From assembly GCA_046727955.1 (NCBI GenBank), contig JBKPDO010000170.1:3230-67229 (forward strand): a DNA stretch of 64,000 bases, in the 5' to 3' direction. The notes under the pieces are model-generated. The model ran no database searches, was not told the DNA's origin, and saw only the letters and a list, made by a program, of their open reading frames with translations. Both the position numbers and the translations under genes were made by a program. Source of the stretch: a bacterium (GTDB lineage: Bacteria; Actinomycetota; CALGFH01). Numbering within the stretch: the first letter of the stretch is position 1; each line of letters opens with the position of its first letter. Below, one piece after another: positions 1-64,000 of the stretch.

Positions 1-272
1 GGGGTGCCGGTGCCGGTAACGACGTACCAGACGTTGGCGTCGCTACCAGCGCAGGTGGGATCGCCCGGTTCGGCAGTTGCTCCTCTTGTGTCATTGTATG
101 CCCGATAGGGGAAGTCTTCGTAGCGGATGTACGTCGCAAGCGCCTGCGAGTCGTTGAGGGGCGGAATCAATGCGAAAGTCGCCGCTGCTGCTGGCCCGAC
201 AGAGGCAGCGAGCATGGCTGTCGCAGCCGTGACAAGAACGATTAACCGGACGAACCAGCACCGCTGTCCCAT
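1..272 (-). CDS. Secreted protein, 5' part (runs off the window edge; absent from the ORF track)
   Basis: GAGGAG RBS then ATG at 272. Translation MGQRCWFVRLIVLVTAATAMLAASVGPAAAA (signal peptide) followed by PPLND...DTRGATAEPGDPTCAGSDANVWY, with no stop before base 1. Confidence 0.7.
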   Translation of the reverse strand, partial: MGQRCWFVRLIVLVTAATAMLAASVGPAAAATFALIPPLNDSQALATYIRYEDFPYRAYNDTRGATAEPGDPTCAGSDANVWYVVTGTGT

Positions 273-563
273 GACGGCTCCTCTTCCTCGATTGCGCTCG
301 ACGTCTTTGTCGCGCGCATCGCACCGCGGGTCTTCTGACTGAGCGCCTGGGACTGGCGTTCCGTTACACCTGCTGACAGTGAGGTGTTGATTGCGCCAGG
401 ACGCAAGCACGCCTGTCCCCTCACTGGAACCTCTTATTATTGCTGCGTTCGTTAAGTCCGGTGCAGAAAGACGGGTTCTGCTGCCCTCGTAACCCGGCGG
501 ATGGTGCTCTGACCAGCAACGATCTGAGGTAGAGCATGTGTACCGCTTTTGAGGAACGTAGCA

Positions 564-973
564 TTAGGCAGGGTCGGACGGCTGCAGAGCCGGAACGACG
601 TCGGTGTGCACGAAGTCGCGCCCCTTGAACAGCAGCGGCTCGCCCGTATCCTTGGCGAGCGCACAGGCGAAGCAGTCACCGAAGTCGAGCCCTGCGGGAT
701 GACCACTGCCCTTGCCGAAGTCGCGGTATGCGCGCGGGCGATCCGCGCCTGCTGCTCGGTCACCGGGGCGACCACGATCCTCGCCACGTCGACGAGCTGG
801 TCGAACTGGCGGCTGGCGACCGGGTCTCGGCTGCCATCGATGACCGCGGCCGCCTCCAGCCAGTTCGCCGCGGAGATCTGTCGCTCTGTCGCCTCCTCGA
901 TCGCACGCGCCATGACCGGAGCCTCGGTCTCGTCGCGCAGGATCGCGATCAGCGCCGACGTGTCCACGATCAC
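564..973 (-). pseudogene. vapC: VapC PIN-domain toxin with a frameshift near 731
   Basis: N-terminus [12 protein letters not shown] is in one frame and C-terminus [44 protein letters not shown] in another. A 1-nt loss at ARA/AYR joins them. Confidence 0.85.
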
Positions 974-993
974 CGCGGCAGCCCGTGCTCGCT
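970..993 (-). pseudogene. 3' remnant of a VapB antitoxin
   Basis: Codons EHGLPR* overlap the vapC GTG (GTGA), a typical actinobacterial VapB ending. No antitoxin-like sequence is recognisable upstream. Confidence 0.45.
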
Positions 994-1081
994 CCGTTCA
1001 GGCTCAGCGGCGACGGTGGTGGCGCACCAGTCGGGTCGGCGACCGCCGGCCCGGCGTCACCTTCGAGCACAGGGAGACCGC

Positions 1082-1684
1082 ATGTCCGTCCGGAACCTCC
1101 TCCGCCCACCCCGAGGCCGCGCCGGCCCGGTGACGTTGGTGGCCGTGCTGGCCGTCGTCGCGCTGCTGGTCGCTGGCTGTGGCGGCTCCAAGAGCGACTC
1201 GTCAGGTGTCGCCTCGGTGAGCGGCAGTGGCGGCCAGGCCAGCGCCACGACGGCCCCAAAGGCCAGCCAGGAGCAGCAGCTGCTCGACTTCACCAAGTGC
1301 ATGCGCGAGCACGGCGTCAACATGGCCGACCCGACCGTGGACGCCAAAGGCAACGTGCGGCTGCAGCCGCCCAGTGGCGGCGACCAGCCGAGCCAGGCCA
1401 CGCTCAATGCGGCCCGCAGCGCCTGCCAGAAGTACCTCCAAGGCGTCACGCAGGGCTTCACCGCGCAGAACCAGGCGCAGTTCCGCGACTCGCTGCTGAA
1501 GTACGCGCAGTGCATGCGCAAGAACGGCTACGACATGCCCGACCCGAACTTCTCCAGTGGCGCCAACCCGTTCGGCCGCTTCTTCGACGAGCGCACCCAG
1601 AACGACCCCACCTTCAAGAAGGCCAACGCAGCCTGCCAGCAGTACCTCTCCGGGTTGTTCGGCGGCGGAGGAGGAGGATCATGA
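1082..1684 (+). CDS. Secreted lipoprotein associated with an efflux/ABC operon
   Basis: Lipobox LLVAG-C; two repeats of xxKCMRxxGxxMxDP...AxxAC; stop overlaps the next ATG. Confidence 0.8.
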
Positions 1685-2943
1685 GCCGTCACCGTGAGCC
1701 CCGTCCGGGTGAGCTGGCCGTGGGGTCCGAGGACGCCGCTCCGGTCCCTTCGTCGGACGGCGAGCAGGCGCCGGTCACAGCGCCGGAGCGGGCGGCCCCG
1801 CCGGCAGGGCCGCCGGCGGGCTCGGCTGACCTGCCCGCACCCCGCCCGCGGCGTCGCCGGGCCCTTGTGGCCGGTGTGCTAGTGCTGGTGCTGGGCGGGG
1901 CCGGGGTCGGGGGCTACGCCCTGGTGGTCGACCGGTCGTCGGGCTCCAGCGCCGCCAGCGCCGCCAAGGCCGTCACTACGGCCGCGGTCAGCCGCGCGAA
2001 CCTCGTCGACACCGAGCAGGACGACGGCTCGCTGGGCTACGACGACCAGCGGACGCTCCGCTCTGGCGTGCGCGGCGTGCTGACCGCCCTGCCCGACGAG
2101 AGCGCCACCATCCGCCGGGGCCAGACCCTGTACCAGGTGGACGACACGCCGGTGACGCTGGTGTACGGCACGTTGCCGCTGTACCGCCCGCTCGCGGCCG
2201 GGGTCGACGACGGCCCCGACGTCAAGCAGCTCGAGGAGAACCTGGACGCGCTCGGCTACGGCGACAACCTCACCGTCGACGACCACTTTTCGTCTGAGAC
2301 CACCGACGCGGTGAAGACGTGGCAGGCCGACCGCGGCCTCGAGCAGACCGGCAGGGTCGACGCCACCCAGGTCGTGTTCGTGGGCTACGCGGTGCGCGTC
2401 GGCAAGCACCAGGCGGGCGTCGGCGACCAGGTCAACCCGGGGGCGCCGGTGACCGCCATCTCGTCCACCACCCGTGTGGCCACCGTGGACCTTGCGGAGG
2501 AGGTCCAGGTCAGCCAGCCCTCTGACGCGCTGACCGCCCGCGCGGCCGCCAAGCGCGCGTTCAACTCGCTGCTGTTGGGCCTGGGCGCGGTCGCGCTGCT
2601 GGTCGGCGGGGTCGGCATCGCCAACGTCATGGTCATCTCGGTGCTCGAGCGGCGCAGCGAGATCGGCCTGCGCCGCGCCCTCGGCGCGACCAAGGCGCAC
2701 GTCCGCACCCAGTTCCTCACCGAGTCGCTGCTGCTGGCGGTGCTTGGCGGCATCGGCGGGGTCGCGATCGGCGCCGCGGTGACCACCGGGTACGCCGCCA
2801 GCCGCGGCTGGCAGGTCGTCATCCCCGCCAGCTCGGTCGCCGCCGGCCTGGGTGCCGCGCTGGGGATCGGCGCGGTCGCCGGGCTGGACCCGGCCGTGCG
2901 CGCCGCCCGCCTGGCGCCCACCCAGGCGCTGCGGTCGGTCTAG
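1681..2943 (+). CDS. Chimera: peptidoglycan-binding efflux adaptor N-terminus fused to a MacB/FtsX permease C-terminus (deletion product)
   Basis: PG-binding motif GPDVKQLEENLDALGY...TTDAVKTWQ, then abruptly VGGVGIANVMVISVLERRSEIGLRRALGA (FtsX domain). Junction near 2495. Confidence 0.75.
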   Translation: MSRHREPRPGELAVGSEDAAPVPSSDGEQAPVTAPERAAPPAGPPAGSADLPAPRPRRRRALVAGVLVLVLGGAGVGGYALVVDRSSGSSAASAAKAVTTAAVSRANLVDTEQDDGSLGYDDQRTLRSGVRGVLTALPDESATIRRGQTLYQVDDTPVTLVYGTLPLYRPLAAGVDDGPDVKQLEENLDALGYGDNLTVDDHFSSETTDAVKTWQADRGLEQTGRVDATQVVFVGYAVRVGKHQAGVGDQVNPGAPVTAISSTTRVATVDLAEEVQVSQPSDALTARAAAKRAFNSLLLGLGAVALLVGGVGIANVMVISVLERRSEIGLRRALGATKAHVRTQFLTESLLLAVLGGIGGVAIGAAVTTGYAASRGWQVVIPASSVAAGLGAALGIGAVAGLDPAVRAARLAPTQALRSV

Positions 2944-3147
2944 CGCCGGGGGAGGAGGCTGCAGGTGAGTGTGAGCCTGGTCATTGCGGCCGCCGCGCTC
3001 GCCGGTGAGCTGCTGCTGCCGCGCCGGTCGGACGACTGACGCGATCCTCGGGATCCTCGGGGCGGCTCTGGCGAGGTCCGCGCGGCCAGGCAACACTGGA
3101 AGTGGTCGCGCTATCCAGCGCGCTATCCGGCAGGCGAGGAGCAGGCA

Positions 3148-5238
3148 TTGGCGATAGGTGGAGGGTTCGGCGTGGGACGCCGGGCAGGCGTGCAGGAACC
3201 GACCGACCGGAGCCTGCGGGCGACGGTCAGCGATCGTCGCCTGCTGCGCCGCGCCGCCCGCCTGTTCCGTCCCTACCGGCGGCAGGTGCTGATCGTCACG
3301 CTGGCGATCCTGCTGACCGCCGGCCTCGGCGTGGCCAGCCCGCTGCTGGTCAAGGTGGTCTTCGACCGGGCGCTGTTCGTCCCTGGCGGGCCCAGGATCG
3401 GACTGCTGGCCGCGCTGGTCGGCTCCATGATTGCTATCCCGGTGGTCTCCAGCCTGGTCGGCGTGTACCAGACGTACCTCACCAACTCGGTCGGCCAGCG
3501 GGTCATGCGTGACCTGCGCGCGACCCTCTACACCCACCTGCAGAGCATGTCGCTGCGGTTCTTCACCGGGACGCGCACCGGCGAGATCCAGTCGCGCCTG
3601 GCCAACGACGTCGGCGGCCTGCAGACCGTGATCACCGACACCGCCTCCAACGTGCTCTCCAACGTGGTGATCCTGCTCTCCACGCTGGTGGCGATGGTGG
3701 TGCTGAGCTGGCAGCTGACCGTGCTGTCGCTGTTCCTGCTGCCGCTGTTCGCCTACCTGACCCGCAGGGTGGGCCAGGCGCGCCGGCAGGTGACCGCGCA
3801 GACGCAGGGGGCGCTGGCCGAGATGAGCGCGATCACCGAGGAGACGCTGTCGGTCTCCGGCGTGCTGCTCGCCAAGGTGTTCGGCCGCCAGCGGGCCGAG
3901 ACCGAGCGCTACGCCGACCAGAACGAGCGCCTCGCCACGCTGCAGGTGCGCCAGCAGATGATCGGCCGCTCGTTCTTCGCGCTGGTGTCCACGTTCTTCT
4001 CCATCACGCCGGCGCTGGTCTACCTGGTCGCCGGGCTCACCTACCGCAACGGCGGCCAGCTCAGCCCCGGCACGCTGGTGGCGTTCACCACCCTGCAGGC
4101 GCGGCTGTTCTTCCCCATCGGGCAGGTGCTGCAGATCTCCACCGAGGTGACCAGCTCGCTAGCGCTGTTCGCGCGCATCTTCGACTACCTCGACCTGCAC
4201 CCCGACATCGTCGACCGGCCGGACGCGCGCGCTGTGCCCCCGTCACGGGTGCATGGCGAGGTCAGGCTCGACCACGTCTGGTTCGCCTACGAGCCCGGCG
4301 CGGCCGGAGACGGCGACAGGGCCGCCGCAGGCACAGGGCTGGCCGAGGACGGCGACAGGGCCGCCGCAGGCACAGGGCTGGCCGAGGACGGGAACGGGGC
4401 CGCCGCAGGCACGGTGCCCGCCGGGGACGGCGACGGGACCGCGGCCAGGGACGGCTCGCGGCGGTGGGCGCTGCGGGACGTGGACCTGCGGGTGGAGCCA
4501 GGCACGCTGGCGGCGATCGTGGGCCCGAGCGGGGCCGGCAAGACGACGATCTCCTACCTGATACCGCGGCTGTACGACACCACCCGCGGCCGGGTGCTGC
4601 TGGACGACAACGACGTGCGCGAGCTCACCCTCGCCAGCCTGGCCGACGCGATCGGCATGGTCACTCAGGAGACCTATCTCTTCCACGCCTCTGTGCGGCA
4701 AAACCTCGCCTACGCGCGGCCCGGTGCCAGCGACGACGAGCTCGTGGCGGCGGCGCGGGCGGCCTACATCCACGAGCGGATCATGGAGCTGGACGACGGC
4801 TACGACACGGTCGTCGGCGAGCGCGGCTATCGCCTGTCCGGCGGAGAGAAGCAGCGCCTGGCCATCGCGCGGGTGGTCCTCAAGGACCCGCGCGTGCTGA
4901 TCCTGGACGAGGCCACCAGCGCGCTGGACACCGCCAGCGAGCGCATCGTGCAGGCGGCCCTGCAGCCGCTCATGCATGGCCGGACCACCATCGCCATCGC
5001 CCACCGGCTGTCGACCATCCTGGCCGCGGACGTGATCTTCGTGCTGGACCGCGGGCGGCTGGTCGAGCGGGGCAGCCATGCCGAATTGGTGCGCGGGAGT
5101 GGCCTGTACCGCAGCCTGTTCGACGAGCAGTTCGGCGGTGGGACCGTGGAGGCTCGCTGCGACGACGGTCTGGTCATGAGCAACGGCCAGGTCATCCACT
5201 TGCCGGAGCGCGGGGCGGTCAGCCGGAGAGAACCGTGA
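3148..5238 (+). CDS. ABC transporter, fused permease/ATPase (MsbA-like exporter); start uncertain
   Basis: TM domain plus Walker A GPSGAGKTT, signature LSGGEKQR, Walker B ILDEATS and H-loop IAHRLST. Confidence 0.95.
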   Translation: MAIGGGFGVGRRAGVQEPTDRSLRATVSDRRLLRRAARLFRPYRRQVLIVTLAILLTAGLGVASPLLVKVVFDRALFVPGGPRIGLLAALVGSMIAIPVVSSLVGVYQTYLTNSVGQRVMRDLRATLYTHLQSMSLRFFTGTRTGEIQSRLANDVGGLQTVITDTASNVLSNVVILLSTLVAMVVLSWQLTVLSLFLLPLFAYLTRRVGQARRQVTAQTQGALAEMSAITEETLSVSGVLLAKVFGRQRAETERYADQNERLATLQVRQQMIGRSFFALVSTFFSITPALVYLVAGLTYRNGGQLSPGTLVAFTTLQARLFFPIGQVLQISTEVTSSLALFARIFDYLDLHPDIVDRPDARAVPPSRVHGEVRLDHVWFAYEPGAAGDGDRAAAGTGLAEDGDRAAAGTGLAEDGNGAAAGTVPAGDGDGTAARDGSRRWALRDVDLRVEPGTLAAIVGPSGAGKTTISYLIPRLYDTTRGRVLLDDNDVRELTLASLADAIGMVTQETYLFHASVRQNLAYARPGASDDELVAAARAAYIHERIMELDDGYDTVVGERGYRLSGGEKQRLAIARVVLKDPRVLILDEATSALDTASERIVQAALQPLMHGRTTIAIAHRLSTILAADVIFVLDRGRLVERGSHAELVRGSGLYRSLFDEQFGGGTVEARCDDGLVMSNGQVIHLPERGAVSRREP
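4309..4445 (+). repeat. 39-bp in-frame tandem repeat (about 3.5 copies) inside the ABC ATPase domain
   Basis: GACGGCGACAGGGCCGCCGCAGGCACAGGGCTGGCCGAG x2 exact plus diverged copies; encodes DGDRAAAGTGLAE. Confidence 0.9.
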
Positions 5239-8200
5239 CCGGCACGGCCTCGGTGTAGGCGACGCGGCCGAAGTACATCACCTTGACGAGGGCCCACCAG
5301 TGGCTGCCGGGCCGCGCGGTGGCCGGCGCCCGCACCGCGTACCGCAGCGTCGCCGGCGCCGCCGGCTGAACCGTGAAGCCTCGCGTCCACGGGGTGATCG
5401 CCTCCCAGGTGCCGAACGGGCTGATGAGCTGGGCCTCCCCGCGGATCTCCGAGCGCGCCCGGTTCTCGAGCCAGACCAGGATCTCGCCGCCCTCGCCCGG
5501 GGCCAGGCTGATCGCGGAGGTCTCCAGCGCCACCGCGAGCGGCTCCGACCGCTCCGGATCCTTGCCGGCCTGGCCGACCGTGACCGTTGCCACGTCCTCG
5601 AGGGTCTGGCCAAGCTCGTCGCCGATCCGCGCGGCCAGGAAGTAGTGGCCAGGGGCCGCGCCCGGCCGCGCCCGCACGGCCACGTCGAAGGCGGCGTGCC
5701 CACCGGGCGCGAGCTCGTAGCTGAGGCTCTTGCGTGTCCCGGACTCCCCCGGGTCGGCGACCAGCTCGGGAGGGACCAGCAGCTCGACCGCGCCGGCGGC
5801 GGCCCTGACCCCCGCCGCCACCGTGACCCGAAGCGTCGCGGGCAGGACCAGCCTGGCCGGCGATACGTGCACGCTGACTGGCACGTAGCCGACTGGCGCC
5901 GCTCCCTTGTTGTGCAGCCAGTAGCGGCTGAATACGGGCTGCGCTGGCTCCGCGCCCGGGCCGAGCGGGCTCACGCCCGGGCCGCCAGGCACGGTCAGCG
6001 GCCGCGCCACGACAGTGACGGTGTCGGCCGGGCCGATCCCGAAGGCAATGCCGCCGGCGCCGTCCTCCTCCACGGCGGCTGCGCCTCGGCCCTCCTTTTC
6101 CAGCAGGTCGGTGATGGTGGCGCCGGCGAGGCCGGTGAAGCAGCGGACCCCCACCCGCGCTGGCCGGCCGGTCGACTCGTAGCAGCGGACGGTCAGGCCC
6201 GTCGTGGCCACGTCCACCTCACCGGAGCGGCCGGAGGCCAGCGGGTTGCCGCGCGGCTTGAAAGCCGTGAGCACGATCTCGGCCGGCTGCACCTCGAGCA
6301 GACTCGCGGAGGCCGGCAGCTCACCGGGGTGCACGCTGGCGACTCGAGCACGAAGGTCATGGTTATAGGCCTGACCGGCCGCCACGAACCCGGCCCGCCG
6401 CCAGTCGCCGGCCCCGGCCACCAGCGAGTAGTCGAACGTATGGCTCCAGTGCTGCCAGGCGAAGCTGGACCCGTCCGGCGCGGTGCGGCGCGGCGCGTCG
6501 AGCCACGTCCCCGACGGCCAGCCGCTGCAGGAGCGCATCAGCGAGATCGAGAGGGTCCCGTCCGCCTCGGCGACCGAGGACGGCGTGCCGCGGTTGAGCA
6601 GGGCAACCGAGTAGTCCTCGAGCGGCGCGGAGGTGCCATCCAGCCGCGACGGCTGGACGACCGGGCACAGCCACTCCGAGTCCACGGCGGCGAGCTCGCC
6701 GATCGCCGCGGCGAGCTCGTCCGCCGCCACGATCAGCACCGGCAGGTCGCGCGGTCCGCGCAGGTCGGCGCTCGGCACCCACGCCTGCTCGCGCGGCCTG
6801 GCCGCCGGCACCCAGACCCGGCTGCTACCGCGGCGTTCGAGCTGCTTGCGCAACTCCTCCGCGTACGCCGGGTCGGCGTCCTCCAGCACTTGCGCGACGA
6901 AGGCGTTGCGCTCAGGGCCGCCAAGGGCGATCCGCACGTCCGGCAGGTTGGAGTCCAGGTCGAGCGATCCGTACCGCGGCCCCTCTGGCCGCGTGCAGGT
7001 GGCAGTCACGCCTCTGCCGGCCAGCCGGGCGACGAGGTCGCGCACGGCCTCGTGGGCGCCCTCGGGCGCCACCACCTCCGCAACACCGACCGCCAGCACG
7101 CTCCGCGGCGGCGCACCGGACTCGTCGACCAGTGCGACGCGGGCGGTCGAGCCCAGCCCGAACCAGCTCGAGGCGGGATTGTCCAGCGTCCAGGGGTGCT
7201 CGGCGGCGTCGGAGCCAGGGAAGCCGAACGGCCGCCCGACCACGGCATTGCCCACCTCGTAGACGGGCAGGGCCCCCGCGACGTCGAGCGGGAAGCGGAC
7301 CCGCAGGAGCCGGTCCCGGCCGATCGAGCCGTCCACGTGAGTGCGGAAGTCGATGCGCTCCACGCCGTCCCAGAGCAGCACCTCCTGGCTGACCCGCAGC
7401 TCGTCGAGTATCCAGGTCGCCAGCAGCCGGCTGCCGATCGGGCAGCGCTCGACCCGCAGCGCCGACCGCACGCCCGCCGACCCGCGCCGCGGGCCCTTCG
7501 GCAGCAGGTGCCACGGGCCTTCCGACCACTTCGGGTGCGACTCGTACTCGTCGTAGACGACCAGCTCGTTGCCGGCCGCCCCTGAGCGCAGCAGCTCCTT
7601 GCCCGCGCGCTTGTCGAGGATGCTGGCGAGCACGCCGCCGCGCGCGGGGTCCGCCTCGACGCGGAACGCCTCGTTCTCGACCGTGGCTCCCGCCTCCACC
7701 GCCCAGCCGCCTTCAAGCGCGGACGGACCGGGCACGGCACGGTAGGTCCGATAGCCCAGCGCTGGCACCTCGCCCGCCAGGAACGTGAGGGTGACCTCGG
7801 CGAGCGAGCCGTCGGGGCGGTGGCGCGCGCCCTCCGCGAGCGACGGGACCACCGCTCCCTGGTCGTCCCGCAGCTCGATGCCGGCCGTCCCCGGCTCCGC
7901 GAAGCTGAGCCGGACGCTGGTGAGCCCGTCGCGCGGCCGCGAAAGCGCGTTCACCACGAGCACCGGCTGGCCCTGGCCCGCCGTGTCGACCCGCCCGGCG
8001 AGATGGTCGATCGCCGCGGCGCGGACCGCGTCGCCCAGCTCGTACGCCTCCCGCCAGCCGCCGAGCAGGTCGAGGTAGACCTGGTCGGACTCGGTGCCGG
8101 TGATGGCGTCGTGGTGCGCGTTGAACAGCAGCTGACGCCATGCCTTGTCGAGCGCCTCGGCGGGGAACCTGGCGCCGGCCAGGGCGGCCAGGGTGGCCAG

Positions 8201-9526
8201 GCGCTCACCCTCCAGGACGGCTACCTCCGCGGCTCGGTTCGCCTGCTTGGTGTCGACGTAGGAGACGTCCTTGCCGGTGTAGACCGGGTTCATGTCGCGC
8301 GACTGCGGCGTGAGCCTGATGCCGCGCTCGGCCGCCTGCAGGCGCACCGCGGCGAAGAACTCGCCTGGCAGGCCGACCTGGAACCGCGGCCACAGGTAGC
8401 GCTCGTTCCAGTCGCGGTGGATCTCGGTGCACCAGCGGGACGGGATCGCATGGTCGTAGCCGACCGGGAGCATGGTGACGCGGGTGGCGGCCACCGCCTT
8501 GAGGTCGCGGAACAGGCGATAGGCCTCCGCCTCGGCCTCCTCCAGGGTGGCGAGGCTCTCCATGCTCCAGCCGGCGGTGTAGTGGTTGGGCATGTAGCTG
8601 GTGAGCAGCCCGCGGCCGCTGGGCGAGATCCACTCGAACTCGCTCGGGAACTGCATGCGTCGGTTGTCCCCCACGCTGACCTTGGGGCCCCACTGGTGGA
8701 ACGGGCCCCGCGCCCAGGCGCTCGAGGTGAGCCCGGCGTCGGCCATGAGCCCCGGGTAGGAGGGGTCGTGGCCGAACACGTCCAGCATCCACGCGGACCG
8801 CGGGTCGCCCCCGACCACGCCGCGCTGGAAGCCGATCCCGTAGACCGCGCTGCGGATGGTGCTCTCGGTGCTGGTGAGATTGGTGTTGGGCTCGTTGTAG
8901 TTGCCACCGACGATCTCGACGCGGCCCTCGGCGATGAAGCGGCGGAGGTCCGCCCGGTCCTCCGGGAAGGCGTCCCAGTGCGGCTTGAGGTAGTCGACCT
9001 CGGCGAGCACGAACTTGTAGTCGGGGTCGCGCCTGGCCGCGTTCAAGTGGGCGCGCACAAGGTCGAACGCGGTCCGGACCTCTGGGTACCGGACGCGCTC
9101 CGCCGCGGGGATGTCGTACCAGGCCTCGGTGAACGCCCCCTGCGTGTTCCACCACACCGGGTCGTAGTGGAAGTGGGACACCATCAGCATCGTCCAGCCG
9201 GGGGCGACCACCTCGATCTCGGCCGGCGCGCTGTAGCGGGACCGCTCGCTCTCGGCGATCACGGTGACCTGCCTGGAGGTGCCCTCCGCGTAGGCCGGGT
9301 CCACCGCCACCGGCACCTCCACGACGCGCTCCGCACCTGGCTCCAGGTCGCCGACCCGTACAGGCTCTGGAGTCCGCACGCCAGCGCCCTCGACCCGCAC
9401 CGTCACCGGCAAAGGCTCCCGCACCATGCCGGCGCCCTGGTTGACCAGGGTCACGCGCGCCACCTGCAGGGGCTCGCGCTCGCCGCCCACGAAGAGGTCC
9501 GTCCAGGCCACGTCGCCGACCTGCAT
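5219..9526 (-). CDS. Glycoside hydrolase family 38 alpha-mannosidase with C-terminal NEW3-like domain
   Basis: SHFHYDPVWW, WMLDVFGH and FNAHHDAITGT motifs; 1435 aa. Confidence 0.9.
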   Translation of the reverse strand: MQVGDVAWTDLFVGGEREPLQVARVTLVNQGAGMVREPLPVTVRVEGAGVRTPEPVRVGDLEPGAERVVEVPVAVDPAYAEGTSRQVTVIAESERSRYSAPAEIEVVAPGWTMLMVSHFHYDPVWWNTQGAFTEAWYDIPAAERVRYPEVRTAFDLVRAHLNAARRDPDYKFVLAEVDYLKPHWDAFPEDRADLRRFIAEGRVEIVGGNYNEPNTNLTSTESTIRSAVYGIGFQRGVVGGDPRSAWMLDVFGHDPSYPGLMADAGLTSSAWARGPFHQWGPKVSVGDNRRMQFPSEFEWISPSGRGLLTSYMPNHYTAGWSMESLATLEEAEAEAYRLFRDLKAVAATRVTMLPVGYDHAIPSRWCTEIHRDWNERYLWPRFQVGLPGEFFAAVRLQAAERGIRLTPQSRDMNPVYTGKDVSYVDTKQANRAAEVAVLEGERLATLAALAGARFPAEALDKAWRQLLFNAHHDAITGTESDQVYLDLLGGWREAYELGDAVRAAAIDHLAGRVDTAGQGQPVLVVNALSRPRDGLTSVRLSFAEPGTAGIELRDDQGAVVPSLAEGARHRPDGSLAEVTLTFLAGEVPALGYRTYRAVPGPSALEGGWAVEAGATVENEAFRVEADPARGGVLASILDKRAGKELLRSGAAGNELVVYDEYESHPKWSEGPWHLLPKGPRRGSAGVRSALRVERCPIGSRLLATWILDELRVSQEVLLWDGVERIDFRTHVDGSIGRDRLLRVRFPLDVAGALPVYEVGNAVVGRPFGFPGSDAAEHPWTLDNPASSWFGLGSTARVALVDESGAPPRSVLAVGVAEVVAPEGAHEAVRDLVARLAGRGVTATCTRPEGPRYGSLDLDSNLPDVRIALGGPERNAFVAQVLEDADPAYAEELRKQLERRGSSRVWVPAARPREQAWVPSADLRGPRDLPVLIVAADELAAAIGELAAVDSEWLCPVVQPSRLDGTSAPLEDYSVALLNRGTPSSVAEADGTLSISLMRSCSGWPSGTWLDAPRRTAPDGSSFAWQHWSHTFDYSLVAGAGDWRRAGFVAAGQAYNHDLRARVASVHPGELPASASLLEVQPAEIVLTAFKPRGNPLASGRSGEVDVATTGLTVRCYESTGRPARVGVRCFTGLAGATITDLLEKEGRGAAAVEEDGAGGIAFGIGPADTVTVVARPLTVPGGPGVSPLGPGAEPAQPVFSRYWLHNKGAAPVGYVPVSVHVSPARLVLPATLRVTVAAGVRAAAGAVELLVPPELVADPGESGTRKSLSYELAPGGHAAFDVAVRARPGAAPGHYFLAARIGDELGQTLEDVATVTVGQAGKDPERSEPLAVALETSAISLAPGEGGEILVWLENRARSEIRGEAQLISPFGTWEAITPWTRGFTVQPAAPATLRYAVRAPATARPGSHWWALVKVMYFGRVAYTEAVPVTVLSG

Positions 9527-9614
9527 CCTCTATCTCCTTTGCGTGACCCTCCTCCGGCTCCGGGTCACCAGTACCATACCCAGTTGTCCGTATCGCCTGG
9601 AGGGAGTCTCACCA

Positions 9615-10490
9615 ATGCAGCGACGAAGGCTCGGACGGCTCGGTCACATGAGCTCTGTGCTCATCTACGGCGCCGCCGCGCTCAGCGAGGTCGATCAGGA
9701 CGTCGCCGACCGCGCGGTGCAGCTGGCGCTGGACGCCGGCATCAACCATTTCGACGTCGCACCCAGCTACGGCGACGCCGAGCTGCGGCTCGGCCCGTGG
9801 ATGCCACGGATCCAGGACCGCATCTTCCTGGCGACCAAGACAGAGCAGCGGGACTACCAGCGCTCCTGGCGACAGATCAACGACAGCCTGGAGCGGCTGC
9901 AGACCAGCCACATCGACCTTATCCAGCTCCACGCGGTCGGGGACCTCGCCGAGCTCGACCTGGTAACGGGCAGCGGCGGCTCGCTCCAGGCGGCGATCCG
10001 GGCAAGGGACGAGGGCATGGCGCGCGCGATCGGCATCACCGGGCACGGACAGGCGGCGCCGGCGACGCACCGCGAGGCCCTGCGGCGGTTCCCGTTCGAC
10101 ACGGTGCTGACCCCGCTGAACTACGTGCTGAGCCGGGACCCCACCTACCTGCGCGATTACCAGGCGCTGGTGTCGGAGGCACAGGCGCAGGACGTGGGCC
10201 TGATGATCATCAAGGCGGCGTCGCGCCGCAATTGGCCGGAGCCGGGCGCCGAGCAGCGCTACAGCACCTGGTACGAGCCCTTCGACGACCAAGAGCTGGT
10301 CACCGCCGCGGTCGTCTGGGTGCTGTCCCACGAGGAGGCCACCGGGATCGCCACACCGGGCGACGTCGAGCTCCTGCCGCTCGTCATCGAGGGAGAGCGG
10401 CAGCTCGGCGAGATGGATCCCGCGGACGCCGAGAAGGTCCTCTCGCGAGCGGCGGATTACAGCTCGCCATTCATCAACATACCGTTCTGA
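9615..10490 (+). CDS. Aldo/keto reductase
   Basis: GINHFDVAPSYG, LATKT, SLERLQTSHIDLIQLH and IGITGH motifs; GGAG RBS before ATG 9615. Confidence 0.92.
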   Translation: MQRRRLGRLGHMSSVLIYGAAALSEVDQDVADRAVQLALDAGINHFDVAPSYGDAELRLGPWMPRIQDRIFLATKTEQRDYQRSWRQINDSLERLQTSHIDLIQLHAVGDLAELDLVTGSGGSLQAAIRARDEGMARAIGITGHGQAAPATHREALRRFPFDTVLTPLNYVLSRDPTYLRDYQALVSEAQAQDVGLMIIKAASRRNWPEPGAEQRYSTWYEPFDDQELVTAAVVWVLSHEEATGIATPGDVELLPLVIEGERQLGEMDPADAEKVLSRAADYSSPFINIPF

Positions 10491-10570
10491 CCCCTGACGC
10501 TTCGTAGGATGGCCAGCCAGCAAGGGAACGTATCCGGCCGTGCCGGTGTACCCCTACCGCAACCGGCGCA

Positions 10571-11176
10571 GTGGAGGGCCGTCCACTGGACGAAGACGAC
10601 AGCCAGCTCGTGGAACGCGCGCGAGGAGGAGACGTGCGCGCCTACGAGATCCTGGTGCGCCGCTACCAGGATCTCGCCTACCGGACGGCCTACCTGATCA
10701 CCGGAAGGGCGGCGGATGCCGAGGACGCCGCGCAGGAGGGCCTGGTGAAGGCCTGGTACGCGCTCGGTCGCTTCCGCGCCGGGGCACCGTTCCGGCCCTG
10801 GCTGCTCACCATCGTCTCGAACGAGGCCCGCAACCGCCGCCGGTCGGGCCGCCGGCAGGACGACCTGGCGCTGCGGGTCGCCGAGGTCCGCCCCTCGGGG
10901 GACGCGGCCCCGTCCCCCGAGGCGGCGGCCTTGGCGCACGAGCGCCGGCAGGCACTACTGACGGTGGTCGGCCGCCTGCCCGAGCGCGACCGCCAGGCGA
11001 TCGCGGCGCGCTTCTTCCTGGAGCTGTCCGAGGCGGAGATGGCAACGGTCCTCGGCTGCCGCCGGGGCACGGTGAAGTCGCGCCTCTCCCGCGCGCTCGC
11101 GCGACTGCGGACGGCGCTTGCCGACCAGGAGGGCGAGGCGCTCGTCCTGCCCGCGCCGGGAGGAGGTGGCGATTGA
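10571..11176 (+). CDS. ECF RNA polymerase sigma factor
   Basis: Region 2 DAEDAAQE...FRPWLLTIVSN and region 4 LSEAEMATVLGCRRGTVKSRLSRA. Confidence 0.95.
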   Translation: MEGRPLDEDDSQLVERARGGDVRAYEILVRRYQDLAYRTAYLITGRAADAEDAAQEGLVKAWYALGRFRAGAPFRPWLLTIVSNEARNRRRSGRRQDDLALRVAEVRPSGDAAPSPEAAALAHERRQALLTVVGRLPERDRQAIAARFFLELSEAEMATVLGCRRGTVKSRLSRALARLRTALADQEGEALVLPAPGGGGD

Positions 11177-11177
11177 C

Positions 11178-12077
11178 ATGACTGAGCTGGACCTCGAGCG
11201 CGCCCTCGCCGACCTCGGCGCCCACCTGGAGCAGCCGTCGACGCCACCGCTCGCCGAGGCGGTGATGGCACGGATCGCCGAGCACCCCGCCCCGGCCACC
11301 CCGCCGGCACGACTCCCGGGGACGCCGCTTCCGGGGGCGCGGCTCCCCTGGGCGCGGCTCCCCTGGGCGCGGCTCCCCTGGGCGCGGCTCCCCCGGGCGC
11401 GGCTCCCCCGGGCGCGGCTCCCGCGCCGCGGGTGGCAGCGGGTGGCGGTGGTGGCGCTGGCCGTACTGGTGATCGCCACCGGAATCGTGGTCGCCACGCC
11501 GTCCGCCCGGGAGGCGGTGGCCCGCCGCCTCGGCCTCCTCGGCGTCGAGATCCACCTGGGTGGGCCGGCGCCGACCAGCAGCACTCTGCGGCCCGGCGCG
11601 GGCGCCAATCTCGGCCTCGGCCGCCACGTGACCCTGCGGCAGGCGCGCGCCGCCGTGAGCTTCCCACTCCTGGTCCCGACCACGCCCGGCTTCGAGCAGC
11701 CGGACGCGGTGTACCTCAGCAATGACGTGCCTGGGGGACGGGTCGACCTCGTCTACCTGCCGCGGCCCGGCCTGCGGGCCTCGCCCTTCTCAGGCGTGGG
11801 CCTACTGATCACAGAGTTCCAGGCGACGCCGTTCACGGAAAAGTTCGCCAAGAGCGCCACCCAAGTCGAGCAGGTGACAGTCGGCAAGGAGCTCGGCTAC
11901 TGGCTCAGCGGCGAGCCACATGGGTTCGTCTACGAGGATCGCAATGGCGACATTCGGGAGGAGACGGCTCGCCTGGCTGGCTCGACCCTCGTCTGGACCC
12001 ATGGTGGGCTCACCCTGCGCCTGGAAGGGCAGGTCTCCAAGCAGCAGGCCCTCCGTCTCGCCAACTCGATGCGCTAG
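11178..12077 (+). CDS. Single-pass membrane protein, probable anti-sigma factor
   Basis: Directly downstream of the ECF sigma; short cytoplasmic N-terminus, TM segment VAVVALAVLVIATGIVVA, extracytoplasmic domain ending ALRLANSMR. Confidence 0.75.
   Translation: MTELDLERALADLGAHLEQPSTPPLAEAVMARIAEHPAPATPPARLPGTPLPGARLPWARLPWARLPWARLPRARLPRARLPRRGWQRVAVVALAVLVIATGIVVATPSAREAVARRLGLLGVEIHLGGPAPTSSTLRPGAGANLGLGRHVTLRQARAAVSFPLLVPTTPGFEQPDAVYLSNDVPGGRVDLVYLPRPGLRASPFSGVGLLITEFQATPFTEKFAKSATQVEQVTVGKELGYWLSGEPHGFVYEDRNGDIREETARLAGSTLVWTHGGLTLRLEGQVSKQQALRLANSMR
11336..11422 (+). repeat. 15-bp in-frame tandem repeat (about 6 copies)
   Basis: GGCGCGGCTCCCC(T/C)G units encoding ARLPW/ARLPR. Confidence 0.9.
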
Positions 12078-12145
12078 CGCTGGCAAGTCCGGGCGCCACG
12101 GCGCCACACCCCACCCACCACCCACCGCCCGCGACCCGCCAGCGG

Positions 12146-13582
12146 CTAACCCAGGTCCAGATCTGGGCGGAAAGAGGCGGCCCAGCCGCGTGCGGTTGCG
12201 GCGGCCGCGGCCAGGGCGCCGAGCTGCTCGGCGACCCGCGCGGGGTTGGTCGAGCCCGGGGTGACCTTGGCGGCGATGCTGCCGTCGACGTCGAGGACCG
12301 AGCGGTCGACCTCGGCCAGGGCCGGGTGGATGCCGCGCAGCTCGTCGTCCGGCAGGTCGGCGAGGCGCTCCCCCCGGCTCGAGGCCAGGCGCACGGCCGC
12401 GCCGACTGCGTGGTGGGCCTCGCGGAATGGTACGCCCGCGCCGACCATCGCCTCGGCCAGGTCGACCGCGGTGGTCTCGCCCTCCCCCGCCGCGGCCCGC
12501 ATCCGCTCGGCGTCCGGCTCCAGGCCGGCCACCAGCCCCGCCATCGCCGTCATGGTCGAGGTCAGCGTGTCGACCACCTCGAAGACGCCGGCCTTGTCCT
12601 CCTGCAGATCGCGGGAGTAGGCCAGCGGCAGGCCCTTCAGCGTGGCGAGCAGCCCGGTCAGCCGGCCGATGACCGTGCCGGCCCGGCCGCGTGCGAGCTC
12701 GGCCACGTCGGGGTTGCGCTTCTGCGGCAGCATGCTGGAGCCGGTGGCCCAGGCGTCCGGCAGTCGCACCCAGCCGCGGCCGGCCCACAGCGCGACGTCC
12801 TCGGCCAGGCGGGACACGTGGACCATGGCGATGGCCGCCGCCGCCTCGAGCTCGGCCGGGGCGTCGCGGCTCGCGGTGGCGTCCATGGCGTTGCCAAAGG
12901 CGGCGGCGAACCCCAGCTCCCGGGCGGTGGCTGCAGGGTCGAGCGGGAACGAGGACCCTGCGATGGCGCCGGCGCCGAGGGGGCAGACGTCCGCCCGCTG
13001 GGCCGCGTCGCGGAAGCGACCGCTGTCGCGGGCCAGCGCGAAGCCGTGCGCCGCGAGCTGGAAGCTCCACAGCACCGGCTGGGCCGGCTGCAGGTGGGTG
13101 AGGCCTGGCAGCACCGCGCTCGAATGGCCGCGGGCCGTGGCCACCAGCGCCTCGATCAGCCGGGCGCAGGCCTCGACAGCAGCCACGTGCGCGCCCTTGA
13201 GCCACAGCGCCAGATCGGTGGCGACCTGGTCGTTGCGGCTGCGGGCGGTGTGAAGACTGCCCCCGACGGGGCCGACCAGCTCGGTCAGGCGACGCTCAAC
13301 GGCGGAGTGGATGTCCTCGTCGCTGTCGACCCACTCGAAGGAGCCGGTGGCCAGCTCCGTGGCGACCTTCGCGAGCCCGTCGAGCAGGGCGCCGCCGTCG
13401 TCCTGGCCGAGCACGCCCGCTCTGACCAGCGCTCGGACGTGGGCCCGGCTGCCGGCCAAATCCTCGCGCCACAGGCGCCGGTCGATTGGCAGCGACCAGG
13501 CATAGGCCCACATGTTGGGATCGGGTGGGCCGGCGAAGCCCCCGGCCCACAGCGGCCCGGCCCTCCGATCCTCCGCGCTCAT
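12146..13582 (-). CDS. argH: Argininosuccinate lyase
   Basis: DEDIHSAVE, RSRNDQVATD, THLQPAQP and GSSMLPQKRNPD motifs. Confidence 0.97.
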   Translation of the reverse strand: MSAEDRRAGPLWAGGFAGPPDPNMWAYAWSLPIDRRLWREDLAGSRAHVRALVRAGVLGQDDGGALLDGLAKVATELATGSFEWVDSDEDIHSAVERRLTELVGPVGGSLHTARSRNDQVATDLALWLKGAHVAAVEACARLIEALVATARGHSSAVLPGLTHLQPAQPVLWSFQLAAHGFALARDSGRFRDAAQRADVCPLGAGAIAGSSFPLDPAATARELGFAAAFGNAMDATASRDAPAELEAAAAIAMVHVSRLAEDVALWAGRGWVRLPDAWATGSSMLPQKRNPDVAELARGRAGTVIGRLTGLLATLKGLPLAYSRDLQEDKAGVFEVVDTLTSTMTAMAGLVAGLEPDAERMRAAAGEGETTAVDLAEAMVGAGVPFREAHHAVGAAVRLASSRGERLADLPDDELRGIHPALAEVDRSVLDVDGSIAAKVTPGSTNPARVAEQLGALAAAAATARGWAASFRPDLDLG

Positions 13583-14868
13583 CAGCCCCCCTGGCCGGCA
13601 GCCTCCTGGCGCACTCTGGCCCAGGTGCGGGCCGGCAGGCCCCATAGCGCGACGAAGCCGCGCCCCGCCTCGTGGTCGAAGCTGTCGCCGGCGTCGTAGG
13701 TAGCGAGGTCCGGCCGGTACAGCGCGTGCTGGGCGCGGCGGCCGGTGACCTGGCAGCGGCCCGGCGACAGCTCGAGCCGCACCTCGCCAGTGACCGCCTG
13801 CTGCGTCTCGACGATGAACGCGTCGAGCGCTGCACGCAGTGGCGAGAACCACAGCCCGTCGTACACCAGCTCAGCGTAGCGGATCTCGAGCCGGGCCTTC
13901 TCGTGCAGCACGTCCCGGTCGAGGGTGAGGTCCTCGAGCTCGCGGTGGGCGGCGATGGTCGCCAGCGCCCCCGGGACCTCGTACACCTCGCGGCTCTTGA
14001 TGCCGACGCGGCGGTTCTCGATCATGTCGACGCGCCCGAAGCCGGCTGCCCCGCCGTGGCGGTTGAGCGCGGCGACGACCTCGGCGAACCCGCTCGCCTC
14101 TGGCGCCCGCCCTCCCGCGCCGCCAGCGTGCAGCGCCACCGGCAGGCCAGCCCGGAAACTGACGACCAGCTCGCGGACCGCACTGGTGGAGGCCGGCGGC
14201 ACGGTCCAGGCGAAGGCGTCCTCCGGCGGCGCCTCCCACGGGTCCTCGAGCACACCCGCCTCGACCGTCCGGCCCCACAGGTTCTGGTCCACCGAGTAGG
14301 GCTTGTCCGCGCTGATCCAGTCGATGTCGATGCCGTGCTTCTCGGCGTAGGCGATCGCCTCCGGCCGGCTCATCGCCCAGTCCCGCACCGGCGCGAGCAC
14401 CTCCAGCTCCGGCGCAAGCGCGCCGCAGCTCACCTCGAAGCGGACCTGGTCGTTGCCCTTGCCGGTGCAGCCGTGGGCGATCGCGCCAGCGCCGCGCCGC
14501 CGCGCCTCCTCGATCAGGAGCTGGGCGATGAGCGGCCGGGACAGCGCCGACACCAGCGGATAGCGACCCTCGTACAGGGCGTTGGCGGCCACGGCGCGCG
14601 CGAGGAACTCGGCCGCGAAGCGCTGGCGTGCGTCGACCACCACGGCGTCGACCGCGCCGGCCGACAGCGCGCGCTGGGCGGCCGCGGCCAGGTCCTCGCC
14701 CTGGCCGACGTCGGCCAGCAGGGCGACCACCTGACGGCCCTGCTCGTGGCTGAGCCGGTGGACGATCACAGTGGTGTCCAGCCCGCCCGAGTAGGCGAGA
14801 ACCACCAGGTCGGGGTTGGAGACCACGGCGGCTCCAGGGACCGTCGGCTGCGGGTCGGGGTCGATCAT
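13582..14868 (-). CDS. argG: Argininosuccinate synthase
   Basis: LAYSGGLDT, HGCTGKGNDQVRF and ENRRVGIKSREVYE motifs. Confidence 0.97.
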   Translation of the reverse strand: MIDPDPQPTVPGAAVVSNPDLVVLAYSGGLDTTVIVHRLSHEQGRQVVALLADVGQGEDLAAAAQRALSAGAVDAVVVDARQRFAAEFLARAVAANALYEGRYPLVSALSRPLIAQLLIEEARRRGAGAIAHGCTGKGNDQVRFEVSCGALAPELEVLAPVRDWAMSRPEAIAYAEKHGIDIDWISADKPYSVDQNLWGRTVEAGVLEDPWEAPPEDAFAWTVPPASTSAVRELVVSFRAGLPVALHAGGAGGRAPEASGFAEVVAALNRHGGAAGFGRVDMIENRRVGIKSREVYEVPGALATIAAHRELEDLTLDRDVLHEKARLEIRYAELVYDGLWFSPLRAALDAFIVETQQAVTGEVRLELSPGRCQVTGRRAQHALYRPDLATYDAGDSFDHEAGRGFVALWGLPARTWARVRQEAAGQGG

Positions 14869-15482
14869 GCGGATTCTCCTCGGTGATGGATCGCGTGGAC
14901 GCCAGCCGGTGAGAGTCGGCTGCGGCCGGCGGTGCCGCCCGCTCCCGCCTGTCGGAGCCCGGCCGGGCTGGGGGACGGGCGGGGCGCGCCACCGTCGGGT
15001 GCCGACGCGGGCGCGCCCTGCCCGCTCATCAGCTCACGGAACTGCCTCGCCATCGCCCTGCCAGAGGTGCGGTCCGTGCACACCACCAGCACGGTGTCGT
15101 CCCCCGCGACCGTGCCGGCGACCTCCGGCAGGTTGGCTCGGTCGATCATCGAGGCCATCGCCTGGGCGTGGCCGGGTGGGGTCCGCAGCACCACCAGGTT
15201 CCCCGCCGGCACCGCCGACAGCAGGAACATCGCGATGGTCTGGCCGAGCTGCTCGCGGCTGACCTCCGGGACGGCGTCGTCTTCCGGGAGGGCGTAGACG
15301 AGGCTGCCGTCGCTGCTGCGGACCTTCATCGCGCCCAGCTCCTCCAGGTCACGAGAGACCGTAGCCTGGGTAGCGTCGAAGCCCTGTGTGCGGAGTAACT
15401 CGAGCAGGCGTGCCTGGCTCGACACCTGGCGAGTGCGCAGCAGTCCGGCAAGCGCCCGCTGCCGCGACGCCTTCACCGACAT
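14865..15482 (-). CDS. argR: Arginine repressor
   Basis: TQATVSRDLEEL and GTVAGDDT motifs. Confidence 0.95.
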   Translation of the reverse strand: MSVKASRQRALAGLLRTRQVSSQARLLELLRTQGFDATQATVSRDLEELGAMKVRSSDGSLVYALPEDDAVPEVSREQLGQTIAMFLLSAVPAGNLVVLRTPPGHAQAMASMIDRANLPEVAGTVAGDDTVLVVCTDRTSGRAMARQFRELMSGQGAPASAPDGGAPRPSPSPAGLRQAGAGGTAGRSRLSPAGVHAIHHRGESA

Positions 15483-16684
15483 GCGCCCACCTCCCGCAGC
15501 GCTCCGGTCAGCCGGAGCAGCCCCTCGTCGACGTCGGTCTCATCGATCACCAGCGGCGGAGCGAGCCGCAGCGCGGTCTCGGTGACAGGGTTGACCACCA
15601 GCCCGCGGCTAAGGGCGGCGAGCGCCGCCTCCTTCGCGGTGGCCGGTGTCTGCCCACCGAGGTCGAGCGCGTACCACAGGCCGGTGCCACGCACCGCCGC
15701 GCCGGGACCCTCGATCCGGTCGCGCAGCTCCAGCAGGCCGTCGCCGAGACGCCTGGCGACCCGGTCGACGTGCCCCTCGAGCAGCGGCTCGATCACGTCG
15801 AGGGTGGCCAGGGCGGCGGCGCAGGCGACCGGGTTGCCGCCGAAGGTCGAGCCGTGGTCGCCCGGCCTGATCGCGCCGGCCACCTCGTCGACGGCGATGG
15901 TGGCGCCGATCGGGTAGCCGCTGCCGAGCGCCTTGGCCATGGTCACCACGTCAGGACGCACGCCCGCGCGCTGATGGGCGAAGAAGCCGCCGGTTCGGCC
16001 CATGCCGGACTGGATCTCGTCCACGATCAGCAGCACCCCCGCCGCGGCGGTGATCTCCCGCACCGCCGCCAGGTAGCCGGGCGGCGGCTCTCGGATGCCG
16101 GCCTCCCCCTGGATCGGCTCGAGCATCACCGCGGCGGTGTCCGGGCCGACCGCCGCCGCCAAGGCGCCGGCGTCGCCGAACGGCACGTGGCTGAACCCGG
16201 GTGGCAGCGGCTCGAACGGCTCCCTGATCGAGGCCTTGCCGGTGGCGGCGAGTGCCCCCAGGGTGCGGCCGTGGAAACCGCCCTCCGTGGCCACGATGCC
16301 GGTCGCCCGCTCGCCACGGTTGGCCTTGGCCCAGCGCCTGGCCACCTTGATGGCGGCCTCGTTGGCCTCAGCGCCGGAGTTGGAGAGGAACACCTTGGCC
16401 CCGCCGCCGAAGCGGTCGACCAGCCGCTCGGCCAGATCCACCTGCGGCCCGGTGAAATACAGGTTGGAGGTGTGACCGAGGGTCGCAAGCTGGCCGGCCA
16501 CCGCAGCCACGACCTTGGGGTGGGCGTGGCCGGCGGCGACCACGGCGATGCCGCCCAGGAAGTCGAGGTACTCGCGCCCACCCACGTCCCACAGGCGGAC
16601 CCCCTCCCCGCGGACGAACTCGACCTGCGGCCGCAGATAGGTCGGCCACAGGACTGCCGCTTCTCTTGCCGCGATATCGATCAA
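15473..16684 (-). CDS. argD: Acetylornithine aminotransferase
   Basis: NSGAEANEAAIK, FHGRT, DEIQSGMGRTG and GSTFGGNP motifs; position in the arg cluster. Confidence 0.95.
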   Translation of the reverse strand: MIDIAAREAAVLWPTYLRPQVEFVRGEGVRLWDVGGREYLDFLGGIAVVAAGHAHPKVVAAVAGQLATLGHTSNLYFTGPQVDLAERLVDRFGGGAKVFLSNSGAEANEAAIKVARRWAKANRGERATGIVATEGGFHGRTLGALAATGKASIREPFEPLPPGFSHVPFGDAGALAAAVGPDTAAVMLEPIQGEAGIREPPPGYLAAVREITAAAGVLLIVDEIQSGMGRTGGFFAHQRAGVRPDVVTMAKALGSGYPIGATIAVDEVAGAIRPGDHGSTFGGNPVACAAALATLDVIEPLLEGHVDRVARRLGDGLLELRDRIEGPGAAVRGTGLWYALDLGGQTPATAKEAALAALSRGLVVNPVTETALRLAPPLVIDETDVDEGLLRLTGALREVGACR

Positions 16685-17940
16685 TCCTTCGGACTCCTTC
16701 GGAGAGAAGGCGGGGTGCCGCCTTCGGCGGCGGCTGATTCACTGCGACCGCCAGGTTCGGCGGTCGCGGCGGCCGGCGATTCACTGCGACCGCCAGGTTC
16801 GGCGGTCGCGGCGGCTGCGGTCGCCATCGTGCCGACGCCGCGGTCGGTGAACAGCTCCAGCAGCAGGGCGTGGCGGCGCCGGCCGTCGAGGATGTGGGCG
16901 CTGCCCACTCCCGCCCGCAGCGCGGTGGCGACGCCGTTGACCTTGGGCACCATGCCGCTGTGCAGCCGGCCGCTCGCCAGCAGCTCCTCCACCTCGCGCA
17001 GGCCTATACGGGAATACAGCGAGCCTGGGTCGGCCGGGTCGGCGTAGAGGCCCTCCACGTCGGTCAGGTAGACGAGCTTCTCGGCGCCGAGCGCGGCCGC
17101 CACCGCCCCCGCCGCCGCGTCGGCGTTGACGTTATAGGGATGGCCGCCCGGCCCCGCGGCCACTGTGGCGATGACCGGGATCAGGCCAGCGGCGGTGAGC
17201 GCGCGCAGCGCGGTGGCGTCGATCGCCTCGACGTCGCCGACGAAGCCGAGGTCTCGGCCGCCCGGATCGCGCCGCGGCCGCGCGGTGATCAGCAGGCCGT
17301 CCTCGCCGGACAGGCCGACCGCCAGGCGGCCGTGGCGGTTGAGCCGCCCGACGATCCCCTTGTTGATGCGCCCCACCAGGATCATGCGGACCAGGTCGAT
17401 GGTGTCGGCGTCGGTGACCCGCTGGCCCTCGACGAACACCGGCTGCCTGCCGAGCTCCTCCATGGCGCGGCTGATCTCCGGTCCGCCGCCGTGGACCACC
17501 ACCACGTCGACGCCGACGTAGCGGAGCAGCACCACGTCACCAACAAAGGAGTCGAGATCCGCCAGGTTATCCACCGGGGGGCTAACGCTCGGCTCTGCTT
17601 CGCCGCCCGGTGCCTGGGTCCTGGCCTCGCTGGAGAGCCCCCCGGACCCTGTGTCCCACCGGGGGGCTACGCTCGGCTCTGCTTCGCCGCCCGGTGCCTG
17701 GGTCCTGGCCTCGCTGGAGAGCCCCCCGGACCCCCCAGGCTCTGGGCTCTCGGGGCTCTCGGGGTTCTCTGGATTCCTGGGGCTCTCGCCGTTGCTGTCA
17801 TGAGCGGGGCTGCTCATCGCCGCGCCGCCGTACTTCACCACCACGGTGCGGCCGGCGAAGCGCTTGATCCAGGGCAGTGCCTCGTGCAGCACGGCCGCCT
17901 TGGCCTGCAGCTCCTCGGCCCGCTCGCCGGTCCTGCTCAT
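16681..17940 (-). CDS. argB: Acetylglutamate kinase with repeat-derived insertions
   Basis: VVKYGGAAM, VVHGGGPEI, YNVNAD and GMVPKV motifs; roughly 80 extra aa after GGAAM and a repetitive C-terminal tail. Confidence 0.95.
   Translation of the reverse strand: MSRTGERAEELQAKAAVLHEALPWIKRFAGRTVVVKYGGAAMSSPAHDSNGESPRNPENPESPESPEPGGSGGLSSEARTQAPGGEAEPSVAPRWDTGSGGLSSEARTQAPGGEAEPSVSPPVDNLADLDSFVGDVVLLRYVGVDVVVVHGGGPEISRAMEELGRQPVFVEGQRVTDADTIDLVRMILVGRINKGIVGRLNRHGRLAVGLSGEDGLLITARPRRDPGGRDLGFVGDVEAIDATALRALTAAGLIPVIATVAAGPGGHPYNVNADAAAGAVAAALGAEKLVYLTDVEGLYADPADPGSLYSRIGLREVEELLASGRLHSGMVPKVNGVATALRAGVGSAHILDGRRRHALLLELFTDRGVGTMATAAAATAEPGGRSESPAAATAEPGGRSESAAAEGGTPPSLRRSPKD
16736..16815. repeat. 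42-bp tandem repeat with an internal hairpin in the argB 3' end
   Basis: GATTCACTGCGACCGCCAGGTTCGGCGGTCGCGGCGGC x2, each containing the inverted arms GCGACCGCC/GGCGGTCGC. Confidence 0.9.
17571..17736. repeat. Two REP-like palindromic units (84-bp period) inserted in frame in argB
   Basis: Each unit has terminal inverted arms CCGGGGGGCT...AGCCCCCCGG and encodes GSGGLSSEARTQAPGGEAEPSV. Confidence 0.85.
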
Positions 17941-18036
17941 TGGAGACCTCCACCTCCCTCGCGGTTCCCCGGGGCCCCGCGGGGGCTCATGTGGCGTACT
18001 CCGTCCACTTCGTGGACTCCGTCACTCGTGACTTCG

Positions 18037-19329
18037 TCACGTCGTAGACTCCGAGTTCAGGCGCACGTACTCCGGGGTGAGGTCGGCCGTCCGCACGCAT
18101 GCCCACGGCCCGGCTCCGCCGAGGTGCAGGCGCACCTCGACCTCGCGCGCCGCCAGCGCCGCGCTTGCGTCCGCGCCGGTGGGAGACCCATCGCACACCA
18201 GCACCACCCGCTCGGGCGGGTCCTGCCAGGTCGCCGCCTCGCCCCGGTCCACCGGGGGCCGACCCGCCGGCGCCGCGACCGGCTCGATGCCGGCGGCGCC
18301 CGGCCCGCCGCGGACCTCCAGGCGCACCCGCGAGGGGTCGAAGCCGACTCCGGCGCAGCCCGCCGCCTGCAGGATCCGGCCCCAGTTGGGGTCACCGCCG
18401 TAGACCGCGGTCTTGACCAGCGGGCTGTCCGCCACCCGCCGGGCCACCGTGCTTGCGGCGGCCGCCGTGCCCGCCCCGCCGACGTTGACACTGATCACCC
18501 TGGTGCCGCCCTCGGCGTCGGCGAGCATCTGCCCGGCGAGGTCATGGCAGACCGCGTGCACCACCTCGGCGAGGTCGTCTGCGTGCGGCCGCACCCCGCT
18601 CGCGCCCGAGGCCAGCAGCAGCACGGTGTCATTGGTCGACTGACAGCCGTCCACGGTGATGCGGTTGAAGCTCACCTCGCTGGCTTCTCTCAGCGCCGCC
18701 CGCAGCGCCGCCGGCTCGGCCAGTGCATCGGTGGTCAGCACCGCGATCATGGTGGCGTGCGGCAGGGCGAGGGCCGGCGCGAGCATGGCGGCGCCCTTGG
18801 CCATCCCGCCCACGGTGAAGCCGTCCGCGACCACCCCCGCCTGCTTGGAGACGGTGTCGGTGGTGCGGATCGCCGCGGCCGCGGCCGCGCCGTCGCGGCC
18901 CAGGTCACGGGCGGCCTTGGCCACCCCGTCGGTGAGCCTGGCGACCTCGATCGGCACCCCGATGACCCCGGTCGAGCAGACAAGCACCTGCTCCGGCCTG
19001 CAGCCCAGCTCGGCGGCGGCGCGGCGCACCGTGACCAGCACCGCCTGCTCCCCGGCCGGCCCGGTGCAGGCATTGGCGTTGCCGGAGTTGACCACTACCA
19101 CGCGGGCGTCGGCGGAGGCGGCCAGCCGCGCACGCGACCAGATGACCGGCGCGGCCAGCACCTGGTTGGTGCTGAATACCCCGGCGGCGCTCGTGGCCGG
19201 CCGCCCCACCACCAGCGCGAGGTCGGGCGCCCCGGAGGGCTTGATGCCGCAGGCCACCCCGGCGGCGGTGAAGCCCCCGGCGGCGGTGACCCCGAGACCG
19301 CGGTCGACGCGCATGGTCACGGCGCTCAC
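18037..19329 (-). CDS. argJ: Ornithine acetyltransferase / N-acetylglutamate synthase
   Basis: NSGNANACTG, STGVIG, GMAKGAAM, STNDT autocleavage site and DPNWGRI; the GTG overlaps the argC stop. Confidence 0.96.
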   Translation of the reverse strand: MSAVTMRVDRGLGVTAAGGFTAAGVACGIKPSGAPDLALVVGRPATSAAGVFSTNQVLAAPVIWSRARLAASADARVVVVNSGNANACTGPAGEQAVLVTVRRAAAELGCRPEQVLVCSTGVIGVPIEVARLTDGVAKAARDLGRDGAAAAAAIRTTDTVSKQAGVVADGFTVGGMAKGAAMLAPALALPHATMIAVLTTDALAEPAALRAALREASEVSFNRITVDGCQSTNDTVLLLASGASGVRPHADDLAEVVHAVCHDLAGQMLADAEGGTRVISVNVGGAGTAAAASTVARRVADSPLVKTAVYGGDPNWGRILQAAGCAGVGFDPSRVRLEVRGGPGAAGIEPVAAPAGRPPVDRGEAATWQDPPERVVLVCDGSPTGADASAALAAREVEVRLHLGGAGPWACVRTADLTPEYVRLNSESTT

Positions 19330-20423
19330 GGGCCCGGCGGGACCAGGTCGAGGGCGGCGGTCTCCGGCAGGCCGAGGGCCAGGTTGGCGCACTGCACCGC
19401 CTGACCCGCGGCGCCCTTGACCAGGTTGTCGATGGCGGCCGCGGCCACCGCCCTGCCGCTGCGAGGGTCGGCGGCGGCGGCGACCTGGACGCGGTTGGTG
19501 GTGGCGACGGCGCGGGTGGCCGGCCAGGACGCCGGCGTGCCGGGGCCGACCAGGTCCACGAAGGGCTCGCCCCGGTAGGCCGCGGCGTAGCCGGCGGCGA
19601 GGTCCTCGTCGCCGACCCCGGGCACGAGCGCCGCGTAGCAGGTGGCCAGCAGACCTCGGCTCAGCGGCACCAGGTGCGGCGTGAACGAGACCGCCACCGG
19701 CCGCCCGGCCGCCCGGCCCAGCTCCTGCTCGATCTCTGGGGTGTGGCGGTGGCGGCCGACGCCGTAGGGGGTGACGCTCTCGTTCGCCTGCGCGAACAGG
19801 TACGCGTCCTTCAGGGAGCGGCCGGCGCCGGTGATCCCCGACTTGGCGTCGACCACGATGCCCTCCGGCTCCACCAGACCAGCCGCCACCAGGGGGGCGA
19901 GCGCGAGCAGGGCGGCCGTCGGGTAGCAGCCGGGCACCGCCACCTTCGTGGCGCCGCGCAGCTCCTCCCGGTACAGCTCGGGCAGCCCGTACGGCCATGC
20001 GCCCAGCTCCTCCGGATGGGCATGCTCGGCGCCGTACCACGCCGGATAGGCGGCCGCGTCGCGCAGCCGGAAGTCGGCGGAGAGGTCGACGGTCAGGCGT
20101 GCCCCCGCCTCCGCCACGCGCGGGGCGAGGGCGGCGGCCTGACCGTGCGGGAGGGCCATGAACAGCACGTCGGCGCCCTTGTCGAGCCCTTCCTCCAGGG
20201 AGCAGAAAGCGAGCTCGCCGTAGGCGGCGGCGAGGCCCGGGTAACGCGAGGCGACCGCCTGATGGGCCGTCGACTCTCCGCTTGCCCAGATCACCTCGAG
20301 GTCCGGATGGCGGGCCAGCAGGCGCAGTAGCTCTCCGCCCGCATAGCCGGATGCGCCGAGGACCCCGACGGACCCCTGGCGCGTCCGATGGATCTCGCGG
20401 GTCTCGCGGATCTCGCCACTCAT
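19326..20423 (-). CDS. argC: N-acetyl-gamma-glutamyl-phosphate reductase
   Basis: GASGYAGGEL, DLSADFRL, PGCYPTA and DNLVKGAAGQAVQ motifs. Confidence 0.97.
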   Translation of the reverse strand: MSGEIRETREIHRTRQGSVGVLGASGYAGGELLRLLARHPDLEVIWASGESTAHQAVASRYPGLAAAYGELAFCSLEEGLDKGADVLFMALPHGQAAALAPRVAEAGARLTVDLSADFRLRDAAAYPAWYGAEHAHPEELGAWPYGLPELYREELRGATKVAVPGCYPTAALLALAPLVAAGLVEPEGIVVDAKSGITGAGRSLKDAYLFAQANESVTPYGVGRHRHTPEIEQELGRAAGRPVAVSFTPHLVPLSRGLLATCYAALVPGVGDEDLAAGYAAAYRGEPFVDLVGPGTPASWPATRAVATTNRVQVAAAADPRSGRAVAAAAIDNLVKGAAGQAVQCANLALGLPETAALDLVPPGP

Positions 20424-20460
20424 GAGAATAACTATTCATCATTCCCTCATAATATGCAAG
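20423..20460. promoter_or_regulatory. Tandem ARG boxes (ArgR operator) at the argC promoter
   Basis: AT-rich island; the minus strand reads TTGCATATTATGAG then ATGAATAGTTATTCT, matching TG(A/C)AT-N4-AT(T/G)CA-type boxes, directly before argC. Confidence 0.8.
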
Positions 20461-20620
20461 CATCGCACGTTGTAGCGCCGCTTCCTGCGGTATTCGGTTG
20501 CGGGAAGCGGGTGAGGTATGCAAGGCTCGATGGAGTCAGCAGCCGAGCAAGCCAGGCGAGCAGCAAAGGAGCGCGACGAGCGGTGCGAGTCCGGCCGGGA
20601 ACCGATACGGACGCCGCATA

Positions 20621-21904
20621 GTGCTCCCCGAGATTTCCGACGAGCAGCCTTTCGCCTACGGCGACGGCGTGCTGTGCGTCGGCGGCCTGCCCCTCGACCA
20701 GGCGATCGAGGCCAGCGGCACGCCCGCCTACGTCTACGACCTGGATGCGGTGGCGGCTGCCTGGCAGCGGGTCGCCCGCGCCTTCGCGCCCATCAGCGGG
20801 CAGGTGCTGTACGCGGCCAAGGCCAACTCGAACCTGGCGCTACTGGCCCGGCTGGCGCGCCTTGGCGCTGGCTTCGACGTGGTCAGCGGCGGCGAGCTGG
20901 TCCGCGTGCTGCGCGCCGGTGGCGACCCGGCCCGCACCGTCTTCGCCGGTGTCGGCAAGACTCGTGAGGAGCTGGAGCTCGCGGCGGGCCGGGACGTGCT
21001 CGTCAACGTCGAGTCGGCCGACGAGCTGGAGGCGCTGCGGCGGGTCGCCGCCCACCTCGGCCGGCAGGCGCGCTTCGCCGTCCGCGTCAACCCCGACGTC
21101 GAGGTCGACACCCACGCCTATATCCAGACCGGGCACGACGAGGCAAAGTTCGGCGTGCCCGTGGAGGTCGCCCACGACCTGCTGAGCCGCGCCGCCAAGG
21201 GGGAGCTCCCAGAGCTGGCCCCGGTCGGCGTCCACGTCCACGTGGGCTCGCAGCTTCCAGACCCCGACGGGATGGTGACCGCCGCCAGGGTCGGCGTCGA
21301 GGTGATCGAGGCGGCCCGCGACGCCGGTCTCGACCTCGACTGGCTCGACGTGGGGGGCGGGTTGCCGATCGACTACCGCGGCTCGCGCCCGCCGCTGGGG
21401 CCAGAGGCGTTCGCCGAGGCGCTGGCGCCGGTCGTCGGCGGGCACGGCATCCGGCTTGCGGTGGAGCCGGGTCGCTACCTGGTGGGGCGCGCCGGCGCGC
21501 TGGTCGCTCGCGTGCTGTACCGCAAGCACCGCAGCGCCGGCCGCATGCTGGTGGTCGACACCGGCATGCACCACCTGATCAGGCCGGCGCTGTACCAGGC
21601 GGTGCACCGGATCGTGCCAGTGCGTGCGGCGGAGCCGGTCCTGCCGACCGAGGTGGTCGGGCCGATCTGCGAGTCGGCCGACGTGCTCGCCGGCGCCGCC
21701 GACCTGCCCGACCTGGAGCCGGGCGAGCTGGTCGCCATCCTCGACGCCGGCGCCTACGGCATGGTCATGGCCTCCAACTACAACTGCCACCCGCGGCCGG
21801 CCGAGGTCGTGGTAGAAGCGGGCGTGGCGACCGTGGCGCGCCGCCGCGAGACCTGGGAAGAGCTGCTCGCATGGGAGGCGCCGCTCAGCCCAGGCAACCG
21901 CTGA
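20621..21904 (+). CDS. lysA: Diaminopimelate decarboxylase
   Basis: YAAKANSN, HVHVGSQ, EPGRY, GPICESAD and GAYGMVMASNYN motifs. Confidence 0.95.
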   Translation: MLPEISDEQPFAYGDGVLCVGGLPLDQAIEASGTPAYVYDLDAVAAAWQRVARAFAPISGQVLYAAKANSNLALLARLARLGAGFDVVSGGELVRVLRAGGDPARTVFAGVGKTREELELAAGRDVLVNVESADELEALRRVAAHLGRQARFAVRVNPDVEVDTHAYIQTGHDEAKFGVPVEVAHDLLSRAAKGELPELAPVGVHVHVGSQLPDPDGMVTAARVGVEVIEAARDAGLDLDWLDVGGGLPIDYRGSRPPLGPEAFAEALAPVVGGHGIRLAVEPGRYLVGRAGALVARVLYRKHRSAGRMLVVDTGMHHLIRPALYQAVHRIVPVRAAEPVLPTEVVGPICESADVLAGAADLPDLEPGELVAILDAGAYGMVMASNYNCHPRPAEVVVEAGVATVARRRETWEELLAWEAPLSPGNR

Positions 21905-22078
21905 GCTGCCGCTTGGCCCCCGCTGAGCGGCGGCTGGGCGCCGGTGCCTCTGGAGCGCCGGTCAAGTAGGCGGCGCAGCATGCAGCGCCAGACCATACGT
22001 GCAGCTCCCAGCCCTGCGCGCCGCCCCCGGGCGGCCACCCAATCACCTCAATACCGGCTACTTGACCGGCGCTCCAGC

Positions 22079-22285
22079 TCAGCCGCCCGCCAGGGTGGTC
22101 TGCTGCTCGGGCGGCTCGTGCCCGATGACGTGCAGGCAGCCCGCGCTCGGGACGAACACCGACTCGCCGCCCGTGTCCCAGCGCACCGTGATCATCCTGC
22201 CGTCGATTCCGGTCACCGTTCCGGTCCTGGTCACGCTCCCGACCTTCTCGGACTCGATCTGGACGTGGTCGCCGACGCTGACCAT
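22079..22285 (-). CDS. Small SH3-like protein, DUF1918 family
   Basis: VGDHVQIES..VG...RTG.V....VRWDTGGESVFVP; AGGAGG RBS. Confidence 0.75.
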   Translation of the reverse strand: MVSVGDHVQIESEKVGSVTRTGTVTGIDGRMITVRWDTGGESVFVPSAGCLHVIGHEPPEQQTTLAGG

Positions 22286-22500
22286 GGCTGGACCTCCTGT
22301 CCTGACCGTGAAGGAGACGTCGTTCGAGTGTGCGGGACACCCCGCCCAGCTTCAAGCTCGAGTGCCGCCAGCCGGAGCGTCCATCCGGCCGGACCCCGGA
22401 GCCTCGGGGCCCGGGCCGCCCTGGCGGCCCCCGGACCTTTCATCTCCGGCCGGGTACGATGGGCACGTCAGCGGTACTCGGTCGGAGTCGTGAGGGCGGC

Positions 22501-23685
22501 ATGGCGGAGGTCCTTCTCGACGACGTGTCGCGGGTGCACGGGGATGGGGCCGTCGCCCTCGCCGGGCTGAGCCTGCACGTTCGCAACGGCGAGCTGCTGG
22601 CGCTGGTCGGGCCGTCAGGCTCTGGAAAGAGCACCACCCTGCGGCTGATCGCCGGCCTCGAGCCGGTCACCACCGGCACCATCACCATCGGCGGCCGGGT
22701 CGTGAACCACCTGCAGCCGCAGGAGCGCAACGTCGCCATGGTTTTCCAGGGCGAATCCCTCTACCCCCATCTCACCGCCGGCCGCAACCTGCGCTTCGGG
22801 CTCGAAGTGGGCCGCGTGCCCAAGCAGGAGATCGACCTGCGCGTGCAGGCGGAGTCGCGCGTGCTGGGCGTGGCGCGGCTGCTCAACCGCCTGCCGAGGG
22901 CGCTCTCCGCCGGCCAGCGGCAGCGGGTGGCCGTGGGCCGGGCGACCGTGCGGGTGCCCGCGGCGTTCCTGCTCGACGAGCCGCTCACCCACCTGGACGC
23001 CGCCCAGCGCAACCACCTGCGCATCGAGCTGGTCCGCCTACTGCGCGGGCTCGAGGTCACCGCCATCTACGTGACCCACGACCAAGCCCAGGCCATGGCG
23101 ATCGGCGACCGCATCGCGGTGCTGCGCGCTGGCCGCCTCGAGCAGGCCGGCAGCTCGCGGGATCTCTACCGGCGACCGGCCAACATCTTCGTGGCCAGCT
23201 TCCTCGGCACACCGGGCATGTCGCTGCTGATGGCGAGCCTGGAGCGCGACGCCGACGGCGACTGGATCGTCATCGGTCGGCAGCGGCTCGGCTTTCCCGG
23301 CGTGCCGTCCGGCCCACTGCGCTCTTACCTGGGCCGGCGGGTGGTGGTCGGTCTGCGGCCAGAGCACGCCGGCGACGCCCGCCTGGCGCCGGACGGGGCG
23401 CGGGGCCGGCGCCTGCGCCTGGCCGTCTTGCGGGTCGATCATCTCGGCCCGGAGCAGCTGGTCGCCTGCGCCGTGGACGTGCCGGCGATCACGGTCCCCG
23501 ACGCTCCCGAGACGGCAGGGGAAGAGAGCCGCGGCAGCGGCGGCGCCGAAGGCGCCACCCTCCTCGCGCGCTTCCCGCGCCACGCCACCGTCCACCGCGG
23601 CGAGCTTGTCGACCTCGCGATCGACGTGACGCAGCTCTCCTACTTCGACCCCGCCTCCGGAGTCGCCCTTTGGCACCCGACCTGA
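22501..23685 (+). CDS. Sugar ABC transporter ATP-binding protein (MalK/MsiK-like), orphan
   Basis: GPSGSGKST, LSAGQRQRVA, LLDEPL and YVTHDQ motifs plus a TOBE-like C-terminus; no permease is adjacent. Confidence 0.92.
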   Translation: MAEVLLDDVSRVHGDGAVALAGLSLHVRNGELLALVGPSGSGKSTTLRLIAGLEPVTTGTITIGGRVVNHLQPQERNVAMVFQGESLYPHLTAGRNLRFGLEVGRVPKQEIDLRVQAESRVLGVARLLNRLPRALSAGQRQRVAVGRATVRVPAAFLLDEPLTHLDAAQRNHLRIELVRLLRGLEVTAIYVTHDQAQAMAIGDRIAVLRAGRLEQAGSSRDLYRRPANIFVASFLGTPGMSLLMASLERDADGDWIVIGRQRLGFPGVPSGPLRSYLGRRVVVGLRPEHAGDARLAPDGARGRRLRLAVLRVDHLGPEQLVACAVDVPAITVPDAPETAGEESRGSGGAEGATLLARFPRHATVHRGELVDLAIDVTQLSYFDPASGVALWHPT

Positions 23686-23698
23686 GCCCACTCGCGTC

Positions 23699-23800
23699 CC
23701 CGAGGAGGCCCGCCTCGACCCTGCCGGCGGCCCCTTCCGGGTCTGGCTGGTCCGCGCCCCCGAGCCCAAGACGGTCAAGAACCGCGTGCACATGACTTGA
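23699..23800 (+). pseudogene. Fragment of a VOC/glyoxalase-like gene
   Basis: Short frame DPAGGPFRVWLVRAPEPKTVKNRVH matches the EPKTxKNRxHxD motif; no start and truncated. Confidence 0.6.
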
Positions 23801-23939
23801 GGTCAGAGGCGTCCGGGCCGATCCTCGGCACCCGCCAACGCTCTGCGCCCGCCACCGGCGAAACTTTGCAGTCCACCTCCGATGCCCTTCCGCTGTAGAC
23901 TGAGCGGTAGACGATTCCCGCGACAGGGTGGAGAGCGCA

Positions 23940-24188
23940 ATGGCATCGACGACCGTGCGCGTGACCGAGCATACCCACAGAGTTCTGCGCGAGCTGGCCG
24001 AGGCCACCGGCGAGCCGTTGCAGCAGGTTCTCGAAGAGGCGGTCGAGCAGTATCGTCGCGAGCGGTTCTTCGCCGACCTCCAGGCCGCCTACGAGCGCCT
24101 CGCAGCCGACCGGGCCGCCTGGCAGGACGAGCTGGCCGAGCGGGCAGAGCTGGACGGCACGCTGGCAGACGGCCTCGACGAGACGTGA
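23940..24188 (+). CDS. Ribbon-helix-helix type antitoxin
   Basis: MASTTVRVTEHTHRVLRELA...TLADGL; overlaps the toxin start (GTGA). Confidence 0.85.
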   Translation: MASTTVRVTEHTHRVLRELAEATGEPLQQVLEEAVEQYRRERFFADLQAAYERLAADRAAWQDELAERAELDGTLADGLDET

Positions 24189-24529
24189 AGACCATCCGCC
24201 GTGGTGAAGTCTGGCTCGCCGACCTGAACCCAACCCGCGGACGCGAGCAGACCGGCCAGCGCCCTGTCCTCATCGTCTCCGCTGACCCGTTCAACCAGAG
24301 CCCAGCCGGGCTGATCATCGCGGTCCCGCTCACCACGCGCAGGCGGGGCATCCCGACTCACATCGAGGTTCGCCCGCCGGACGGAGGGTTGCGCGATGTC
24401 AGCTTTGCCATGTGCGAGCAGCTCCGCACACTAGCGGCTGACCGACTTGCTTCCCGTCCGTTCGGCAGTGTGTCCTCTGCCGTCCTGCGCGCCATCGAGG
24501 ATCGCCTGCGACTCCTGCTCGTGCTCTGA
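24185..24529 (+). CDS. mazF: PemK/MazF family mRNA interferase toxin
   Basis: RGEVWLADLNPTRGREQTGQRPVLIVS...VPLTT...CEQLRTL. Confidence 0.92.
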   Translation: MKTIRRGEVWLADLNPTRGREQTGQRPVLIVSADPFNQSPAGLIIAVPLTTRRRGIPTHIEVRPPDGGLRDVSFAMCEQLRTLAADRLASRPFGSVSSAVLRAIEDRLRLLLVL

Positions 24530-24625
24530 TCGCCCACGAGCCAGCAGCCGGACGTAGAAGGTCGTTCACAGGCAATCGCCGAAGGCGACGAGTTCTGCGC
24601 CGTCCCTCTCACGGAATGACGCGGG

Positions 24626-25117
24626 TCAAATGCGGCGGTACATGATGTGCAGCCCGACGTAGCCCTTGACCGGGTGGTGGAAGCCTTCCGGCACGGTCGC
24701 CAGCACCTCGAAGCCGAGCGATCGCCATAGCGCGACCGCCCGGGTGTTGGTCTCTACGACGGCGTTGAACTGCATCGCGCGGTAGCCGTCGGCGCGCGCC
24801 TGCTCGAGGACGTGCTCGCCCAGGGCCCGGCCGACGCCACGCCCGGCGTGCGCTGGATGGACCATGAAGCCCGCGTTGGCGATGTGCGCGGCGGGCCCGC
24901 CGTGGTTGGGGTGGGTCTCGGCCGTGCCGAGAACTGTTCCGTCGGGGTCGACCGCGACCACGGTCCGGCCGCCGGGGGGCTCGTGGAGCCACATCGCGCG
25001 GGCCTGCTCCTCGCCGAGGTCGCGGTCCCAGGAGAAGGTCTCGCCGGCGGCGACGATGCCGCGCATGAAGGCCCAGATCGCCGGCCAGTCATCCGTTGTC
25101 GCGTCCCTGATCAGCAT
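24626..25117 (-). CDS. GNAT family N-acetyltransferase
   Basis: VHPAHAGRGVGRALG and MQFNAVVETNTRAVALWRSLGF motifs. Confidence 0.92.
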   Translation of the reverse strand: MLIRDATTDDWPAIWAFMRGIVAAGETFSWDRDLGEEQARAMWLHEPPGGRTVVAVDPDGTVLGTAETHPNHGGPAAHIANAGFMVHPAHAGRGVGRALGEHVLEQARADGYRAMQFNAVVETNTRAVALWRSLGFEVLATVPEGFHHPVKGYVGLHIMYRRI

Positions 25118-25236
25118 GGATCCAGCATGGTGGCCCTCGGACCGGCCCGCAAGCGGGTTCGGATGGTGCCTCGACGCCGGCCCTCTGCGGACAAGGTCCC
25201 TCCATTCGTGGCCGGTCGCTGGCGTACGACGTTGCG

Positions 25237-25272
25237 GACGGTCTTTGAGACGGTCTTTGAGACGGTCTTTGA
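25237..25272. repeat. 12-bp tandem repeat x3 in the GNAT-metE divergent region
   Basis: GACGGTCTTTGA x3. Confidence 0.9.
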
Positions 25273-25354
25273 CAGGCGTGAGGTGACGCGGACATGCTGA
25301 GGGCGTACCTGGTTCGCTTGCCTGGCGATCCGCGGATGTTTCCCGTGAAACCAA

Positions 25355-25580
25355 GCGGCTGGTGAGGCTGGCGAGGTAAGAGGGAATCCGGTGCAAGACC
25401 GGAACTGCCCCGCAGCGGTGAGCGGGAACGACCGCCATCAGGAGCACTGGGGTGATGAGCCCTGGGAAGCGATGGCCAGTAGGTATCCCCCGGCCACGGC
25501 GGGGGCGAGCGTGGCCGGCAACGCCTGCCGCGGCGCCCCGACCACCGGACGGCCCGCAAGTCCGAAGACCTGCCAGGTGC
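25355..25580 (+). promoter_or_regulatory. Cobalamin (B12) riboswitch
   Basis: AGGGAATCCGGTGCAAGACCGGAACTGCCCCGCAGCGGTGA...GCACTGGG...CCTGGGAAG...AAGTCCGAAGACCTGCC (B12 box), upstream of metE. Confidence 0.95.
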
Positions 25581-25629
25581 CCGCGGAACTGCGCGGCCAC
25601 CGTCCGAGGCGCCTCGAGGGAGGGCACCC

Positions 25630-27927
25630 ATGACAAGCTCGACCATCCCCGGCTTCCCACGTATTGGTCCCAGACGTGAGCTCAAGACCGCCGTCGAGAG
25701 CTACTGGGCTGGCGGCCTGACGGCCGGGGAGCTGGACCGGACCGCCCGCCAGCTCCGGCGCGACACCTGGTCCTTCCTTCGGGAGGCGGGGCTCGAGCAG
25801 ATCCCGTCCAATCACTTCTCCCTGTACGACCATGTGCTCGACACGGTGGTCATGGTCGGCGCCGTCCCGGAGCGCTTCCGCGACGGGCTCCCGCGCACGG
25901 CAGCGGGGACGCTCGACCGCTACTTCGCGATGGCCCGAGGTCGGCAAGGCGCCGCGCCGATGGAGATGACCAAATGGTTCGACGTCAACTACCACTACCT
26001 GGTCCCAGAGCTCGGTCCCAAGACGAGGTTCCAGCTCGACGCGAGCAAGCCGCTCGGTGAGCTGGCCGAGGCGAAGGCGCTCGGCATCACCACGCGGCCG
26101 GTGCTGCTCGGCCCGGTGACCTTCCTGCTCCTGGCCAAGCCAGCGTCCGGCGCGCCGGCTGGCTTCGACCGCCTGCAGCTCCTCGACCCCCTACTCGAGA
26201 CGTATGCCGAGCTGCTCGACGAGCTGGAGGCGGCCGGAGCCGAGTGGGTGCAGCTCGACGAGCCCGCCTTCGTCCAAGACCGCTCCTCCGCCGAGCTCGA
26301 CGCGCTGGCTCGCGCCTACGACCGGCTCGGCCGTGAGCCGCACCGGCCCAAGCTGCTGGTCTCGAGCTATTTCGATCACCTCGGTGAGGCGCTCGGCCTG
26401 CTCGCGCAGGCGCCAGTCGACGGGATCGGGCTCGACTTCACCCGTGCGGGCGCGAGGAACCTCGAGCTGCTCGCGCGGACCGGCGGGCTGGGTGACAAGA
26501 CGCTGGTCGCCGGCGTCGTCGACGGTCGCAACGTGTGGGTGAGCGGCCTGGAGCGCTCGCTCGCCACGCTCGCCATGCTGCTCGGGCTTGCCGGCGAGGT
26601 GGTGGTGTCCACCTCCTGCTCGCTGCAGCACGTGCCGGTCGACCTCGAGGCCGAGACCCGCCTCGATCCCGAGGTGCGGCCGTGGCTCGCCTTCGCGCGC
26701 CAGAAGGTCGTCGAAGTGGTCACGCTGGCCCGGGGTCTGCGCGAGGGCGCCAGCGCGATCGCCGCCGAGCTCGAGGCCAACCGGCGGGTACTCGAGACGC
26801 GGCGGCGGTCGGAGCGGACCCGCGACCCGGCGGTGCGCGAGCGGGTCGGCGCGGTGGGCGAGGACGCGCTCCACCGTGCCAGCCCGTACGAGGTGCGCCG
26901 CAAGGCGCAGCAGGCCCAGCTCGGCCTCCCGCTGCTGCCGACCACGACGATCGGGTCGTTCCCGCAGACCCAGGAGGTGCGGGCGGCGCGGGCGGCCGCC
27001 CGCCGCGGCGAGATCGGCTCAGGCGAGTACGAGGCGCGTATGAGGGAGGAGATCGCCAGGATCGTCCGGCTCCAGGAGGACCTCGGCCTGGACGTGCTGG
27101 TGCACGGAGAGCCCGAGCGCAACGACATGGTGCAGTACTTCGGCGAGCTGCTCGAGGGCTATGCCTCGACCGATCACGGCTGGGTGCAGTCCTACGGGTC
27201 CCGCTATGTGCGGCCGCCGATCCTTTACGGCGACGTGCGGCGCGCGCGGCCGATGACCGTTGCCTGGACCGCCTATGCCCAATCGCTCACGACCAGGCCG
27301 GTCAAGGGCATGCTCACCGGACCGGTCACCATGCTCGCCTGGTCGTTCGTGCGCGACGACCAGCCCGAGGCAGAGACCGCGCGGCAGGTGGCCCTCGCCC
27401 TGCGCGACGAGGTAGCCGACCTCGAGCGGCGCGGCATCGGGATCGTGCAGGTCGACGAGCCGGCGCTGCGCGAGAGGCTGCCGCTGCGGCGGGAGCGCCG
27501 CGCCGAATACCTGGACTGGGCGGTGAGCAGCTTCTGGCTGGCGACCGCGGGGATCCGGGACGAGACGCAGCTCCACACCCACATGTGCTACTCGGAGTTC
27601 GGCGACGTCCTCGACGCTATCGCCGCGCTCGACGCCGACGTGGCCTACGTCGAGGCCGCGCGCTCCCGCATGGAGCTGGTGCGCGACCTGCGTGGGACGG
27701 GCTACCCGAAGGAGATCGGGCCGGGCGTGTACGACATCCACTCCCCCCGGGTGCCGACCGCCGCCGAGATGCGGGAGCTGATCGAGGCCGGCCTGCGTGT
27801 TCTCCAGCCCGCCCAGGCATGGGTCAACCCTGACTGCGGCCTCAAGACACGCGCCTACGACGAGGTCGTCCCGGCGCTGCGCAACATGGTCGAGGCCGCC
27901 GTCGCGGTCCGCGGGCGCCTCGTCTGA
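25630..27927 (+). CDS. metE: Cobalamin-independent methionine synthase
   Basis: EMTKWFDVNYHY, TTTIGSFPQT, HMCYS and WVNPDCGLKTR motifs. Confidence 0.98.
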   Translation: MTSSTIPGFPRIGPRRELKTAVESYWAGGLTAGELDRTARQLRRDTWSFLREAGLEQIPSNHFSLYDHVLDTVVMVGAVPERFRDGLPRTAAGTLDRYFAMARGRQGAAPMEMTKWFDVNYHYLVPELGPKTRFQLDASKPLGELAEAKALGITTRPVLLGPVTFLLLAKPASGAPAGFDRLQLLDPLLETYAELLDELEAAGAEWVQLDEPAFVQDRSSAELDALARAYDRLGREPHRPKLLVSSYFDHLGEALGLLAQAPVDGIGLDFTRAGARNLELLARTGGLGDKTLVAGVVDGRNVWVSGLERSLATLAMLLGLAGEVVVSTSCSLQHVPVDLEAETRLDPEVRPWLAFARQKVVEVVTLARGLREGASAIAAELEANRRVLETRRRSERTRDPAVRERVGAVGEDALHRASPYEVRRKAQQAQLGLPLLPTTTIGSFPQTQEVRAARAAARRGEIGSGEYEARMREEIARIVRLQEDLGLDVLVHGEPERNDMVQYFGELLEGYASTDHGWVQSYGSRYVRPPILYGDVRRARPMTVAWTAYAQSLTTRPVKGMLTGPVTMLAWSFVRDDQPEAETARQVALALRDEVADLERRGIGIVQVDEPALRERLPLRRERRAEYLDWAVSSFWLATAGIRDETQLHTHMCYSEFGDVLDAIAALDADVAYVEAARSRMELVRDLRGTGYPKEIGPGVYDIHSPRVPTAAEMRELIEAGLRVLQPAQAWVNPDCGLKTRAYDEVVPALRNMVEAAVAVRGRLV

Positions 27928-27950
27928 GACGCCCGGGACCACGTCATTTC

Positions 27951-28043
27951 GCGGTGAGGCGGGGCGATCGGCGGAAACCCGGGACCCGAAGCCCCACGGC
28001 TCCGGTCAAAGGGTAAAGTTCCCACGTCCCCCGCCTCACCGGC
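27951..28043 (-). ncRNA. Candidate ~93-nt structured small RNA
   Basis: 13-bp terminal stem CGGTGAGGCGGGG/CCCCGCCTCACCG, nested inner stems, a pyrimidine-rich loop TTTACCCTTTGA and a TACCCT -10-like hexamer at 28055-28050 just upstream. Confidence 0.55.
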
Positions 28044-28248
28044 AGGTCAAGGGTAGCGCCCAGGCCCGACAAGCGCGACCATGACACGGCGTGCGCGATG
28101 GCCGGCCGAATGCCGACGGCCCCGGGCGCGGCGAGCGCCAAAAATTCCTGGTGGCTTTCGAGGACGCCGACGGCCTCACGCTGTGAGGCAATCACGGCGA
28201 CGCGCTCGCAGGCGGCGCATGGATTCTCACGCCGGGCCGTTGCCGTTG

Positions 28249-28279
28249 GGCGTGGTCGGAGCGACCAGGAAGGTCAGCA
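28249..28279 (+). repeat. attL: 31-bp direct repeat
   Basis: GGCGTGGTCGGAGCGACCAGGAAGGTCAGCA, 30/31 identical to 51124-51154. Confidence 0.9.
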
Positions 28280-28453
28280 TTTTCATGGCGCGTCGTAGAA
28301 GAGCAACGCCAGTACGCTGCAAAAACGTTCGGATCTGCCCGCTGACCTGCGAAAACGACCCCTCGCCGGGCTTTCCAAGGTATAGCCTGACTCTATGTGA
28401 CTCTACGGGCGGGACGGACCCGCTGCGGACCCGACGCGGACCCGGGACAAGCG

Positions 28454-29284
28454 ATGACGGCGACCGGGCGGGCCTCCCTACTGGCTCGCAACCCCGAACC
28501 CGCCTCCACGCTGCCCTACCTGCTGCACCTGCCCCTGCCGGACGAGCCGCTGCTGCTCAAGGCCCGAGCGCGCTGGCCGCGCACCGCCAAGGTCTACTGC
28601 CACCCCGCCGACTCTTGGCCCGCCGACGTCGAGGTGCTCGAGGAGGTGCCGGTGCGCTCGTGCCTGCGCCGCGGCGTGGCGATTGACCTGGTCCTGGACG
28701 GCCCAGGGAGAACCGCTCCCAGTTCGTTTTCACCCGCCTGCCGGACCAGAGAGGGCGGGAGGCGATCTTCTGGCAGACCGCCCACACCACCAGCCAGGCC
28801 CGCCCCGGCGTCCGCGTGCCACGCCGCCGCGCCGGCGGCCACGCTGAGCTGGACATCCTGGTCGACACGCGGGAGCGCTACCCCTGGCGGTTCGCCCACC
28901 GGCACGCCCGCACCCAGAGCGCCAGGCGCTGCCCGTCGGCGATTACGCCGTCGAGCTCCATTGGGACCTGGTGGGGGTCGTGGAACGCAAGACCCTGGCA
29001 GACCTGGCCGGCAGTCTGGTCGACGGCGGCCTGGCCTATGTGCTAGCCGAGCTGGCCTGCCTGCCCCGGGCCGCGGTCGTGGTGGAGGACCGCTACTCGG
29101 GCCTGTTCAAACTCGAGCACGTCAACGGCGGGTGAGTCGCCGAGCTGGTGGCCGCCATCCAGGTCCGCTACCCAGCCGTGCCGATCGTGTTCGCCGAGTC
29201 CCGCCCGCTGGCCGAGGAGTAGACCTTCCGGTCCTCGGCGCCGCCCTGGCCTACGCCCAGGCAGCCAGCGAAGCTGGCTCCTGA
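28454..29284 (+). pseudogene. ERCC4-domain nuclease family pseudogene
   Basis: ARNPEPASTLPYLL...WPRTAKVYCH; ILVDTRERYPW; GDY...VERKTLADL spread over different frames, with internal TGA (~29133) and TAG (~29220) at probable Trp codons. Confidence 0.85.
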
Positions 29285-29424
29285 GCTTCGGGCTGACCCA
29301 GCCCCTCCACGCTTGCCGGCCGGAACGGTGTTGACAACGATTGGTCCCTTCGGCATGACCCGGCCGGGGGTCCGGAGGGCGCGTGCGCCGCTACCATCGG
29401 CAGGCCCTCACTCTGGAGGTGTTC

Positions 29425-32400
29425 GTGCCGATCGACTGGACGGCGACCGCCGGGATCGCCGGGAAGGTGCTGGGACCGCTGGGTTCGTTGACGCGCCGGC
29501 TGTTCCGCCAGGACTGGAAGTCTCGCCTGCTGCGGGAGGCCCACAAGGGGACCCGCTCGAAGGCGCTTGGCCGTCTTCGGCTGGTCAGCCGCCGGCGAGT
29601 TCGGCGGTGGCTTGCCGACCCGACAACCCGGGATCGTCTGGCGGTCCCAGGCCAGGCCGGCACGTCCGAGGAGCTGGCCGCCGGACTCCGTCGTGCGCTG
29701 GCACCGCGTCGGTGGCGCTGGTGGCCAGCGCTCCCCGCTGCCGACCGGCAGACGGCGGTCACCGCGTTGGTGCCAGCGATCACCCGTGGCTATCTGCGCG
29801 TCCAGGACGCCGGCCCCGCCGCCGACGTGGTCGACCGTCGCGCCGCCGACCGTCATGCCGAGCTGACCGGCGAGGTGCAGGCCGTGCTCGGCGTCCAGGC
29901 GCTCCCTGAACGCATCCCCCAACTGCCCCCGATCTGCAAGGTCCCGCTTGGTCGGCTTGCGCAGCAGGACCAAGCGCTGGCTGGGCGGCTTGCGCAGCTG
30001 CTCACCGATCCGTCCGTGCGGCCAGTCACCATCGCCGCCGACCTGACCGGCAGCCCACCAGACTGGCTGGGAGCAGCCCCGCCGGCCGCGTGGATGGTCG
30101 TGGCAGAGTTCGCCACAGCACACCACCATCAGCCGGCTGCAGCGGTCGGCTTCGAACGCGCCGTGGCCGCAGGTGCCAGCCCCCGGGCGGCCTGGCTGGC
30201 ACGCGCCGCGCTGGCCGCCCACGCGGCAGAAGCCCCGGCGAAGGCCCGTGCGCTGCTGGACGGCATCACCGACCACGACCACCCCCTCGTGCGGGCCACC
30301 CGTGCGGTGCTCGACAGCGACTGGGATGCGGTCCAGGCCGCCGCCCACGACGCCGACCCTGCGGACGAGAACCACTGGCTGATTGAGCTGCTCGCCGCCA
30401 ACGCGGCTGGGCTGAGCGGCCGGCTGGACGACGCAATCGACCAGCTCGAGATGATCCTGGATCGTGACGAGCAGGCCAGCGTCGCGGCGCTCGAAGCTGC
30501 GCGGCTGCGGGTGCAGCGCATCTCCGGCCACGCCAGCTCCCGCTGGGCGCATGACCTGCGACGTGCTCGGCAGCTCGCCCTGCACGCCCGCGACACCCGC
30601 CGGAACTGGCGAGGGCCAAGCGACCAGGCCGTGGCGCTCGCCTGCGAGGCCAGCGCGATCCTCAACGAGTGGCCCCGGGTGCTCCAGCTCGCCCAGGCCC
30701 CACCCGCGGGGGAGGCCCTCGACCTCGAGGCCGCTTCCCAGCGGGTGCTGCGCTGGGTCGCGGAGGCGGCGATCGTGCGCCGTGACACGCCGCTCGCGGC
30801 GGACGTCATCGGCCGCATCCACGACGAGTCGATCCAGGCGCGGCTAGCCGCCGAACTCGCCGCCGCCCGCGGTGAGCCCGCCGACCAGGTTCGCGCCGGC
30901 TACGAACGCGCCTACGAGCTGGCCGAGGACGACACCCAGCGGCTGGCTGCCCAGCAGGGCCTGGCCAGTCTTGGGGTCTGGCCGCTCCCCGGTTTCGACC
31001 AGGTCCGCGCCCGGGACGAGACCGCCGCCGACCACCTCGCCGCGCTCAGTGACCTCGCCCGCGGTGACCACGCAGCAGCCATCCAGCGGCTCCGGCGGTG
31101 GTCGCGCAGCAGCACGCCCGCGGCACGGCTGCTCGCCGAGGCGTACCGGCGCGCCGGTCGGCCCAATGACGCGGCCGAGGTGCTGCGCCGGCTGCACGAA
31201 CAAACGCACAACCCTCGCGACCTGATCGATGCCGCCTTCACCCTCGACGACGCCGGCCAGACGACCGACGCAGGGGCGCTCATCAAGGAGGCCTTGACCA
31301 CGCTCCCGCCTGATGCCGCCGACCGGCAGCTGATCCGCCGGGAGCTGATCAAGCGGGCTGCGCAGGATCAGCGATGGGCGGCCGTGGCCGATCAGGTGCA
31401 CGCACTGCGCGCCGAGGGGCTGGCCGAGCCTGCCGACCGGTGGCTGCTCATCGGCGCCATGATCAACCAGCAGCAGCTCGACGAGGCATGGCAGGAGCTG
31501 CGCGAGCTGCCCCCGCTGGAGCCGAGCGACGCCCAGCAGGCCCGAGCCTGGGTGGAGCTGCACTTCCGCCACCGGCACATCACCCCCGCCATCGTCGACC
31601 GTGCGGTGGACCTGCTCGCCCGATGGCCCGACGACGAGGCGCTCAACCACGCCGTCATGCAGCTCGTGCTGGTCGGCGGCGCGAGCCTCGAGCTGCCCGA
31701 GGCAACCGCCGCGCGTGCCCGCACGGCCGTCACCGACATCCTGGACCGGTTCCCTGGCCACGCGATCCAGCTCGACGCCACCGATCCGAACACGCTGGTC
31801 GCCAACCTACGGACCATGCTGAGCGAGCGTCACGAGCGCGCCGCCAAGGCCGTCCGGATGATCACCGAGCAGAGCCAGCCATACGGGCTGCTCGCCAATG
31901 CCGCCGGCCGGCTCTACGCCGAGATCCTCATCCTACGAGGCGCCGGCTGCCTGCCCGCCCATCCAGCCGCCCCGGACTTGGCCGCCCAAGAGGAGGCCGC
32001 CGCCCACACCGCCTTGGATGGACCGGTCGTGCTCGACACCAGCACCCTGCATCTCGCCGCGCTCGTTCCAGACCGTTGGCCAGACCTGGCCGGCGCGTTC
32101 ACCAGCGTCGCGTTTCCCCTGCCCGCCGCCGCTGACCTGCTCGCCACCCGCGACCTGCTCGCCCAGCGAACCACCGACACTCTGGGCCTCGACCCCACCA
32201 CCGGCAAGCTCCAGCTCCTGGAGGACACGCCCGAGCATGTCGCTGAGCTCGCCGCGCGGGCGGCGTGGATGACCACGCAGGCCAATGAACTCGACTGGGT
32301 CCCCTACGACCGGCTCGCCCGTCTCGCCGACCTGGATGGTGATCGAACACGGCCGTGGCTGGCCGCCGTCGACCTCGCTGCGACCCGCCAGCAGCCTCTC

Positions 32401-33066
32401 TACTGCGACGACCTTGGCCTGCGACGGCTGGCCACCTATCTCGGCGTCCCGACCTTTGGGACCGTCGCGCTGCTCGGCGCTCTCGTCGCCGCCGGCCGGC
32501 TTCCCACTGATGCTCTCAGCACGGCGATCGGTGAGCTGGCCCCCTACAGGGTCGTCGACCTTCCCGTCGACCCGGCCCGGCTCCGCGCCCTCGCCGTCAA
32601 GGAGGGCTGGGCGCCGGTTCCCGCCGCCTACCCCCTCACCCGCCCCGCCATCTGGCAGCAGCACCTTGACATCGCCCGTGACTTCTACCAGGAGGGATGC
32701 CGCCGTGCCAGCCAGCTCGGCGACGAGGCGCTCACCGGGTGGCTGCAGGCTGCCGCACTAGGGCTCACCCGCACCGTGGCGACGCCCTACCGGACAACGG
32801 TGCTTGGCAGACTGCTGACCGCCACAGTCCTGGGCGTCCACGCCCATCCCGACCGGTTCGCGGTGCTGCTCACCGGGGCCCGCCGAGCTGCTACCGAAGT
32901 TGAGGCGTCCGACCCGCTGCCCGCCACCGTCCGCGAGCTGTACACCGCGTTCGGCCAGGGGATGGCCCCGGACGCTGCCGCACGCCATATGCTGCTGCTG
33001 TGCACCGCGTTGCCTGCCGCTGACCGACAATTGGTCACCCGCGTGCTATTGCTCACCGAGGAGTAG
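29425..33066 (+). CDS. Large TPR-repeat protein with C-terminal PIN nuclease domain (probable defence/conflict effector)
   Basis: GGAGGT RBS before GTG 29425; long Ala/Leu helical repeats; PIN motifs PVVLDTSTL and LYCDDLGLRRLA...FGTVALL. Confidence 0.75.
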   Translation: MPIDWTATAGIAGKVLGPLGSLTRRLFRQDWKSRLLREAHKGTRSKALGRLRLVSRRRVRRWLADPTTRDRLAVPGQAGTSEELAAGLRRALAPRRWRWWPALPAADRQTAVTALVPAITRGYLRVQDAGPAADVVDRRAADRHAELTGEVQAVLGVQALPERIPQLPPICKVPLGRLAQQDQALAGRLAQLLTDPSVRPVTIAADLTGSPPDWLGAAPPAAWMVVAEFATAHHHQPAAAVGFERAVAAGASPRAAWLARAALAAHAAEAPAKARALLDGITDHDHPLVRATRAVLDSDWDAVQAAAHDADPADENHWLIELLAANAAGLSGRLDDAIDQLEMILDRDEQASVAALEAARLRVQRISGHASSRWAHDLRRARQLALHARDTRRNWRGPSDQAVALACEASAILNEWPRVLQLAQAPPAGEALDLEAASQRVLRWVAEAAIVRRDTPLAADVIGRIHDESIQARLAAELAAARGEPADQVRAGYERAYELAEDDTQRLAAQQGLASLGVWPLPGFDQVRARDETAADHLAALSDLARGDHAAAIQRLRRWSRSSTPAARLLAEAYRRAGRPNDAAEVLRRLHEQTHNPRDLIDAAFTLDDAGQTTDAGALIKEALTTLPPDAADRQLIRRELIKRAAQDQRWAAVADQVHALRAEGLAEPADRWLLIGAMINQQQLDEAWQELRELPPLEPSDAQQARAWVELHFRHRHITPAIVDRAVDLLARWPDDEALNHAVMQLVLVGGASLELPEATAARARTAVTDILDRFPGHAIQLDATDPNTLVANLRTMLSERHERAAKAVRMITEQSQPYGLLANAAGRLYAEILILRGAGCLPAHPAAPDLAAQEEAAAHTALDGPVVLDTSTLHLAALVPDRWPDLAGAFTSVAFPLPAAADLLATRDLLAQRTTDTLGLDPTTGKLQLLEDTPEHVAELAARAAWMTTQANELDWVPYDRLARLADLDGDRTRPWLAAVDLAATRQQPLYCDDLGLRRLATYLGVPTFGTVALLGALVAAGRLPTDALSTAIGELAPYRVVDLPVDPARLRALAVKEGWAPVPAAYPLTRPAIWQQHLDIARDFYQEGCRRASQLGDEALTGWLQAAALGLTRTVATPYRTTVLGRLLTATVLGVHAHPDRFAVLLTGARRAATEVEASDPLPATVRELYTAFGQGMAPDAAARHMLLLCTALPAADRQLVTRVLLLTEE

Positions 33067-33141
33067 GAACTTTCTCGACGGACAGCTCGCTCCGGTGACA
33101 GTGAACAGCGGACAGCTTTGAACAACCCACATTAGCGGGCG

Positions 33142-33350
33142 ATGGACAACCTCGGCGCGATCGGCGGGCCACTGCTGGCGCTCGGCCTGGTCGCCCTGGT
33201 CGGGGTGCGCAGTGCGGTGCTGCTGTCGATCATCCCTGGGCTGGGGCTGCGGCGGCAATCGTGTATGCCAACCGCCACATCCGCCGCCCGGCCGCACGGG
33301 CGCGGGAGCCGATCCGGCTGCGGGTGCGGCCGGTGCTGGCCGCCGGGCGG
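33142..33350 (+). pseudogene. MFS transporter internal fragment
   Basis: AMDNLGAIGGPLLALGLVALVGVRSAVLLSIIPGL, continuing in another frame as IVYANRHIRRP...IRLRVRPVL. Confidence 0.65.
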
Positions 33351-33510
33351 CCGGGTTCCGCTGGGCGATGTGGCGGGCGACCGCCTCGGGGCTCGGTCGG
33401 GCGTAGCGTTCCAGCGAGCGGACCAAGGCGTACCGGGACCGGGCGAGCCCCGAGGCAGCGTCGGACTTCATAACAGGGAGATTGGGCGTCAACGGAAGGC
33501 CGGTTGGAAC

Positions 33511-34383
33511 ATGTTCACTCAGGCGCGCATCCTCGTCACGAAGACGATTACCCTGGTGGTCGACGTCACGGACAGCCCCTCTTGGGACACGCCGTGGCAG
33601 GACAGCCAGGCGGGTGAGGAGCTCGTCGCGGAGGAGTCCTGGCCAGGCCGCCCATGGGGATCGTGGCTGGGCGCGCTGCTGATCGCGCGTTGGGGGCTTC
33701 AGGTCGCAGTCGAGGAGGCCAAGGGGTTCCGCGCGATTCTCGATCCGAAGGCTACCTCGTATACCGCCGACGTTGTCTGCCGAGCCGTCCTTGAGTCCTC
33801 GTCGCTGGCGTGGCTCCTGGAGCCTGCCATCGGCGCAGACAAGCGCCTCGCCCGGTGCCTGGCGTACCGGATGGGCAGCGCGCAGCGGACGCTGAACGCC
33901 ATCAACCACCTCGGTCTCGGCCTGCAGGAGGTTCGTTCGGAATACGGGGAGCTCCCTGACGACGTCGCTGACCAGATCGCACGCCTTGGGCTTACGTACA
34001 ACAAGGGTCCACAGGGTCGACCGATCTGCGATGGGGAGACTTGCCCGAGCTACACCGAACGCGTCGCGGCGCTGGTCGGCCGGGTCTGGCCGCAACAGAG
34101 GATGCCTTATGCGCTGCTGTCCGCGGTCAGCCACAGCCAGGTTCTCGGCCTTACGCGCAGCCTCGTGCAACCGCCAGGCGAAGCGAAGACTCGGCGATGG
34201 TTTCCAGACGCGCACGGCGCCGCCGTCTGGATCTGGCATGACACCTATCTGGTGCTTGCCGCGCTCACGCTGTCAGCCGAGCGGGCCGCGAGGTTTCTCA
34301 ATCTGCCTGAGCAGGTCGAGGCCCTGCGGCACTGGGGTGAGGGGTTCACCCGCGAGATGGTGGCGCTGCGTCCTACGGACTGA
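33511..34383 (+). CDS. Hypothetical all-helical protein, HEPN-like (DUF5677-like)
   Basis: DVVCRAVLESS...AWLL and YALLSAVSH motifs; start inferred at ATG 33511. Confidence 0.55.
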   Translation: MFTQARILVTKTITLVVDVTDSPSWDTPWQDSQAGEELVAEESWPGRPWGSWLGALLIARWGLQVAVEEAKGFRAILDPKATSYTADVVCRAVLESSSLAWLLEPAIGADKRLARCLAYRMGSAQRTLNAINHLGLGLQEVRSEYGELPDDVADQIARLGLTYNKGPQGRPICDGETCPSYTERVAALVGRVWPQQRMPYALLSAVSHSQVLGLTRSLVQPPGEAKTRRWFPDAHGAAVWIWHDTYLVLAALTLSAERAARFLNLPEQVEALRHWGEGFTREMVALRPTD

Positions 34384-34604
34384 GCCCGGCCTCGACGGTG
34401 GCGATGGTATCGCTGGCGCTGGGTCGGTCTGCACCTGACCTACTGGCTGCTGCCCAGCGCGGTCGGGCTCCCGCTCGTCGCTCGTGCGCTGGCCCGCCAC
34501 CCGTGGCCTCGCACCTCATTGACCCAACCACACCTAGGCGTCTCATGCGACGTAGATCCTCAACACAACCGCAGCCTCGGGTTTGCGCAACAGCCTCAGG
34601 AGCA

Positions 34605-35066
34605 TCAAGGGGCGCGCCGGCGGCGCCGGGCAGGCTGCTCCTCGGCGTCGCCAGCGAACTCGCGGACCATCTCCTCGAGCTCGGCGACGCGCCGCTCCAG
34701 GTCCTCGATCCGCTCCCGGCCCGCCTGCCGGCCGCTGGCGCGGCGCAGGCTCTCCCGGGTCCGCGGTCGCTGGTCGTAGCGGCCGACCCGCTCGAACATC
34801 TCCCGGGCGTCCACGCCGAGGATGCGGGCCAGAGAGACGAGCGTCTCGTCGCGGGGGTTGGGCGTGATCCACGGCCCGTCCGTGGTGCGGCGGTAGCCGC
34901 CATTCTCGAGCGCGACGAGCGTCTGCACGCCTATGCGGGCCTCACCGGCGAGCCGGGTTCGGGTCATGCCCCGCTCGACGCGGGCCGCCTCGAGCCAGCG
35001 GCCGAAGTCCGTCCAGCGGAGCAGTTCCTCGTGGGACTGCTCCAGGCCATCCCCGGTGCTCATCAA
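34605..35066 (-). CDS. XRE-family HTH regulator with C-terminal coiled coil
   Basis: FGRWLEAARVERGMTRTRLAGEARIGVQTLVALENG; IEDLERRVAELEE. Confidence 0.85.
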   Translation of the reverse strand: MMSTGDGLEQSHEELLRWTDFGRWLEAARVERGMTRTRLAGEARIGVQTLVALENGGYRRTTDGPWITPNPRDETLVSLARILGVDAREMFERVGRYDQRPRTRESLRRASGRQAGRERIEDLERRVAELEEMVREFAGDAEEQPARRRRRAP

Positions 35067-35248
35067 ACCGTCCTCGCTCGGTCGATCACTGGAGGTTAGC
35101 GGTGATCAGCATACGTGAACCACCGTGAATCGGGGAGTATCGCTAGGATCGCCTACAGCCCGTGCTGAGTGAGCACCTGGCGCCCTCGCGCCGTCTGAGG
35201 GCCCTTCACGCGCCCCGCGTCTCCCCCGCCGCCGGGTATCGTGTCCCC

Positions 35249-35797
35249 ATGGCGCTTGTTCGGTGGGCACGCAGCCACGCCGAGGACCTGTTGGTCCCGC
35301 TCGGCGCTCGCTGGCTGCACGTCCAGGCGGTCGCCGAGCGGGCCCGCCGGGTCGCTGGCATGCTACCCGAAGGCGACCAGAACATGCTGATCGCCGCCGC
35401 CTGGTTGCATGACATCGGCTACGCCCCGATGCTGGCGGCCACGGGGCTTCACCCACTGGACGGCGCCCGGCACCTGGAGGACCTGGGAGTCGATCGCCGG
35501 CTCTGCTGCCTGGTCGCGCACCACTCGGGCGCCTGGTTCGAAGCCGAGGAACGCGGACTCGCGGCCGAGCTCGGCGCCTTCGACCAGGAGCACGGGCCCG
35601 TCATGGACGCGCTGATCTACGCCGACATGACCACGGGGCCAAGTGGGGAGCCGCTCGATTTCGAGGCGCGCATTGCGGAGATCCTCGGCCGCTACCCGCC
35701 GGACCATCCGGTACACCGGGCGATCAGCCGGTCCCGCCTGGTGCTCGCTGCGGCGGTCGAGCGGACGGCCCAGCAGCTTGCCGCTCAGCCGATATAG
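35249..35797 (+). CDS. HD-domain metal-dependent phosphohydrolase
   Basis: RWLHVQAVA, AAWLHDIGY, HPLDGA, VAHH and YADMTTGP motifs. Confidence 0.92.
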   Translation: MALVRWARSHAEDLLVPLGARWLHVQAVAERARRVAGMLPEGDQNMLIAAAWLHDIGYAPMLAATGLHPLDGARHLEDLGVDRRLCCLVAHHSGAWFEAEERGLAAELGAFDQEHGPVMDALIYADMTTGPSGEPLDFEARIAEILGRYPPDHPVHRAISRSRLVLAAAVERTAQQLAAQPI

Positions 35798-36255
35798 GGC
35801 ACGGGGCGCCGCTCGAGGTAGTGCTGGATCCGAAGCCACATCGAGGGGTGCATGTTCAGCTGGCTAAGCTCCGCCGGAGCGACGTAGCGAACCTCCTTGG
35901 TCTCGCTGCTGGTGCGCAGCTCCCCTCCGATGGTCCGCGTGGTGAAGCAGATGGAGCACTGCTGACGGACCTCGCCATCGTCGTAGGCCATGACGTGATG
36001 GGGGTTGGTGTAGATCCCCACAACGCCTGTGACCTCGACCTTGATCCCCGTCTCCTCCAGGACCTCGCGGACGACCGTCTCGGCCATGTACTCGCCCAAA
36101 TCCATCCCGCCGCCGGGGAGCGCCCACAGGTCATTGTCGGTCTTGTGGACCAAGAGCAGCTCACCGCGGTCGTTGACCACAATCGCGGTGACCGAGGGAA
36201 CGATGCTGTTCGCCGGCGGCGCCGCCGGGTCGTTGTAGTAGTCGATGCGAGCCAT
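35785..36255 (-). CDS. NUDIX hydrolase
   Basis: Nudix box PGGGMDLGEYMAETVVREVLEETG. Confidence 0.95.
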   Translation of the reverse strand: MARIDYYNDPAAPPANSIVPSVTAIVVNDRGELLLVHKTDNDLWALPGGGMDLGEYMAETVVREVLEETGIKVEVTGVVGIYTNPHHVMAYDDGEVRQQCSICFTTRTIGGELRTSSETKEVRYVAPAELSQLNMHPSMWLRIQHYLERRPVPYIG

Positions 36256-36264
36256 AAGCGAACC

Positions 36265-37008
36265 TCACGGGGTAACGGGCTTGGCCAGCTCCCAGACGCG
36301 ATCAAAGGAGGCGAGGTAATGACGGAACAGTCGGCCGCCCGGGAGCTGGCGCAGGTGTAGGACGGGAGACTGCGCCGCCGGCGCCCCGTAAGCATGGGCG
36401 TTCACCAGCATGTCGTCATCGAACCGGAAGATCGAGTTGTAGAGCGCCGTGGCGTGAAAGCGTGTCTCGACATCGGCCGCCTCAAGCGCTGACCGCAGGT
36501 AGGTCAGGCTGAGACGGATGCGCCCGGCCATGCCCTCGCCGATGCCCTCCTCCTCCCCGCGCAGGCGCACCGCGTCGGAGGCTGGATCGCCAAGCGCGAA
36601 CCGCACGCAGACCCCATCCCGGGCCTTGTCGATGAGCGTCCGGGCGAGGTCAGGATGTCCGTCCGGGAGGAACAGCCCGGCGTACACGAGCACGTCCAGG
36701 TGCTCGCTGGCGCTTTCGATGAGGGCGTGCCAGAGGGTGTCCGGGACGGCGCCCCGGTTGGGGTAGAGGGTGACGAGCTCGGCTTCGCTGGCAGACCTGA
36801 CCCGGACGCCATCCAGGACCTCGGGCCAGAGGTAGGACTCCTCAGCCCGCAGCAGCGCCGCGACAAGCTCGCGGTGTCGTCGGTGCGGGAGCCTGCCCGT
36901 TGAGATCCAGCGCTCAACGGTCTTGCGGTCGACGCTGAGCCTACCGGCCACATCGCCGATGCTCAGCTGAGCTGCTGCGATGCAGCCCCGGAGTCGTTCG
37001 TTCCCCAT
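36265..37008 (-). CDS. XRE HTH + DUF5919-like (PLD-like fold) regulator
   Basis: MGNERLR...VDRKTVERWIS.GR.PH; LDVLVYAGLFL; LYNSIFRFDDDMLVNAH; YLASFDRVWE. Confidence 0.85.
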   Translation of the reverse strand: MGNERLRGCIAAAQLSIGDVAGRLSVDRKTVERWISTGRLPHRRHRELVAALLRAEESYLWPEVLDGVRVRSASEAELVTLYPNRGAVPDTLWHALIESASEHLDVLVYAGLFLPDGHPDLARTLIDKARDGVCVRFALGDPASDAVRLRGEEEGIGEGMAGRIRLSLTYLRSALEAADVETRFHATALYNSIFRFDDDMLVNAHAYGAPAAQSPVLHLRQLPGGRLFRHYLASFDRVWELAKPVTP

Positions 37009-37264
37009 GCTCCCGCCTCGGGACGTTTGAGGACTCAGAGACGTTCTGATCGTCCCATGGGTGCAGTTTCGGCGTCCACGCTGCCTCCCCGATTCTGGAC
37101 CAACCCCCGGACATAACCGGAACAGCGGTAGCGCGCTGGTCACGCCTGTCCGATTCGAACGGCCCACGGTGCGCGCTACCGCCCGTGGGCCCTTTGCATG
37201 GAGGAGGCGTCGGCCCGTGAGCGTCGGCGAGCGCATCCAAGTCCAGCATCTTGCCTCGTGGCGC

Positions 37265-37462
37265 CTACTCGGTCGGCCGGGTTGCTTCCCGCTCGGAGAG
37301 CCATGCATCGAGTGTCGCTCGGCGATAGAGCACCTTGCGGCCGCTCTTGATGAAGGCCGGGCCAGTCTCCAGGCGGCGCCAGCGCCGCAGGGTGGGCACC
37401 GAGCAGCGAAGCAGCGCGGCCGTCTCCTGCTCGGTGAGCAGTTCGGCACTCTGCTGACCCAT
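37265..37462 (-). CDS. Excisionase/AlpA-like HTH DNA-binding protein
   Basis: LLTEQETAALLRCSVPTLRRWRRLETGPAFIKSGRKVLYRRATLDAWL. Confidence 0.85.
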   Translation of the reverse strand: MGQQSAELLTEQETAALLRCSVPTLRRWRRLETGPAFIKSGRKVLYRRATLDAWLSEREATRPTE

Positions 37463-37603
37463 ACGCAGTTCCCTCGTGATCGCGGGTTGACTTCTGTGAT
37501 CACGAATGATAGCGTACGCACGTCGGAATTGGAAGTGCCCCGGCGGCGAACAACGCGACTGGCATCGCGCGCCACCCCGGGGCCGGCACCAAGGAGTAGC
37601 CCC

Positions 37604-37906
37604 TTGGTACGGCGCCAGCCTACTGCGCCGCGCGTCCTGGCCGTCAACGGCCAGGACCCGGCACTCTACCAGCGGTTCGAGGCCATCGGCCGCCCGCTTG
37701 GTCCCGTCACTCACTGCCGCGTCAGCCTCGGCCCCGGTCAGCGCTGGGTGGACTTCGACCACCAGCCCACCGAGGCCGAGCTGCGCGCCCTGGTCGACCC
37801 CGAGCGCTCCGAGCAGGACGACTTCCAGATCGAGGAGCGCCTGACCCGCGAGCACTTCGACCCCGGCATGGACAACGGCGAGCCGGGGGGCGGTGAGGAC
37901 TGGTGA
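37604..37906 (+). CDS. Hypothetical protein, first gene of the rightward operon
   Basis: AAGGAG RBS then TTG; stop overlaps the next start (GTGA). Confidence 0.6.
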   Translation: MVRRQPTAPRVLAVNGQDPALYQRFEAIGRPLGPVTHCRVSLGPGQRWVDFDHQPTEAELRALVDPERSEQDDFQIEERLTREHFDPGMDNGEPGGGEDW

Positions 37907-38118
37907 CCGTCGCTCGCAACGGCCGCGCCCGGCCCACCAGCCAGCGCCAGCCGGCCCCGGCCGCGCCCGCTGACGACTACGCACCGATCGTCGGCGGCAT
38001 GGTTGCCTGCCGGAAATGCGCAGCGCTGTTGCTCGACACCCGGCCCGCCCGGGACCAGCACACCGCGTTCCACCAGTCCCTGCGGAAGATGTGGGACGCC
38101 CTCGGGGGCCGGTCATGA
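37903..38118 (+). CDS. Small protein with a CxxC...H..H zinc-finger-like motif
   Basis: CRKCAALL...QHTAFH; translationally coupled on both sides. Confidence 0.65.
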   Translation: MTVARNGRARPTSQRQPAPAAPADDYAPIVGGMVACRKCAALLLDTRPARDQHTAFHQSLRKMWDALGGRS

Positions 38119-38315
38119 GCCCCGAGGAGCGCCTCGACGCGCTCGAGCGCGAGAACCAGCGCCTATACGACGTCCTGGAGCGCCTCATGGTCGCCGTCGA
38201 GCGCCTGGCCGGCATCGAGCCGCCACCACAACCCACGATGCCCCGGCGGCCGTGCCGCGGCCCGCTTCCCCACCGGCGCGCGCGAGGCGGTGGCCGGGAG
38301 ATCCAGGCCCTATGA
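38115..38315 (+). CDS. Small coiled-coil hypothetical protein
   Basis: MSPEERLDALERENQRL; ATGA overlaps on both sides. Confidence 0.6.
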   Translation: MSPEERLDALERENQRLYDVLERLMVAVERLAGIEPPPQPTMPRRPCRGPLPHRRARGGGREIQAL

Positions 38316-38587
38316 CCGCCATGCTGCGCTCCCCCGTCCTCAGCACGGCCCGCTGGCGGGACCGGGCGGCCTGCGCGGCACCTGGCGTCGACCCGGAGTG
38401 GTTCTTCCCCGCTCCCGGCCAGCAGGGCAAGCACGCCAAGCGGATCTGTGCCCGCTGCCCCGTCAAGGCCGAGTGCCTGGCCGACGCGCTCGCCGTCCCG
38501 GAAGCAGACGACCACGGCGTCCGCGGCGGGCTGACCGCCCGGGAGCGCCTCCGGCTTCGCCGCGAGCCCGCGGGGCGTGCCCGGTGA
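38312..38587 (+). CDS. WhiB-family Fe-S transcriptional regulator
   Basis: WRDRAAC...DPEWFFP...AKRICARCPVKAECL...GVRGGLTARER. Confidence 0.93.
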   Translation: MTAMLRSPVLSTARWRDRAACAAPGVDPEWFFPAPGQQGKHAKRICARCPVKAECLADALAVPEADDHGVRGGLTARERLRLRREPAGRAR

Positions 38588-39237
38588 CCGCCGCCGAGCT
38601 CCTCTCCCCCGCCGCCGGGGTCAAGCCGGTGCACCGAGTCGAGTGCGCATGCGGCTGGGTGGGCTACCGCCTCAACCCCTGGGGCCGCGACTGCCCGGCC
38701 TGTGGCACCGACGGGTCCAAGCTGCGGCCGGTGTGGCTGGCCGGTTGTGCGCCCCGGCGTGGCCGCTGCTGCTACCTGGCGGAGATCTGGCCCCCCTACC
38801 AGCACGCCTCCCATTACCTCGGCTTCACCACGGACCTGCGCCGGCGCTGGCCCGAGCACCTGGCCGGCGGCTACGACCCCACCACCCACAAGAACCACGG
38901 CAACGGCTCGCGGCTGCTGGCCGCCGCGCTGCACGCCGGCTGCCAGGTCGAGCTGGTCCGCGTCTGGCACGGCCAGCAGGCCCGCGCGCTCGAGCAGCGC
39001 CTCAAGCAGCGCCGCAAGCCCAACGCCGGCTCGCTGCGCGCCGGCGCCGCCCGCAGCCTCAAGCCGCTGTGCCCGGTGTGCAGCCCGGACGGCTGGTGGC
39101 GCCGCTACCCGGACCTGCCCGACCCTCCCCCGCCGCCGCGGCCGCGCCGGTTCGTGCCTGACCCGGAGGTGTGGGACGCCGACGCCGAGTGGGACCAGAC
39201 GTTCCCGGAGCTCGCGTACGGCGGGGGTGCGCCGTGA
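38584..39237 (+). CDS. Zn-ribbon plus GIY-YIG-like endonuclease
   Basis: CACG...CPAC; CYL...HYLGFTTDLRRRWPEH...ALEQRLK; CPVC. Confidence 0.7.
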   Translation: MTAAELLSPAAGVKPVHRVECACGWVGYRLNPWGRDCPACGTDGSKLRPVWLAGCAPRRGRCCYLAEIWPPYQHASHYLGFTTDLRRRWPEHLAGGYDPTTHKNHGNGSRLLAAALHAGCQVELVRVWHGQQARALEQRLKQRRKPNAGSLRAGAARSLKPLCPVCSPDGWWRRYPDLPDPPPPPRPRRFVPDPEVWDADAEWDQTFPELAYGGGAP

Positions 39238-39842
39238 ACGGCTACCAGTGGGGGCCGCCGACCCGATGGGGGCCGCCGCCGATGGGCCGTTCCGGGCCGC
39301 CAGTCGGGGCGCTGCTGCTCGTGGCGGTCGTGGTGGTGTTCCTGTACGGCTGGAAGCTCGCCCCCGCCGCCGGTCGCGCGTGGGCGGACCTCCAGACCGG
39401 CCACGCCCCGTTCACCCTCCGGCTCCCCAAGGTCACCCTCCCCAAGCTCCCCGAGCCTCGGCCGCCCACCGCCAGCGGGGGGAGCCGCGCGGCGGTCGCC
39501 TACGCCAAGGGCCAGCTCGGCAAGCCCTACATGTGGGGCGCCAACGGCCCTGGCGCGTTCGACTGCTCGGGCCTGGCCTTCCGCGCCTGGCAGGCCGCCG
39601 GGCTCGGCTGGCCCGACATGACCGCCGCAGCGCAGTACGCCTGGCTCCGGTCGCGCGGTGCCACCATCCCCGGGCCGCCCGCCCCGAGTGATCTCGTCTT
39701 CTACGGCGACCCCATCGGGCACGTGGCGATCGTCAGCGCGCCCGGCCAGATGATCGAGGCGCCCGGCCAGGGCGAGCAGATCCACCAAGTCCCGGTCCGC
39801 AGCGGTTACCGCGCCGCCCGGCCCGGCAGGGCGGCGCGGTGA
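39234..39842 (+). CDS. NlpC/P60 (C40) cell-wall peptidase with N-terminal TM segment
   Basis: GKPYMWGANGPGAFDCSGL...DLVFY...GHVAI. Confidence 0.93.
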   Translation: MNGYQWGPPTRWGPPPMGRSGPPVGALLLVAVVVVFLYGWKLAPAAGRAWADLQTGHAPFTLRLPKVTLPKLPEPRPPTASGGSRAAVAYAKGQLGKPYMWGANGPGAFDCSGLAFRAWQAAGLGWPDMTAAAQYAWLRSRGATIPGPPAPSDLVFYGDPIGHVAIVSAPGQMIEAPGQGEQIHQVPVRSGYRAARPGRAAR

Positions 39843-40447
39843 TCGTCCTCGAGCTGCTGCGCAGCCGCGCCGGCCGCCTCCTGGTCCTCGTGGGCGTGCT
39901 GGTGATGCTGCTCGCTATCAACGCGGAGGCGTTCCAGTCCGCCTACCAGGAGCGGCTGGCCGACTTCGCCCGCCACGGCGCCCACAAGCCGCACGGCCCC
40001 CGCCGCCCCGCTCCCCCGCCGACGCCGCCACAGAGCCGGGTCGGGATCGCCGACATCCCGAGCAGCTACCTCGCCCTGTACCGGGCCTCGGCCAGGTCGT
40101 GCCCGGGGCTCTCCTGGGACGTGCTGGCCGGGATCGGCAAGGTCGAGTCCGACCACGGCCGCTCGAGCGCGCCGGGCGTCCATTCCGGCGTCAACGCCTT
40201 CGGCTGCTGCGCCGGGCCGATGCAGTTCAACATCCGCAACGGCCCGCCGAGCACGTGGAACCGCTACGGCCGCGGCAACGTCTACGACCCGCGCGACGCG
40301 ATCCCCGCGGCCGCGCGGCTGCTGTGCGCCAACGGCGCCCGCGGTGGCCGCGACGTGCGCGGCGCGATCCACGCCTACAACCACGCCTGGTGGTACGTGG
40401 ACCAGGTCCTCGCCCTCGCCGGCTCCTACCAGGCCAGTGGTCGCTGA
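39839..40447 (+). CDS. Lytic transglycosylase (SLT-like) with N-terminal anchor
   Basis: WDVLAGIGKVESDHG, AGPMQF, DAIPAAARLLC and AYNH motifs. Confidence 0.92.
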   Translation: MIVLELLRSRAGRLLVLVGVLVMLLAINAEAFQSAYQERLADFARHGAHKPHGPRRPAPPPTPPQSRVGIADIPSSYLALYRASARSCPGLSWDVLAGIGKVESDHGRSSAPGVHSGVNAFGCCAGPMQFNIRNGPPSTWNRYGRGNVYDPRDAIPAAARLLCANGARGGRDVRGAIHAYNHAWWYVDQVLALAGSYQASGR

Positions 40448-40641
40448 TGCGCCGCCACCGCCAGCCGTGCTGGTCCTGCGGCCGCTCGACCGCGTTCGCC
40501 GAGCTGGTCGAGACGCACGTGCGCGGCGGCCAGACCAACCGCGAGGGCTGGTGGCTGTCGGCCGACCGGGTCGTGTGGCTGTGCCCACGGTGCGCCACGC
40601 CGCTGTTTCGGTCGTCCCGCCCTATCCGCGAGGGGAGGTGA
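40447..40641 (+). CDS. Small zinc-ribbon protein
   Basis: CWSCG...CPRC; TGATG coupling to the upstream gene. Confidence 0.65.
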   Translation: MRRHRQPCWSCGRSTAFAELVETHVRGGQTNREGWWLSADRVVWLCPRCATPLFRSSRPIREGR

Positions 40642-40764
40642 CGCCCCTGGCCGCCACGCGCTGACGCGCTTCCCCGCCATCGACCAGGGGCGCGAACCCG
40701 GACCCGATCACGGACGGACGCGCCCCGGTCGCCACCCACCACCCCGCATGAGCAGGAGGTCTAC

Positions 40765-41025
40765 ATGTTCACCATCCCTACGGGCCGGCCACGCCGGCGC
40801 CGGCCCGTCCTGCGGCTGCTGGCGGTCGCCGCGATCGTCGTTGTGCTCCTGGCCGTGCTCGCCTTCGTGGCCGGCCGCGCGAGCTCGGCGCCGGCGACGC
40901 CCACCACAACCACCACGGCGGGCGCTACCTACACCCCGGCGCCGGCCGGCCCGCCCATCACCGACCCGAACGGCCAGTGGATCCCCGAGCCTGACCCGAC
41001 CTCGAGCGCGGACGGTGAGCGCTGA
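40765..41025 (+). CDS. Small membrane-anchored protein
   Basis: AGGAGG RBS; one TM segment and a Thr/Pro-rich tail. Confidence 0.7.
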   Translation: MFTIPTGRPRRRRPVLRLLAVAAIVVVLLAVLAFVAGRASSAPATPTTTTTAGATYTPAPAGPPITDPNGQWIPEPDPTSSADGER

Positions 41026-41558
41026 TGCTGACGCGCCCACAGTCGCCCTGGACGCCGTTCACGGATGCGCCCACCATCCCCCACCGCCGCCGCGCCAGGC
41101 TCGGCCTCGCCGAGCGAACCAGGTGGTTGTGGCTGGTGCCGCTCGCCAGCGGCTTCCTGGCCGTCCTCGGCTACGTCCTCGTCTGCGACCCCGGACCCGG
41201 CCTGTCCGACCGGGCCTGGCTCACCCTCGCCTTGGCCGCCGGGCTGGTGGTGCTGCTCGCCGTGCACCGCCGCGGCGGCCCGCTGCTGCGCACCGTGCGG
41301 CTGCGGCGCGTCCTGGCCGAGTACGCCCTGGTGGCCGTGCTCGCCGTGCTGCTGGCCACCAGCGGCGCCATACACCAGCCCAAGCCCAAGCCGAACCCGT
41401 CCACTCCCGCCAGGCCCGGGACGGCCGCCGCGGCGCCGGCGCGCTGCCCCGACCCGTCCCTCGCGCACGCTCCGAGCTGGCTCTCGTGCGTGTGGCATCG
41501 CGCGATGGACCCGCCCCCCTCCCCCACCCCATCCGCCACGACCAGGAGGAACCACTGA
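41025..41558 (+). CDS. Three-TM membrane protein
   Basis: Three hydrophobic segments; TGATG coupling on both sides. Confidence 0.7.
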   Translation: MLTRPQSPWTPFTDAPTIPHRRRARLGLAERTRWLWLVPLASGFLAVLGYVLVCDPGPGLSDRAWLTLALAAGLVVLLAVHRRGGPLLRTVRLRRVLAEYALVAVLAVLLATSGAIHQPKPKPNPSTPARPGTAAAAPARCPDPSLAHAPSWLSCVWHRAMDPPPSPTPSATTRRNH

Positions 41559-42379
41559 TGAACTTCTCGGAGCTCCCCACCAGCCTGCGCCGCCTCCTGG
41601 CCGTGGCGCTGCTGCTGGTCGCCGCGATCGGCGCTGGCGCGTTCACCCTGTCGTTCGTCGCGCTGCGCGAGGTCGCCGCCCAGCCCCAGGCCGGCTGGGG
41701 CCCGCTCGCCTTTCTGTTCCCACTCATCATCGACGGGCTGCTGGTCGCCGCCGAGCTGGTCCTGGTCGCCGCCTCCATGCTGGGCCGCGAGCGGCTGCTG
41801 CCGCTTGGGTTCGTGCTCGCCGCCGGCGCGGTCACCATCTGGTTCAACATCACCCGCGTCCCCGCCCCCGTGCGGCCGGTCACCGCCATTCCCCCGCTGG
41901 CCAGCATCGGCGCGACCATCCTGATCGCCTACCTGGTCAAGATCCTCGCGGTGGCGCTGGGCAGGCCGCTGACCTACGTCCCGCCCCCCCAGCAGGCCGG
42001 GTATCTGATGTCCCCGCAGACCGTCGTGAGCCGCCTTCCGGACGGCTCCTACGGCCTGCCGGGAAGTCCGGTTCCGGGCTACGGCCCGGGCCTGCCCGGC
42101 GGGTGGCCGGCGTATGGGCAGATGCCCAGCGCAAACGGACCCGGAAATCCTCAGATCGGACCCGCTGAGGTTGACGAGGCGACCAAACGGCGGGCGGTCG
42201 AAATGTACCTTTCCGGGCTGCCAGCGGAGCAGCTCGGCGTGGCGACCGGAAGCTCAGTCGTGGTGGGCGTCGCCGCTCAGGGGATCGCGCTCGACGAGCG
42301 GTACGCCCGCCGCATCCTCGACGAGTGGAAAGCCGCCCACAAGGCCGCCAACGGCGCTCGGCAGACGCGCAAACGCTGA
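41558..42379 (+). CDS. DUF2637 / SpdA-like membrane spreading protein
   Basis: GAFTLSFVALREVA...AFLFPLIIDG...TIWFN...AIPP, then a Pro/Gly linker and a C-terminal HTH-like segment (ERYARRIL). Confidence 0.75.
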   Translation: MNFSELPTSLRRLLAVALLLVAAIGAGAFTLSFVALREVAAQPQAGWGPLAFLFPLIIDGLLVAAELVLVAASMLGRERLLPLGFVLAAGAVTIWFNITRVPAPVRPVTAIPPLASIGATILIAYLVKILAVALGRPLTYVPPPQQAGYLMSPQTVVSRLPDGSYGLPGSPVPGYGPGLPGGWPAYGQMPSANGPGNPQIGPAEVDEATKRRAVEMYLSGLPAEQLGVATGSSVVVGVAAQGIALDERYARRILDEWKAAHKAANGARQTRKR

Positions 42380-42442
42380 TCGCGGCCGGCAGCGGGGGAG
42401 CCCGCCCGTCGCCGTCAGCGGCCACAGCAGGAAGGACTGACC

Positions 42443-42667
42443 ATGCCCCGGATCGTCATCACCATCGGCAGCCATGACCCCATGAAAGCCGGTGTGCTCC
42501 CCGCCTCGCCGCTCGGCACCATCGGCCCCGAGGGGCAGGTCACCGTCGGCCAGCTCATCCTCCGCGGCACCGCGACCGCGCTCCGCGTGCTCGCCGACCG
42601 GCTCCAGGAGGCCGCCGACCGGGCCGAGGCCGAGCCGCCGTCACAGCGCCAGCTCGAGACTGAGTAG
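42443..42667 (+). CDS. Hypothetical protein
   Basis: AAGGA RBS; GC3-rich codons. Confidence 0.6.
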   Translation: MPRIVITIGSHDPMKAGVLPASPLGTIGPEGQVTVGQLILRGTATALRVLADRLQEAADRAEAEPPSQRQLETE

Positions 42668-42679
42668 GAGGCCCGACCG

Positions 42680-42874
42680 GTGAGCAACGACCGCCAGGAG
42701 ATCTACGTCGCCTACCAGATCACCCACGGCCGCCGGCCGGACGGCTGGTGGTTCGTGGTCGAGATCCCGGGCCGTCCGCCCGAGGAGCACGGCCCCTACT
42801 CGACCGAGGACGCCATGCTCGACGACAAGCTGGCCCGCATGGAGGAGTTGGAGGCCGGCATCGTCGAGCCGTAG
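42680..42874 (+). CDS. Hypothetical small acidic protein
   Basis: AGGAGG RBS; GWWF...HGPYSTE. Confidence 0.65.
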   Translation: MSNDRQEIYVAYQITHGRRPDGWWFVVEIPGRPPEEHGPYSTEDAMLDDKLARMEELEAGIVEP

Positions 42875-42968
42875 CCCGCGCATGTCCGGCATATGCTCTT
42901 GGGTATGAGATGGCCCGGCGCGAGAAGCGCTCGCCCGGGCCCGGGCGACCCCTCGAGGAGGGATCGAC

Positions 42969-43292
42969 ATGCGCAAGGCTACCGACTGGCTTGCGGAGCG
43001 ACAGTTCGCAGCGCAAGGCCGCCTCTTCGGCATCAAGATCTCCGACGGCGTCGTGTCGCATCGCAATCAGAGCGGCCCGATCGCTGGTGCGCGTGCCACC
43101 GTCGAGTCCGTCGGTGAGCTGCAGAAGCGCCTGCTCAGGAAGAACAAGGACGAGCGGCAGATCTTCCTCACCATCACCGGCAAAGACGACAGCTACACGA
43201 TTCTCGTCGAGCTGAAGGGCGATCCGAAGCATCAGGCGAGCGCGCGCCAGTTCGCGGCCCGGTTCAACTCGCTCGTCGCGTCATCCAGCTAG
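42969..43292 (+). CDS. Hypothetical protein (possible PH-like fold)
   Basis: GGAGG RBS; beta-rich body ending in the helix ARQFAARFN. Confidence 0.65.
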   Translation: MRKATDWLAERQFAAQGRLFGIKISDGVVSHRNQSGPIAGARATVESVGELQKRLLRKNKDERQIFLTITGKDDSYTILVELKGDPKHQASARQFAARFNSLVASSS

Positions 43293-43644
43293 CCGCAGCC
43301 GCCCTGGAAGGAGAGACCAGCCATGATCCGCCGCGCTCCACCTTCTGGGGGCTCGTGGGCGCCGTGTTCGGCCTCCGGGCGGCCAGCCGCGGCCCTCGCG
43401 CCCTTGGCCGCTACGAGGCCGGCAGGATGGCCAGGCGCGCGATCCGACGCTGGCTCTGCTAACCTCGCGCGCCGGCTAGTCTGAGCAGCTATCCCTTCTT
43501 GACGGGCGGGCTCGCGGATCGGCGCCGGCGCGGCCGCGGCAGCTGCTCCCGACGTTCCGGCGCGCTCGGGTTCGGCCGCGGGGTTTGCTGAGGAACTGAT
43601 GGCTTCTCGGGCTGCGACGGGGGCTTCTTCGGATCAGGCACGGT

Positions 43645-44124
43645 TCACCTCTTCCAGAGCATAACGAGCCAGACCACGACCTCGGCGGCCAGGGCGATGT
43701 TGGCGACCTGGAACGCCCCGAACAGCGGTCGCATGTTATCCTCATTGGCCTTGAAGTCAGCCTCCAGGTGCTCGGCGAGCTGCTTGTACATCGCCCACAC
43801 GGGGGCCGGAGGGTCATCCTCGATGTAGCTGCCGATGATCACGCTCGGCCGGGTCCGGAAGTACCACTCCCTGCGGACCGCGAGGATATACATCACGGCC
43901 CCGGCCGCTACAACGAACAGCGCGATCGCCAGCCAGGCGAACCCGGATGGCCGGCGCCCCTGGAGGGCGAGGCCACCAAGGAACGAGGTCACCAGGGACG
44001 CGACGGCAAGCAGCGTTCCGGCGCGACTGCGAAGCCCGTCGAGGACGGACTGCTGCTGCGCAATAGCGCGAAGCCCTTCCTGGTGGGCGAGCTTGTAGCC
44101 CTCATGGTTCGGCTGTTCGCTCAT
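43645..44124 (-). CDS. Three-TM membrane protein
   Basis: MSEQPNHEGY...LDGLRSRAGTLLAVASLVTSFLGG; three hydrophobic segments; paralogous fragment at 46112-46429. Confidence 0.75.
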   Translation of the reverse strand: MSEQPNHEGYKLAHQEGLRAIAQQQSVLDGLRSRAGTLLAVASLVTSFLGGLALQGRRPSGFAWLAIALFVVAAGAVMYILAVRREWYFRTRPSVIIGSYIEDDPPAPVWAMYKQLAEHLEADFKANEDNMRPLFGAFQVANIALAAEVVVWLVMLWKR

Positions 44125-44321
44125 GGCGGCGAACCTATCAGCTGCCGGCCGGCCTCGTGCGCCGGCCGGCGAGGGCTGCCTACACCTCGTCAACGAGGCC
44201 CTAGTCGTACTCGAGGAGGTCGGCGGCGCCCTTGAACTCCGGGTCCGGCCCGAGCCGACCATCGGATTTCACCCATCCGGCGGATGCCAATGACCACGCC
44301 CGCCCGGCTACGCTGAACGGG

Positions 44322-44534
44322 ATGCTCCCGTCCCCCCTCACACGGCAGCAGACACAGCAGCGCTGCCAGTGTGGTCGCTACCTCGCCTGGCCGCGCACAC
44401 CGACCGGCCACGCACCACCACGGTGCTGCGCGTGCATGCAGCCCGCCGACCAGTGCACCTGTCAGCCCACCGACCAGCCCGCCGAGGGCTGCCTCGGCAT
44501 TGACCTCCTCGCCGACCCGGCCGATTGCGAATAG
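44322..44534 (+). CDS. Small Cys-rich protein
   Basis: CQCG...CCAC...CTC; start uncertain. Confidence 0.45.
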   Translation: MLPSPLTRQQTQQRCQCGRYLAWPRTPTGHAPPRCCACMQPADQCTCQPTDQPAEGCLGIDLLADPADCE

Positions 44535-44536
44535 CC

Positions 44537-44788
44537 ATGGCAGCGCCGTCCCGCCGCGAGCTCGCCCGTCAGCAGCTCGAGTTCGCCCGCGACGGCCGCC
44601 AGCATCTCACTCGCCTCGGCGACCAAGCCACCGAGCGGGAGTGGGAATGGGCCCGCATCAACGAGTGGTCCGCCTACTGCCAGGCCCGTCGCGCCGGCCT
44701 CAAGAACCCCGAGATCGCCCGCCTCCTCGGCGTCAGCCGCGAGGTGCTGTGGGAGCGGCACGGCCGTCACTACCCGCCACCGCCCTGA
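44537..44788 (+). CDS. Small HTH protein
   Basis: ARRAGLKNPEIARLLGVSREVLWERH. Confidence 0.7.
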   Translation: MAAPSRRELARQQLEFARDGRQHLTRLGDQATEREWEWARINEWSAYCQARRAGLKNPEIARLLGVSREVLWERHGRHYPPPP

Positions 44789-44886
44789 CCGGTGAGCGGG
44801 TGCAGCGTAGCTGAGGCAGCAGGCCACGCGGTTGATGCTGGCCCGGCTGGCAGCCGGGCGGGCAGGCGTCGTAGATTCCGCCGACC

Positions 44887-45788
44887 ATGAAGCGCCTGAA
44901 GAACCTCACCAATAGGGTGATCGTGGCCGCCGGTGTGGTGGTCGTGCTGCTCGCGGTCGTGCTTGTGGTCCCGCGGCTGCTGTACCCGCCGCTGCCGGCG
45001 TCGCGTTTCGCCAGCGTCGCCCCAGACAAGCGCATCGAACTGGAGACCAACCGGCTCAAGCTCCAAAACGACGCCCGGACCACCCTGCTGCAGGGCTTGG
45101 CTGGCGGGATACTGCTGCTTGGCGCTTACCTGACCTGGCGCCAGCTACAGGTCAACCGCGAGGGGCAGATCACCGACCGCTACACCAAGGCCGTCGACCA
45201 GCTTGGCCATGCGGAGCTTGACGTGCGGCTTGGCGGGATCTATGCGCTGGAGCGGATCGCCCGTGACTCGCCAGCTGACCGGGCCACGATCCGGGAGGTG
45301 TTGACCGCCTTCGTCCGCGGTCATGCTCCGTGGCCGCCGAGGCTGCCTGGCCAGTACGTCGCCACGGCGCCGATCGACCAGGTGTCATCCCTGGGGGAGC
45401 GGGCCCCCGACGTGCAGGCGAGCCTAACAGTGCTTGGCCGTGGCGGCTTCGGATCGCTCGATAGGGCTGACCGACTTGATCTGAGTGACACCGATATGCG
45501 GCGCGCGAACCTCTACCTCGCCCACCTGGAAGGAGCGATCCTGATACGCGCCCACTTGGAGCGGGCGGCCCTCATCAGTGCCCACCTGGAGAAGGCGACC
45601 CTTTGGCGTGCGCACCTGGAGGGCGCCCACCTCAACGGCGCCCACCTGGAGAGGGCGCGATTGGAGGCCACGTACTGGAGGGGGCGCTGGCCGAGCGTAC
45701 CGTCTGGCCTGCTGGGTTCGATTGGCGCGCAGCCGGAGTCATTGTTGCGGGCGAGGATGCCGCAGCGAGCCCACCACAGCAGGCCTAA
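44887..45788 (+). CDS. Membrane-anchored pentapeptide-repeat protein, apparent frameshift near 45670
   Basis: GQITDRYTKAVDQLG...RLGGIYALERIA and A(H/N)LxxA repeats. The family-type tail TVWPAGFDWRAAG lies in a different frame ending at 45788. Confidence 0.85.
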
Positions 45789-45868
45789 CAGCAACCTGCC
45801 GCCTGGACAGCCTGCTCGAACATCAGCTCTCCCGCGGCCCTGCTCGCTCGGCTCGTAGGCGGCGGCGG

Positions 45869-46430
45869 TCACCGGCCCCGCCCTTTCCTCGGGCGCTTGC
45901 GGCGCGCCGCGCGGGGCGGCGGGTTGGGGTTGCCCCAGCAGTACGGATGCCACGGCTGGCCGTCCGGCCCGGCCGTGTGGCTGACGCGACGGCAGCGGCG
46001 GCAGCGGCCCACCTCCTCGGCCGACCATCGCTGCCGCCAGTTCCAACCGGCCGGCATCTCGGCCTGCCCGGCGGCGAGCCGGTCGAGCTTCGCCTCGGCG
46101 TCGGGGTCGTCGTTGGCGACCTGGAGCACCCGGAACAGCGAACCCATGCGCTCCTCGTTGGCGTCGAAGTCGGTCTCCAGGTGTTCGGCGAGCTGCTTGC
46201 GCATCTGCCAGGCCGGCGCCGGCGGGTTGCCCTCGACGTACTGCCCGATGATCACGCTCGGGCGAGTCCGGAAGCGCCAGCCCGGCCGTGAGGCGAGGAC
46301 GTACAGCACAGCGGCGGTGGTGATCAGGAACAACGCGATCGCCAGCCATGCGAGCCCGGTCGGTGGTTTGCCTTGCAGAGCCAGGCCGCCGAGGAACGAG
46401 GTCACCAGCGACGCCACGGCAAGCAGCGTC
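45869..46430 (-). pseudogene. Chimeric remnant: truncated paralog of the 43645-44124 gene fused to the 3' end of an unrelated gene
   Basis: TLLAVASLVTSFLGGLALQG...FRTRPSVIIG...QVAN matches the paralog, then switches to DPDAEAKLD...CRRC...HPYC. Confidence 0.7.
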
Positions 46431-46671
46431 CATGGACTCTCCCCAGGAGACATACGACGTTATGGGCATTACTGCAACTTCGTTGCGGGACGTACGTCGA
46501 TTGGCCCATGCACGCCACCCGGGAGGTCCGTGATACTTCGATGGTTACTCATCCGCAACGGCAAGTTGACCTGAGATGAACCGGCTATCGACACCTTGTC
46601 CGACTCGACCCATCCACGCTGGCGACAGCGGACTCGCTGGGATGGCCAAATAACTTCGGAGAGGGGGGGAT

Positions 46672-47637
46672 GTGGACGTCATCGTCACGCCTTTCGAATT
46701 GGTTATTGGTGCTTTAGTTGGCCTAGCGATCTTGGCGCTCTGGCTATTCAACCGCAGTCGCGACGAGTCGCACCGGCTGCCGATCTCCCATGAACTACTG
46801 ACAGTACTTGTAAGCGCCGCCGCGATTGCGGCCGTCCTAACCTATCGCTCACGGGTCATCACTAGAGAGCCGCTTCTTTTCATCGCAACGGCGGGAACCG
46901 TGGTCACGTTCATTGCTGTTGTCACGAACCTCATCATGACTCGGCGTATGCGCCAAGAGATGCACGACGTGTCCGGAGAATTCGGGCGGCAGATGACAGG
47001 CCTCGGAAATCTCCAATTCTACCCTACGAAAGACGAGACAATGGAGGCATTGGCGCACGAAACGCATGGCGCGAAGGAGAAGCTGATTGCGACGCGATTC
47101 TCGCCCGCGGATATAAGCGTTGAAACAGATTATTGGGCAACTATTAAGCAGCGAGCATTCGATCCCTCAATTCTCTATATCCGGATCCACTGTCTCGCAC
47201 ACATGGAGAAGAGCGCCATCACTGGCGTATGCAGGCTCATTGAAGAGTTGCGTGGCGCTCAGAGGTTCCAACTGGCAATCGCAATGTTCAATAACAGTTT
47301 CGAGATCATCATTGCCGACGAGCGGGAGTGCATATTTTGCTTCAATGATCTTTCCATGACTATTCGTAATGGGTTTCGCCTGGATTCCGTTCAACCGAAT
47401 AGCGCCCGAGTGGTAGCGAACTTCGATAGTACCCTGCGCAGCATGTTGGAGGATTGTCATATTATCGTTGACTTTGGAGAGTTCGTACAGACAGCTGCTG
47501 ATGTCCGCGCCTTGCAGAGTTACCTGAAGAGAATCCATGAGGACTATCGTGGTGGGCGCTTGCCAAGGCCTATCCACACTAGCGAAATGGAAGAATACCT
47601 GCGGACGAACGTCTTCCAAGCAGTCCGAGACGGCTGA
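46672..47637 (+). CDS. AT-richer foreign gene: three N-terminal TM segments plus an alpha/beta domain (PLD-like fold suspected)
   Basis: Frequent A/T third positions; TM segments in the first ~90 aa; pattern AKEKLIATRF...FEIIIADERECIFCF. Confidence 0.75.
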   Translation: MDVIVTPFELVIGALVGLAILALWLFNRSRDESHRLPISHELLTVLVSAAAIAAVLTYRSRVITREPLLFIATAGTVVTFIAVVTNLIMTRRMRQEMHDVSGEFGRQMTGLGNLQFYPTKDETMEALAHETHGAKEKLIATRFSPADISVETDYWATIKQRAFDPSILYIRIHCLAHMEKSAITGVCRLIEELRGAQRFQLAIAMFNNSFEIIIADERECIFCFNDLSMTIRNGFRLDSVQPNSARVVANFDSTLRSMLEDCHIIVDFGEFVQTAADVRALQSYLKRIHEDYRGGRLPRPIHTSEMEEYLRTNVFQAVRDG

Positions 47638-47689
47638 TTCTAACCAGTCCTGCATTGTGGGGTGACGGGCTTGGGGTGAGGTAGGAGGA

Positions 47690-47787
47690 TCGCGGCATGA
47701 GCACGACACGACCTCGAGCACGGTCAGCGCGCCGGCGACGAGCAGGCGGGCGGCCTTGTTCTCGAGTGACTCCCGGGCGCGGGTCAC
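47690..47787 (-). pseudogene. Truncated small gene downstream of the AAA gene
   Basis: GTG overlaps the AAA stop; RESLENKAARLLVAGALTVLEV then runs into AT-richer DNA. Confidence 0.45.
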
Positions 47788-49142
47788 GGCTCGACCTCTG
47801 TCGGCTGGAAGTGGCCGCCGCAGTCGGCATGCCGGAAGCCGGTCAGGTCGGTTGTCCGCTCGACCCCGCAGCCGTCGCAGCGCCACACGGACCGCCCGAC
47901 CGGCGACTGCGCGCCAAGGTTCAACACTGATGGCGCCGTGGCGCGTATTCCGTTCGGCGATGCTTCCGGCTCGCTGACCTGCGGTTTCTCCCCACTCGAA
48001 TACGCGCCATCGGGTGCGCTGTTAGTGGCGGCGCGTATTCCCGGGCGCTTGTTCGGCAGTGACCACCAGGACGGCCCGCGCCCACGCCTGCCCGGCGCGG
48101 GCCGCCGCTCCACCTCGACCTGGAGCGACTCGCTGGCGCGCTGCACGGTCCGCCAGGCAAGCCCCCGAGCCTCGGCAAGGTCACGCAGGTCCTCCGCCGG
48201 CCGTGGTCCGCCGGCGAGCTGCTCGGCCAGGAACGTCTCGGCGCGGTCCTGCTCGGGTGAGGGCCGGTCGACCGAGTGGCCGAGCAGACCCTCTGCCGTG
48301 TGGCTGGTGGCGCCCTCCCATACCACCCGGGCGGTGTCGTAGAGGTCGTCGCCGACGATGCGGTAGGCGAGGCTTGCCGGCTTGGCGGCCAGGTTCGACT
48401 TGGAGACGGCCAGCACGCGGCGGGTGTCGGTCTCGTCGTCGGGGTCGGGCGCGACGAGCAGGCCGGCGCGCGCGGCGCCGACGATCCCGATCGAGCCGCC
48501 GCCCCTGTACAGCGGGTTCGCGCTAGGCATCTTGTTCAGGTGGCGGACCACCAGCACGGCGACGCCGGTCGACTCGGCGAGCAGCTTGAGGCGGTACAGG
48601 GCCCGCCGAACGTCCTGGTCCCGGTTGCTGTTGACCTCGGCGCCGAGGAAGGCCATCAGCGGGTCGACGACCACCAGGCCGTAGCTGGCTTCGGCGGTGA
48701 GGTAGACCTCGATACGGTCGAGGTCGGCGGGGATCTCCACGGGCCGGGGGCCGCCGTCGTCGGTGACGTGGTCGACGATGTCCACCAGGTCGAGGTTCGC
48801 GCCGGCGACTTCCAGGCGTGGGCGGATGGTGTCGGCGACGCCGTCCTCGGCCGAGAGCAGCAGCACCTTCATGGGTTCGTCGGGGAGGTGGCCGTCCGGC
48901 ATCGGCGAGGCGGTCGAGACCCGCCCGGTGAGGTCGATCGTGATCGTGGACTTGCCGAGGCTGGGGTCGCCGTCCAGCACGGTGAGCTTCCCGAAGGGGA
49001 CGCGGCCGGGCCATAGCCAGCGGACGCGCTCGGGCTTCATGTCGGCGGCGCGGATGGTGGCGAGGCCGCGGGGGTCGCCGTTCGGGACGGTCGCGCCAGC
49101 GATGCCGTGACCAGGGTCCACGAAGGGGCTGTAGCCGCTCAC
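47784..49142 (-). CDS. RecA-like AAA ATPase/replicative helicase (AAA_25/RepA-like)
   Basis: VRWLWPGRVPFGKLTVLDGDPSLGKST, LLLSAED, VVVDP, VRHLNK, GGSIG and KSNL motifs. Confidence 0.9.
   Translation of the reverse strand: MSGYSPFVDPGHGIAGATVPNGDPRGLATIRAADMKPERVRWLWPGRVPFGKLTVLDGDPSLGKSTITIDLTGRVSTASPMPDGHLPDEPMKVLLLSAEDGVADTIRPRLEVAGANLDLVDIVDHVTDDGGPRPVEIPADLDRIEVYLTAEASYGLVVVDPLMAFLGAEVNSNRDQDVRRALYRLKLLAESTGVAVLVVRHLNKMPSANPLYRGGGSIGIVGAARAGLLVAPDPDDETDTRRVLAVSKSNLAAKPASLAYRIVGDDLYDTARVVWEGATSHTAEGLLGHSVDRPSPEQDRAETFLAEQLAGGPRPAEDLRDLAEARGLAWRTVQRASESLQVEVERRPAPGRRGRGPSWWSLPNKRPGIRAATNSAPDGAYSSGEKPQVSEPEASPNGIRATAPSVLNLGAQSPVGRSVWRCDGCGVERTTDLTGFRHADCGGHFQPTEVEP
47939..48040. repeat. Iteron-like repeats inside the helicase 3' end (putative origin)
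   Basis: GGCGCGTATTC at 47940 and 48030, inverted copy GAATACGCGCC at 47998, around CTGACCTGCGGTTTC. Confidence 0.6.
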
Positions 49143-49462
49143 TGACCACCTCCCGCCCTGCGCTCGAGCGCGTCGACGCGGCTGCGGAGCTGATCGACCT
49201 GGTAGCGCAGCGCGGCGTTCTCGAACAGCAGGTTGGCGGTGATGGATTGGAGTACCTCGACCTGCTCGGGCAGCACCAGGGCCTGGCGGACGTAGCCGCC
49301 GGCTAGCTCAAGCAGGGTGCGGGCGTGCTGCGCCTCGACCTGCTTGGCGTCCGGCTCGAATGGCGGGGCGCCGTCAGGGCCGGGTGCTATGCTTCGCTGG
49401 TCTAGGGGTTGTGTGGAGCGGCCGGGTGTGGGCGCCCGGCCGCTCTTGTTGTCTAAGGTCAT
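49139..49462 (-). CDS. Hypothetical coiled-coil protein
   Basis: GGAG RBS; ENAALRYQVDQLRSRVDALERR; coupled to the AAA gene. Confidence 0.7.
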   Translation of the reverse strand: MTLDNKSGRAPTPGRSTQPLDQRSIAPGPDGAPPFEPDAKQVEAQHARTLLELAGGYVRQALVLPEQVEVLQSITANLLFENAALRYQVDQLRSRVDALERRAGGGQ

Positions 49463-49543
49463 GCGAGGCTCCAGTCGGGGGATCGGCCGGGGCGGGCGTG
49501 TCCTCGCTCACGCGCCGCCCCGGACAAACAGTCCGGGGTCGGG

Positions 49544-49741
49544 TCAGGCGGCGGGGGGTGCCTGGTCGGTGTGCTGCTCGATCCACGCCTCCACGTCAGA
49601 GAGCCGGTATCGCAGGAACCGCCGGCCCGACTTGATGGCGCGCGGACCGTATCCGCGGTAGCGCCACTGGTGAACGGTCTCGACCCGCACCCTGAACATC
49701 TCGGCCAGCTCCTCGGCCGTGAGCAGCCGCTCCATCTGCAT
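49544..49741 (-). CDS. xis: Excisionase/AlpA-like HTH protein
   Basis: LLTAEELAEMFRVRVETVHQWRYRGYGPRAIKSGRRFLRYRLSDVEAWI; divergent from the integrase. Confidence 0.88.
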   Translation of the reverse strand: MQMERLLTAEELAEMFRVRVETVHQWRYRGYGPRAIKSGRRFLRYRLSDVEAWIEQHTDQAPPAA

Positions 49742-49850
49742 CCCCTTTGCCTGCTGACTACTGCTAACGATCACTGATTAGTGGTGATCGGTAGAGTACC
49801 ATAGAGCCGCGCTTCAATGGCGACTAGTCGAGCGAGGAGGCCAGGCGAGG

Positions 49851-51107
49851 ATGGCCCATGTCGAACGTCACCACCGCAAGCCATGCGCCCGGGCCAGCTG
49901 CGTCCATGGCTTCACCAAGCACGCCAAGAGCGCCGAAGGCGCCTGCACCGTCGCCGGCTGCGCCTGCCCCCAATGGCGCGCGGCCGCAGGCGACCGCGGG
50001 ACGTGGCGGGCACGCTGGCGCGACCCGGTCGGCAGAGAGCACGCCCGAACGTTCCGGCGCAAGCTCGACGCGGACAGGTACCTCGCCGAGGTCGAGCACG
50101 CCAAGCTCAAGGGCGCCTACGTCGACCCGAAGCTCGGCAGGACCCGCTTCGGCGAGCTGGCCGAGCGTTGGCACAACACCACCGCTGGCCTCAAGCCCTC
50201 GACGCGCCACGCCTACCGGGTCCTGCTCGACCTGCACGTGTTGCCGAGCTTCCGGGACGCGCCAGTCGCCCACGTGGACCGGCTGGCGGTCAGCGAGTGG
50301 CTCGCCGCGCTGCTCGCCGGCGGGATGAGCGCAGCGCGGGCCCGTGATGCCTTCCAGGTCCTGTCGCTGGTGTTCGCCGCCGGGGTCGACGGCGGCCTGC
50401 TGGTCGCCAACCCGGCCAGTGGGGTCCGCCTCCCCAAGCTCTCCCCCACCGAGATGTGCTTTCTCGACCCGGGCGAGGTCGAGCGGCTTGCTGCAGCGAT
50501 CGACCCGCGCTACCGGGTCCTGGTGAACACGGCCGCCTACTCGGGCGCCCGCTTTGGCGAGCTGGTTGCGCTGCGTGTCGGCCGCCTCGATCTGCTCCGC
50601 GGCACCTGCGAGATCGCCGAGTCCGCCACCGAGGTCAAGGGCCGGCTCGCGTGGGGCACCACCAAGAGCTATGAGCGGCGCACGGTGCGGCTGCCGCGGT
50701 TCCTGTGCGAGGAGCTCGGCGCCCATCTCGCCGGCCAGCCTCACGAGCGCGCCGAGCTGGTGTTCGCCGCGCCAAAGGGCGGCCCGCTGCGGCACTCCGA
50801 CTTTATCAAGCGGCAGTTCCGCCCGGCAGTGACCGCGGCCGGGCTGGACCCCAAGCTGCGCTTCCATGACTTACGACACTCGTGCGCGAGCCTGCTCATC
50901 CGCGAGGGCGCAAGCGTGAAGGCGGTACAGAAGACCCTCGGCCACAAGAGCGCCATGGTCACCCTCGACCGCTACGGGCACCTGTTCCCCGATGAGCTGG
51001 AGAGCGTCGCGGACAGGCTCGACCGTGCCCGCGCGCACGCGCTGACGGACCCAGGGCGGACCCAGCAGGCTCCGCCGGTCGCCCAGCTAGCTGGAAGGGT
51101 GCGTTGA
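49851..51107 (+). CDS. int: Tyrosine recombinase/integrase
   Basis: GARFGEL, FHDLRHSCAS, LGH and TLDRYGH catalytic motifs; WRARWRDP N-terminus. Confidence 0.97.
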   Translation: MAHVERHHRKPCARASCVHGFTKHAKSAEGACTVAGCACPQWRAAAGDRGTWRARWRDPVGREHARTFRRKLDADRYLAEVEHAKLKGAYVDPKLGRTRFGELAERWHNTTAGLKPSTRHAYRVLLDLHVLPSFRDAPVAHVDRLAVSEWLAALLAGGMSAARARDAFQVLSLVFAAGVDGGLLVANPASGVRLPKLSPTEMCFLDPGEVERLAAAIDPRYRVLVNTAAYSGARFGELVALRVGRLDLLRGTCEIAESATEVKGRLAWGTTKSYERRTVRLPRFLCEELGAHLAGQPHERAELVFAAPKGGPLRHSDFIKRQFRPAVTAAGLDPKLRFHDLRHSCASLLIREGASVKAVQKTLGHKSAMVTLDRYGHLFPDELESVADRLDRARAHALTDPGRTQQAPPVAQLAGRVR

Positions 51108-51740
51108 CCTGGTGTTTTGCGTCGGCGTGGTCGGAGCGGCCAGGAAGGTCAGCAGGTCCCAGGCCGCGTGGCTGACGATCAGGGCGCTCATGGGCATGCC
51201 GGCGGCGGCGAGCGCCGACCAGTAGGCGCCAGCCACCCCGGCCGCGCCGAACAGCGTGAAATTGCCGGTGGCCACGTGCGCGCCCGCGTAGGCGACCGAG
51301 CCGGCCGCGGCCCCCGGCCAGCGGCCGAGGCGGCGGGCCAGCCGGGCGTTCACGAAGCCACGCCAGAACAGCTCCTCCGCCGGTCCGATCACCAGGACCA
51401 GCCTGGCGGCCAGCTCGGCCGGGCGGCCCAGCTCCCGCAGCCGGTAGACGCTGCCGATCTCTTCACCGCCCCTGGGGAGCAGACGGCGCACCAGCCGGTC
51501 GCCGAGCAGAAACACCCCGTACAGGCCAGCCGCCGACGCCAGCCCGGTCACCACGTCGCCGCCGCGCACGCGGGTACGGCGCAGCTCCGGCTCGCTGGCG
51601 AGCGCGAGGCTGCCGAGGCTGAGCCCGGTAGCGGTCATGCGCTGCCAGAAGACGTCGCGAGGGCCGCGGAAGGTGAGTGCGAACGCCGAGTACGCGGCGC
51701 CGAGGGCGGTTGCGAGCAGGGCGTCGCGTGGACGCCTCAC
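51087..51740 (-). CDS. CPBP family intramembrane glutamic protease (CAAX/Abi), integration target
   Basis: AEELFWRG, AYAGAH and SHAAWD motifs; the last codons come from the element. Confidence 0.9.
   Translation of the reverse strand: MRRPRDALLATALGAAYSAFALTFRGPRDVFWQRMTATGLSLGSLALASEPELRRTRVRGGDVVTGLASAAGLYGVFLLGDRLVRRLLPRGGEEIGSVYRLRELGRPAELAARLVLVIGPAEELFWRGFVNARLARRLGRWPGAAAGSVAYAGAHVATGNFTLFGAAGVAGAYWSALAAAGMPMSALIVSHAAWDLLTFLAAPTTPTQNTRSTHPSS
51124..51154 (+). repeat. attR: 31-bp direct repeat
   Basis: GGCGTGGTCGGAGCGGCCAGGAAGGTCAGCA, immediately after the integrase. Confidence 0.9.
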
Positions 51741-51943
51741 TGCAGCGCCGCCGCGATCGCGATGCCGGCCACCAGCAGGAACCCGAAGGCCGCGTAGGTG
51801 ACCGCGTCGCGCTCGAAATAGCTGTCGTGCACCCACACGGAATCCAGCCCGGCTCGCCTTGCCTGCTCCGCCCATGCGACCGCGTCGGCGACGCTGCCCC
51901 GGGCGGCCAGCCCCAGCCCGACCGGCTTCGAGAGCTCCGCCAT
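51737..51943 (-). pseudogene. Deletion chimera: LLM flavin oxidoreductase N-terminus fused to the last TM helix of another gene
   Basis: AVAWAEQARRAGLDSVWVHDSYFERDAVTYAA then FGFLLVAGIAIAAALQ*; only 68 aa. Confidence 0.7.
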
Positions 51944-52149
51944 CTTGTGCCCTCCTTCACAAGCTCGCTTCATCGTAACCCCATCGGCGGCCGGTGGCGG
52001 CCGGTGGCGGCACCCCGCGGGGCGGCCGGTGGCGGCACTCCGCGGGGATGCCAAGGCGACTGATCGGACCCCAGAGTGGCGGCGAGCAGCGGTCCGTGGT
52101 TCGCTCGCGTCTGACCTTGCCACCACCGAGACCACCGAGGCATCCCGAC

Positions 52150-53535
52150 GTGACCTTCAGCGGGTCGCCACCGCCGGAGCGCGCCGCCCGGCCCACCAGC
52201 CAGCTACGCCTTTACAGCTGGCGCGACCCGGCCATCCTGGCCGCGGGCTGGTTCGCGCTCGCCGCGGGATTCGCGCAGTTTGGCTCCACGGCAGCGCTGG
52301 GCGACGTGGCCAAGGCCTTCGGCGCGTCCCAAGGAGGCGCGTCCATCGCCGCCCGCGTCGGCCTGTCTGGCACCACCCTCGGCGTGGGGCTCGCCATCAT
52401 CCGTATCGCCGCACTCGGCAGCCTCCCGCTGGCAGGGCTCGCGGACCGTATCGGGCGGCGCTGGACCCTGATCGGCTGCGTCGCGCTGGGCCTCGCGTTC
52501 ACCGCGTCCGCGGCGCTGAGCCCGTCGTTCTGGTGGTTCGTGGTGATCTTCGCGCTCGGCCGGCCCTTGCTGTCGGCGACCAACACGCTCGCGGGAGTGA
52601 TCGCCGCCGAGGAGACCAGGAGCCGCGACCGGGTCAAGGCGATCGCTCTGGTCGCCGCCGGGTACGCCGTCGGCGCCGGCCTTACCGCCCTGCTGCGCGG
52701 GGCGTTCGGCGACGCGCTCAGCTTCCGCGGCCTGTTCGCGCTCGCCCTAGTGCCGCTGGCGGCCATCCCCCTCGTGGCTTCCCGGCTCAGAGAGCCGGAG
52801 CGCTACCAGCGCCTGCGCACCGGCGCCGCGCTCGGGGTCGCAGCCGCGGACGCGGAGCCGGCGGCGGCGAAGGACCAGACGGGGGAGACCACTGGTGCGG
52901 GGAGAGCGAGCGGCGGGCTGCGGGCACTGTGGGTCGCGGGCCGGCTGCGCCCTGGCCTCCGGGGGCGGCTGTGGGTGCTCACCAGCCTCACCTTCACGTT
53001 CTCTTTCGTGAACGGTCCGGTTATCACCTTCGTGTTCGTTTATGCCGAGAACGCCCTGGGCATGGCGAAGTCGGCGACCGCGCTGATGGTGCTGGCGGCC
53101 GGGCCGCTCGGTCTGGTGGGGCTGCTCACCGGCCGCTGGGCTGCCGACACCGTGGGCCGGCGGCGGGCCGCGGGGGTCGCGCAGGCGCTCGTCGCCGTGG
53201 CCGGCGTGATCACCTACAGCGGCTCGCCGGCGGGTGCGGTCGGCGGTTACCTACTGGCCATCCTTGGCAGCGCGGCCTATGGTCCCGCCACCGCCGCGCT
53301 GACCGCCGAGCTGTTCCCGACCAGCGTGCGGGCCAGCGTCGCCGGCTGGTTGGGCGCTGCCCTGGCACTGGGCGCGGTGGCTGGGCTGGTCGCCTTCGGG
53401 ACACTGGCCGACGCGCTGGACAGCTTCGCGCTCGGCGCCGCGGTGGTCTGCGCCCCAGCGGTCGTCGCCAGCCTGCTGTTCGCCCGCCTGCCCGAGACGG
53501 TCGGCCTGGAGCTGGAGCAGTCCGCGCCGGAGTGA
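52150..53535 (+). CDS. MFS transporter
   Basis: LADRIGRR and WAADTVGRR motif A, AELFPTSVRA and LPET. Confidence 0.92.
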   Translation: MTFSGSPPPERAARPTSQLRLYSWRDPAILAAGWFALAAGFAQFGSTAALGDVAKAFGASQGGASIAARVGLSGTTLGVGLAIIRIAALGSLPLAGLADRIGRRWTLIGCVALGLAFTASAALSPSFWWFVVIFALGRPLLSATNTLAGVIAAEETRSRDRVKAIALVAAGYAVGAGLTALLRGAFGDALSFRGLFALALVPLAAIPLVASRLREPERYQRLRTGAALGVAAADAEPAAAKDQTGETTGAGRASGGLRALWVAGRLRPGLRGRLWVLTSLTFTFSFVNGPVITFVFVYAENALGMAKSATALMVLAAGPLGLVGLLTGRWAADTVGRRRAAGVAQALVAVAGVITYSGSPAGAVGGYLLAILGSAAYGPATAALTAELFPTSVRASVAGWLGAALALGAVAGLVAFGTLADALDSFALGAAVVCAPAVVASLLFARLPETVGLELEQSAPE

Positions 53536-53624
53536 CCCGCGGCCGGGCCCCTGGTGCTCCGGTTCTGGTCCCTCGACCTGTGCGACGCCGTCAACCAACG
53601 TCGAGCAGCGGCACCCGGATGACG

Positions 53625-53820
53625 ATGGCACAGGCGCTCTTGGGGGGCCGTGGCCAGTTAGCGGTGGGCTCGTCCCGGCAAGCCGCCTCCTCACGGTTCC
53701 CCATGGCACAGGCCGCTCTTGGGGGCCGTGGGGGGAGCTCGCTCCCCCCACATGGATCGATCTGCCCGGCGCGCGAAGCGCGCGCCCTGGGGGGAGCGAG
53801 CTTCCCCCACGTGGATCGAG
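53625..53820. repeat. REP/BIME-like palindromic repeat cluster between convergent genes
   Basis: ATGGCACAGGC-GCTCTTGGGGG-CCGTGG twice; hairpins GGGGGGAGCTCGCTCCCCCC, GGCGCGCGAAGCGCGCGCC and GGGGGAGCGAGCTTCCCCC. Confidence 0.7.
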
Positions 53821-53857
53821 GACCGCCACGAGCAGAGCTGTCATGTAGCCAGCCGGC

Positions 53858-54688
53858 TCAGCCGGACAGCACAGTGTGGACTTCGGCGACCGGATAGCTG
53901 ATGAGGGCGCTCGAGACCAGGCCGTCGACACGACCGACGTGACGGCCGTCCAGGAAGGCGTCGGCCGACCAGGCGACCTCGACGCGGATCTCGTAGCGAC
54001 CGCGGCGCGTGTATGCATGGCCCTCGCCGAGAGAATCTGGCAGGCCGGTTGCGATGCTCGAGCTGGCGGACCCGTCGCCAAATTTCCAGCGGTATTCCGT
54101 GACCTGGAACTCAGCGTGGATGGTCGATGCGCGCAACGGCAGGTCGACCGTTCGCGTTGTCACGCCGTCACGCCGGAAATAGCCGGCGAGATTGGCCAGG
54201 CCGCGATCGGTCGGCGTGGCGTGGATGCTGCCGCCGGGCAGTTTGACGGCGCGCACCGCCGTGAGCACCTGTGCCGCCGAGATCCCCGGCCCCGCGTGGG
54301 CCTGGACGAGGCGCATGCAGGCGGCCCGCGCCATCGCTGCGCGGCCGCCAGGCTGGCGCGGGGTGCGCAGGACGAAGTGCAGCCCGGCGCCCCGGCACGG
54401 CGTCGCCGAGCATAGGCCCGCCTCCGCCGGCACCCCGTTGACGGAGCACATCACCTCGTCGGTGTAGGAGGGCGCCGCACTGGTCCGCGCCGAGCGCGGC
54501 GGCGCCTGGCAGGTGGCGGCGGAGCGGCCAGAGACCACGCCGACGTCGCCCGAGCCGGCCAGATCGACCTCGACCCCGCGGCTCTGGCACGAGACCGCCC
54601 GGACCGGGCTGGGCGCAGCCACGGTCGAGCCGGCGGCGATCAGAACCGCGAGCAGACCACCCGCCACGCGCACGAGAACCGCCCTCAT
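53858..54688 (-). CDS. Secreted protein with C-terminal PKD-like domain
   Basis: Signal peptide; YRWKFGDG...GHAYTRRGRYEIRVEVAW; EVHTVL ending. Confidence 0.8.
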   Translation of the reverse strand: MRAVLVRVAGGLLAVLIAAGSTVAAPSPVRAVSCQSRGVEVDLAGSGDVGVVSGRSAATCQAPPRSARTSAAPSYTDEVMCSVNGVPAEAGLCSATPCRGAGLHFVLRTPRQPGGRAAMARAACMRLVQAHAGPGISAAQVLTAVRAVKLPGGSIHATPTDRGLANLAGYFRRDGVTTRTVDLPLRASTIHAEFQVTEYRWKFGDGSASSSIATGLPDSLGEGHAYTRRGRYEIRVEVAWSADAFLDGRHVGRVDGLVSSALISYPVAEVHTVLSG

Positions 54689-55338
54689 GGCTCGCCTCCC
54701 TCGAGGAGCGACGCGTCGCCGAGCAGCCACTGGCCGCCAGGCTCGGGCTGCACCAGCAGAAATCGGTAGCGCTGGCGCGCGGCCGCGACCGCACGGATGA
54801 GCGTGCCGTCCTCGCGCTCGATCCGGAACGCTCGCGAGCTGAACAGCGCGATCACGATCCACATCCGCTCGGTCAGGCGCTCCAGGCTCAGCGGCTCGAC
54901 AGCGATCACGCGAGCGCGCCAGACCGCCCGATCCACCAGGAGCCGGGCGATCGCCGCCCGCCCACTCCGCAGGCAGGCGCAGTCCGCGGTGTAGACCGTC
55001 TCGAGCAGGCGGATGTCTCGCCGCGCGAATGCCTGCTCGCGGATGCCGAGGATCTCTCGCAGGCGCGCAGCGACGCCGGCGCGGGCATCGAGTCCTGTGG
55101 AAGGCGTGGCGGCCGACCTGGGGGAGCCGGTCGCTGGAGGAGAGGCGGGGGAGGGGCCGTTCAGGTCGTTGCGGTTGAGGCTGCTCGGGCCGTCCAGGTG
55201 GTCGGGTCCCGCGGGGGCGCGGAGCGCGAGCGTGACGAGCCCGATGAGCAGCGCCAGCGCCGCGCCCAAGAGGGTGGGCGCACGGGCGCGGGCGGCGCGT
55301 CGCGCGGCAGGGCTGGGTTCATCTTCGATTGACGACAT
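54685..55338 (-). CDS. Membrane-anchored protein with NTF2-like extracellular domain
   Basis: One TM segment, Pro/Ser linker, AFARRD.RLL..VYTADCAC and GGQWLL; ATGA coupling to the PKD gene. Confidence 0.7.
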   Translation of the reverse strand: MSSIEDEPSPAARRAARARAPTLLGAALALLIGLVTLALRAPAGPDHLDGPSSLNRNDLNGPSPASPPATGSPRSAATPSTGLDARAGVAARLREILGIREQAFARRDIRLLETVYTADCACLRSGRAAIARLLVDRAVWRARVIAVEPLSLERLTERMWIVIALFSSRAFRIEREDGTLIRAVAAARQRYRFLLVQPEPGGQWLLGDASLLEGGEP

Positions 55339-55481
55339 CGTCCACCTCGTGGCATGGGGGAGGCTCGCTACCAACGAGAGGCCGAATGCTATTGCCGGTC
55401 CGTCCCGCACACAACCAGCCGGCGCGAGAATGTGGACAACGGATCGGATCGCCGTCGCGCGGAGTCCGCGAGCCGCCACCG

Positions 55482-55612
55482 CGGCACCCGGGGGCACCCC
55501 AGGCTCGGGGCACCCCAGGCTCGGGGCACCCCGAGCCGGGCATCCCAGGCCGAGGCATCCCGAGCCGAGGCATCCCGAGCCGAGGCATCCCGAGCCGAGG
55601 GCATCCCGGGGC
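55482..55612. repeat. 15-16 bp tandem repeats in a divergent promoter region
   Basis: GGGGCACCCCAGGCTC x2 grading into about 4 copies of GGCATCCCGAGCCGA. Confidence 0.85.
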
Positions 55613-55745
55613 GCCCCCGGGGGACCCAGCACGGACATTAAGGAGATCTCCGGAGGCATCCTGGCCCACCGACCGATTAGGATCGGTAGCTGCGCCGCTC
55701 GCATGCTGGTCGCTCAAGCCGGGAGTGGCCCGAGCTGAGAGGGGT

Positions 55746-58700
55746 ATGGCAGTGCAACTCGCCTCCACCCCGCTTCCTCCGAACGTGCACGTCGTCTACG
55801 AAGTCCTCTGCAGTGAGGGCCCGCAGACGGGCAGGCAGCTCGAGCTGCTGCTGGAGAAGCGAGGCGTGCTGGTCCCGGCCGGGCGGCTGCTGGAGCTCCC
55901 GCGCCGGTTTCCCGGCGTGTTCGCAATCGACCAGAGCAAGCGGCTCGCGGTGCCCCCGGCCTGCGACCGCTGCGGTGTCCACGCTTGCGATGTCTGCCAG
56001 CGCGACGTCGGAGCCCGCCCGTGCACGGTGTGCGAGCGGACGGTGTGCCTGGACTGCCGCAGCGCCGAGCCGGGCCTCGAGTCGTGCTGCCTCGACTGCG
56101 CCAAGCCCCGCCGCGCCCCGGACGCCGACCAGCGCTACGGCCGGGCCTGGGCGCTGGGCGCGGGCCGGTGGCTGCTGGTCGGCGAGCGCTCGGCCATGCT
56201 CGTCGGTGGGCCTGAAAGGCCAAGAGTGCTGGTCCCGGACGCCGATCTCGAGGACCCGGCGCGGCGGCGCCTGCGGGCGCTGGCCGCCGCGCTCCAGCTC
56301 CCCCCCGAAATCGGCCTGCGCCGGCGCGGGCCGGCGCCCGAGATCCCGGTCCCGGGGCCGGCGACCGCCTGGCTCGAGATGCGCGAAGAGGTGGCCTGGC
56401 GCTGGCTCCCGGACGGCGGCAGCGACGTCGACCTGGACGCCGCCGGCGCGCTGCCCCAGGCCGAGGGCCCGCCAGTCGTGAGCGAGGACGAGGCGGGGCT
56501 GGCCGCGCTGCTGGCGCGCCTCCGCGCCGAGGCGCCCCCACTGCCGGCCGGTGCGCTCGAGGTGACGCCTCTCCTCGAGGTCCACAACGTCACCGTCACC
56601 GTGGAGGGGCTCGAGCGGCGCCGCGAGCGCCACGAGCCCGGCGGCCGGGTCGAGACCGTGGCGGTCGAGCGGGTGCCGTTCGAGCCGAGCCAGCATCCGG
56701 CCGACCCTCCCGCCCGGCCGCTGGCCGCGGCCCGGCTCGACCCGGTGACCGCGACCGTCGACGCCGTCCACGCTTCCTGCCTGATCACCACGGCCGCCCC
56801 CGGCGCGTACGGGCGCTGGTTCGCGCCCGGCGCGCCCGGCGTCACCCTCGCCAGCGAGGTCACCTGGGGATCGGTGGTACCACTCGCCCGGCTCGCGCCG
56901 GGCACCCAGATCAGGCGGCCGAGGGAGGTCCGGCTTCCGGCCAAGGAGGACTTCGCCAGCCCGACAGGCGCGACCCTTGCCGAGCGCGAGGTCGAGGAGT
57001 CGTGGCGGCTGCTGCGCGGTCTCGAGGACGGCGGTGTCGCCGGGCCGGAAGACCTGGAGATGGTCGGCTACGAGCTGCTCCCCGTCGAGGAGCCGGCCGC
57101 GGCGGCGCCGGACGGCCTGCTGGAGACCGCCAGGCGGCTCGACCCGCTGGCCGAGGACGCGAGGGTGACGCTCGGCCTCTGCCTGGAGGTGGAGGAGCGC
57201 TGGGAGGGGCGCGGCAGCGCCCGACGTTCCTACCTGGTCCTCCCCGGGAGCCAGCCATGGCCGGTGCTGGACGACACCGGCGAGCCGGCCGCCGACTTCG
57301 GCGTCGACGAGCTGGGCCACCTGCACCAACCCGGGGCGGAGTGGATCTGCCCGGCCTGCGAGCGCGCCCGCTGCCCGGCCTGCGGTCCCGACGGCGAGCT
57401 GGACGCCTGCCCGGCCTGTGGGCAGCCCGCCTGCCAGGCGTGCCGGCTGGAGCCGCTCGAGCACGACGAGGACCAGCAGTGCGAGCGCTGCGGGACGCGG
57501 TCGTGCAGTGACTGCGGACGCACCGTCGGCGGAGTCCGATGCCGGCTGTGCCGCCGGCTCGCCTGCCGGCGCTGCCTCGCCGGCGGCTCGGACGGGCGCT
57601 GCCCGACCTGCATCGAGCTGCGTCCGGCCAGCGAGTCCGAGCTGCGGACGCTGCCCGCCGGGCTCGCGGCGGCCGGCCTCCACGTCCTCGCCTCGACCGA
57701 GGGCGGCTGGACCGTGGCGCTGCTGCTCGGGCGGCACCGGCGCGAGCTCGCCGTGCTCCACCACGGCGAGATGGTCCGCTGGGAGACCGCGGCACCGGAC
57801 GCACCCGTGCTGCTCCGCGCCCTCATCGGCGCCGCCGGGGCCGCCGGCGGCGAGGTCGAGCTGCGCCAGGGCAGAGCGCTGGCGCCGTCGCTGCCGCCCG
57901 GTCCGCACCTGCCGCTCGACAGCAGGCGAGAGGACTCGCTGCGCTGGGCGGTGCTCGACCGCGACGGCCGAGCGGTCGCCGGCAGCCAGGAGCCGCCGGA
58001 GCCGTCCGGTGCCGACTCGTCCACCTCGGTGCTCGCGTTGCTGGTCGAGGAGGCCGGGTGGGAGACGATCAGCATCCCGGAGCCCGCCCCCGAGGAGGTC
58101 GCCGAGTTGCTGCGCGAGCTCGAGCCGCCACGGCTGGCGGCGCCCGGCGGCACGCTGGTGCTCGACCCGCGTCGCGCCGGCGAGCTGACCTGGGTGGACG
58201 GCGGCGGCCTGCACCACACGTCCTTCGACGGCCGCGAGTCGCGCCAGGTCGACACGCCTTGGTCCGCTGAGACGGCGCCGGCGTGGGTGGAGGACGACTG
58301 GTTCCCGGTGCCCGAGGTCGTGCTGGGCGCGAGTCTCGAGGGTGTCGGCGCGGCCGTGGTGCGGGTCGGCTCGCACCTGGCGCTGGGGCTACGGGACAGC
58401 GAGGGCACCCGCTGGACCACCTTGCGCAATAACCCGGCCGACCTGGCAAAGCTGGCTCTCGGAGCCGCCCTCGGCGAGGAGGCGGCCCTCTACGAGGTGG
58501 TGGCGCTGACCGACCCCGACACCGTCCGCGGGCCGATCCTGGTCGATGCGTCCCTCCAGCAGCGGGTCAGCGAGCCTGCGACGGAGGAGCAGCCCGGCGT
58601 GGCATCCGACGAGCTCCTGCAGGTGGCCCTGCGCCGCTTCGCGCCCACCCTGCAGTGGACGCACCCGGCCGAGGACGGTGGCCCGGCCCCGGCTGAGCTG

Positions 58701-59300
58701 GCGTACGCGCTGCTCCGCCAGGCCGACGAGCACCCGCCACAGCTCCCCAGGGTCAAGGTGGGCATCGGCCTGCAGGTCGAGGAGAGCTGGCTGCAGCGCG
58801 CGTCCTGGGTCAAGCTGCGTTACGAGTTGCCGCCGGGCGAGCACGAGGGCATGGTCCGCTGCGAGGCCACCGGGATGCTGGTCACAGCGGTGTCCCGCGA
58901 CCGCGAGGGCCACCTGGTGGCGACGACCACCACCTGTCGCTACTGCCGCACGGAGACCTGCGTGCTGTGCGTCGCGTCGACACAGCCGTGCGCCATCTGC
59001 CAGATCCTCATCTGCGGCCGCTGCTCCTCCAGCCCAGGGCCAGACTACGTGCCGCGCTGCCCGGCCTGCGTTGACCTGCGGCGCCTGGGCTGGAAGGAGC
59101 GGCGGCGCTTCAACCGCCTGCTCGTCCCCGGCGGCCGGATCCTGGCTGGCCAGGACGCGCTCCACGGCGTGACCCTGGTGGAGTCCAGCGGCGGCTGGCA
59201 GGTCGTGCTGGACGAGCCGGGGCAGGAGCTGCCCTCGGCACTGGTCGCCACCACCACCCAGAAAGCCCGCCTGATCGACCGCATCGCCGACACGTCCTGA
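55746..59300 (+). CDS. Large uncharacterised multi-zinc-finger protein with internal duplication (1184 aa)
   Basis: GAGAGGGG RBS before ATG 55746; three CxxC clusters (5+9+5) separated by two homologous ~420-450 aa modules. Confidence 0.85.
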   Translation: MAVQLASTPLPPNVHVVYEVLCSEGPQTGRQLELLLEKRGVLVPAGRLLELPRRFPGVFAIDQSKRLAVPPACDRCGVHACDVCQRDVGARPCTVCERTVCLDCRSAEPGLESCCLDCAKPRRAPDADQRYGRAWALGAGRWLLVGERSAMLVGGPERPRVLVPDADLEDPARRRLRALAAALQLPPEIGLRRRGPAPEIPVPGPATAWLEMREEVAWRWLPDGGSDVDLDAAGALPQAEGPPVVSEDEAGLAALLARLRAEAPPLPAGALEVTPLLEVHNVTVTVEGLERRRERHEPGGRVETVAVERVPFEPSQHPADPPARPLAAARLDPVTATVDAVHASCLITTAAPGAYGRWFAPGAPGVTLASEVTWGSVVPLARLAPGTQIRRPREVRLPAKEDFASPTGATLAEREVEESWRLLRGLEDGGVAGPEDLEMVGYELLPVEEPAAAAPDGLLETARRLDPLAEDARVTLGLCLEVEERWEGRGSARRSYLVLPGSQPWPVLDDTGEPAADFGVDELGHLHQPGAEWICPACERARCPACGPDGELDACPACGQPACQACRLEPLEHDEDQQCERCGTRSCSDCGRTVGGVRCRLCRRLACRRCLAGGSDGRCPTCIELRPASESELRTLPAGLAAAGLHVLASTEGGWTVALLLGRHRRELAVLHHGEMVRWETAAPDAPVLLRALIGAAGAAGGEVELRQGRALAPSLPPGPHLPLDSRREDSLRWAVLDRDGRAVAGSQEPPEPSGADSSTSVLALLVEEAGWETISIPEPAPEEVAELLRELEPPRLAAPGGTLVLDPRRAGELTWVDGGGLHHTSFDGRESRQVDTPWSAETAPAWVEDDWFPVPEVVLGASLEGVGAAVVRVGSHLALGLRDSEGTRWTTLRNNPADLAKLALGAALGEEAALYEVVALTDPDTVRGPILVDASLQQRVSEPATEEQPGVASDELLQVALRRFAPTLQWTHPAEDGGPAPAELAYALLRQADEHPPQLPRVKVGIGLQVEESWLQRASWVKLRYELPPGEHEGMVRCEATGMLVTAVSRDREGHLVATTTTCRYCRTETCVLCVASTQPCAICQILICGRCSSSPGPDYVPRCPACVDLRRLGWKERRRFNRLLVPGGRILAGQDALHGVTLVESSGGWQVVLDEPGQELPSALVATTTQKARLIDRIADTS

Positions 59301-59425
59301 CCTGACGGCCACTCCGCCCGAGGACTGCACCTTTCCCCGCCGCGCGCCGGCGGCGGCGGAGCGCGTGGTAGCGTCGTTGGCAAATCAGGCCGGAGGGCGG
59401 CCGCTGAGCATCACTGGAGGTGGCG

Positions 59426-61444
59426 GTGACCGACCAGTTGCCGCGTGGCGGCGCGTCGGTGGCCCCCGAGCCGCTGTGGACGCCGTCGCACGCGCGGGTC
59501 GAGCGCTCCAGTCTGACCAGCTATCAGCGCTGGCTCGCCGACGCGCGAGCGCTCCACTTCGGTGACTACCACTCCCTGTGGCGTTGGTCGGTCACAGACC
59601 TGGACGCCTTCTGGCGCTCGATCTGGGATTTCTTCGGGGTCGGGGAGGGCCCGGCTCCGGCGCCCGCGATCGTGGAGCGCCGCATGCCCGGGACGCGGTG
59701 GTTCCCACAGGCGCGGCTCAACTACGCCGAGCTGGCGTTGCGGCGGCGCGACGAGCACCCGGCGGTCGTCGCCGGCTCCGAGGACGGCGAGCTGCGCACG
59801 GTGAGCTACGCGGAGCTGGCGCGGTCGGTCGCGGCCGCCGCGGCGGGCCTGCGGCGCCTCGGGGTCCGTCAGGGCGAGCGCGTGGTCGCCTACCTGCCCA
59901 ATGTGCCCGAGACCGTGATCGCGTTCCTGGCCAGCGCGAGCATCGGCGCCATCTGGTCGAGCTGCGCGCCGGAGTTCGGCGTCTCCAGCGTGGTCGACCG
60001 CTTCCAGCAGATCGAGCCCAAGGTGCTCCTCGCGGTGGACGGGTACCGATATGGCGGACGCTGGCACGACCGCCGCGAGGCGGTCGAGGCCATCCGCGCT
60101 CAGCTCCCGACCCTCGAGGCGACCGTGCTGGTCCCAGCCCCCGGGCAGGAAGCCGGCACGGCACGGCCCCCCGCCGGGCCCCCCGCCGCCGGCGGTGTCC
60201 TCGGCTGGGCGGATCTGCTCGCGGGAGAGGTCGAGCCACGGCTCGGCTTCGAGCAGGTCGCGTTCGATCACCCTCTGTGGATCCTGTACTCCTCTGGCAC
60301 GACCGGGCTGCCCAAGCCGATCGTGCAGGGGCACGGCGGGATCGTGCTCGAGCACCTGAAGTCGCTCGCCCTGCATCTTGATCTCGGGCCGACCGACCGC
60401 TTCTCCTGGTTCACCACCACTGGCTGGATGATGTGGAACTTGCTGGTGAGCGGCCTGCTGCTGGGCGCGACCGTGCTCTGCTACGACGGCAGCCCGGGCC
60501 ATCCGGACATGGAGGCGCTGTGGCGCTTCGCCGAGGCCACCGGCATGACCTACTTCGGGACCAGCGCGGCCTACGTGCTGTCGTGCATGAAGGCCGGGGT
60601 CGAGCCGGCGGTCATCGCCGACCTGTCTCGACTCCGCTCGGTCGGGTCGACCGGCTCGCCCCTGCCGCCAGAGGGCTTCGCCTGGCTGTACCAGCACGTC
60701 GACGAGGACATCCTGGTTGGGTCGGTCAGCGGTGGCACCGACGTGTGCACCGCATTCGTCGAATCCTGCCCGTGGCTGCCGGTCTACGCCGGCGAGATCC
60801 AGTGCCGCGCCCTCGGCGCCAAGGTGGAGGCATTCGACGAGCACGGGCGCTCCGTGGTCGATGAGGTCGGCGAGCTGGTGATCACCGAGCCGCTGCCGTC
60901 GATGCCGCTCTATTTCTGGAACGACCCGGACGGTAGCCGCTATCGCGACAGCTACTTCTCTACCTGGCCGGGCGTGTGGCGCCACGGCGACTGGGTCGAG
61001 ATAACCAGCCGGGGAAGCGTGGTGATATCCGGACGCTCGGACTCCACCATGAACCGTGGCGGCGTCCGCATGGGCACCGGCGAGTTCTACCGGGTGGTGG
61101 AGGGACTCGACGAGATCACCGACAGCCTTGTGGTGGACGTGAGCGACCCGGGCGGAGAGGGCCGGCTTCTGCTGTTCGTGGTGCTGCGGCCAGGGCTCGA
61201 GCTGGACGGGGAACTGGAGCGACGCATCCGCGACACGGTGCGGCGCGAGCTGTCCCCGCGCCACGTGCCCGACGAGGTCCACCCGATCGCCGAGGTGCCG
61301 CGGACGCTCAGCGGCAAGAAGCTCGAGGTGCCGGTCAAGCGCATCCTCACCGGCGTGCCTATGGAGCGGGCCCTGAGCGAGGGCGCGCTGGCGAACCCGG
61401 ACGCAATTCACGCCGTCGTCGCGCTGGCAACAAAGGGCCGGTGA
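59426..61444 (+). CDS. Acetoacetate--CoA ligase
   Basis: WFPQARLNYAE, YSSGTTGLPKPIVQ, FTTTGWMMWN, SGGTD, WRHGD and SGKKLEVPVK motifs. Confidence 0.95.
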   Translation: MTDQLPRGGASVAPEPLWTPSHARVERSSLTSYQRWLADARALHFGDYHSLWRWSVTDLDAFWRSIWDFFGVGEGPAPAPAIVERRMPGTRWFPQARLNYAELALRRRDEHPAVVAGSEDGELRTVSYAELARSVAAAAAGLRRLGVRQGERVVAYLPNVPETVIAFLASASIGAIWSSCAPEFGVSSVVDRFQQIEPKVLLAVDGYRYGGRWHDRREAVEAIRAQLPTLEATVLVPAPGQEAGTARPPAGPPAAGGVLGWADLLAGEVEPRLGFEQVAFDHPLWILYSSGTTGLPKPIVQGHGGIVLEHLKSLALHLDLGPTDRFSWFTTTGWMMWNLLVSGLLLGATVLCYDGSPGHPDMEALWRFAEATGMTYFGTSAAYVLSCMKAGVEPAVIADLSRLRSVGSTGSPLPPEGFAWLYQHVDEDILVGSVSGGTDVCTAFVESCPWLPVYAGEIQCRALGAKVEAFDEHGRSVVDEVGELVITEPLPSMPLYFWNDPDGSRYRDSYFSTWPGVWRHGDWVEITSRGSVVISGRSDSTMNRGGVRMGTGEFYRVVEGLDEITDSLVVDVSDPGGEGRLLLFVVLRPGLELDGELERRIRDTVRRELSPRHVPDEVHPIAEVPRTLSGKKLEVPVKRILTGVPMERALSEGALANPDAIHAVVALATKGR

Positions 61445-61455
61445 GCAGTGCCGCC

Positions 61456-61483
61456 TCGTCACTGACGAGCTCGTCAGTGACGA
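61456..61483. other. Perfect 28-bp palindrome (terminator or operator)
   Basis: TCGTCACTGACGAGCTCGTCAGTGACGA equals its own reverse complement; 11 bp after the ligase stop. Confidence 0.7.
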
Positions 61484-61846
61484 TTGGTATTTCTGGTATT
61501 TCTCGGGATCTCTGACAGGTTCGAGGCGATCAGCGCCAATTTATCAACCCGATATCGAGCCGTGCCTCTCCCTTTGCGGGATCGAACGCCTCGACTGCGC
61601 GAACCGGGTTAGGTTCCAACCACGCAACTTCCGGTGATTCCGCGATGCGGGACACCACGGAGGCAAAGGTGTCTGGGCCTCACCGTCCGCCCAGATCCCC
61701 CCTTGGCCCGGCCTCCGAGGTTGGTGCCTTGACAGTAGGAGATCGCCGACCGTTCGGGGCTTTCTTGCGGCCGGCCTCTCCCCGTCCGTGGCGTTCGTGG
61801 CCGAGTTTCATCGACCACCTGCGCACCTCAAGGAAAGCCATTGGCT

Positions 61847-62500
61847 ATGAAGATTCGGCGCCGCCTCGGGTTCCTCGCGATCGCCGTGTCCGCGCTGCTG
61901 GCAGCAGGCCTGCTGTTCAGCGCGCCAGCCTTCGCGTGGCATGCCGACATCACGGACCTGCACGCCGTATGCCCACCCGGCTCGGACGAGAACCAGGTCG
62001 AGTTCGTCCTGGAGCTCTTCGAGAAGGGCCACACGGGCCACGTGGAGGCCGACTACACGATCGGGGGGGAGACGACCGCCCTTCCCAACAAGGACTTTGG
62101 TCCAGACGACCAGTCCTTGAGCTTCGAATTCTCCGTGCCGGGTCCGGAGAACGACGAAACGGCGATCACGGTCCACACCAAGACCTTCTTCGACGACAGC
62201 GAGCACACGCCTGAGAGCGAGGCGTCCGCCACGCTGGAGAAGTGCCAGAACCAAGAGACCACCCCCACGACGACGCCGACCCCGAGCACCGAGGCGCAGA
62301 CCCCGCCGGTCGGGGCGCCGGCCCCGGCCCCGAGCACCGAGGCTCCGAACACCACCGCGGCGGCAGCCAAGGCCGAGTCCGAGCTTCCGGGCACGGGATC
62401 GAGCAACACGCTGCCGATGCTGATCGTGGGGCTCGTCATGCTGGTGGGTGGCGGTGCGGCCCTGTTCACCGCCCGCATCCGCGGGCGCCACGCCAAGTAG
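61847..62500 (+). CDS. Secreted LPXTG cell-wall-anchored protein
   Basis: Signal peptide ending APAFA-W; Thr/Pro stalk; LPGTG + hydrophobic helix + RIRGRHAK. Confidence 0.88.
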   Translation: MKIRRRLGFLAIAVSALLAAGLLFSAPAFAWHADITDLHAVCPPGSDENQVEFVLELFEKGHTGHVEADYTIGGETTALPNKDFGPDDQSLSFEFSVPGPENDETAITVHTKTFFDDSEHTPESEASATLEKCQNQETTPTTTPTPSTEAQTPPVGAPAPAPSTEAPNTTAAAAKAESELPGTGSSNTLPMLIVGLVMLVGGGAALFTARIRGRHAK

Positions 62501-62532
62501 GTCCGACCACCGACACAACCGACCGAACCCTA

Positions 62533-62562
62533 AGAGGCCCCGGGCATCCCGCCGGGGCCTCT
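62533..62562. terminator. Intrinsic terminator hairpin between convergent genes
   Basis: AGAGGCCCCGG-N8-CCGGGGCCTCT. Confidence 0.8.
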
Positions 62563-62574
62563 GCCTTTGCCTAC

Positions 62575-64000
62575 CTACCTTGTGGGCAGTACGTCCAGGT
62601 CGAGGTCACTGGCGTTGTTGAGGAGGGCGGTCGCGTCGACCAGGCGGTAGGCGTAGCCCTGCTCGGCCAGGAAGCGCTGGCGGCGCTGGGCGAACTCCGT
62701 GTCGTTGGTGTCCCGGCTCACGACCGTGTAGAAGCGCGCGCGGCCTCCGTCCGCCTTGGGGCGCAGGATGCGGCCCAGCCGCTGCGCCTCCTCCTGGCGG
62801 CTGCCGAACGTGCCCGAGACCTGGATGGCCACGTTCGCCTCGGGCAGGTCCAGTGAGAAATTGGCCACCTTCGACACCACCACGCGCCTGAGATCGCCGC
62901 AGCGAAACGCGGCGAAGAGATGCTCGCGATCGCGCACCGGGGTCTGGCCGGTGATCACCGGAGCGCCCAGCCACTCGCCCAGGATCTCGAGCTGGTCCAG
63001 ATATTGCCCGATCACCAGTACCCGGTCGTCGCGGTGGCGTTCGGCGAGATGGCCGACAACGGCCAGCTTGGAGCGGGCGGTCGCGGCACGGCGGTAGCGC
63101 TCCTCCGGCTCCGCCGTCGCGTAGTCCATGCGCTCCGGCTCGGTCAGGTCGACCCGCACCTCCACGCAGTCGGCGGCCGCGACCCAGCCCTGCGCCTCCA
63201 GCTCGCGCCAGGGCACGTCGTAGCGCTTCGGGCCGATCAGGCTGAAGACGTCGCCCTCACGGCCGTCCTCGCGCACCAGCGTGGCGGTGAGCCCCAGACG
63301 GCGCCGGGCCTGGATCTCGGCGGTCATGCGGAACACCGGCGCCGGCAGCAGGTGGACCTCGTCGTAGATCACCAGGCCCCAGTCCTCGCGGCCGAGCAGG
63401 GCCAGATGCGGGTAGACACCCCGCCGCCGGGTGGCCAGCACCTGGTAGGTCGCGATGGTGACCGGCGCGATCTCCTTGCGCGCGCCCGAGTACTCCCCCA
63501 CCTGCCCGGGCTCGATCGTGGTGCGGGCGAGCAGCTCGTCGCGCCACTGCCTGGCGGCCAGTGTAGAGGTCACCAGGACCAGCGTGCGTGCCTGGACCGC
63601 CGCCATCGCGCCCAGCCCGACCAGCGTCTTGCCCGCGCCACAGGGCAGCACGATCACGCCGGAGCCGGCGGGCGCGAAGGCGGCCGCGGCCTCGCACTGG
63701 TAGCGGCGCAGCGCGAACTGCTCGCCGGTCGCGGCGTGGGCCTCGCGCAGCCGCAGCTCGAGCGGCGCACCCTGCACATAGCCGGCCTGGTCGTCGGCGG
63801 GCCAGCCCAGCGCGAGCAGCGCCTGCTTGAGCCGCCCCCGCTCGCCGAGCGGGACCAGCGCCCGGCCAGCGTCCAGCCGCCCGGCCAGCAGCGGACCTGC
63901 CTGCTTGGAGCGCACGACCTCTTCGAGCACGGCCGCCTGGCTCGACTCCAGCACCAGATGGCCAGCGTGCTCCGGGTCGGCGCGCAGCACCAGGCGGCCG
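62575..64000 (-). CDS. XPB/Rad25-like DNA helicase (5' end outside the window)
   Basis: VLPCGAGKT, DEVH, LGLTAT and SGTFGSRQEEAQRLGR motifs. Confidence 0.95.
   Translation of the reverse strand, partial: GRLVLRADPEHAGHLVLESSQAAVLEEVVRSKQAGPLLAGRLDAGRALVPLGERGRLKQALLALGWPADDQAGYVQGAPLELRLREAHAATGEQFALRRYQCEAAAAFAPAGSGVIVLPCGAGKTLVGLGAMAAVQARTLVLVTSTLAARQWRDELLARTTIEPGQVGEYSGARKEIAPVTIATYQVLATRRRGVYPHLALLGREDWGLVIYDEVHLLPAPVFRMTAEIQARRRLGLTATLVREDGREGDVFSLIGPKRYDVPWRELEAQGWVAAADCVEVRVDLTEPERMDYATAEPEERYRRAATARSKLAVVGHLAERHRDDRVLVIGQYLDQLEILGEWLGAPVITGQTPVRDREHLFAAFRCGDLRRVVVSKVANFSLDLPEANVAIQVSGTFGSRQEEAQRLGRILRPKADGGRARFYTVVSRDTNDTEFAQRRQRFLAEQGYAYRLVDATALLNNASDLDLDVLPTR

Follow-up and report, generated by a model that had tools for sequence, protein, structure and literature searches.

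Insertion of an integrative element at the 3' end of a protein gene, with a surrogate end supplied by the element, is well known. In Escherichia coli, phage 21 and e14 insert into the 3' end of icd, and the substitute end, whose protein sequence is similar over about 50 codons, keeps the gene functional. Mycobacteriophages BPs, Brujita and Charlie show integration-dependent immunity: their att core is placed within the repressor ORF, and the change of the C-terminus upon integration is functionally essential. Tyrosine integrases that target tRNA and tmRNA genes form a class described by Williams (2002; as reported in PMC3218068). Protein genes are not unusual targets among Streptomyces elements, in which 14 of 51 insertion sites are listed as protein-coding, and integrative and conjugative elements of actinomycetes (AICEs) and ICEs sit in genes that include rlmN and a glycosyltransferase gene (PMC9513070). 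The pneumococcal prophage group PPH040 is listed as inserting into SPD_RS01460, a gene for a CPBP-family intramembrane metalloprotease, and this site is given among those that may interrupt translation (PMC8637289).

Here we describe a fresh example from a soil actinobacterium of an uncultured lineage. The window, a stretch of 64,000 nucleotides, lies on contig C170 of assembly G000 (6,386,783 bp in 428 contigs, 92% complete, 2.6% contaminated). We conclude, with a probability of roughly 0.8, that an integrative element of 22,875 bp used its own tyrosine integrase to enter the end of a CPBP gene and donated a substitute tail to it. The insertion, its flanks, the empty alleles and the phylogeny are established here; the position of the crossover, the arm-type sites, the ability to excise and the neutrality of the tail swap are inferred. 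Much of this had been proposed in an original prediction made from the letters of the window, and we note below where our results depart from it.

The direct repeat and the two ends of the target gene

The features at the two junctions are as follows.

28227..28248, minus strand: native 3' tail (NGNGPA and stop) of the CPBP gene, displaced and left at attL; from translation, with the same tail on P0003 and P0005
28249..28279: copy of the 31-bp core at attL; A at 28264 (Val codon) is the host-type base
51087..51123, minus strand: element-encoded surrogate tail of the CPBP gene (TQNTRSTHPSS and stop), antisense to the last integrase codons
51124..51154: copy of the 31-bp core at attR; G at 51139 (Ala codon) is the element-type base
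51087..51740, minus strand: integrated form of the CPBP (Rce1-like) intramembrane protease gene, 217 aa from the GTG overlapping the upstream stop

The direct repeat was confirmed at 28249-28279 and 51124-51154, with A at 28264 and G at 51139 as its single mismatch. With up to three mismatches allowed, the 31-mer occurs twice in the window and in none of 100 shuffles, and a search of all 6,386,783 bp of G000 found it twice; it is therefore not a dispersed repeat, and the reading holds on this point. The observation itself is correct and far above what chance would give. The right copy starts 16 bp past the integrase stop (51105-51107), as had been claimed. The TGACCTG motifs noted just inside the ends are present near both, the left one at 28343-28349 and not 28344, but we set the motif aside as weak evidence since the window holds 25 copies. 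ARAGORN found no tRNA within the window, Rfam at the gathering threshold found only a cobalamin riboswitch there, and an Rfam search of 27850-28450 returned nothing at E<=1.

The target gene encodes a CPBP/Rce1-like protease (PF02517, E 2.9e-11; 43.9 bits against a cut-off of 22.4). The match covers residues 156-242 of a 262-aa ORF and ends just short of the surrogate tail. The motifs EELFWR, YAGAH and HAAWD, which we take to be catalytic from the definitions EExxxR, FxxxH and HxxxD/N, all lie upstream of the att core. The translations of both junctions bear out the claim that the repeat encodes the terminal codons of the minus-strand gene and keeps its frame open. Through attL the minus strand reads LTFLVAPTTPNGNGPA to a stop at 28227-28229. 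Through attR it reads LTFLAAPTTPTQNTRSTHPSS and ends with the stop codon 51087-51089; the gene and the integrase 3' end share 21 bp, and the overlap with the integrase stop was also correctly called. The core thus overlaps the terminal codons, in-frame replacement codons with their stop come from the element, and the insertion leaves the catalytic part of the gene as it was, which is the arrangement of an icd-type insertion.

We propose that the integrase inserted the element at the last conserved codons (LTFLVAPTTP) of the chromosomal CPBP gene, using an attP that carried a look-alike of the gene end, so that the integrated gene keeps all three catalytic motifs. The 6-residue tail NGNGPA is exchanged for the 11-residue TQNTRSTHPSS, read antisense to the integrase 3' end. 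The Val-type base of the core occurs in attL, in the empty sites L092 and G002 and in all four of the nearest empty alleles, and the Ala-type base occurs only in attR. Based on this distribution, the strands were most likely exchanged within the 15 bp next to the mismatch toward the gene body (28265-28279 / 51140-51154), and the mismatch itself is explained by a difference between attP and attB. This 15-bp candidate stretch contains the dyad GACC-TTCCT-GGTC (GACC-N5-GGTC).

Empty sites, and the same tail in other hosts

The prediction that relatives without the element would join the two flanks, and that a CPBP allele with the presumed native end PNGNGPA would exist, proved accurate. The metagenome proteins P0003 and P0005 (212 aa; 96% and 95% identical to the CPBP protein, respectively) end in LTFLVAPTTPNGNGPA, and two other empty alleles, P0004 and P0006, end in PDGNGPA and PNASAPA. 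One metagenome contig of 70 kb matches both flanks of the window in the same order and does not carry the element. In L092, the colinear order is window 60134-51124, then 28089-27945, then metE at 27912-25261, with about 930 bp where the window has 23 kb. Synteny of the L092 type, again without the element, was found in L095, L096, L102, L108 and contig C316 of G002.

Two Logan contigs, both belonging to other soil runs, match the window along the metE flank and depart from it inside the repeat. Record 23 of X3 (702 nt) matches 27854-28276 and continues for 277 nt, and record 27 of X4 (2074 nt) matches 27109-28276, followed by 905 nt unmatched within the compared stretch, which was 24001-44000 in both cases and ends before the CPBP side. 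A joint in X1 (28246>40487) and other joints had sides of about 20 letters (20-23) and were treated as noise. The depths of X1-X4 over flank and element are contig depths, from which presence or absence is not readable. In L092 and G002, an extra Cys-rich ORF separates the CPBP stop from the metE-side flank, and in G002 pth is found there too; G000 has neither gene. Because of these extra genes in the closest fully readable empty sites, support for an exact empty site of the G000 type comes only from the protein alleles and the two Logan contigs.

The element tail also occurs elsewhere. P0009, a CPBP protein from another host that is 88% identical to ours, carries the identical tail TPTQNTRSTHPSS (PTQNTRSTHPSS), and the CPBP protein P0021 has a related tail, TPQRNSTSTCPSG, of the same length. 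The integrase cluster P0123 (90% identical, 16 member sequences from several sources) ends in LAGRAR; in reverse complement this end can encode ...STCPSG, which may link the cluster to the CPBP tail. In L103, the CPBP gene is followed by an integrase remnant only (residues 355-392). Searches for such remnants downstream of CPBP in G003, G006, L097, L098, L104 and L115 gave nothing convincing.

Could the two junctions be an assembly artefact, with a chimeric contig joined through the shared 31-mer? The genome is fragmented (428 contigs) and has 2.6% contamination. However, there are two independent junctions with the repeat in direct orientation, the integrase is placed as in its tRNA-targeting relatives, GC is host-like over most of the element, and the attR-type fusion protein is seen again, as P0009, in a further data set. 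The Logan contigs also argue against misassembly, and we consider an artefact extremely unlikely.

The original prediction further held that excision would toggle the protease tail. The tail swap is real, and a functional switch, in which integration and excision alter CPBP activity, localization or stability, would be in keeping with an ORF that is open in both junction states and with the equal length of the P0021 tail. It would also fit the surrogate stop, which comes from the only CTA codon of the integrase (codon 413 of 418); CTA accounts for 19 of 8206 codons in 17 window genes, and the next antisense stop is 72 codons further on. Yet a stop this early would also arise if selection did no more than prevent a long read-through fusion, and all three catalytic motifs lie outside the exchanged part, upstream of the core. 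Moreover, the tails that follow the conserved WDxxTFLxAPT block share no motif among 120 homologs and are anywhere from 1 to about 80 residues long. Since the tail is hypervariable, the toggle is unlikely to matter. We consider a functional switch quite improbable and the swap probably neutral and without consequence for the host.

The integrase and its relatives

The recombination genes and candidate integrase sites are as follows.

49851..51107, plus strand: tyrosine integrase, 418 aa, apparently intact (PF00589 E 9.7e-26; phrog_1 E 1.6e-61)
49544..49774, minus strand: Xis-like excisionase (HTH_17, 76 aa), divergent from int (PF12728 E 6.3e-13; phrog_66 E 9.5e-12)
28415..28443, plus strand: three CGGACCC copies exactly 11 bp apart, candidate arm-type integrase sites
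51046..51063, plus strand: two CGGACCC copies 11 bp apart within the int 3' end, candidate arm-type sites

An equivalent two-copy array with 11-bp spacing is present in the integrase tails of all six relatives inspected (L172-L177). A short similarity to the 7-mer array was also observed downstream of the G003 CPBP gene.

In the phylogenetic tree, the window integrase is sister to that of L172 (support 98/97) inside a nine-member clade (100/99). The other members of this clade neighbor tmRNA, tRNA-Leu(taa) or tRNA-Ser(tga) genes, while the L172 locus abuts a CPBP gene end. The original prediction came with a proposed check of whether close integrase homologs also sit beside CPBP genes. The sister does, as the only one of 67 integrase loci (59 on genome contigs and eight on viral contigs) to match a regular expression for the C-terminal motif; the rest of the clade does not. 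A tblastn search with the CPBP protein against the 59 genome-contig loci gave no match, and the 13.5-kb L172 record contains neither a CPBP body nor a second att copy. The orientation at L172 is opposite to that in the window, which counts against our preferred explanation and is left unexplained by it.

Taken with these neighbors, the tree documents that targets were switched inside a single integrase clade, a protein gene taking the place of RNA genes. The junction translations uphold the claim that this integrase uses a protein-coding target whose ORF stays open, but the implied rarity of such a target does not hold, given the proportion of Streptomyces sites listed above (PMC9513070) and the CPBP site of the pneumococcal prophage group (PMC8637289). 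We propose that the integrase descends from a lineage whose targets are tRNA and tmRNA gene 3' ends and that it has kept the geometry of that lineage, with the int 3' end facing the 3' end of an intact target gene.

A broader proposal is that a sub-lineage of the tRNA- and tmRNA-targeting integrases acquired a new target in one CPBP protease family, namely its last transmembrane codons, where insertion can take either orientation (as in the window against L172), and that recurrent insertion and decay (the window, P0009, P0021, L103/P0068) drive tail diversity. We put this forward as a speculation that is rather unlikely to be right as stated. If it were true, a host membrane protein would have its end remodeled by mobile elements in the course of evolution, and insertion, tail donation and decay would be one driver of the extreme diversity of CPBP C-terminal tails.

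The int-xis-helicase module and the probable arm-type sites suggest that the element is probably still able to excise. Alternatively, it could be a fixed, immobile island in which the repeats are scars and the integrase a relic. The one mismatch between the repeats would suit this, although the attP/attB difference accounts for it, and decay does occur at the site, as in L103. Neither an attP circle nor an attB junction was detected in the runs compared with 24001-44000, a stretch that holds one att site, the probable source run among them, and translocase, relaxase and virion genes were not found. Against this, the integrase is full length with Xis adjacent, phased 7-mer arrays are present at both ends, and the identical tail on P0009 and the 90%-identical integrase cluster point to recent spread. 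We therefore regard a fixed island as unlikely and retain the reading of an element that can probably still excise.

Cargo and class of the element

The remaining ORFs of the element are as follows.

29383..33066, plus strand: TPR and PIN cargo protein, 1227 aa; conflict-system type TPR-GreAB-C-PIN (PF20698, 33.4 bits, cut-off 27.8)
34605-35066, minus strand: HTH regulator (domain scans)
35162-35797, plus strand: HD-domain protein (domain scans)
35785-36255, minus strand: NUDIX hydrolase (domain scans)
36265..38515, minus strand: two overlapping ORFs with HTH_17 (excisionase-type) DNA-binding domains, putative starts
39171..40447, plus strand: NlpC/P60 endopeptidase (PF00877 E 6.2e-12) and SLT-like transglycosylase (PF01464 E 5.4e-4, weak), cell-wall hydrolases
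40748..42379, plus strand: membrane protein with a DUF2637 domain (PF10935 E 5.7e-14)
44887..45858, plus strand: pentapeptide-repeat protein (domain scan)
43645-44262 and 45869-46453, minus strand: paralogous ORF pair flanking the pentapeptide-repeat gene (repeat family D1)
46672..47637, plus strand: ORF without a family match in a low-GC patch (0.57-0.63 against about 0.72 elsewhere)
47784..49142, minus strand: AAA_25/DnaB-like helicase-type replication protein (PF13481 E 5.1e-35; PHROG primase/helicase families)
28397-29284, 33142-34383 and 38290-39237: further ORFs without a family call

The helicase-type protein has 27-35% identity to plasmid AAA ATPases and phage helicases, and is the only replication-protein candidate found when RepSA, RepAM and prim-pol types were looked for. 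An NCBIfam scan added nothing for the ORFs of unknown function, and PADLOC identified the NUDIX protein only, plus a weak match to mad1.

We also considered whether the element is a temperate prophage or a classical AICE. The sister integrase L172 is on a contig classed as viral by IMG/VR, and cell-wall hydrolases are known from both kinds of element. AICEs are described as often encoding NUDIX (Pif-like) proteins (PMC3218068), and this element has one. The PHROGs scan of 25 ORFs, however, found no capsid, portal, terminase or tail family; in structural categories it gave only NlpC/P60, NUDIX and weak Xis/terminase-small cross-matches. The TraB-type translocase had no match in a domain scan of 31 ORFs, and of the seven FtsK/SpoIIIE (PF01580, TraB-type) matches in G000 none is on contig C170. 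Pfam and PHROGs scans of the element found no relaxase gene. Assignment to either class is very unlikely. With no recognizable DNA translocase, relaxase or virion genes, our integrative element is probably unable to transfer alone.

Comparison with known systems

Our understanding of integration is unchanged by this element. What is gained is a defined att site, with empty and occupied alleles, in an uncultured soil actinobacterial lineage, comprising a 31-bp core and a likely 15-bp crossover window. The switch from RNA-gene to protein-gene targets should be of use for the study of integrase specificity evolution and for integrase prospecting.

Like the Streptomyces AICEs and ICEs, as presented in PMC9513070, the element is actinobacterial, has a tyrosine integrase and direct repeats, lies in a protein gene, and has relatives in which the site is empty or the copy decayed; it differs in being without TraB, which those elements carry together with Rep. 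PPH040 shares with it a target gene of the CPBP family, but has a Firmicute host and, as given in PMC8637289, a 17-bp core unrelated to ours. A literature search of limited coverage found no report of an actinobacterial integrase with a CPBP target.

The tRNA- and tmRNA-targeting tyrosine integrases L030, L031, L033, L040, L173, L175 and L176 belong to the same clade (59-61% identity) and have the same geometry, with an attP that copies the target 3' end and an 11-bp-spaced 7-mer pair in the int 3' end. Our element differs in that the target is the last conserved codons of a protein gene, and the att sequences show no similarity. Phage 21 and e14 likewise occupy the 3' end of a protein-coding gene and provide a replacement for it; in our case, though, the mimicry covers 5-6 codons only, after which the tail has an unrelated sequence and another length. 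The likeness to BPs, Brujita and Charlie is that the att core is within an ORF and integration alters a protein C-terminus, but in our case it is a host gene that is affected, and the change is probably neutral.

Insertion Site and Repeats

The original prediction held that the 22.9-kb insert was placed in the 3′ end of a CPBP protease gene by its own integrase, and our analyses support this interpretation. The observations behind it (the repeat, its one mismatch, the native tail on the minus strand and the overlap of the CPBP and integrase stops) were all confirmed. The features concerned are:

28249-28279, left copy of the 31-bp repeat (attL)
49851-51107, + strand, tyrosine integrase gene (int)
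51087-51740, - strand, CPBP gene, encoding an Rce1-like intramembrane protease; stop codon 51087-51089
51124-51154, right copy of the repeat (attR)

The two copies lie 22,875 bp from each other and differ only by A (28264) versus G (51139). With up to three mismatches allowed, the 31-mer has two copies in the window versus none in each of 100 shuffled sequences, and only two in the whole 6.39-Mb assembly (G000), so it is not a dispersed repeat. Translated on the minus strand, attL reads LTFLVAPTTPNGNGPA, and at attR the CPBP ORF terminates as LTFLAAPTTPTQNTRSTHPSS, its stop falling 21 bp within the convergent integrase ORF. No tRNA or tmRNA gene was found in the window. The TGACCTG motif noted near both ends is present; however, one coordinate was off by one and the motif is too common (25 copies) to serve as evidence.

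Empty Sites in Relatives

Protein alleles, synteny and contigs from other sequencing runs show, as three independent lines, that the two flanks belong together, and both the native tail expected for an empty site and element-free relatives with joined flanks were found. Among the best 120 of 1741 CPBP homologs (E<=1e-30), P0003 and P0005 (212 aa each, 96 and 95% identical to the window protein) end exactly in ...LTFLVAPTTPNGNGPA, the predicted native tail; P0004 ends in PDGNGPA and P0006 in PNASAPA. Metagenome locus L092, with a 90%-identical CPBP, runs colinear with window 60134-51124 and resumes about 930 bp later with 28089-27945, metE and its riboswitch (27912-25261) and then 24556-21230; therefore, about 930 bp stands in place of the window's 23 kb. 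The same pattern was seen in L095, L096, L102, L108 and contig C316 of G002, a genome of the same genus, with 0.8-3.1 kb from the CPBP stop to the metE-side flank. A caveat is that this interval holds a Cys-rich ORF in L092 and the Cys-rich ORF plus pth in G002, and that G000 has neither.

From sequencing run X4, a 2074-nt contig covers window 27109-28276 (29 differing letters, one gap over 1168 nt) and continues for another 905 nt without a match in 24001-44000, and from run X3 a 702-nt contig covers 27854-28276 and then 277 nt more. Both diverge from the window 3 bp short of the attL repeat end. Judging by the X4 contig, the short arrangement of G000 apparently occurs in element-free form as well.

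The DNA downstream of the CPBP gene is different in every relative examined. In G006 (L091, contig C499), where the CPBP tail is SRRGTLHS, a HicB/HicA-like pair comes right after the gene, as judged by eye from the DNA. Directly upstream of the gene, about 1.87 kb present in L092, G002 and G003 is absent from G000, which has at 51737-52135 (-) a 132-aa remnant with a weak match to the N-terminus of luciferase-like monooxygenases, its stop overlapping the CPBP GTG start.

On the other flank, metE (25630-27927) is preceded by a cobalamin riboswitch at 25343-25591 (+) (RF00174, 60.4 bits), an ordinary arrangement. Just past its stop lies a conserved 88-92-nt motif resembling a structured RNA (27953-28040, +), with copies at the syntenic place in G001, G002, G006, G014, G020, L092, L095, L096, L102 and L108. 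RNAalifold of 11 sequences gave 29 pairs, nine with compensatory changes (in the outer stem, for example, an A-U pair is G-C in four sequences), and a search of Rfam found nothing at E<=1. The Cys-rich ORF that G000 lacks follows the motif in relatives (L092 10661-11365, L023 5493-6263). The motif may be an undescribed cis-regulatory RNA.

The Exchanged Tail and Other Occupied Sites

WDxxTFLxAPT is the last conserved block of the CPBP family, and the tails past it range from 1 to ~80 residues with no common motif in the best 120 of 1741 homologs. The Pfam domain lies upstream of the att core, as do EExxxR, FxxxH and HxxxD, which we take to be the CPBP motifs. Given these variable tails and the position of the domain and motifs, we read the tail swap as a presumably neutral by-product of a conserved coding stretch serving as att site.

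P0009, a CPBP protein only 88% identical to that of the window and G002-like in its N-terminal half, has the identical element tail TPTQNTRSTHPSS, and P0021 has a related tail of equal length, TPQRNSTSTCPSG. The one close cluster of the integrase in a set of 5.8 billion proteins, P0123 (90% identical, full length; 16 member sequences from four sources), ends in ...QLAGRAR, whose codon-for-codon reverse complement can encode ...STCPSG*, the P0021 tail. By extrapolation from the window's own overlap rather than from a contig, we infer that the P0123 integrase is linked to the P0021 tail. Of 80 metagenome CPBP loci, 62 extend at least 500 bp past the stop, and in L103, one of the 62, the gene faces a convergent integrase fragment (residues 355-392) with unrelated ORFs beyond; this copy has decayed, and its tail is different again.

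Integrase Lineage and Target Choice

Integrase relatives (33-61% identical) were collected at 59 genome-contig loci, none of which had a CPBP match. Fifty were scanned for tRNAs, and 28 have a tRNA or tmRNA gene just past the integrase on the opposite strand, including the five closest scanned loci (tmRNA, tRNA-Ser, tRNA-Met and tRNA-Leu twice). The exception among the closest loci is L034, whose contig ends ~140 bp past the integrase match. Seven close viral-contig loci comprise three with tRNA-Leu or tRNA-Ser, two ending at the integrase stop, one with nothing recognizable, and L172.

The L172 integrase is 65% identical to that of the window, and sense-strand sequence for DVWTFLVAPTTG lies 4 bases past its stop. 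Across 147 nt, this flank shares 98.6% identity with the CPBP end of L102, which is uninterrupted, and the DNA past it. Thus in L172 (5146-5295 of an IMG/VR contig; full record L180) it is the sense-strand CPBP 3′ end, i.e., the displaced tail, that adjoins int, an orientation opposite to that of the window and all tRNA-targeting relatives. The 13.5-kb record does not include the far junction. In the window the ancestral geometry persists, with the intact target gene adjoining int.

A maximum-likelihood tree was built from 35 complete integrases (the set excluded rows that were incomplete or <300 aa, together with L066, L071, L077 and L179, which were distant or too long). The window and L172 are sisters (98/97) within a nine-row clade (100/99) whose RNA-gene neighbors are tmRNA, tRNA-Leu(taa) and tRNA-Ser(tga). 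Since the pair is nested in this clade, the CPBP target is evidently derived within an RNA-gene-targeting integrase lineage.

Proposed Recombination Mechanism

The mismatch position carries the host-type base (Val codon) in attL, L092, G002 and all four nearest empty alleles; the other base occurs only in attR. If attB, the empty site, had the Val base, exchange would have fallen on the side of the mismatch nearer the gene body, within 28265-28279 / 51140-51154. Read in the direction of the gene, this segment is TGCTGACCTTCCTGG; extended by the two bases that follow, it includes the dyad GACC-TTCCT-GGTC. The other 16 bp (15/16 identical) would be homology already on attP, a copy of the codons (V/A)APTTP; tRNA-targeting elements likewise carry the tRNA 3′ end.

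CGGACCC is no more frequent in the window than expected (29 copies versus 30). Of these copies, five make up two phased arrays, all on one strand and with a spacing of exactly 11 bp, at 28415/28426/28437 (spanning 28415-28443) and 51046/51057 (51046-51063). Each of the six relatives L172-L177 carries, at the equivalent position of its int 3′ end, two copies of a different 7-mer of its own, again with 11-bp spacing. Because this spacing does not keep codon phase, the repeat is at the DNA level; these arrays are candidate arm-type sites.

The integrated CPBP stop is antisense to the integrase's only CTA codon (CTA was found 19 times among 8206 codons counted), and the CPBP frame has no further stop until 72 codons later; this weakly suggests selection for early termination of the integrated ORF.

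Element Gene Content

Genes of the element, from its right end to its left.
Tyrosine integrase, 418 aa; rightmost gene; PF00589, phrog_1
Excisionase-like HTH_17 gene (xis), 76 aa; next inward, divergent from int
107-aa ORF; between xis and the AAA_25 protein
Helicase-type AAA_25/DnaB-like protein, 452 aa; inward of the 107-aa ORF
Low-GC ORF; left of the helicase-type protein
Pentapeptide-repeat protein; further left, flanked by two paralogous ORFs
DUF2637 membrane protein; left of the pentapeptide-repeat region
SLT-like and NlpC/P60 cell-wall hydrolases; left of the DUF2637 protein
Two HTH_17 proteins; left of the hydrolases
NUDIX hydrolase; left of the two HTH_17 proteins
HD-domain protein; left of the NUDIX hydrolase
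HTH regulator; left of the HD-domain protein
33142-34383, +, 413-aa ORF without family match; downstream of the TPR+PIN protein
29383-33066, +, TPR+PIN protein, 1227 aa; match to the PIN domain of the TPR-GreAB-C-PIN conflict-system type above the Pfam cut-off

PADLOC recognized neither the TPR+PIN protein nor the 413-aa ORF. Apart from hydrolase- and NUDIX-domain matches, no element ORF matched capsid, portal, terminase or tail families, and none of the seven FtsK/SpoIIIE matches across the genome is on the element's contig. The helicase-type protein shares 27-35% identity with plasmid AAA ATPases and with mycobacteriophage helicases. The description that suits the element best is an integrative island, neither conjugative nor viral, whose int/xis/att system is apparently intact.

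Within the element, GC content drops to 0.57-0.63 at 46000-48000, a patch that surrounds the unknown ORF 46672-47637 and may have been acquired more recently. The integrase N-terminus (49851-49990) has a Cys/His-rich extension (MAHVE+HHRKPC...C.HGF.KH...C.V..C.C), common to relatives of 418-446 aa (P0123-P0131 and others) and absent from those of 381-392 aa, which may be a zinc-binding module.

Comparison with Known Systems

Elements that enter a protein gene at its 3′ end and supply a surrogate end are classical, phage 21 and e14 at icd being examples. No paper describing an actinobacterial integrase that targets a CPBP gene turned up in a limited literature search. PMC3218068 gives tRNA 3′ ends as the target of most AICE tyrosine integrases and describes NUDIX proteins as often present on these elements. 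For conjugative elements in a Streptomyces population, PMC9513070 lists 36 tRNA genes, 14 protein-coding genes and one intergenic site as insertion sites, and in pneumococci the prophage group PPH040 is described as inserting into a CPBP-family gene in PMC8637289. Insertion in the CPBP gene 3′ end is a further case of an already known insertion type.
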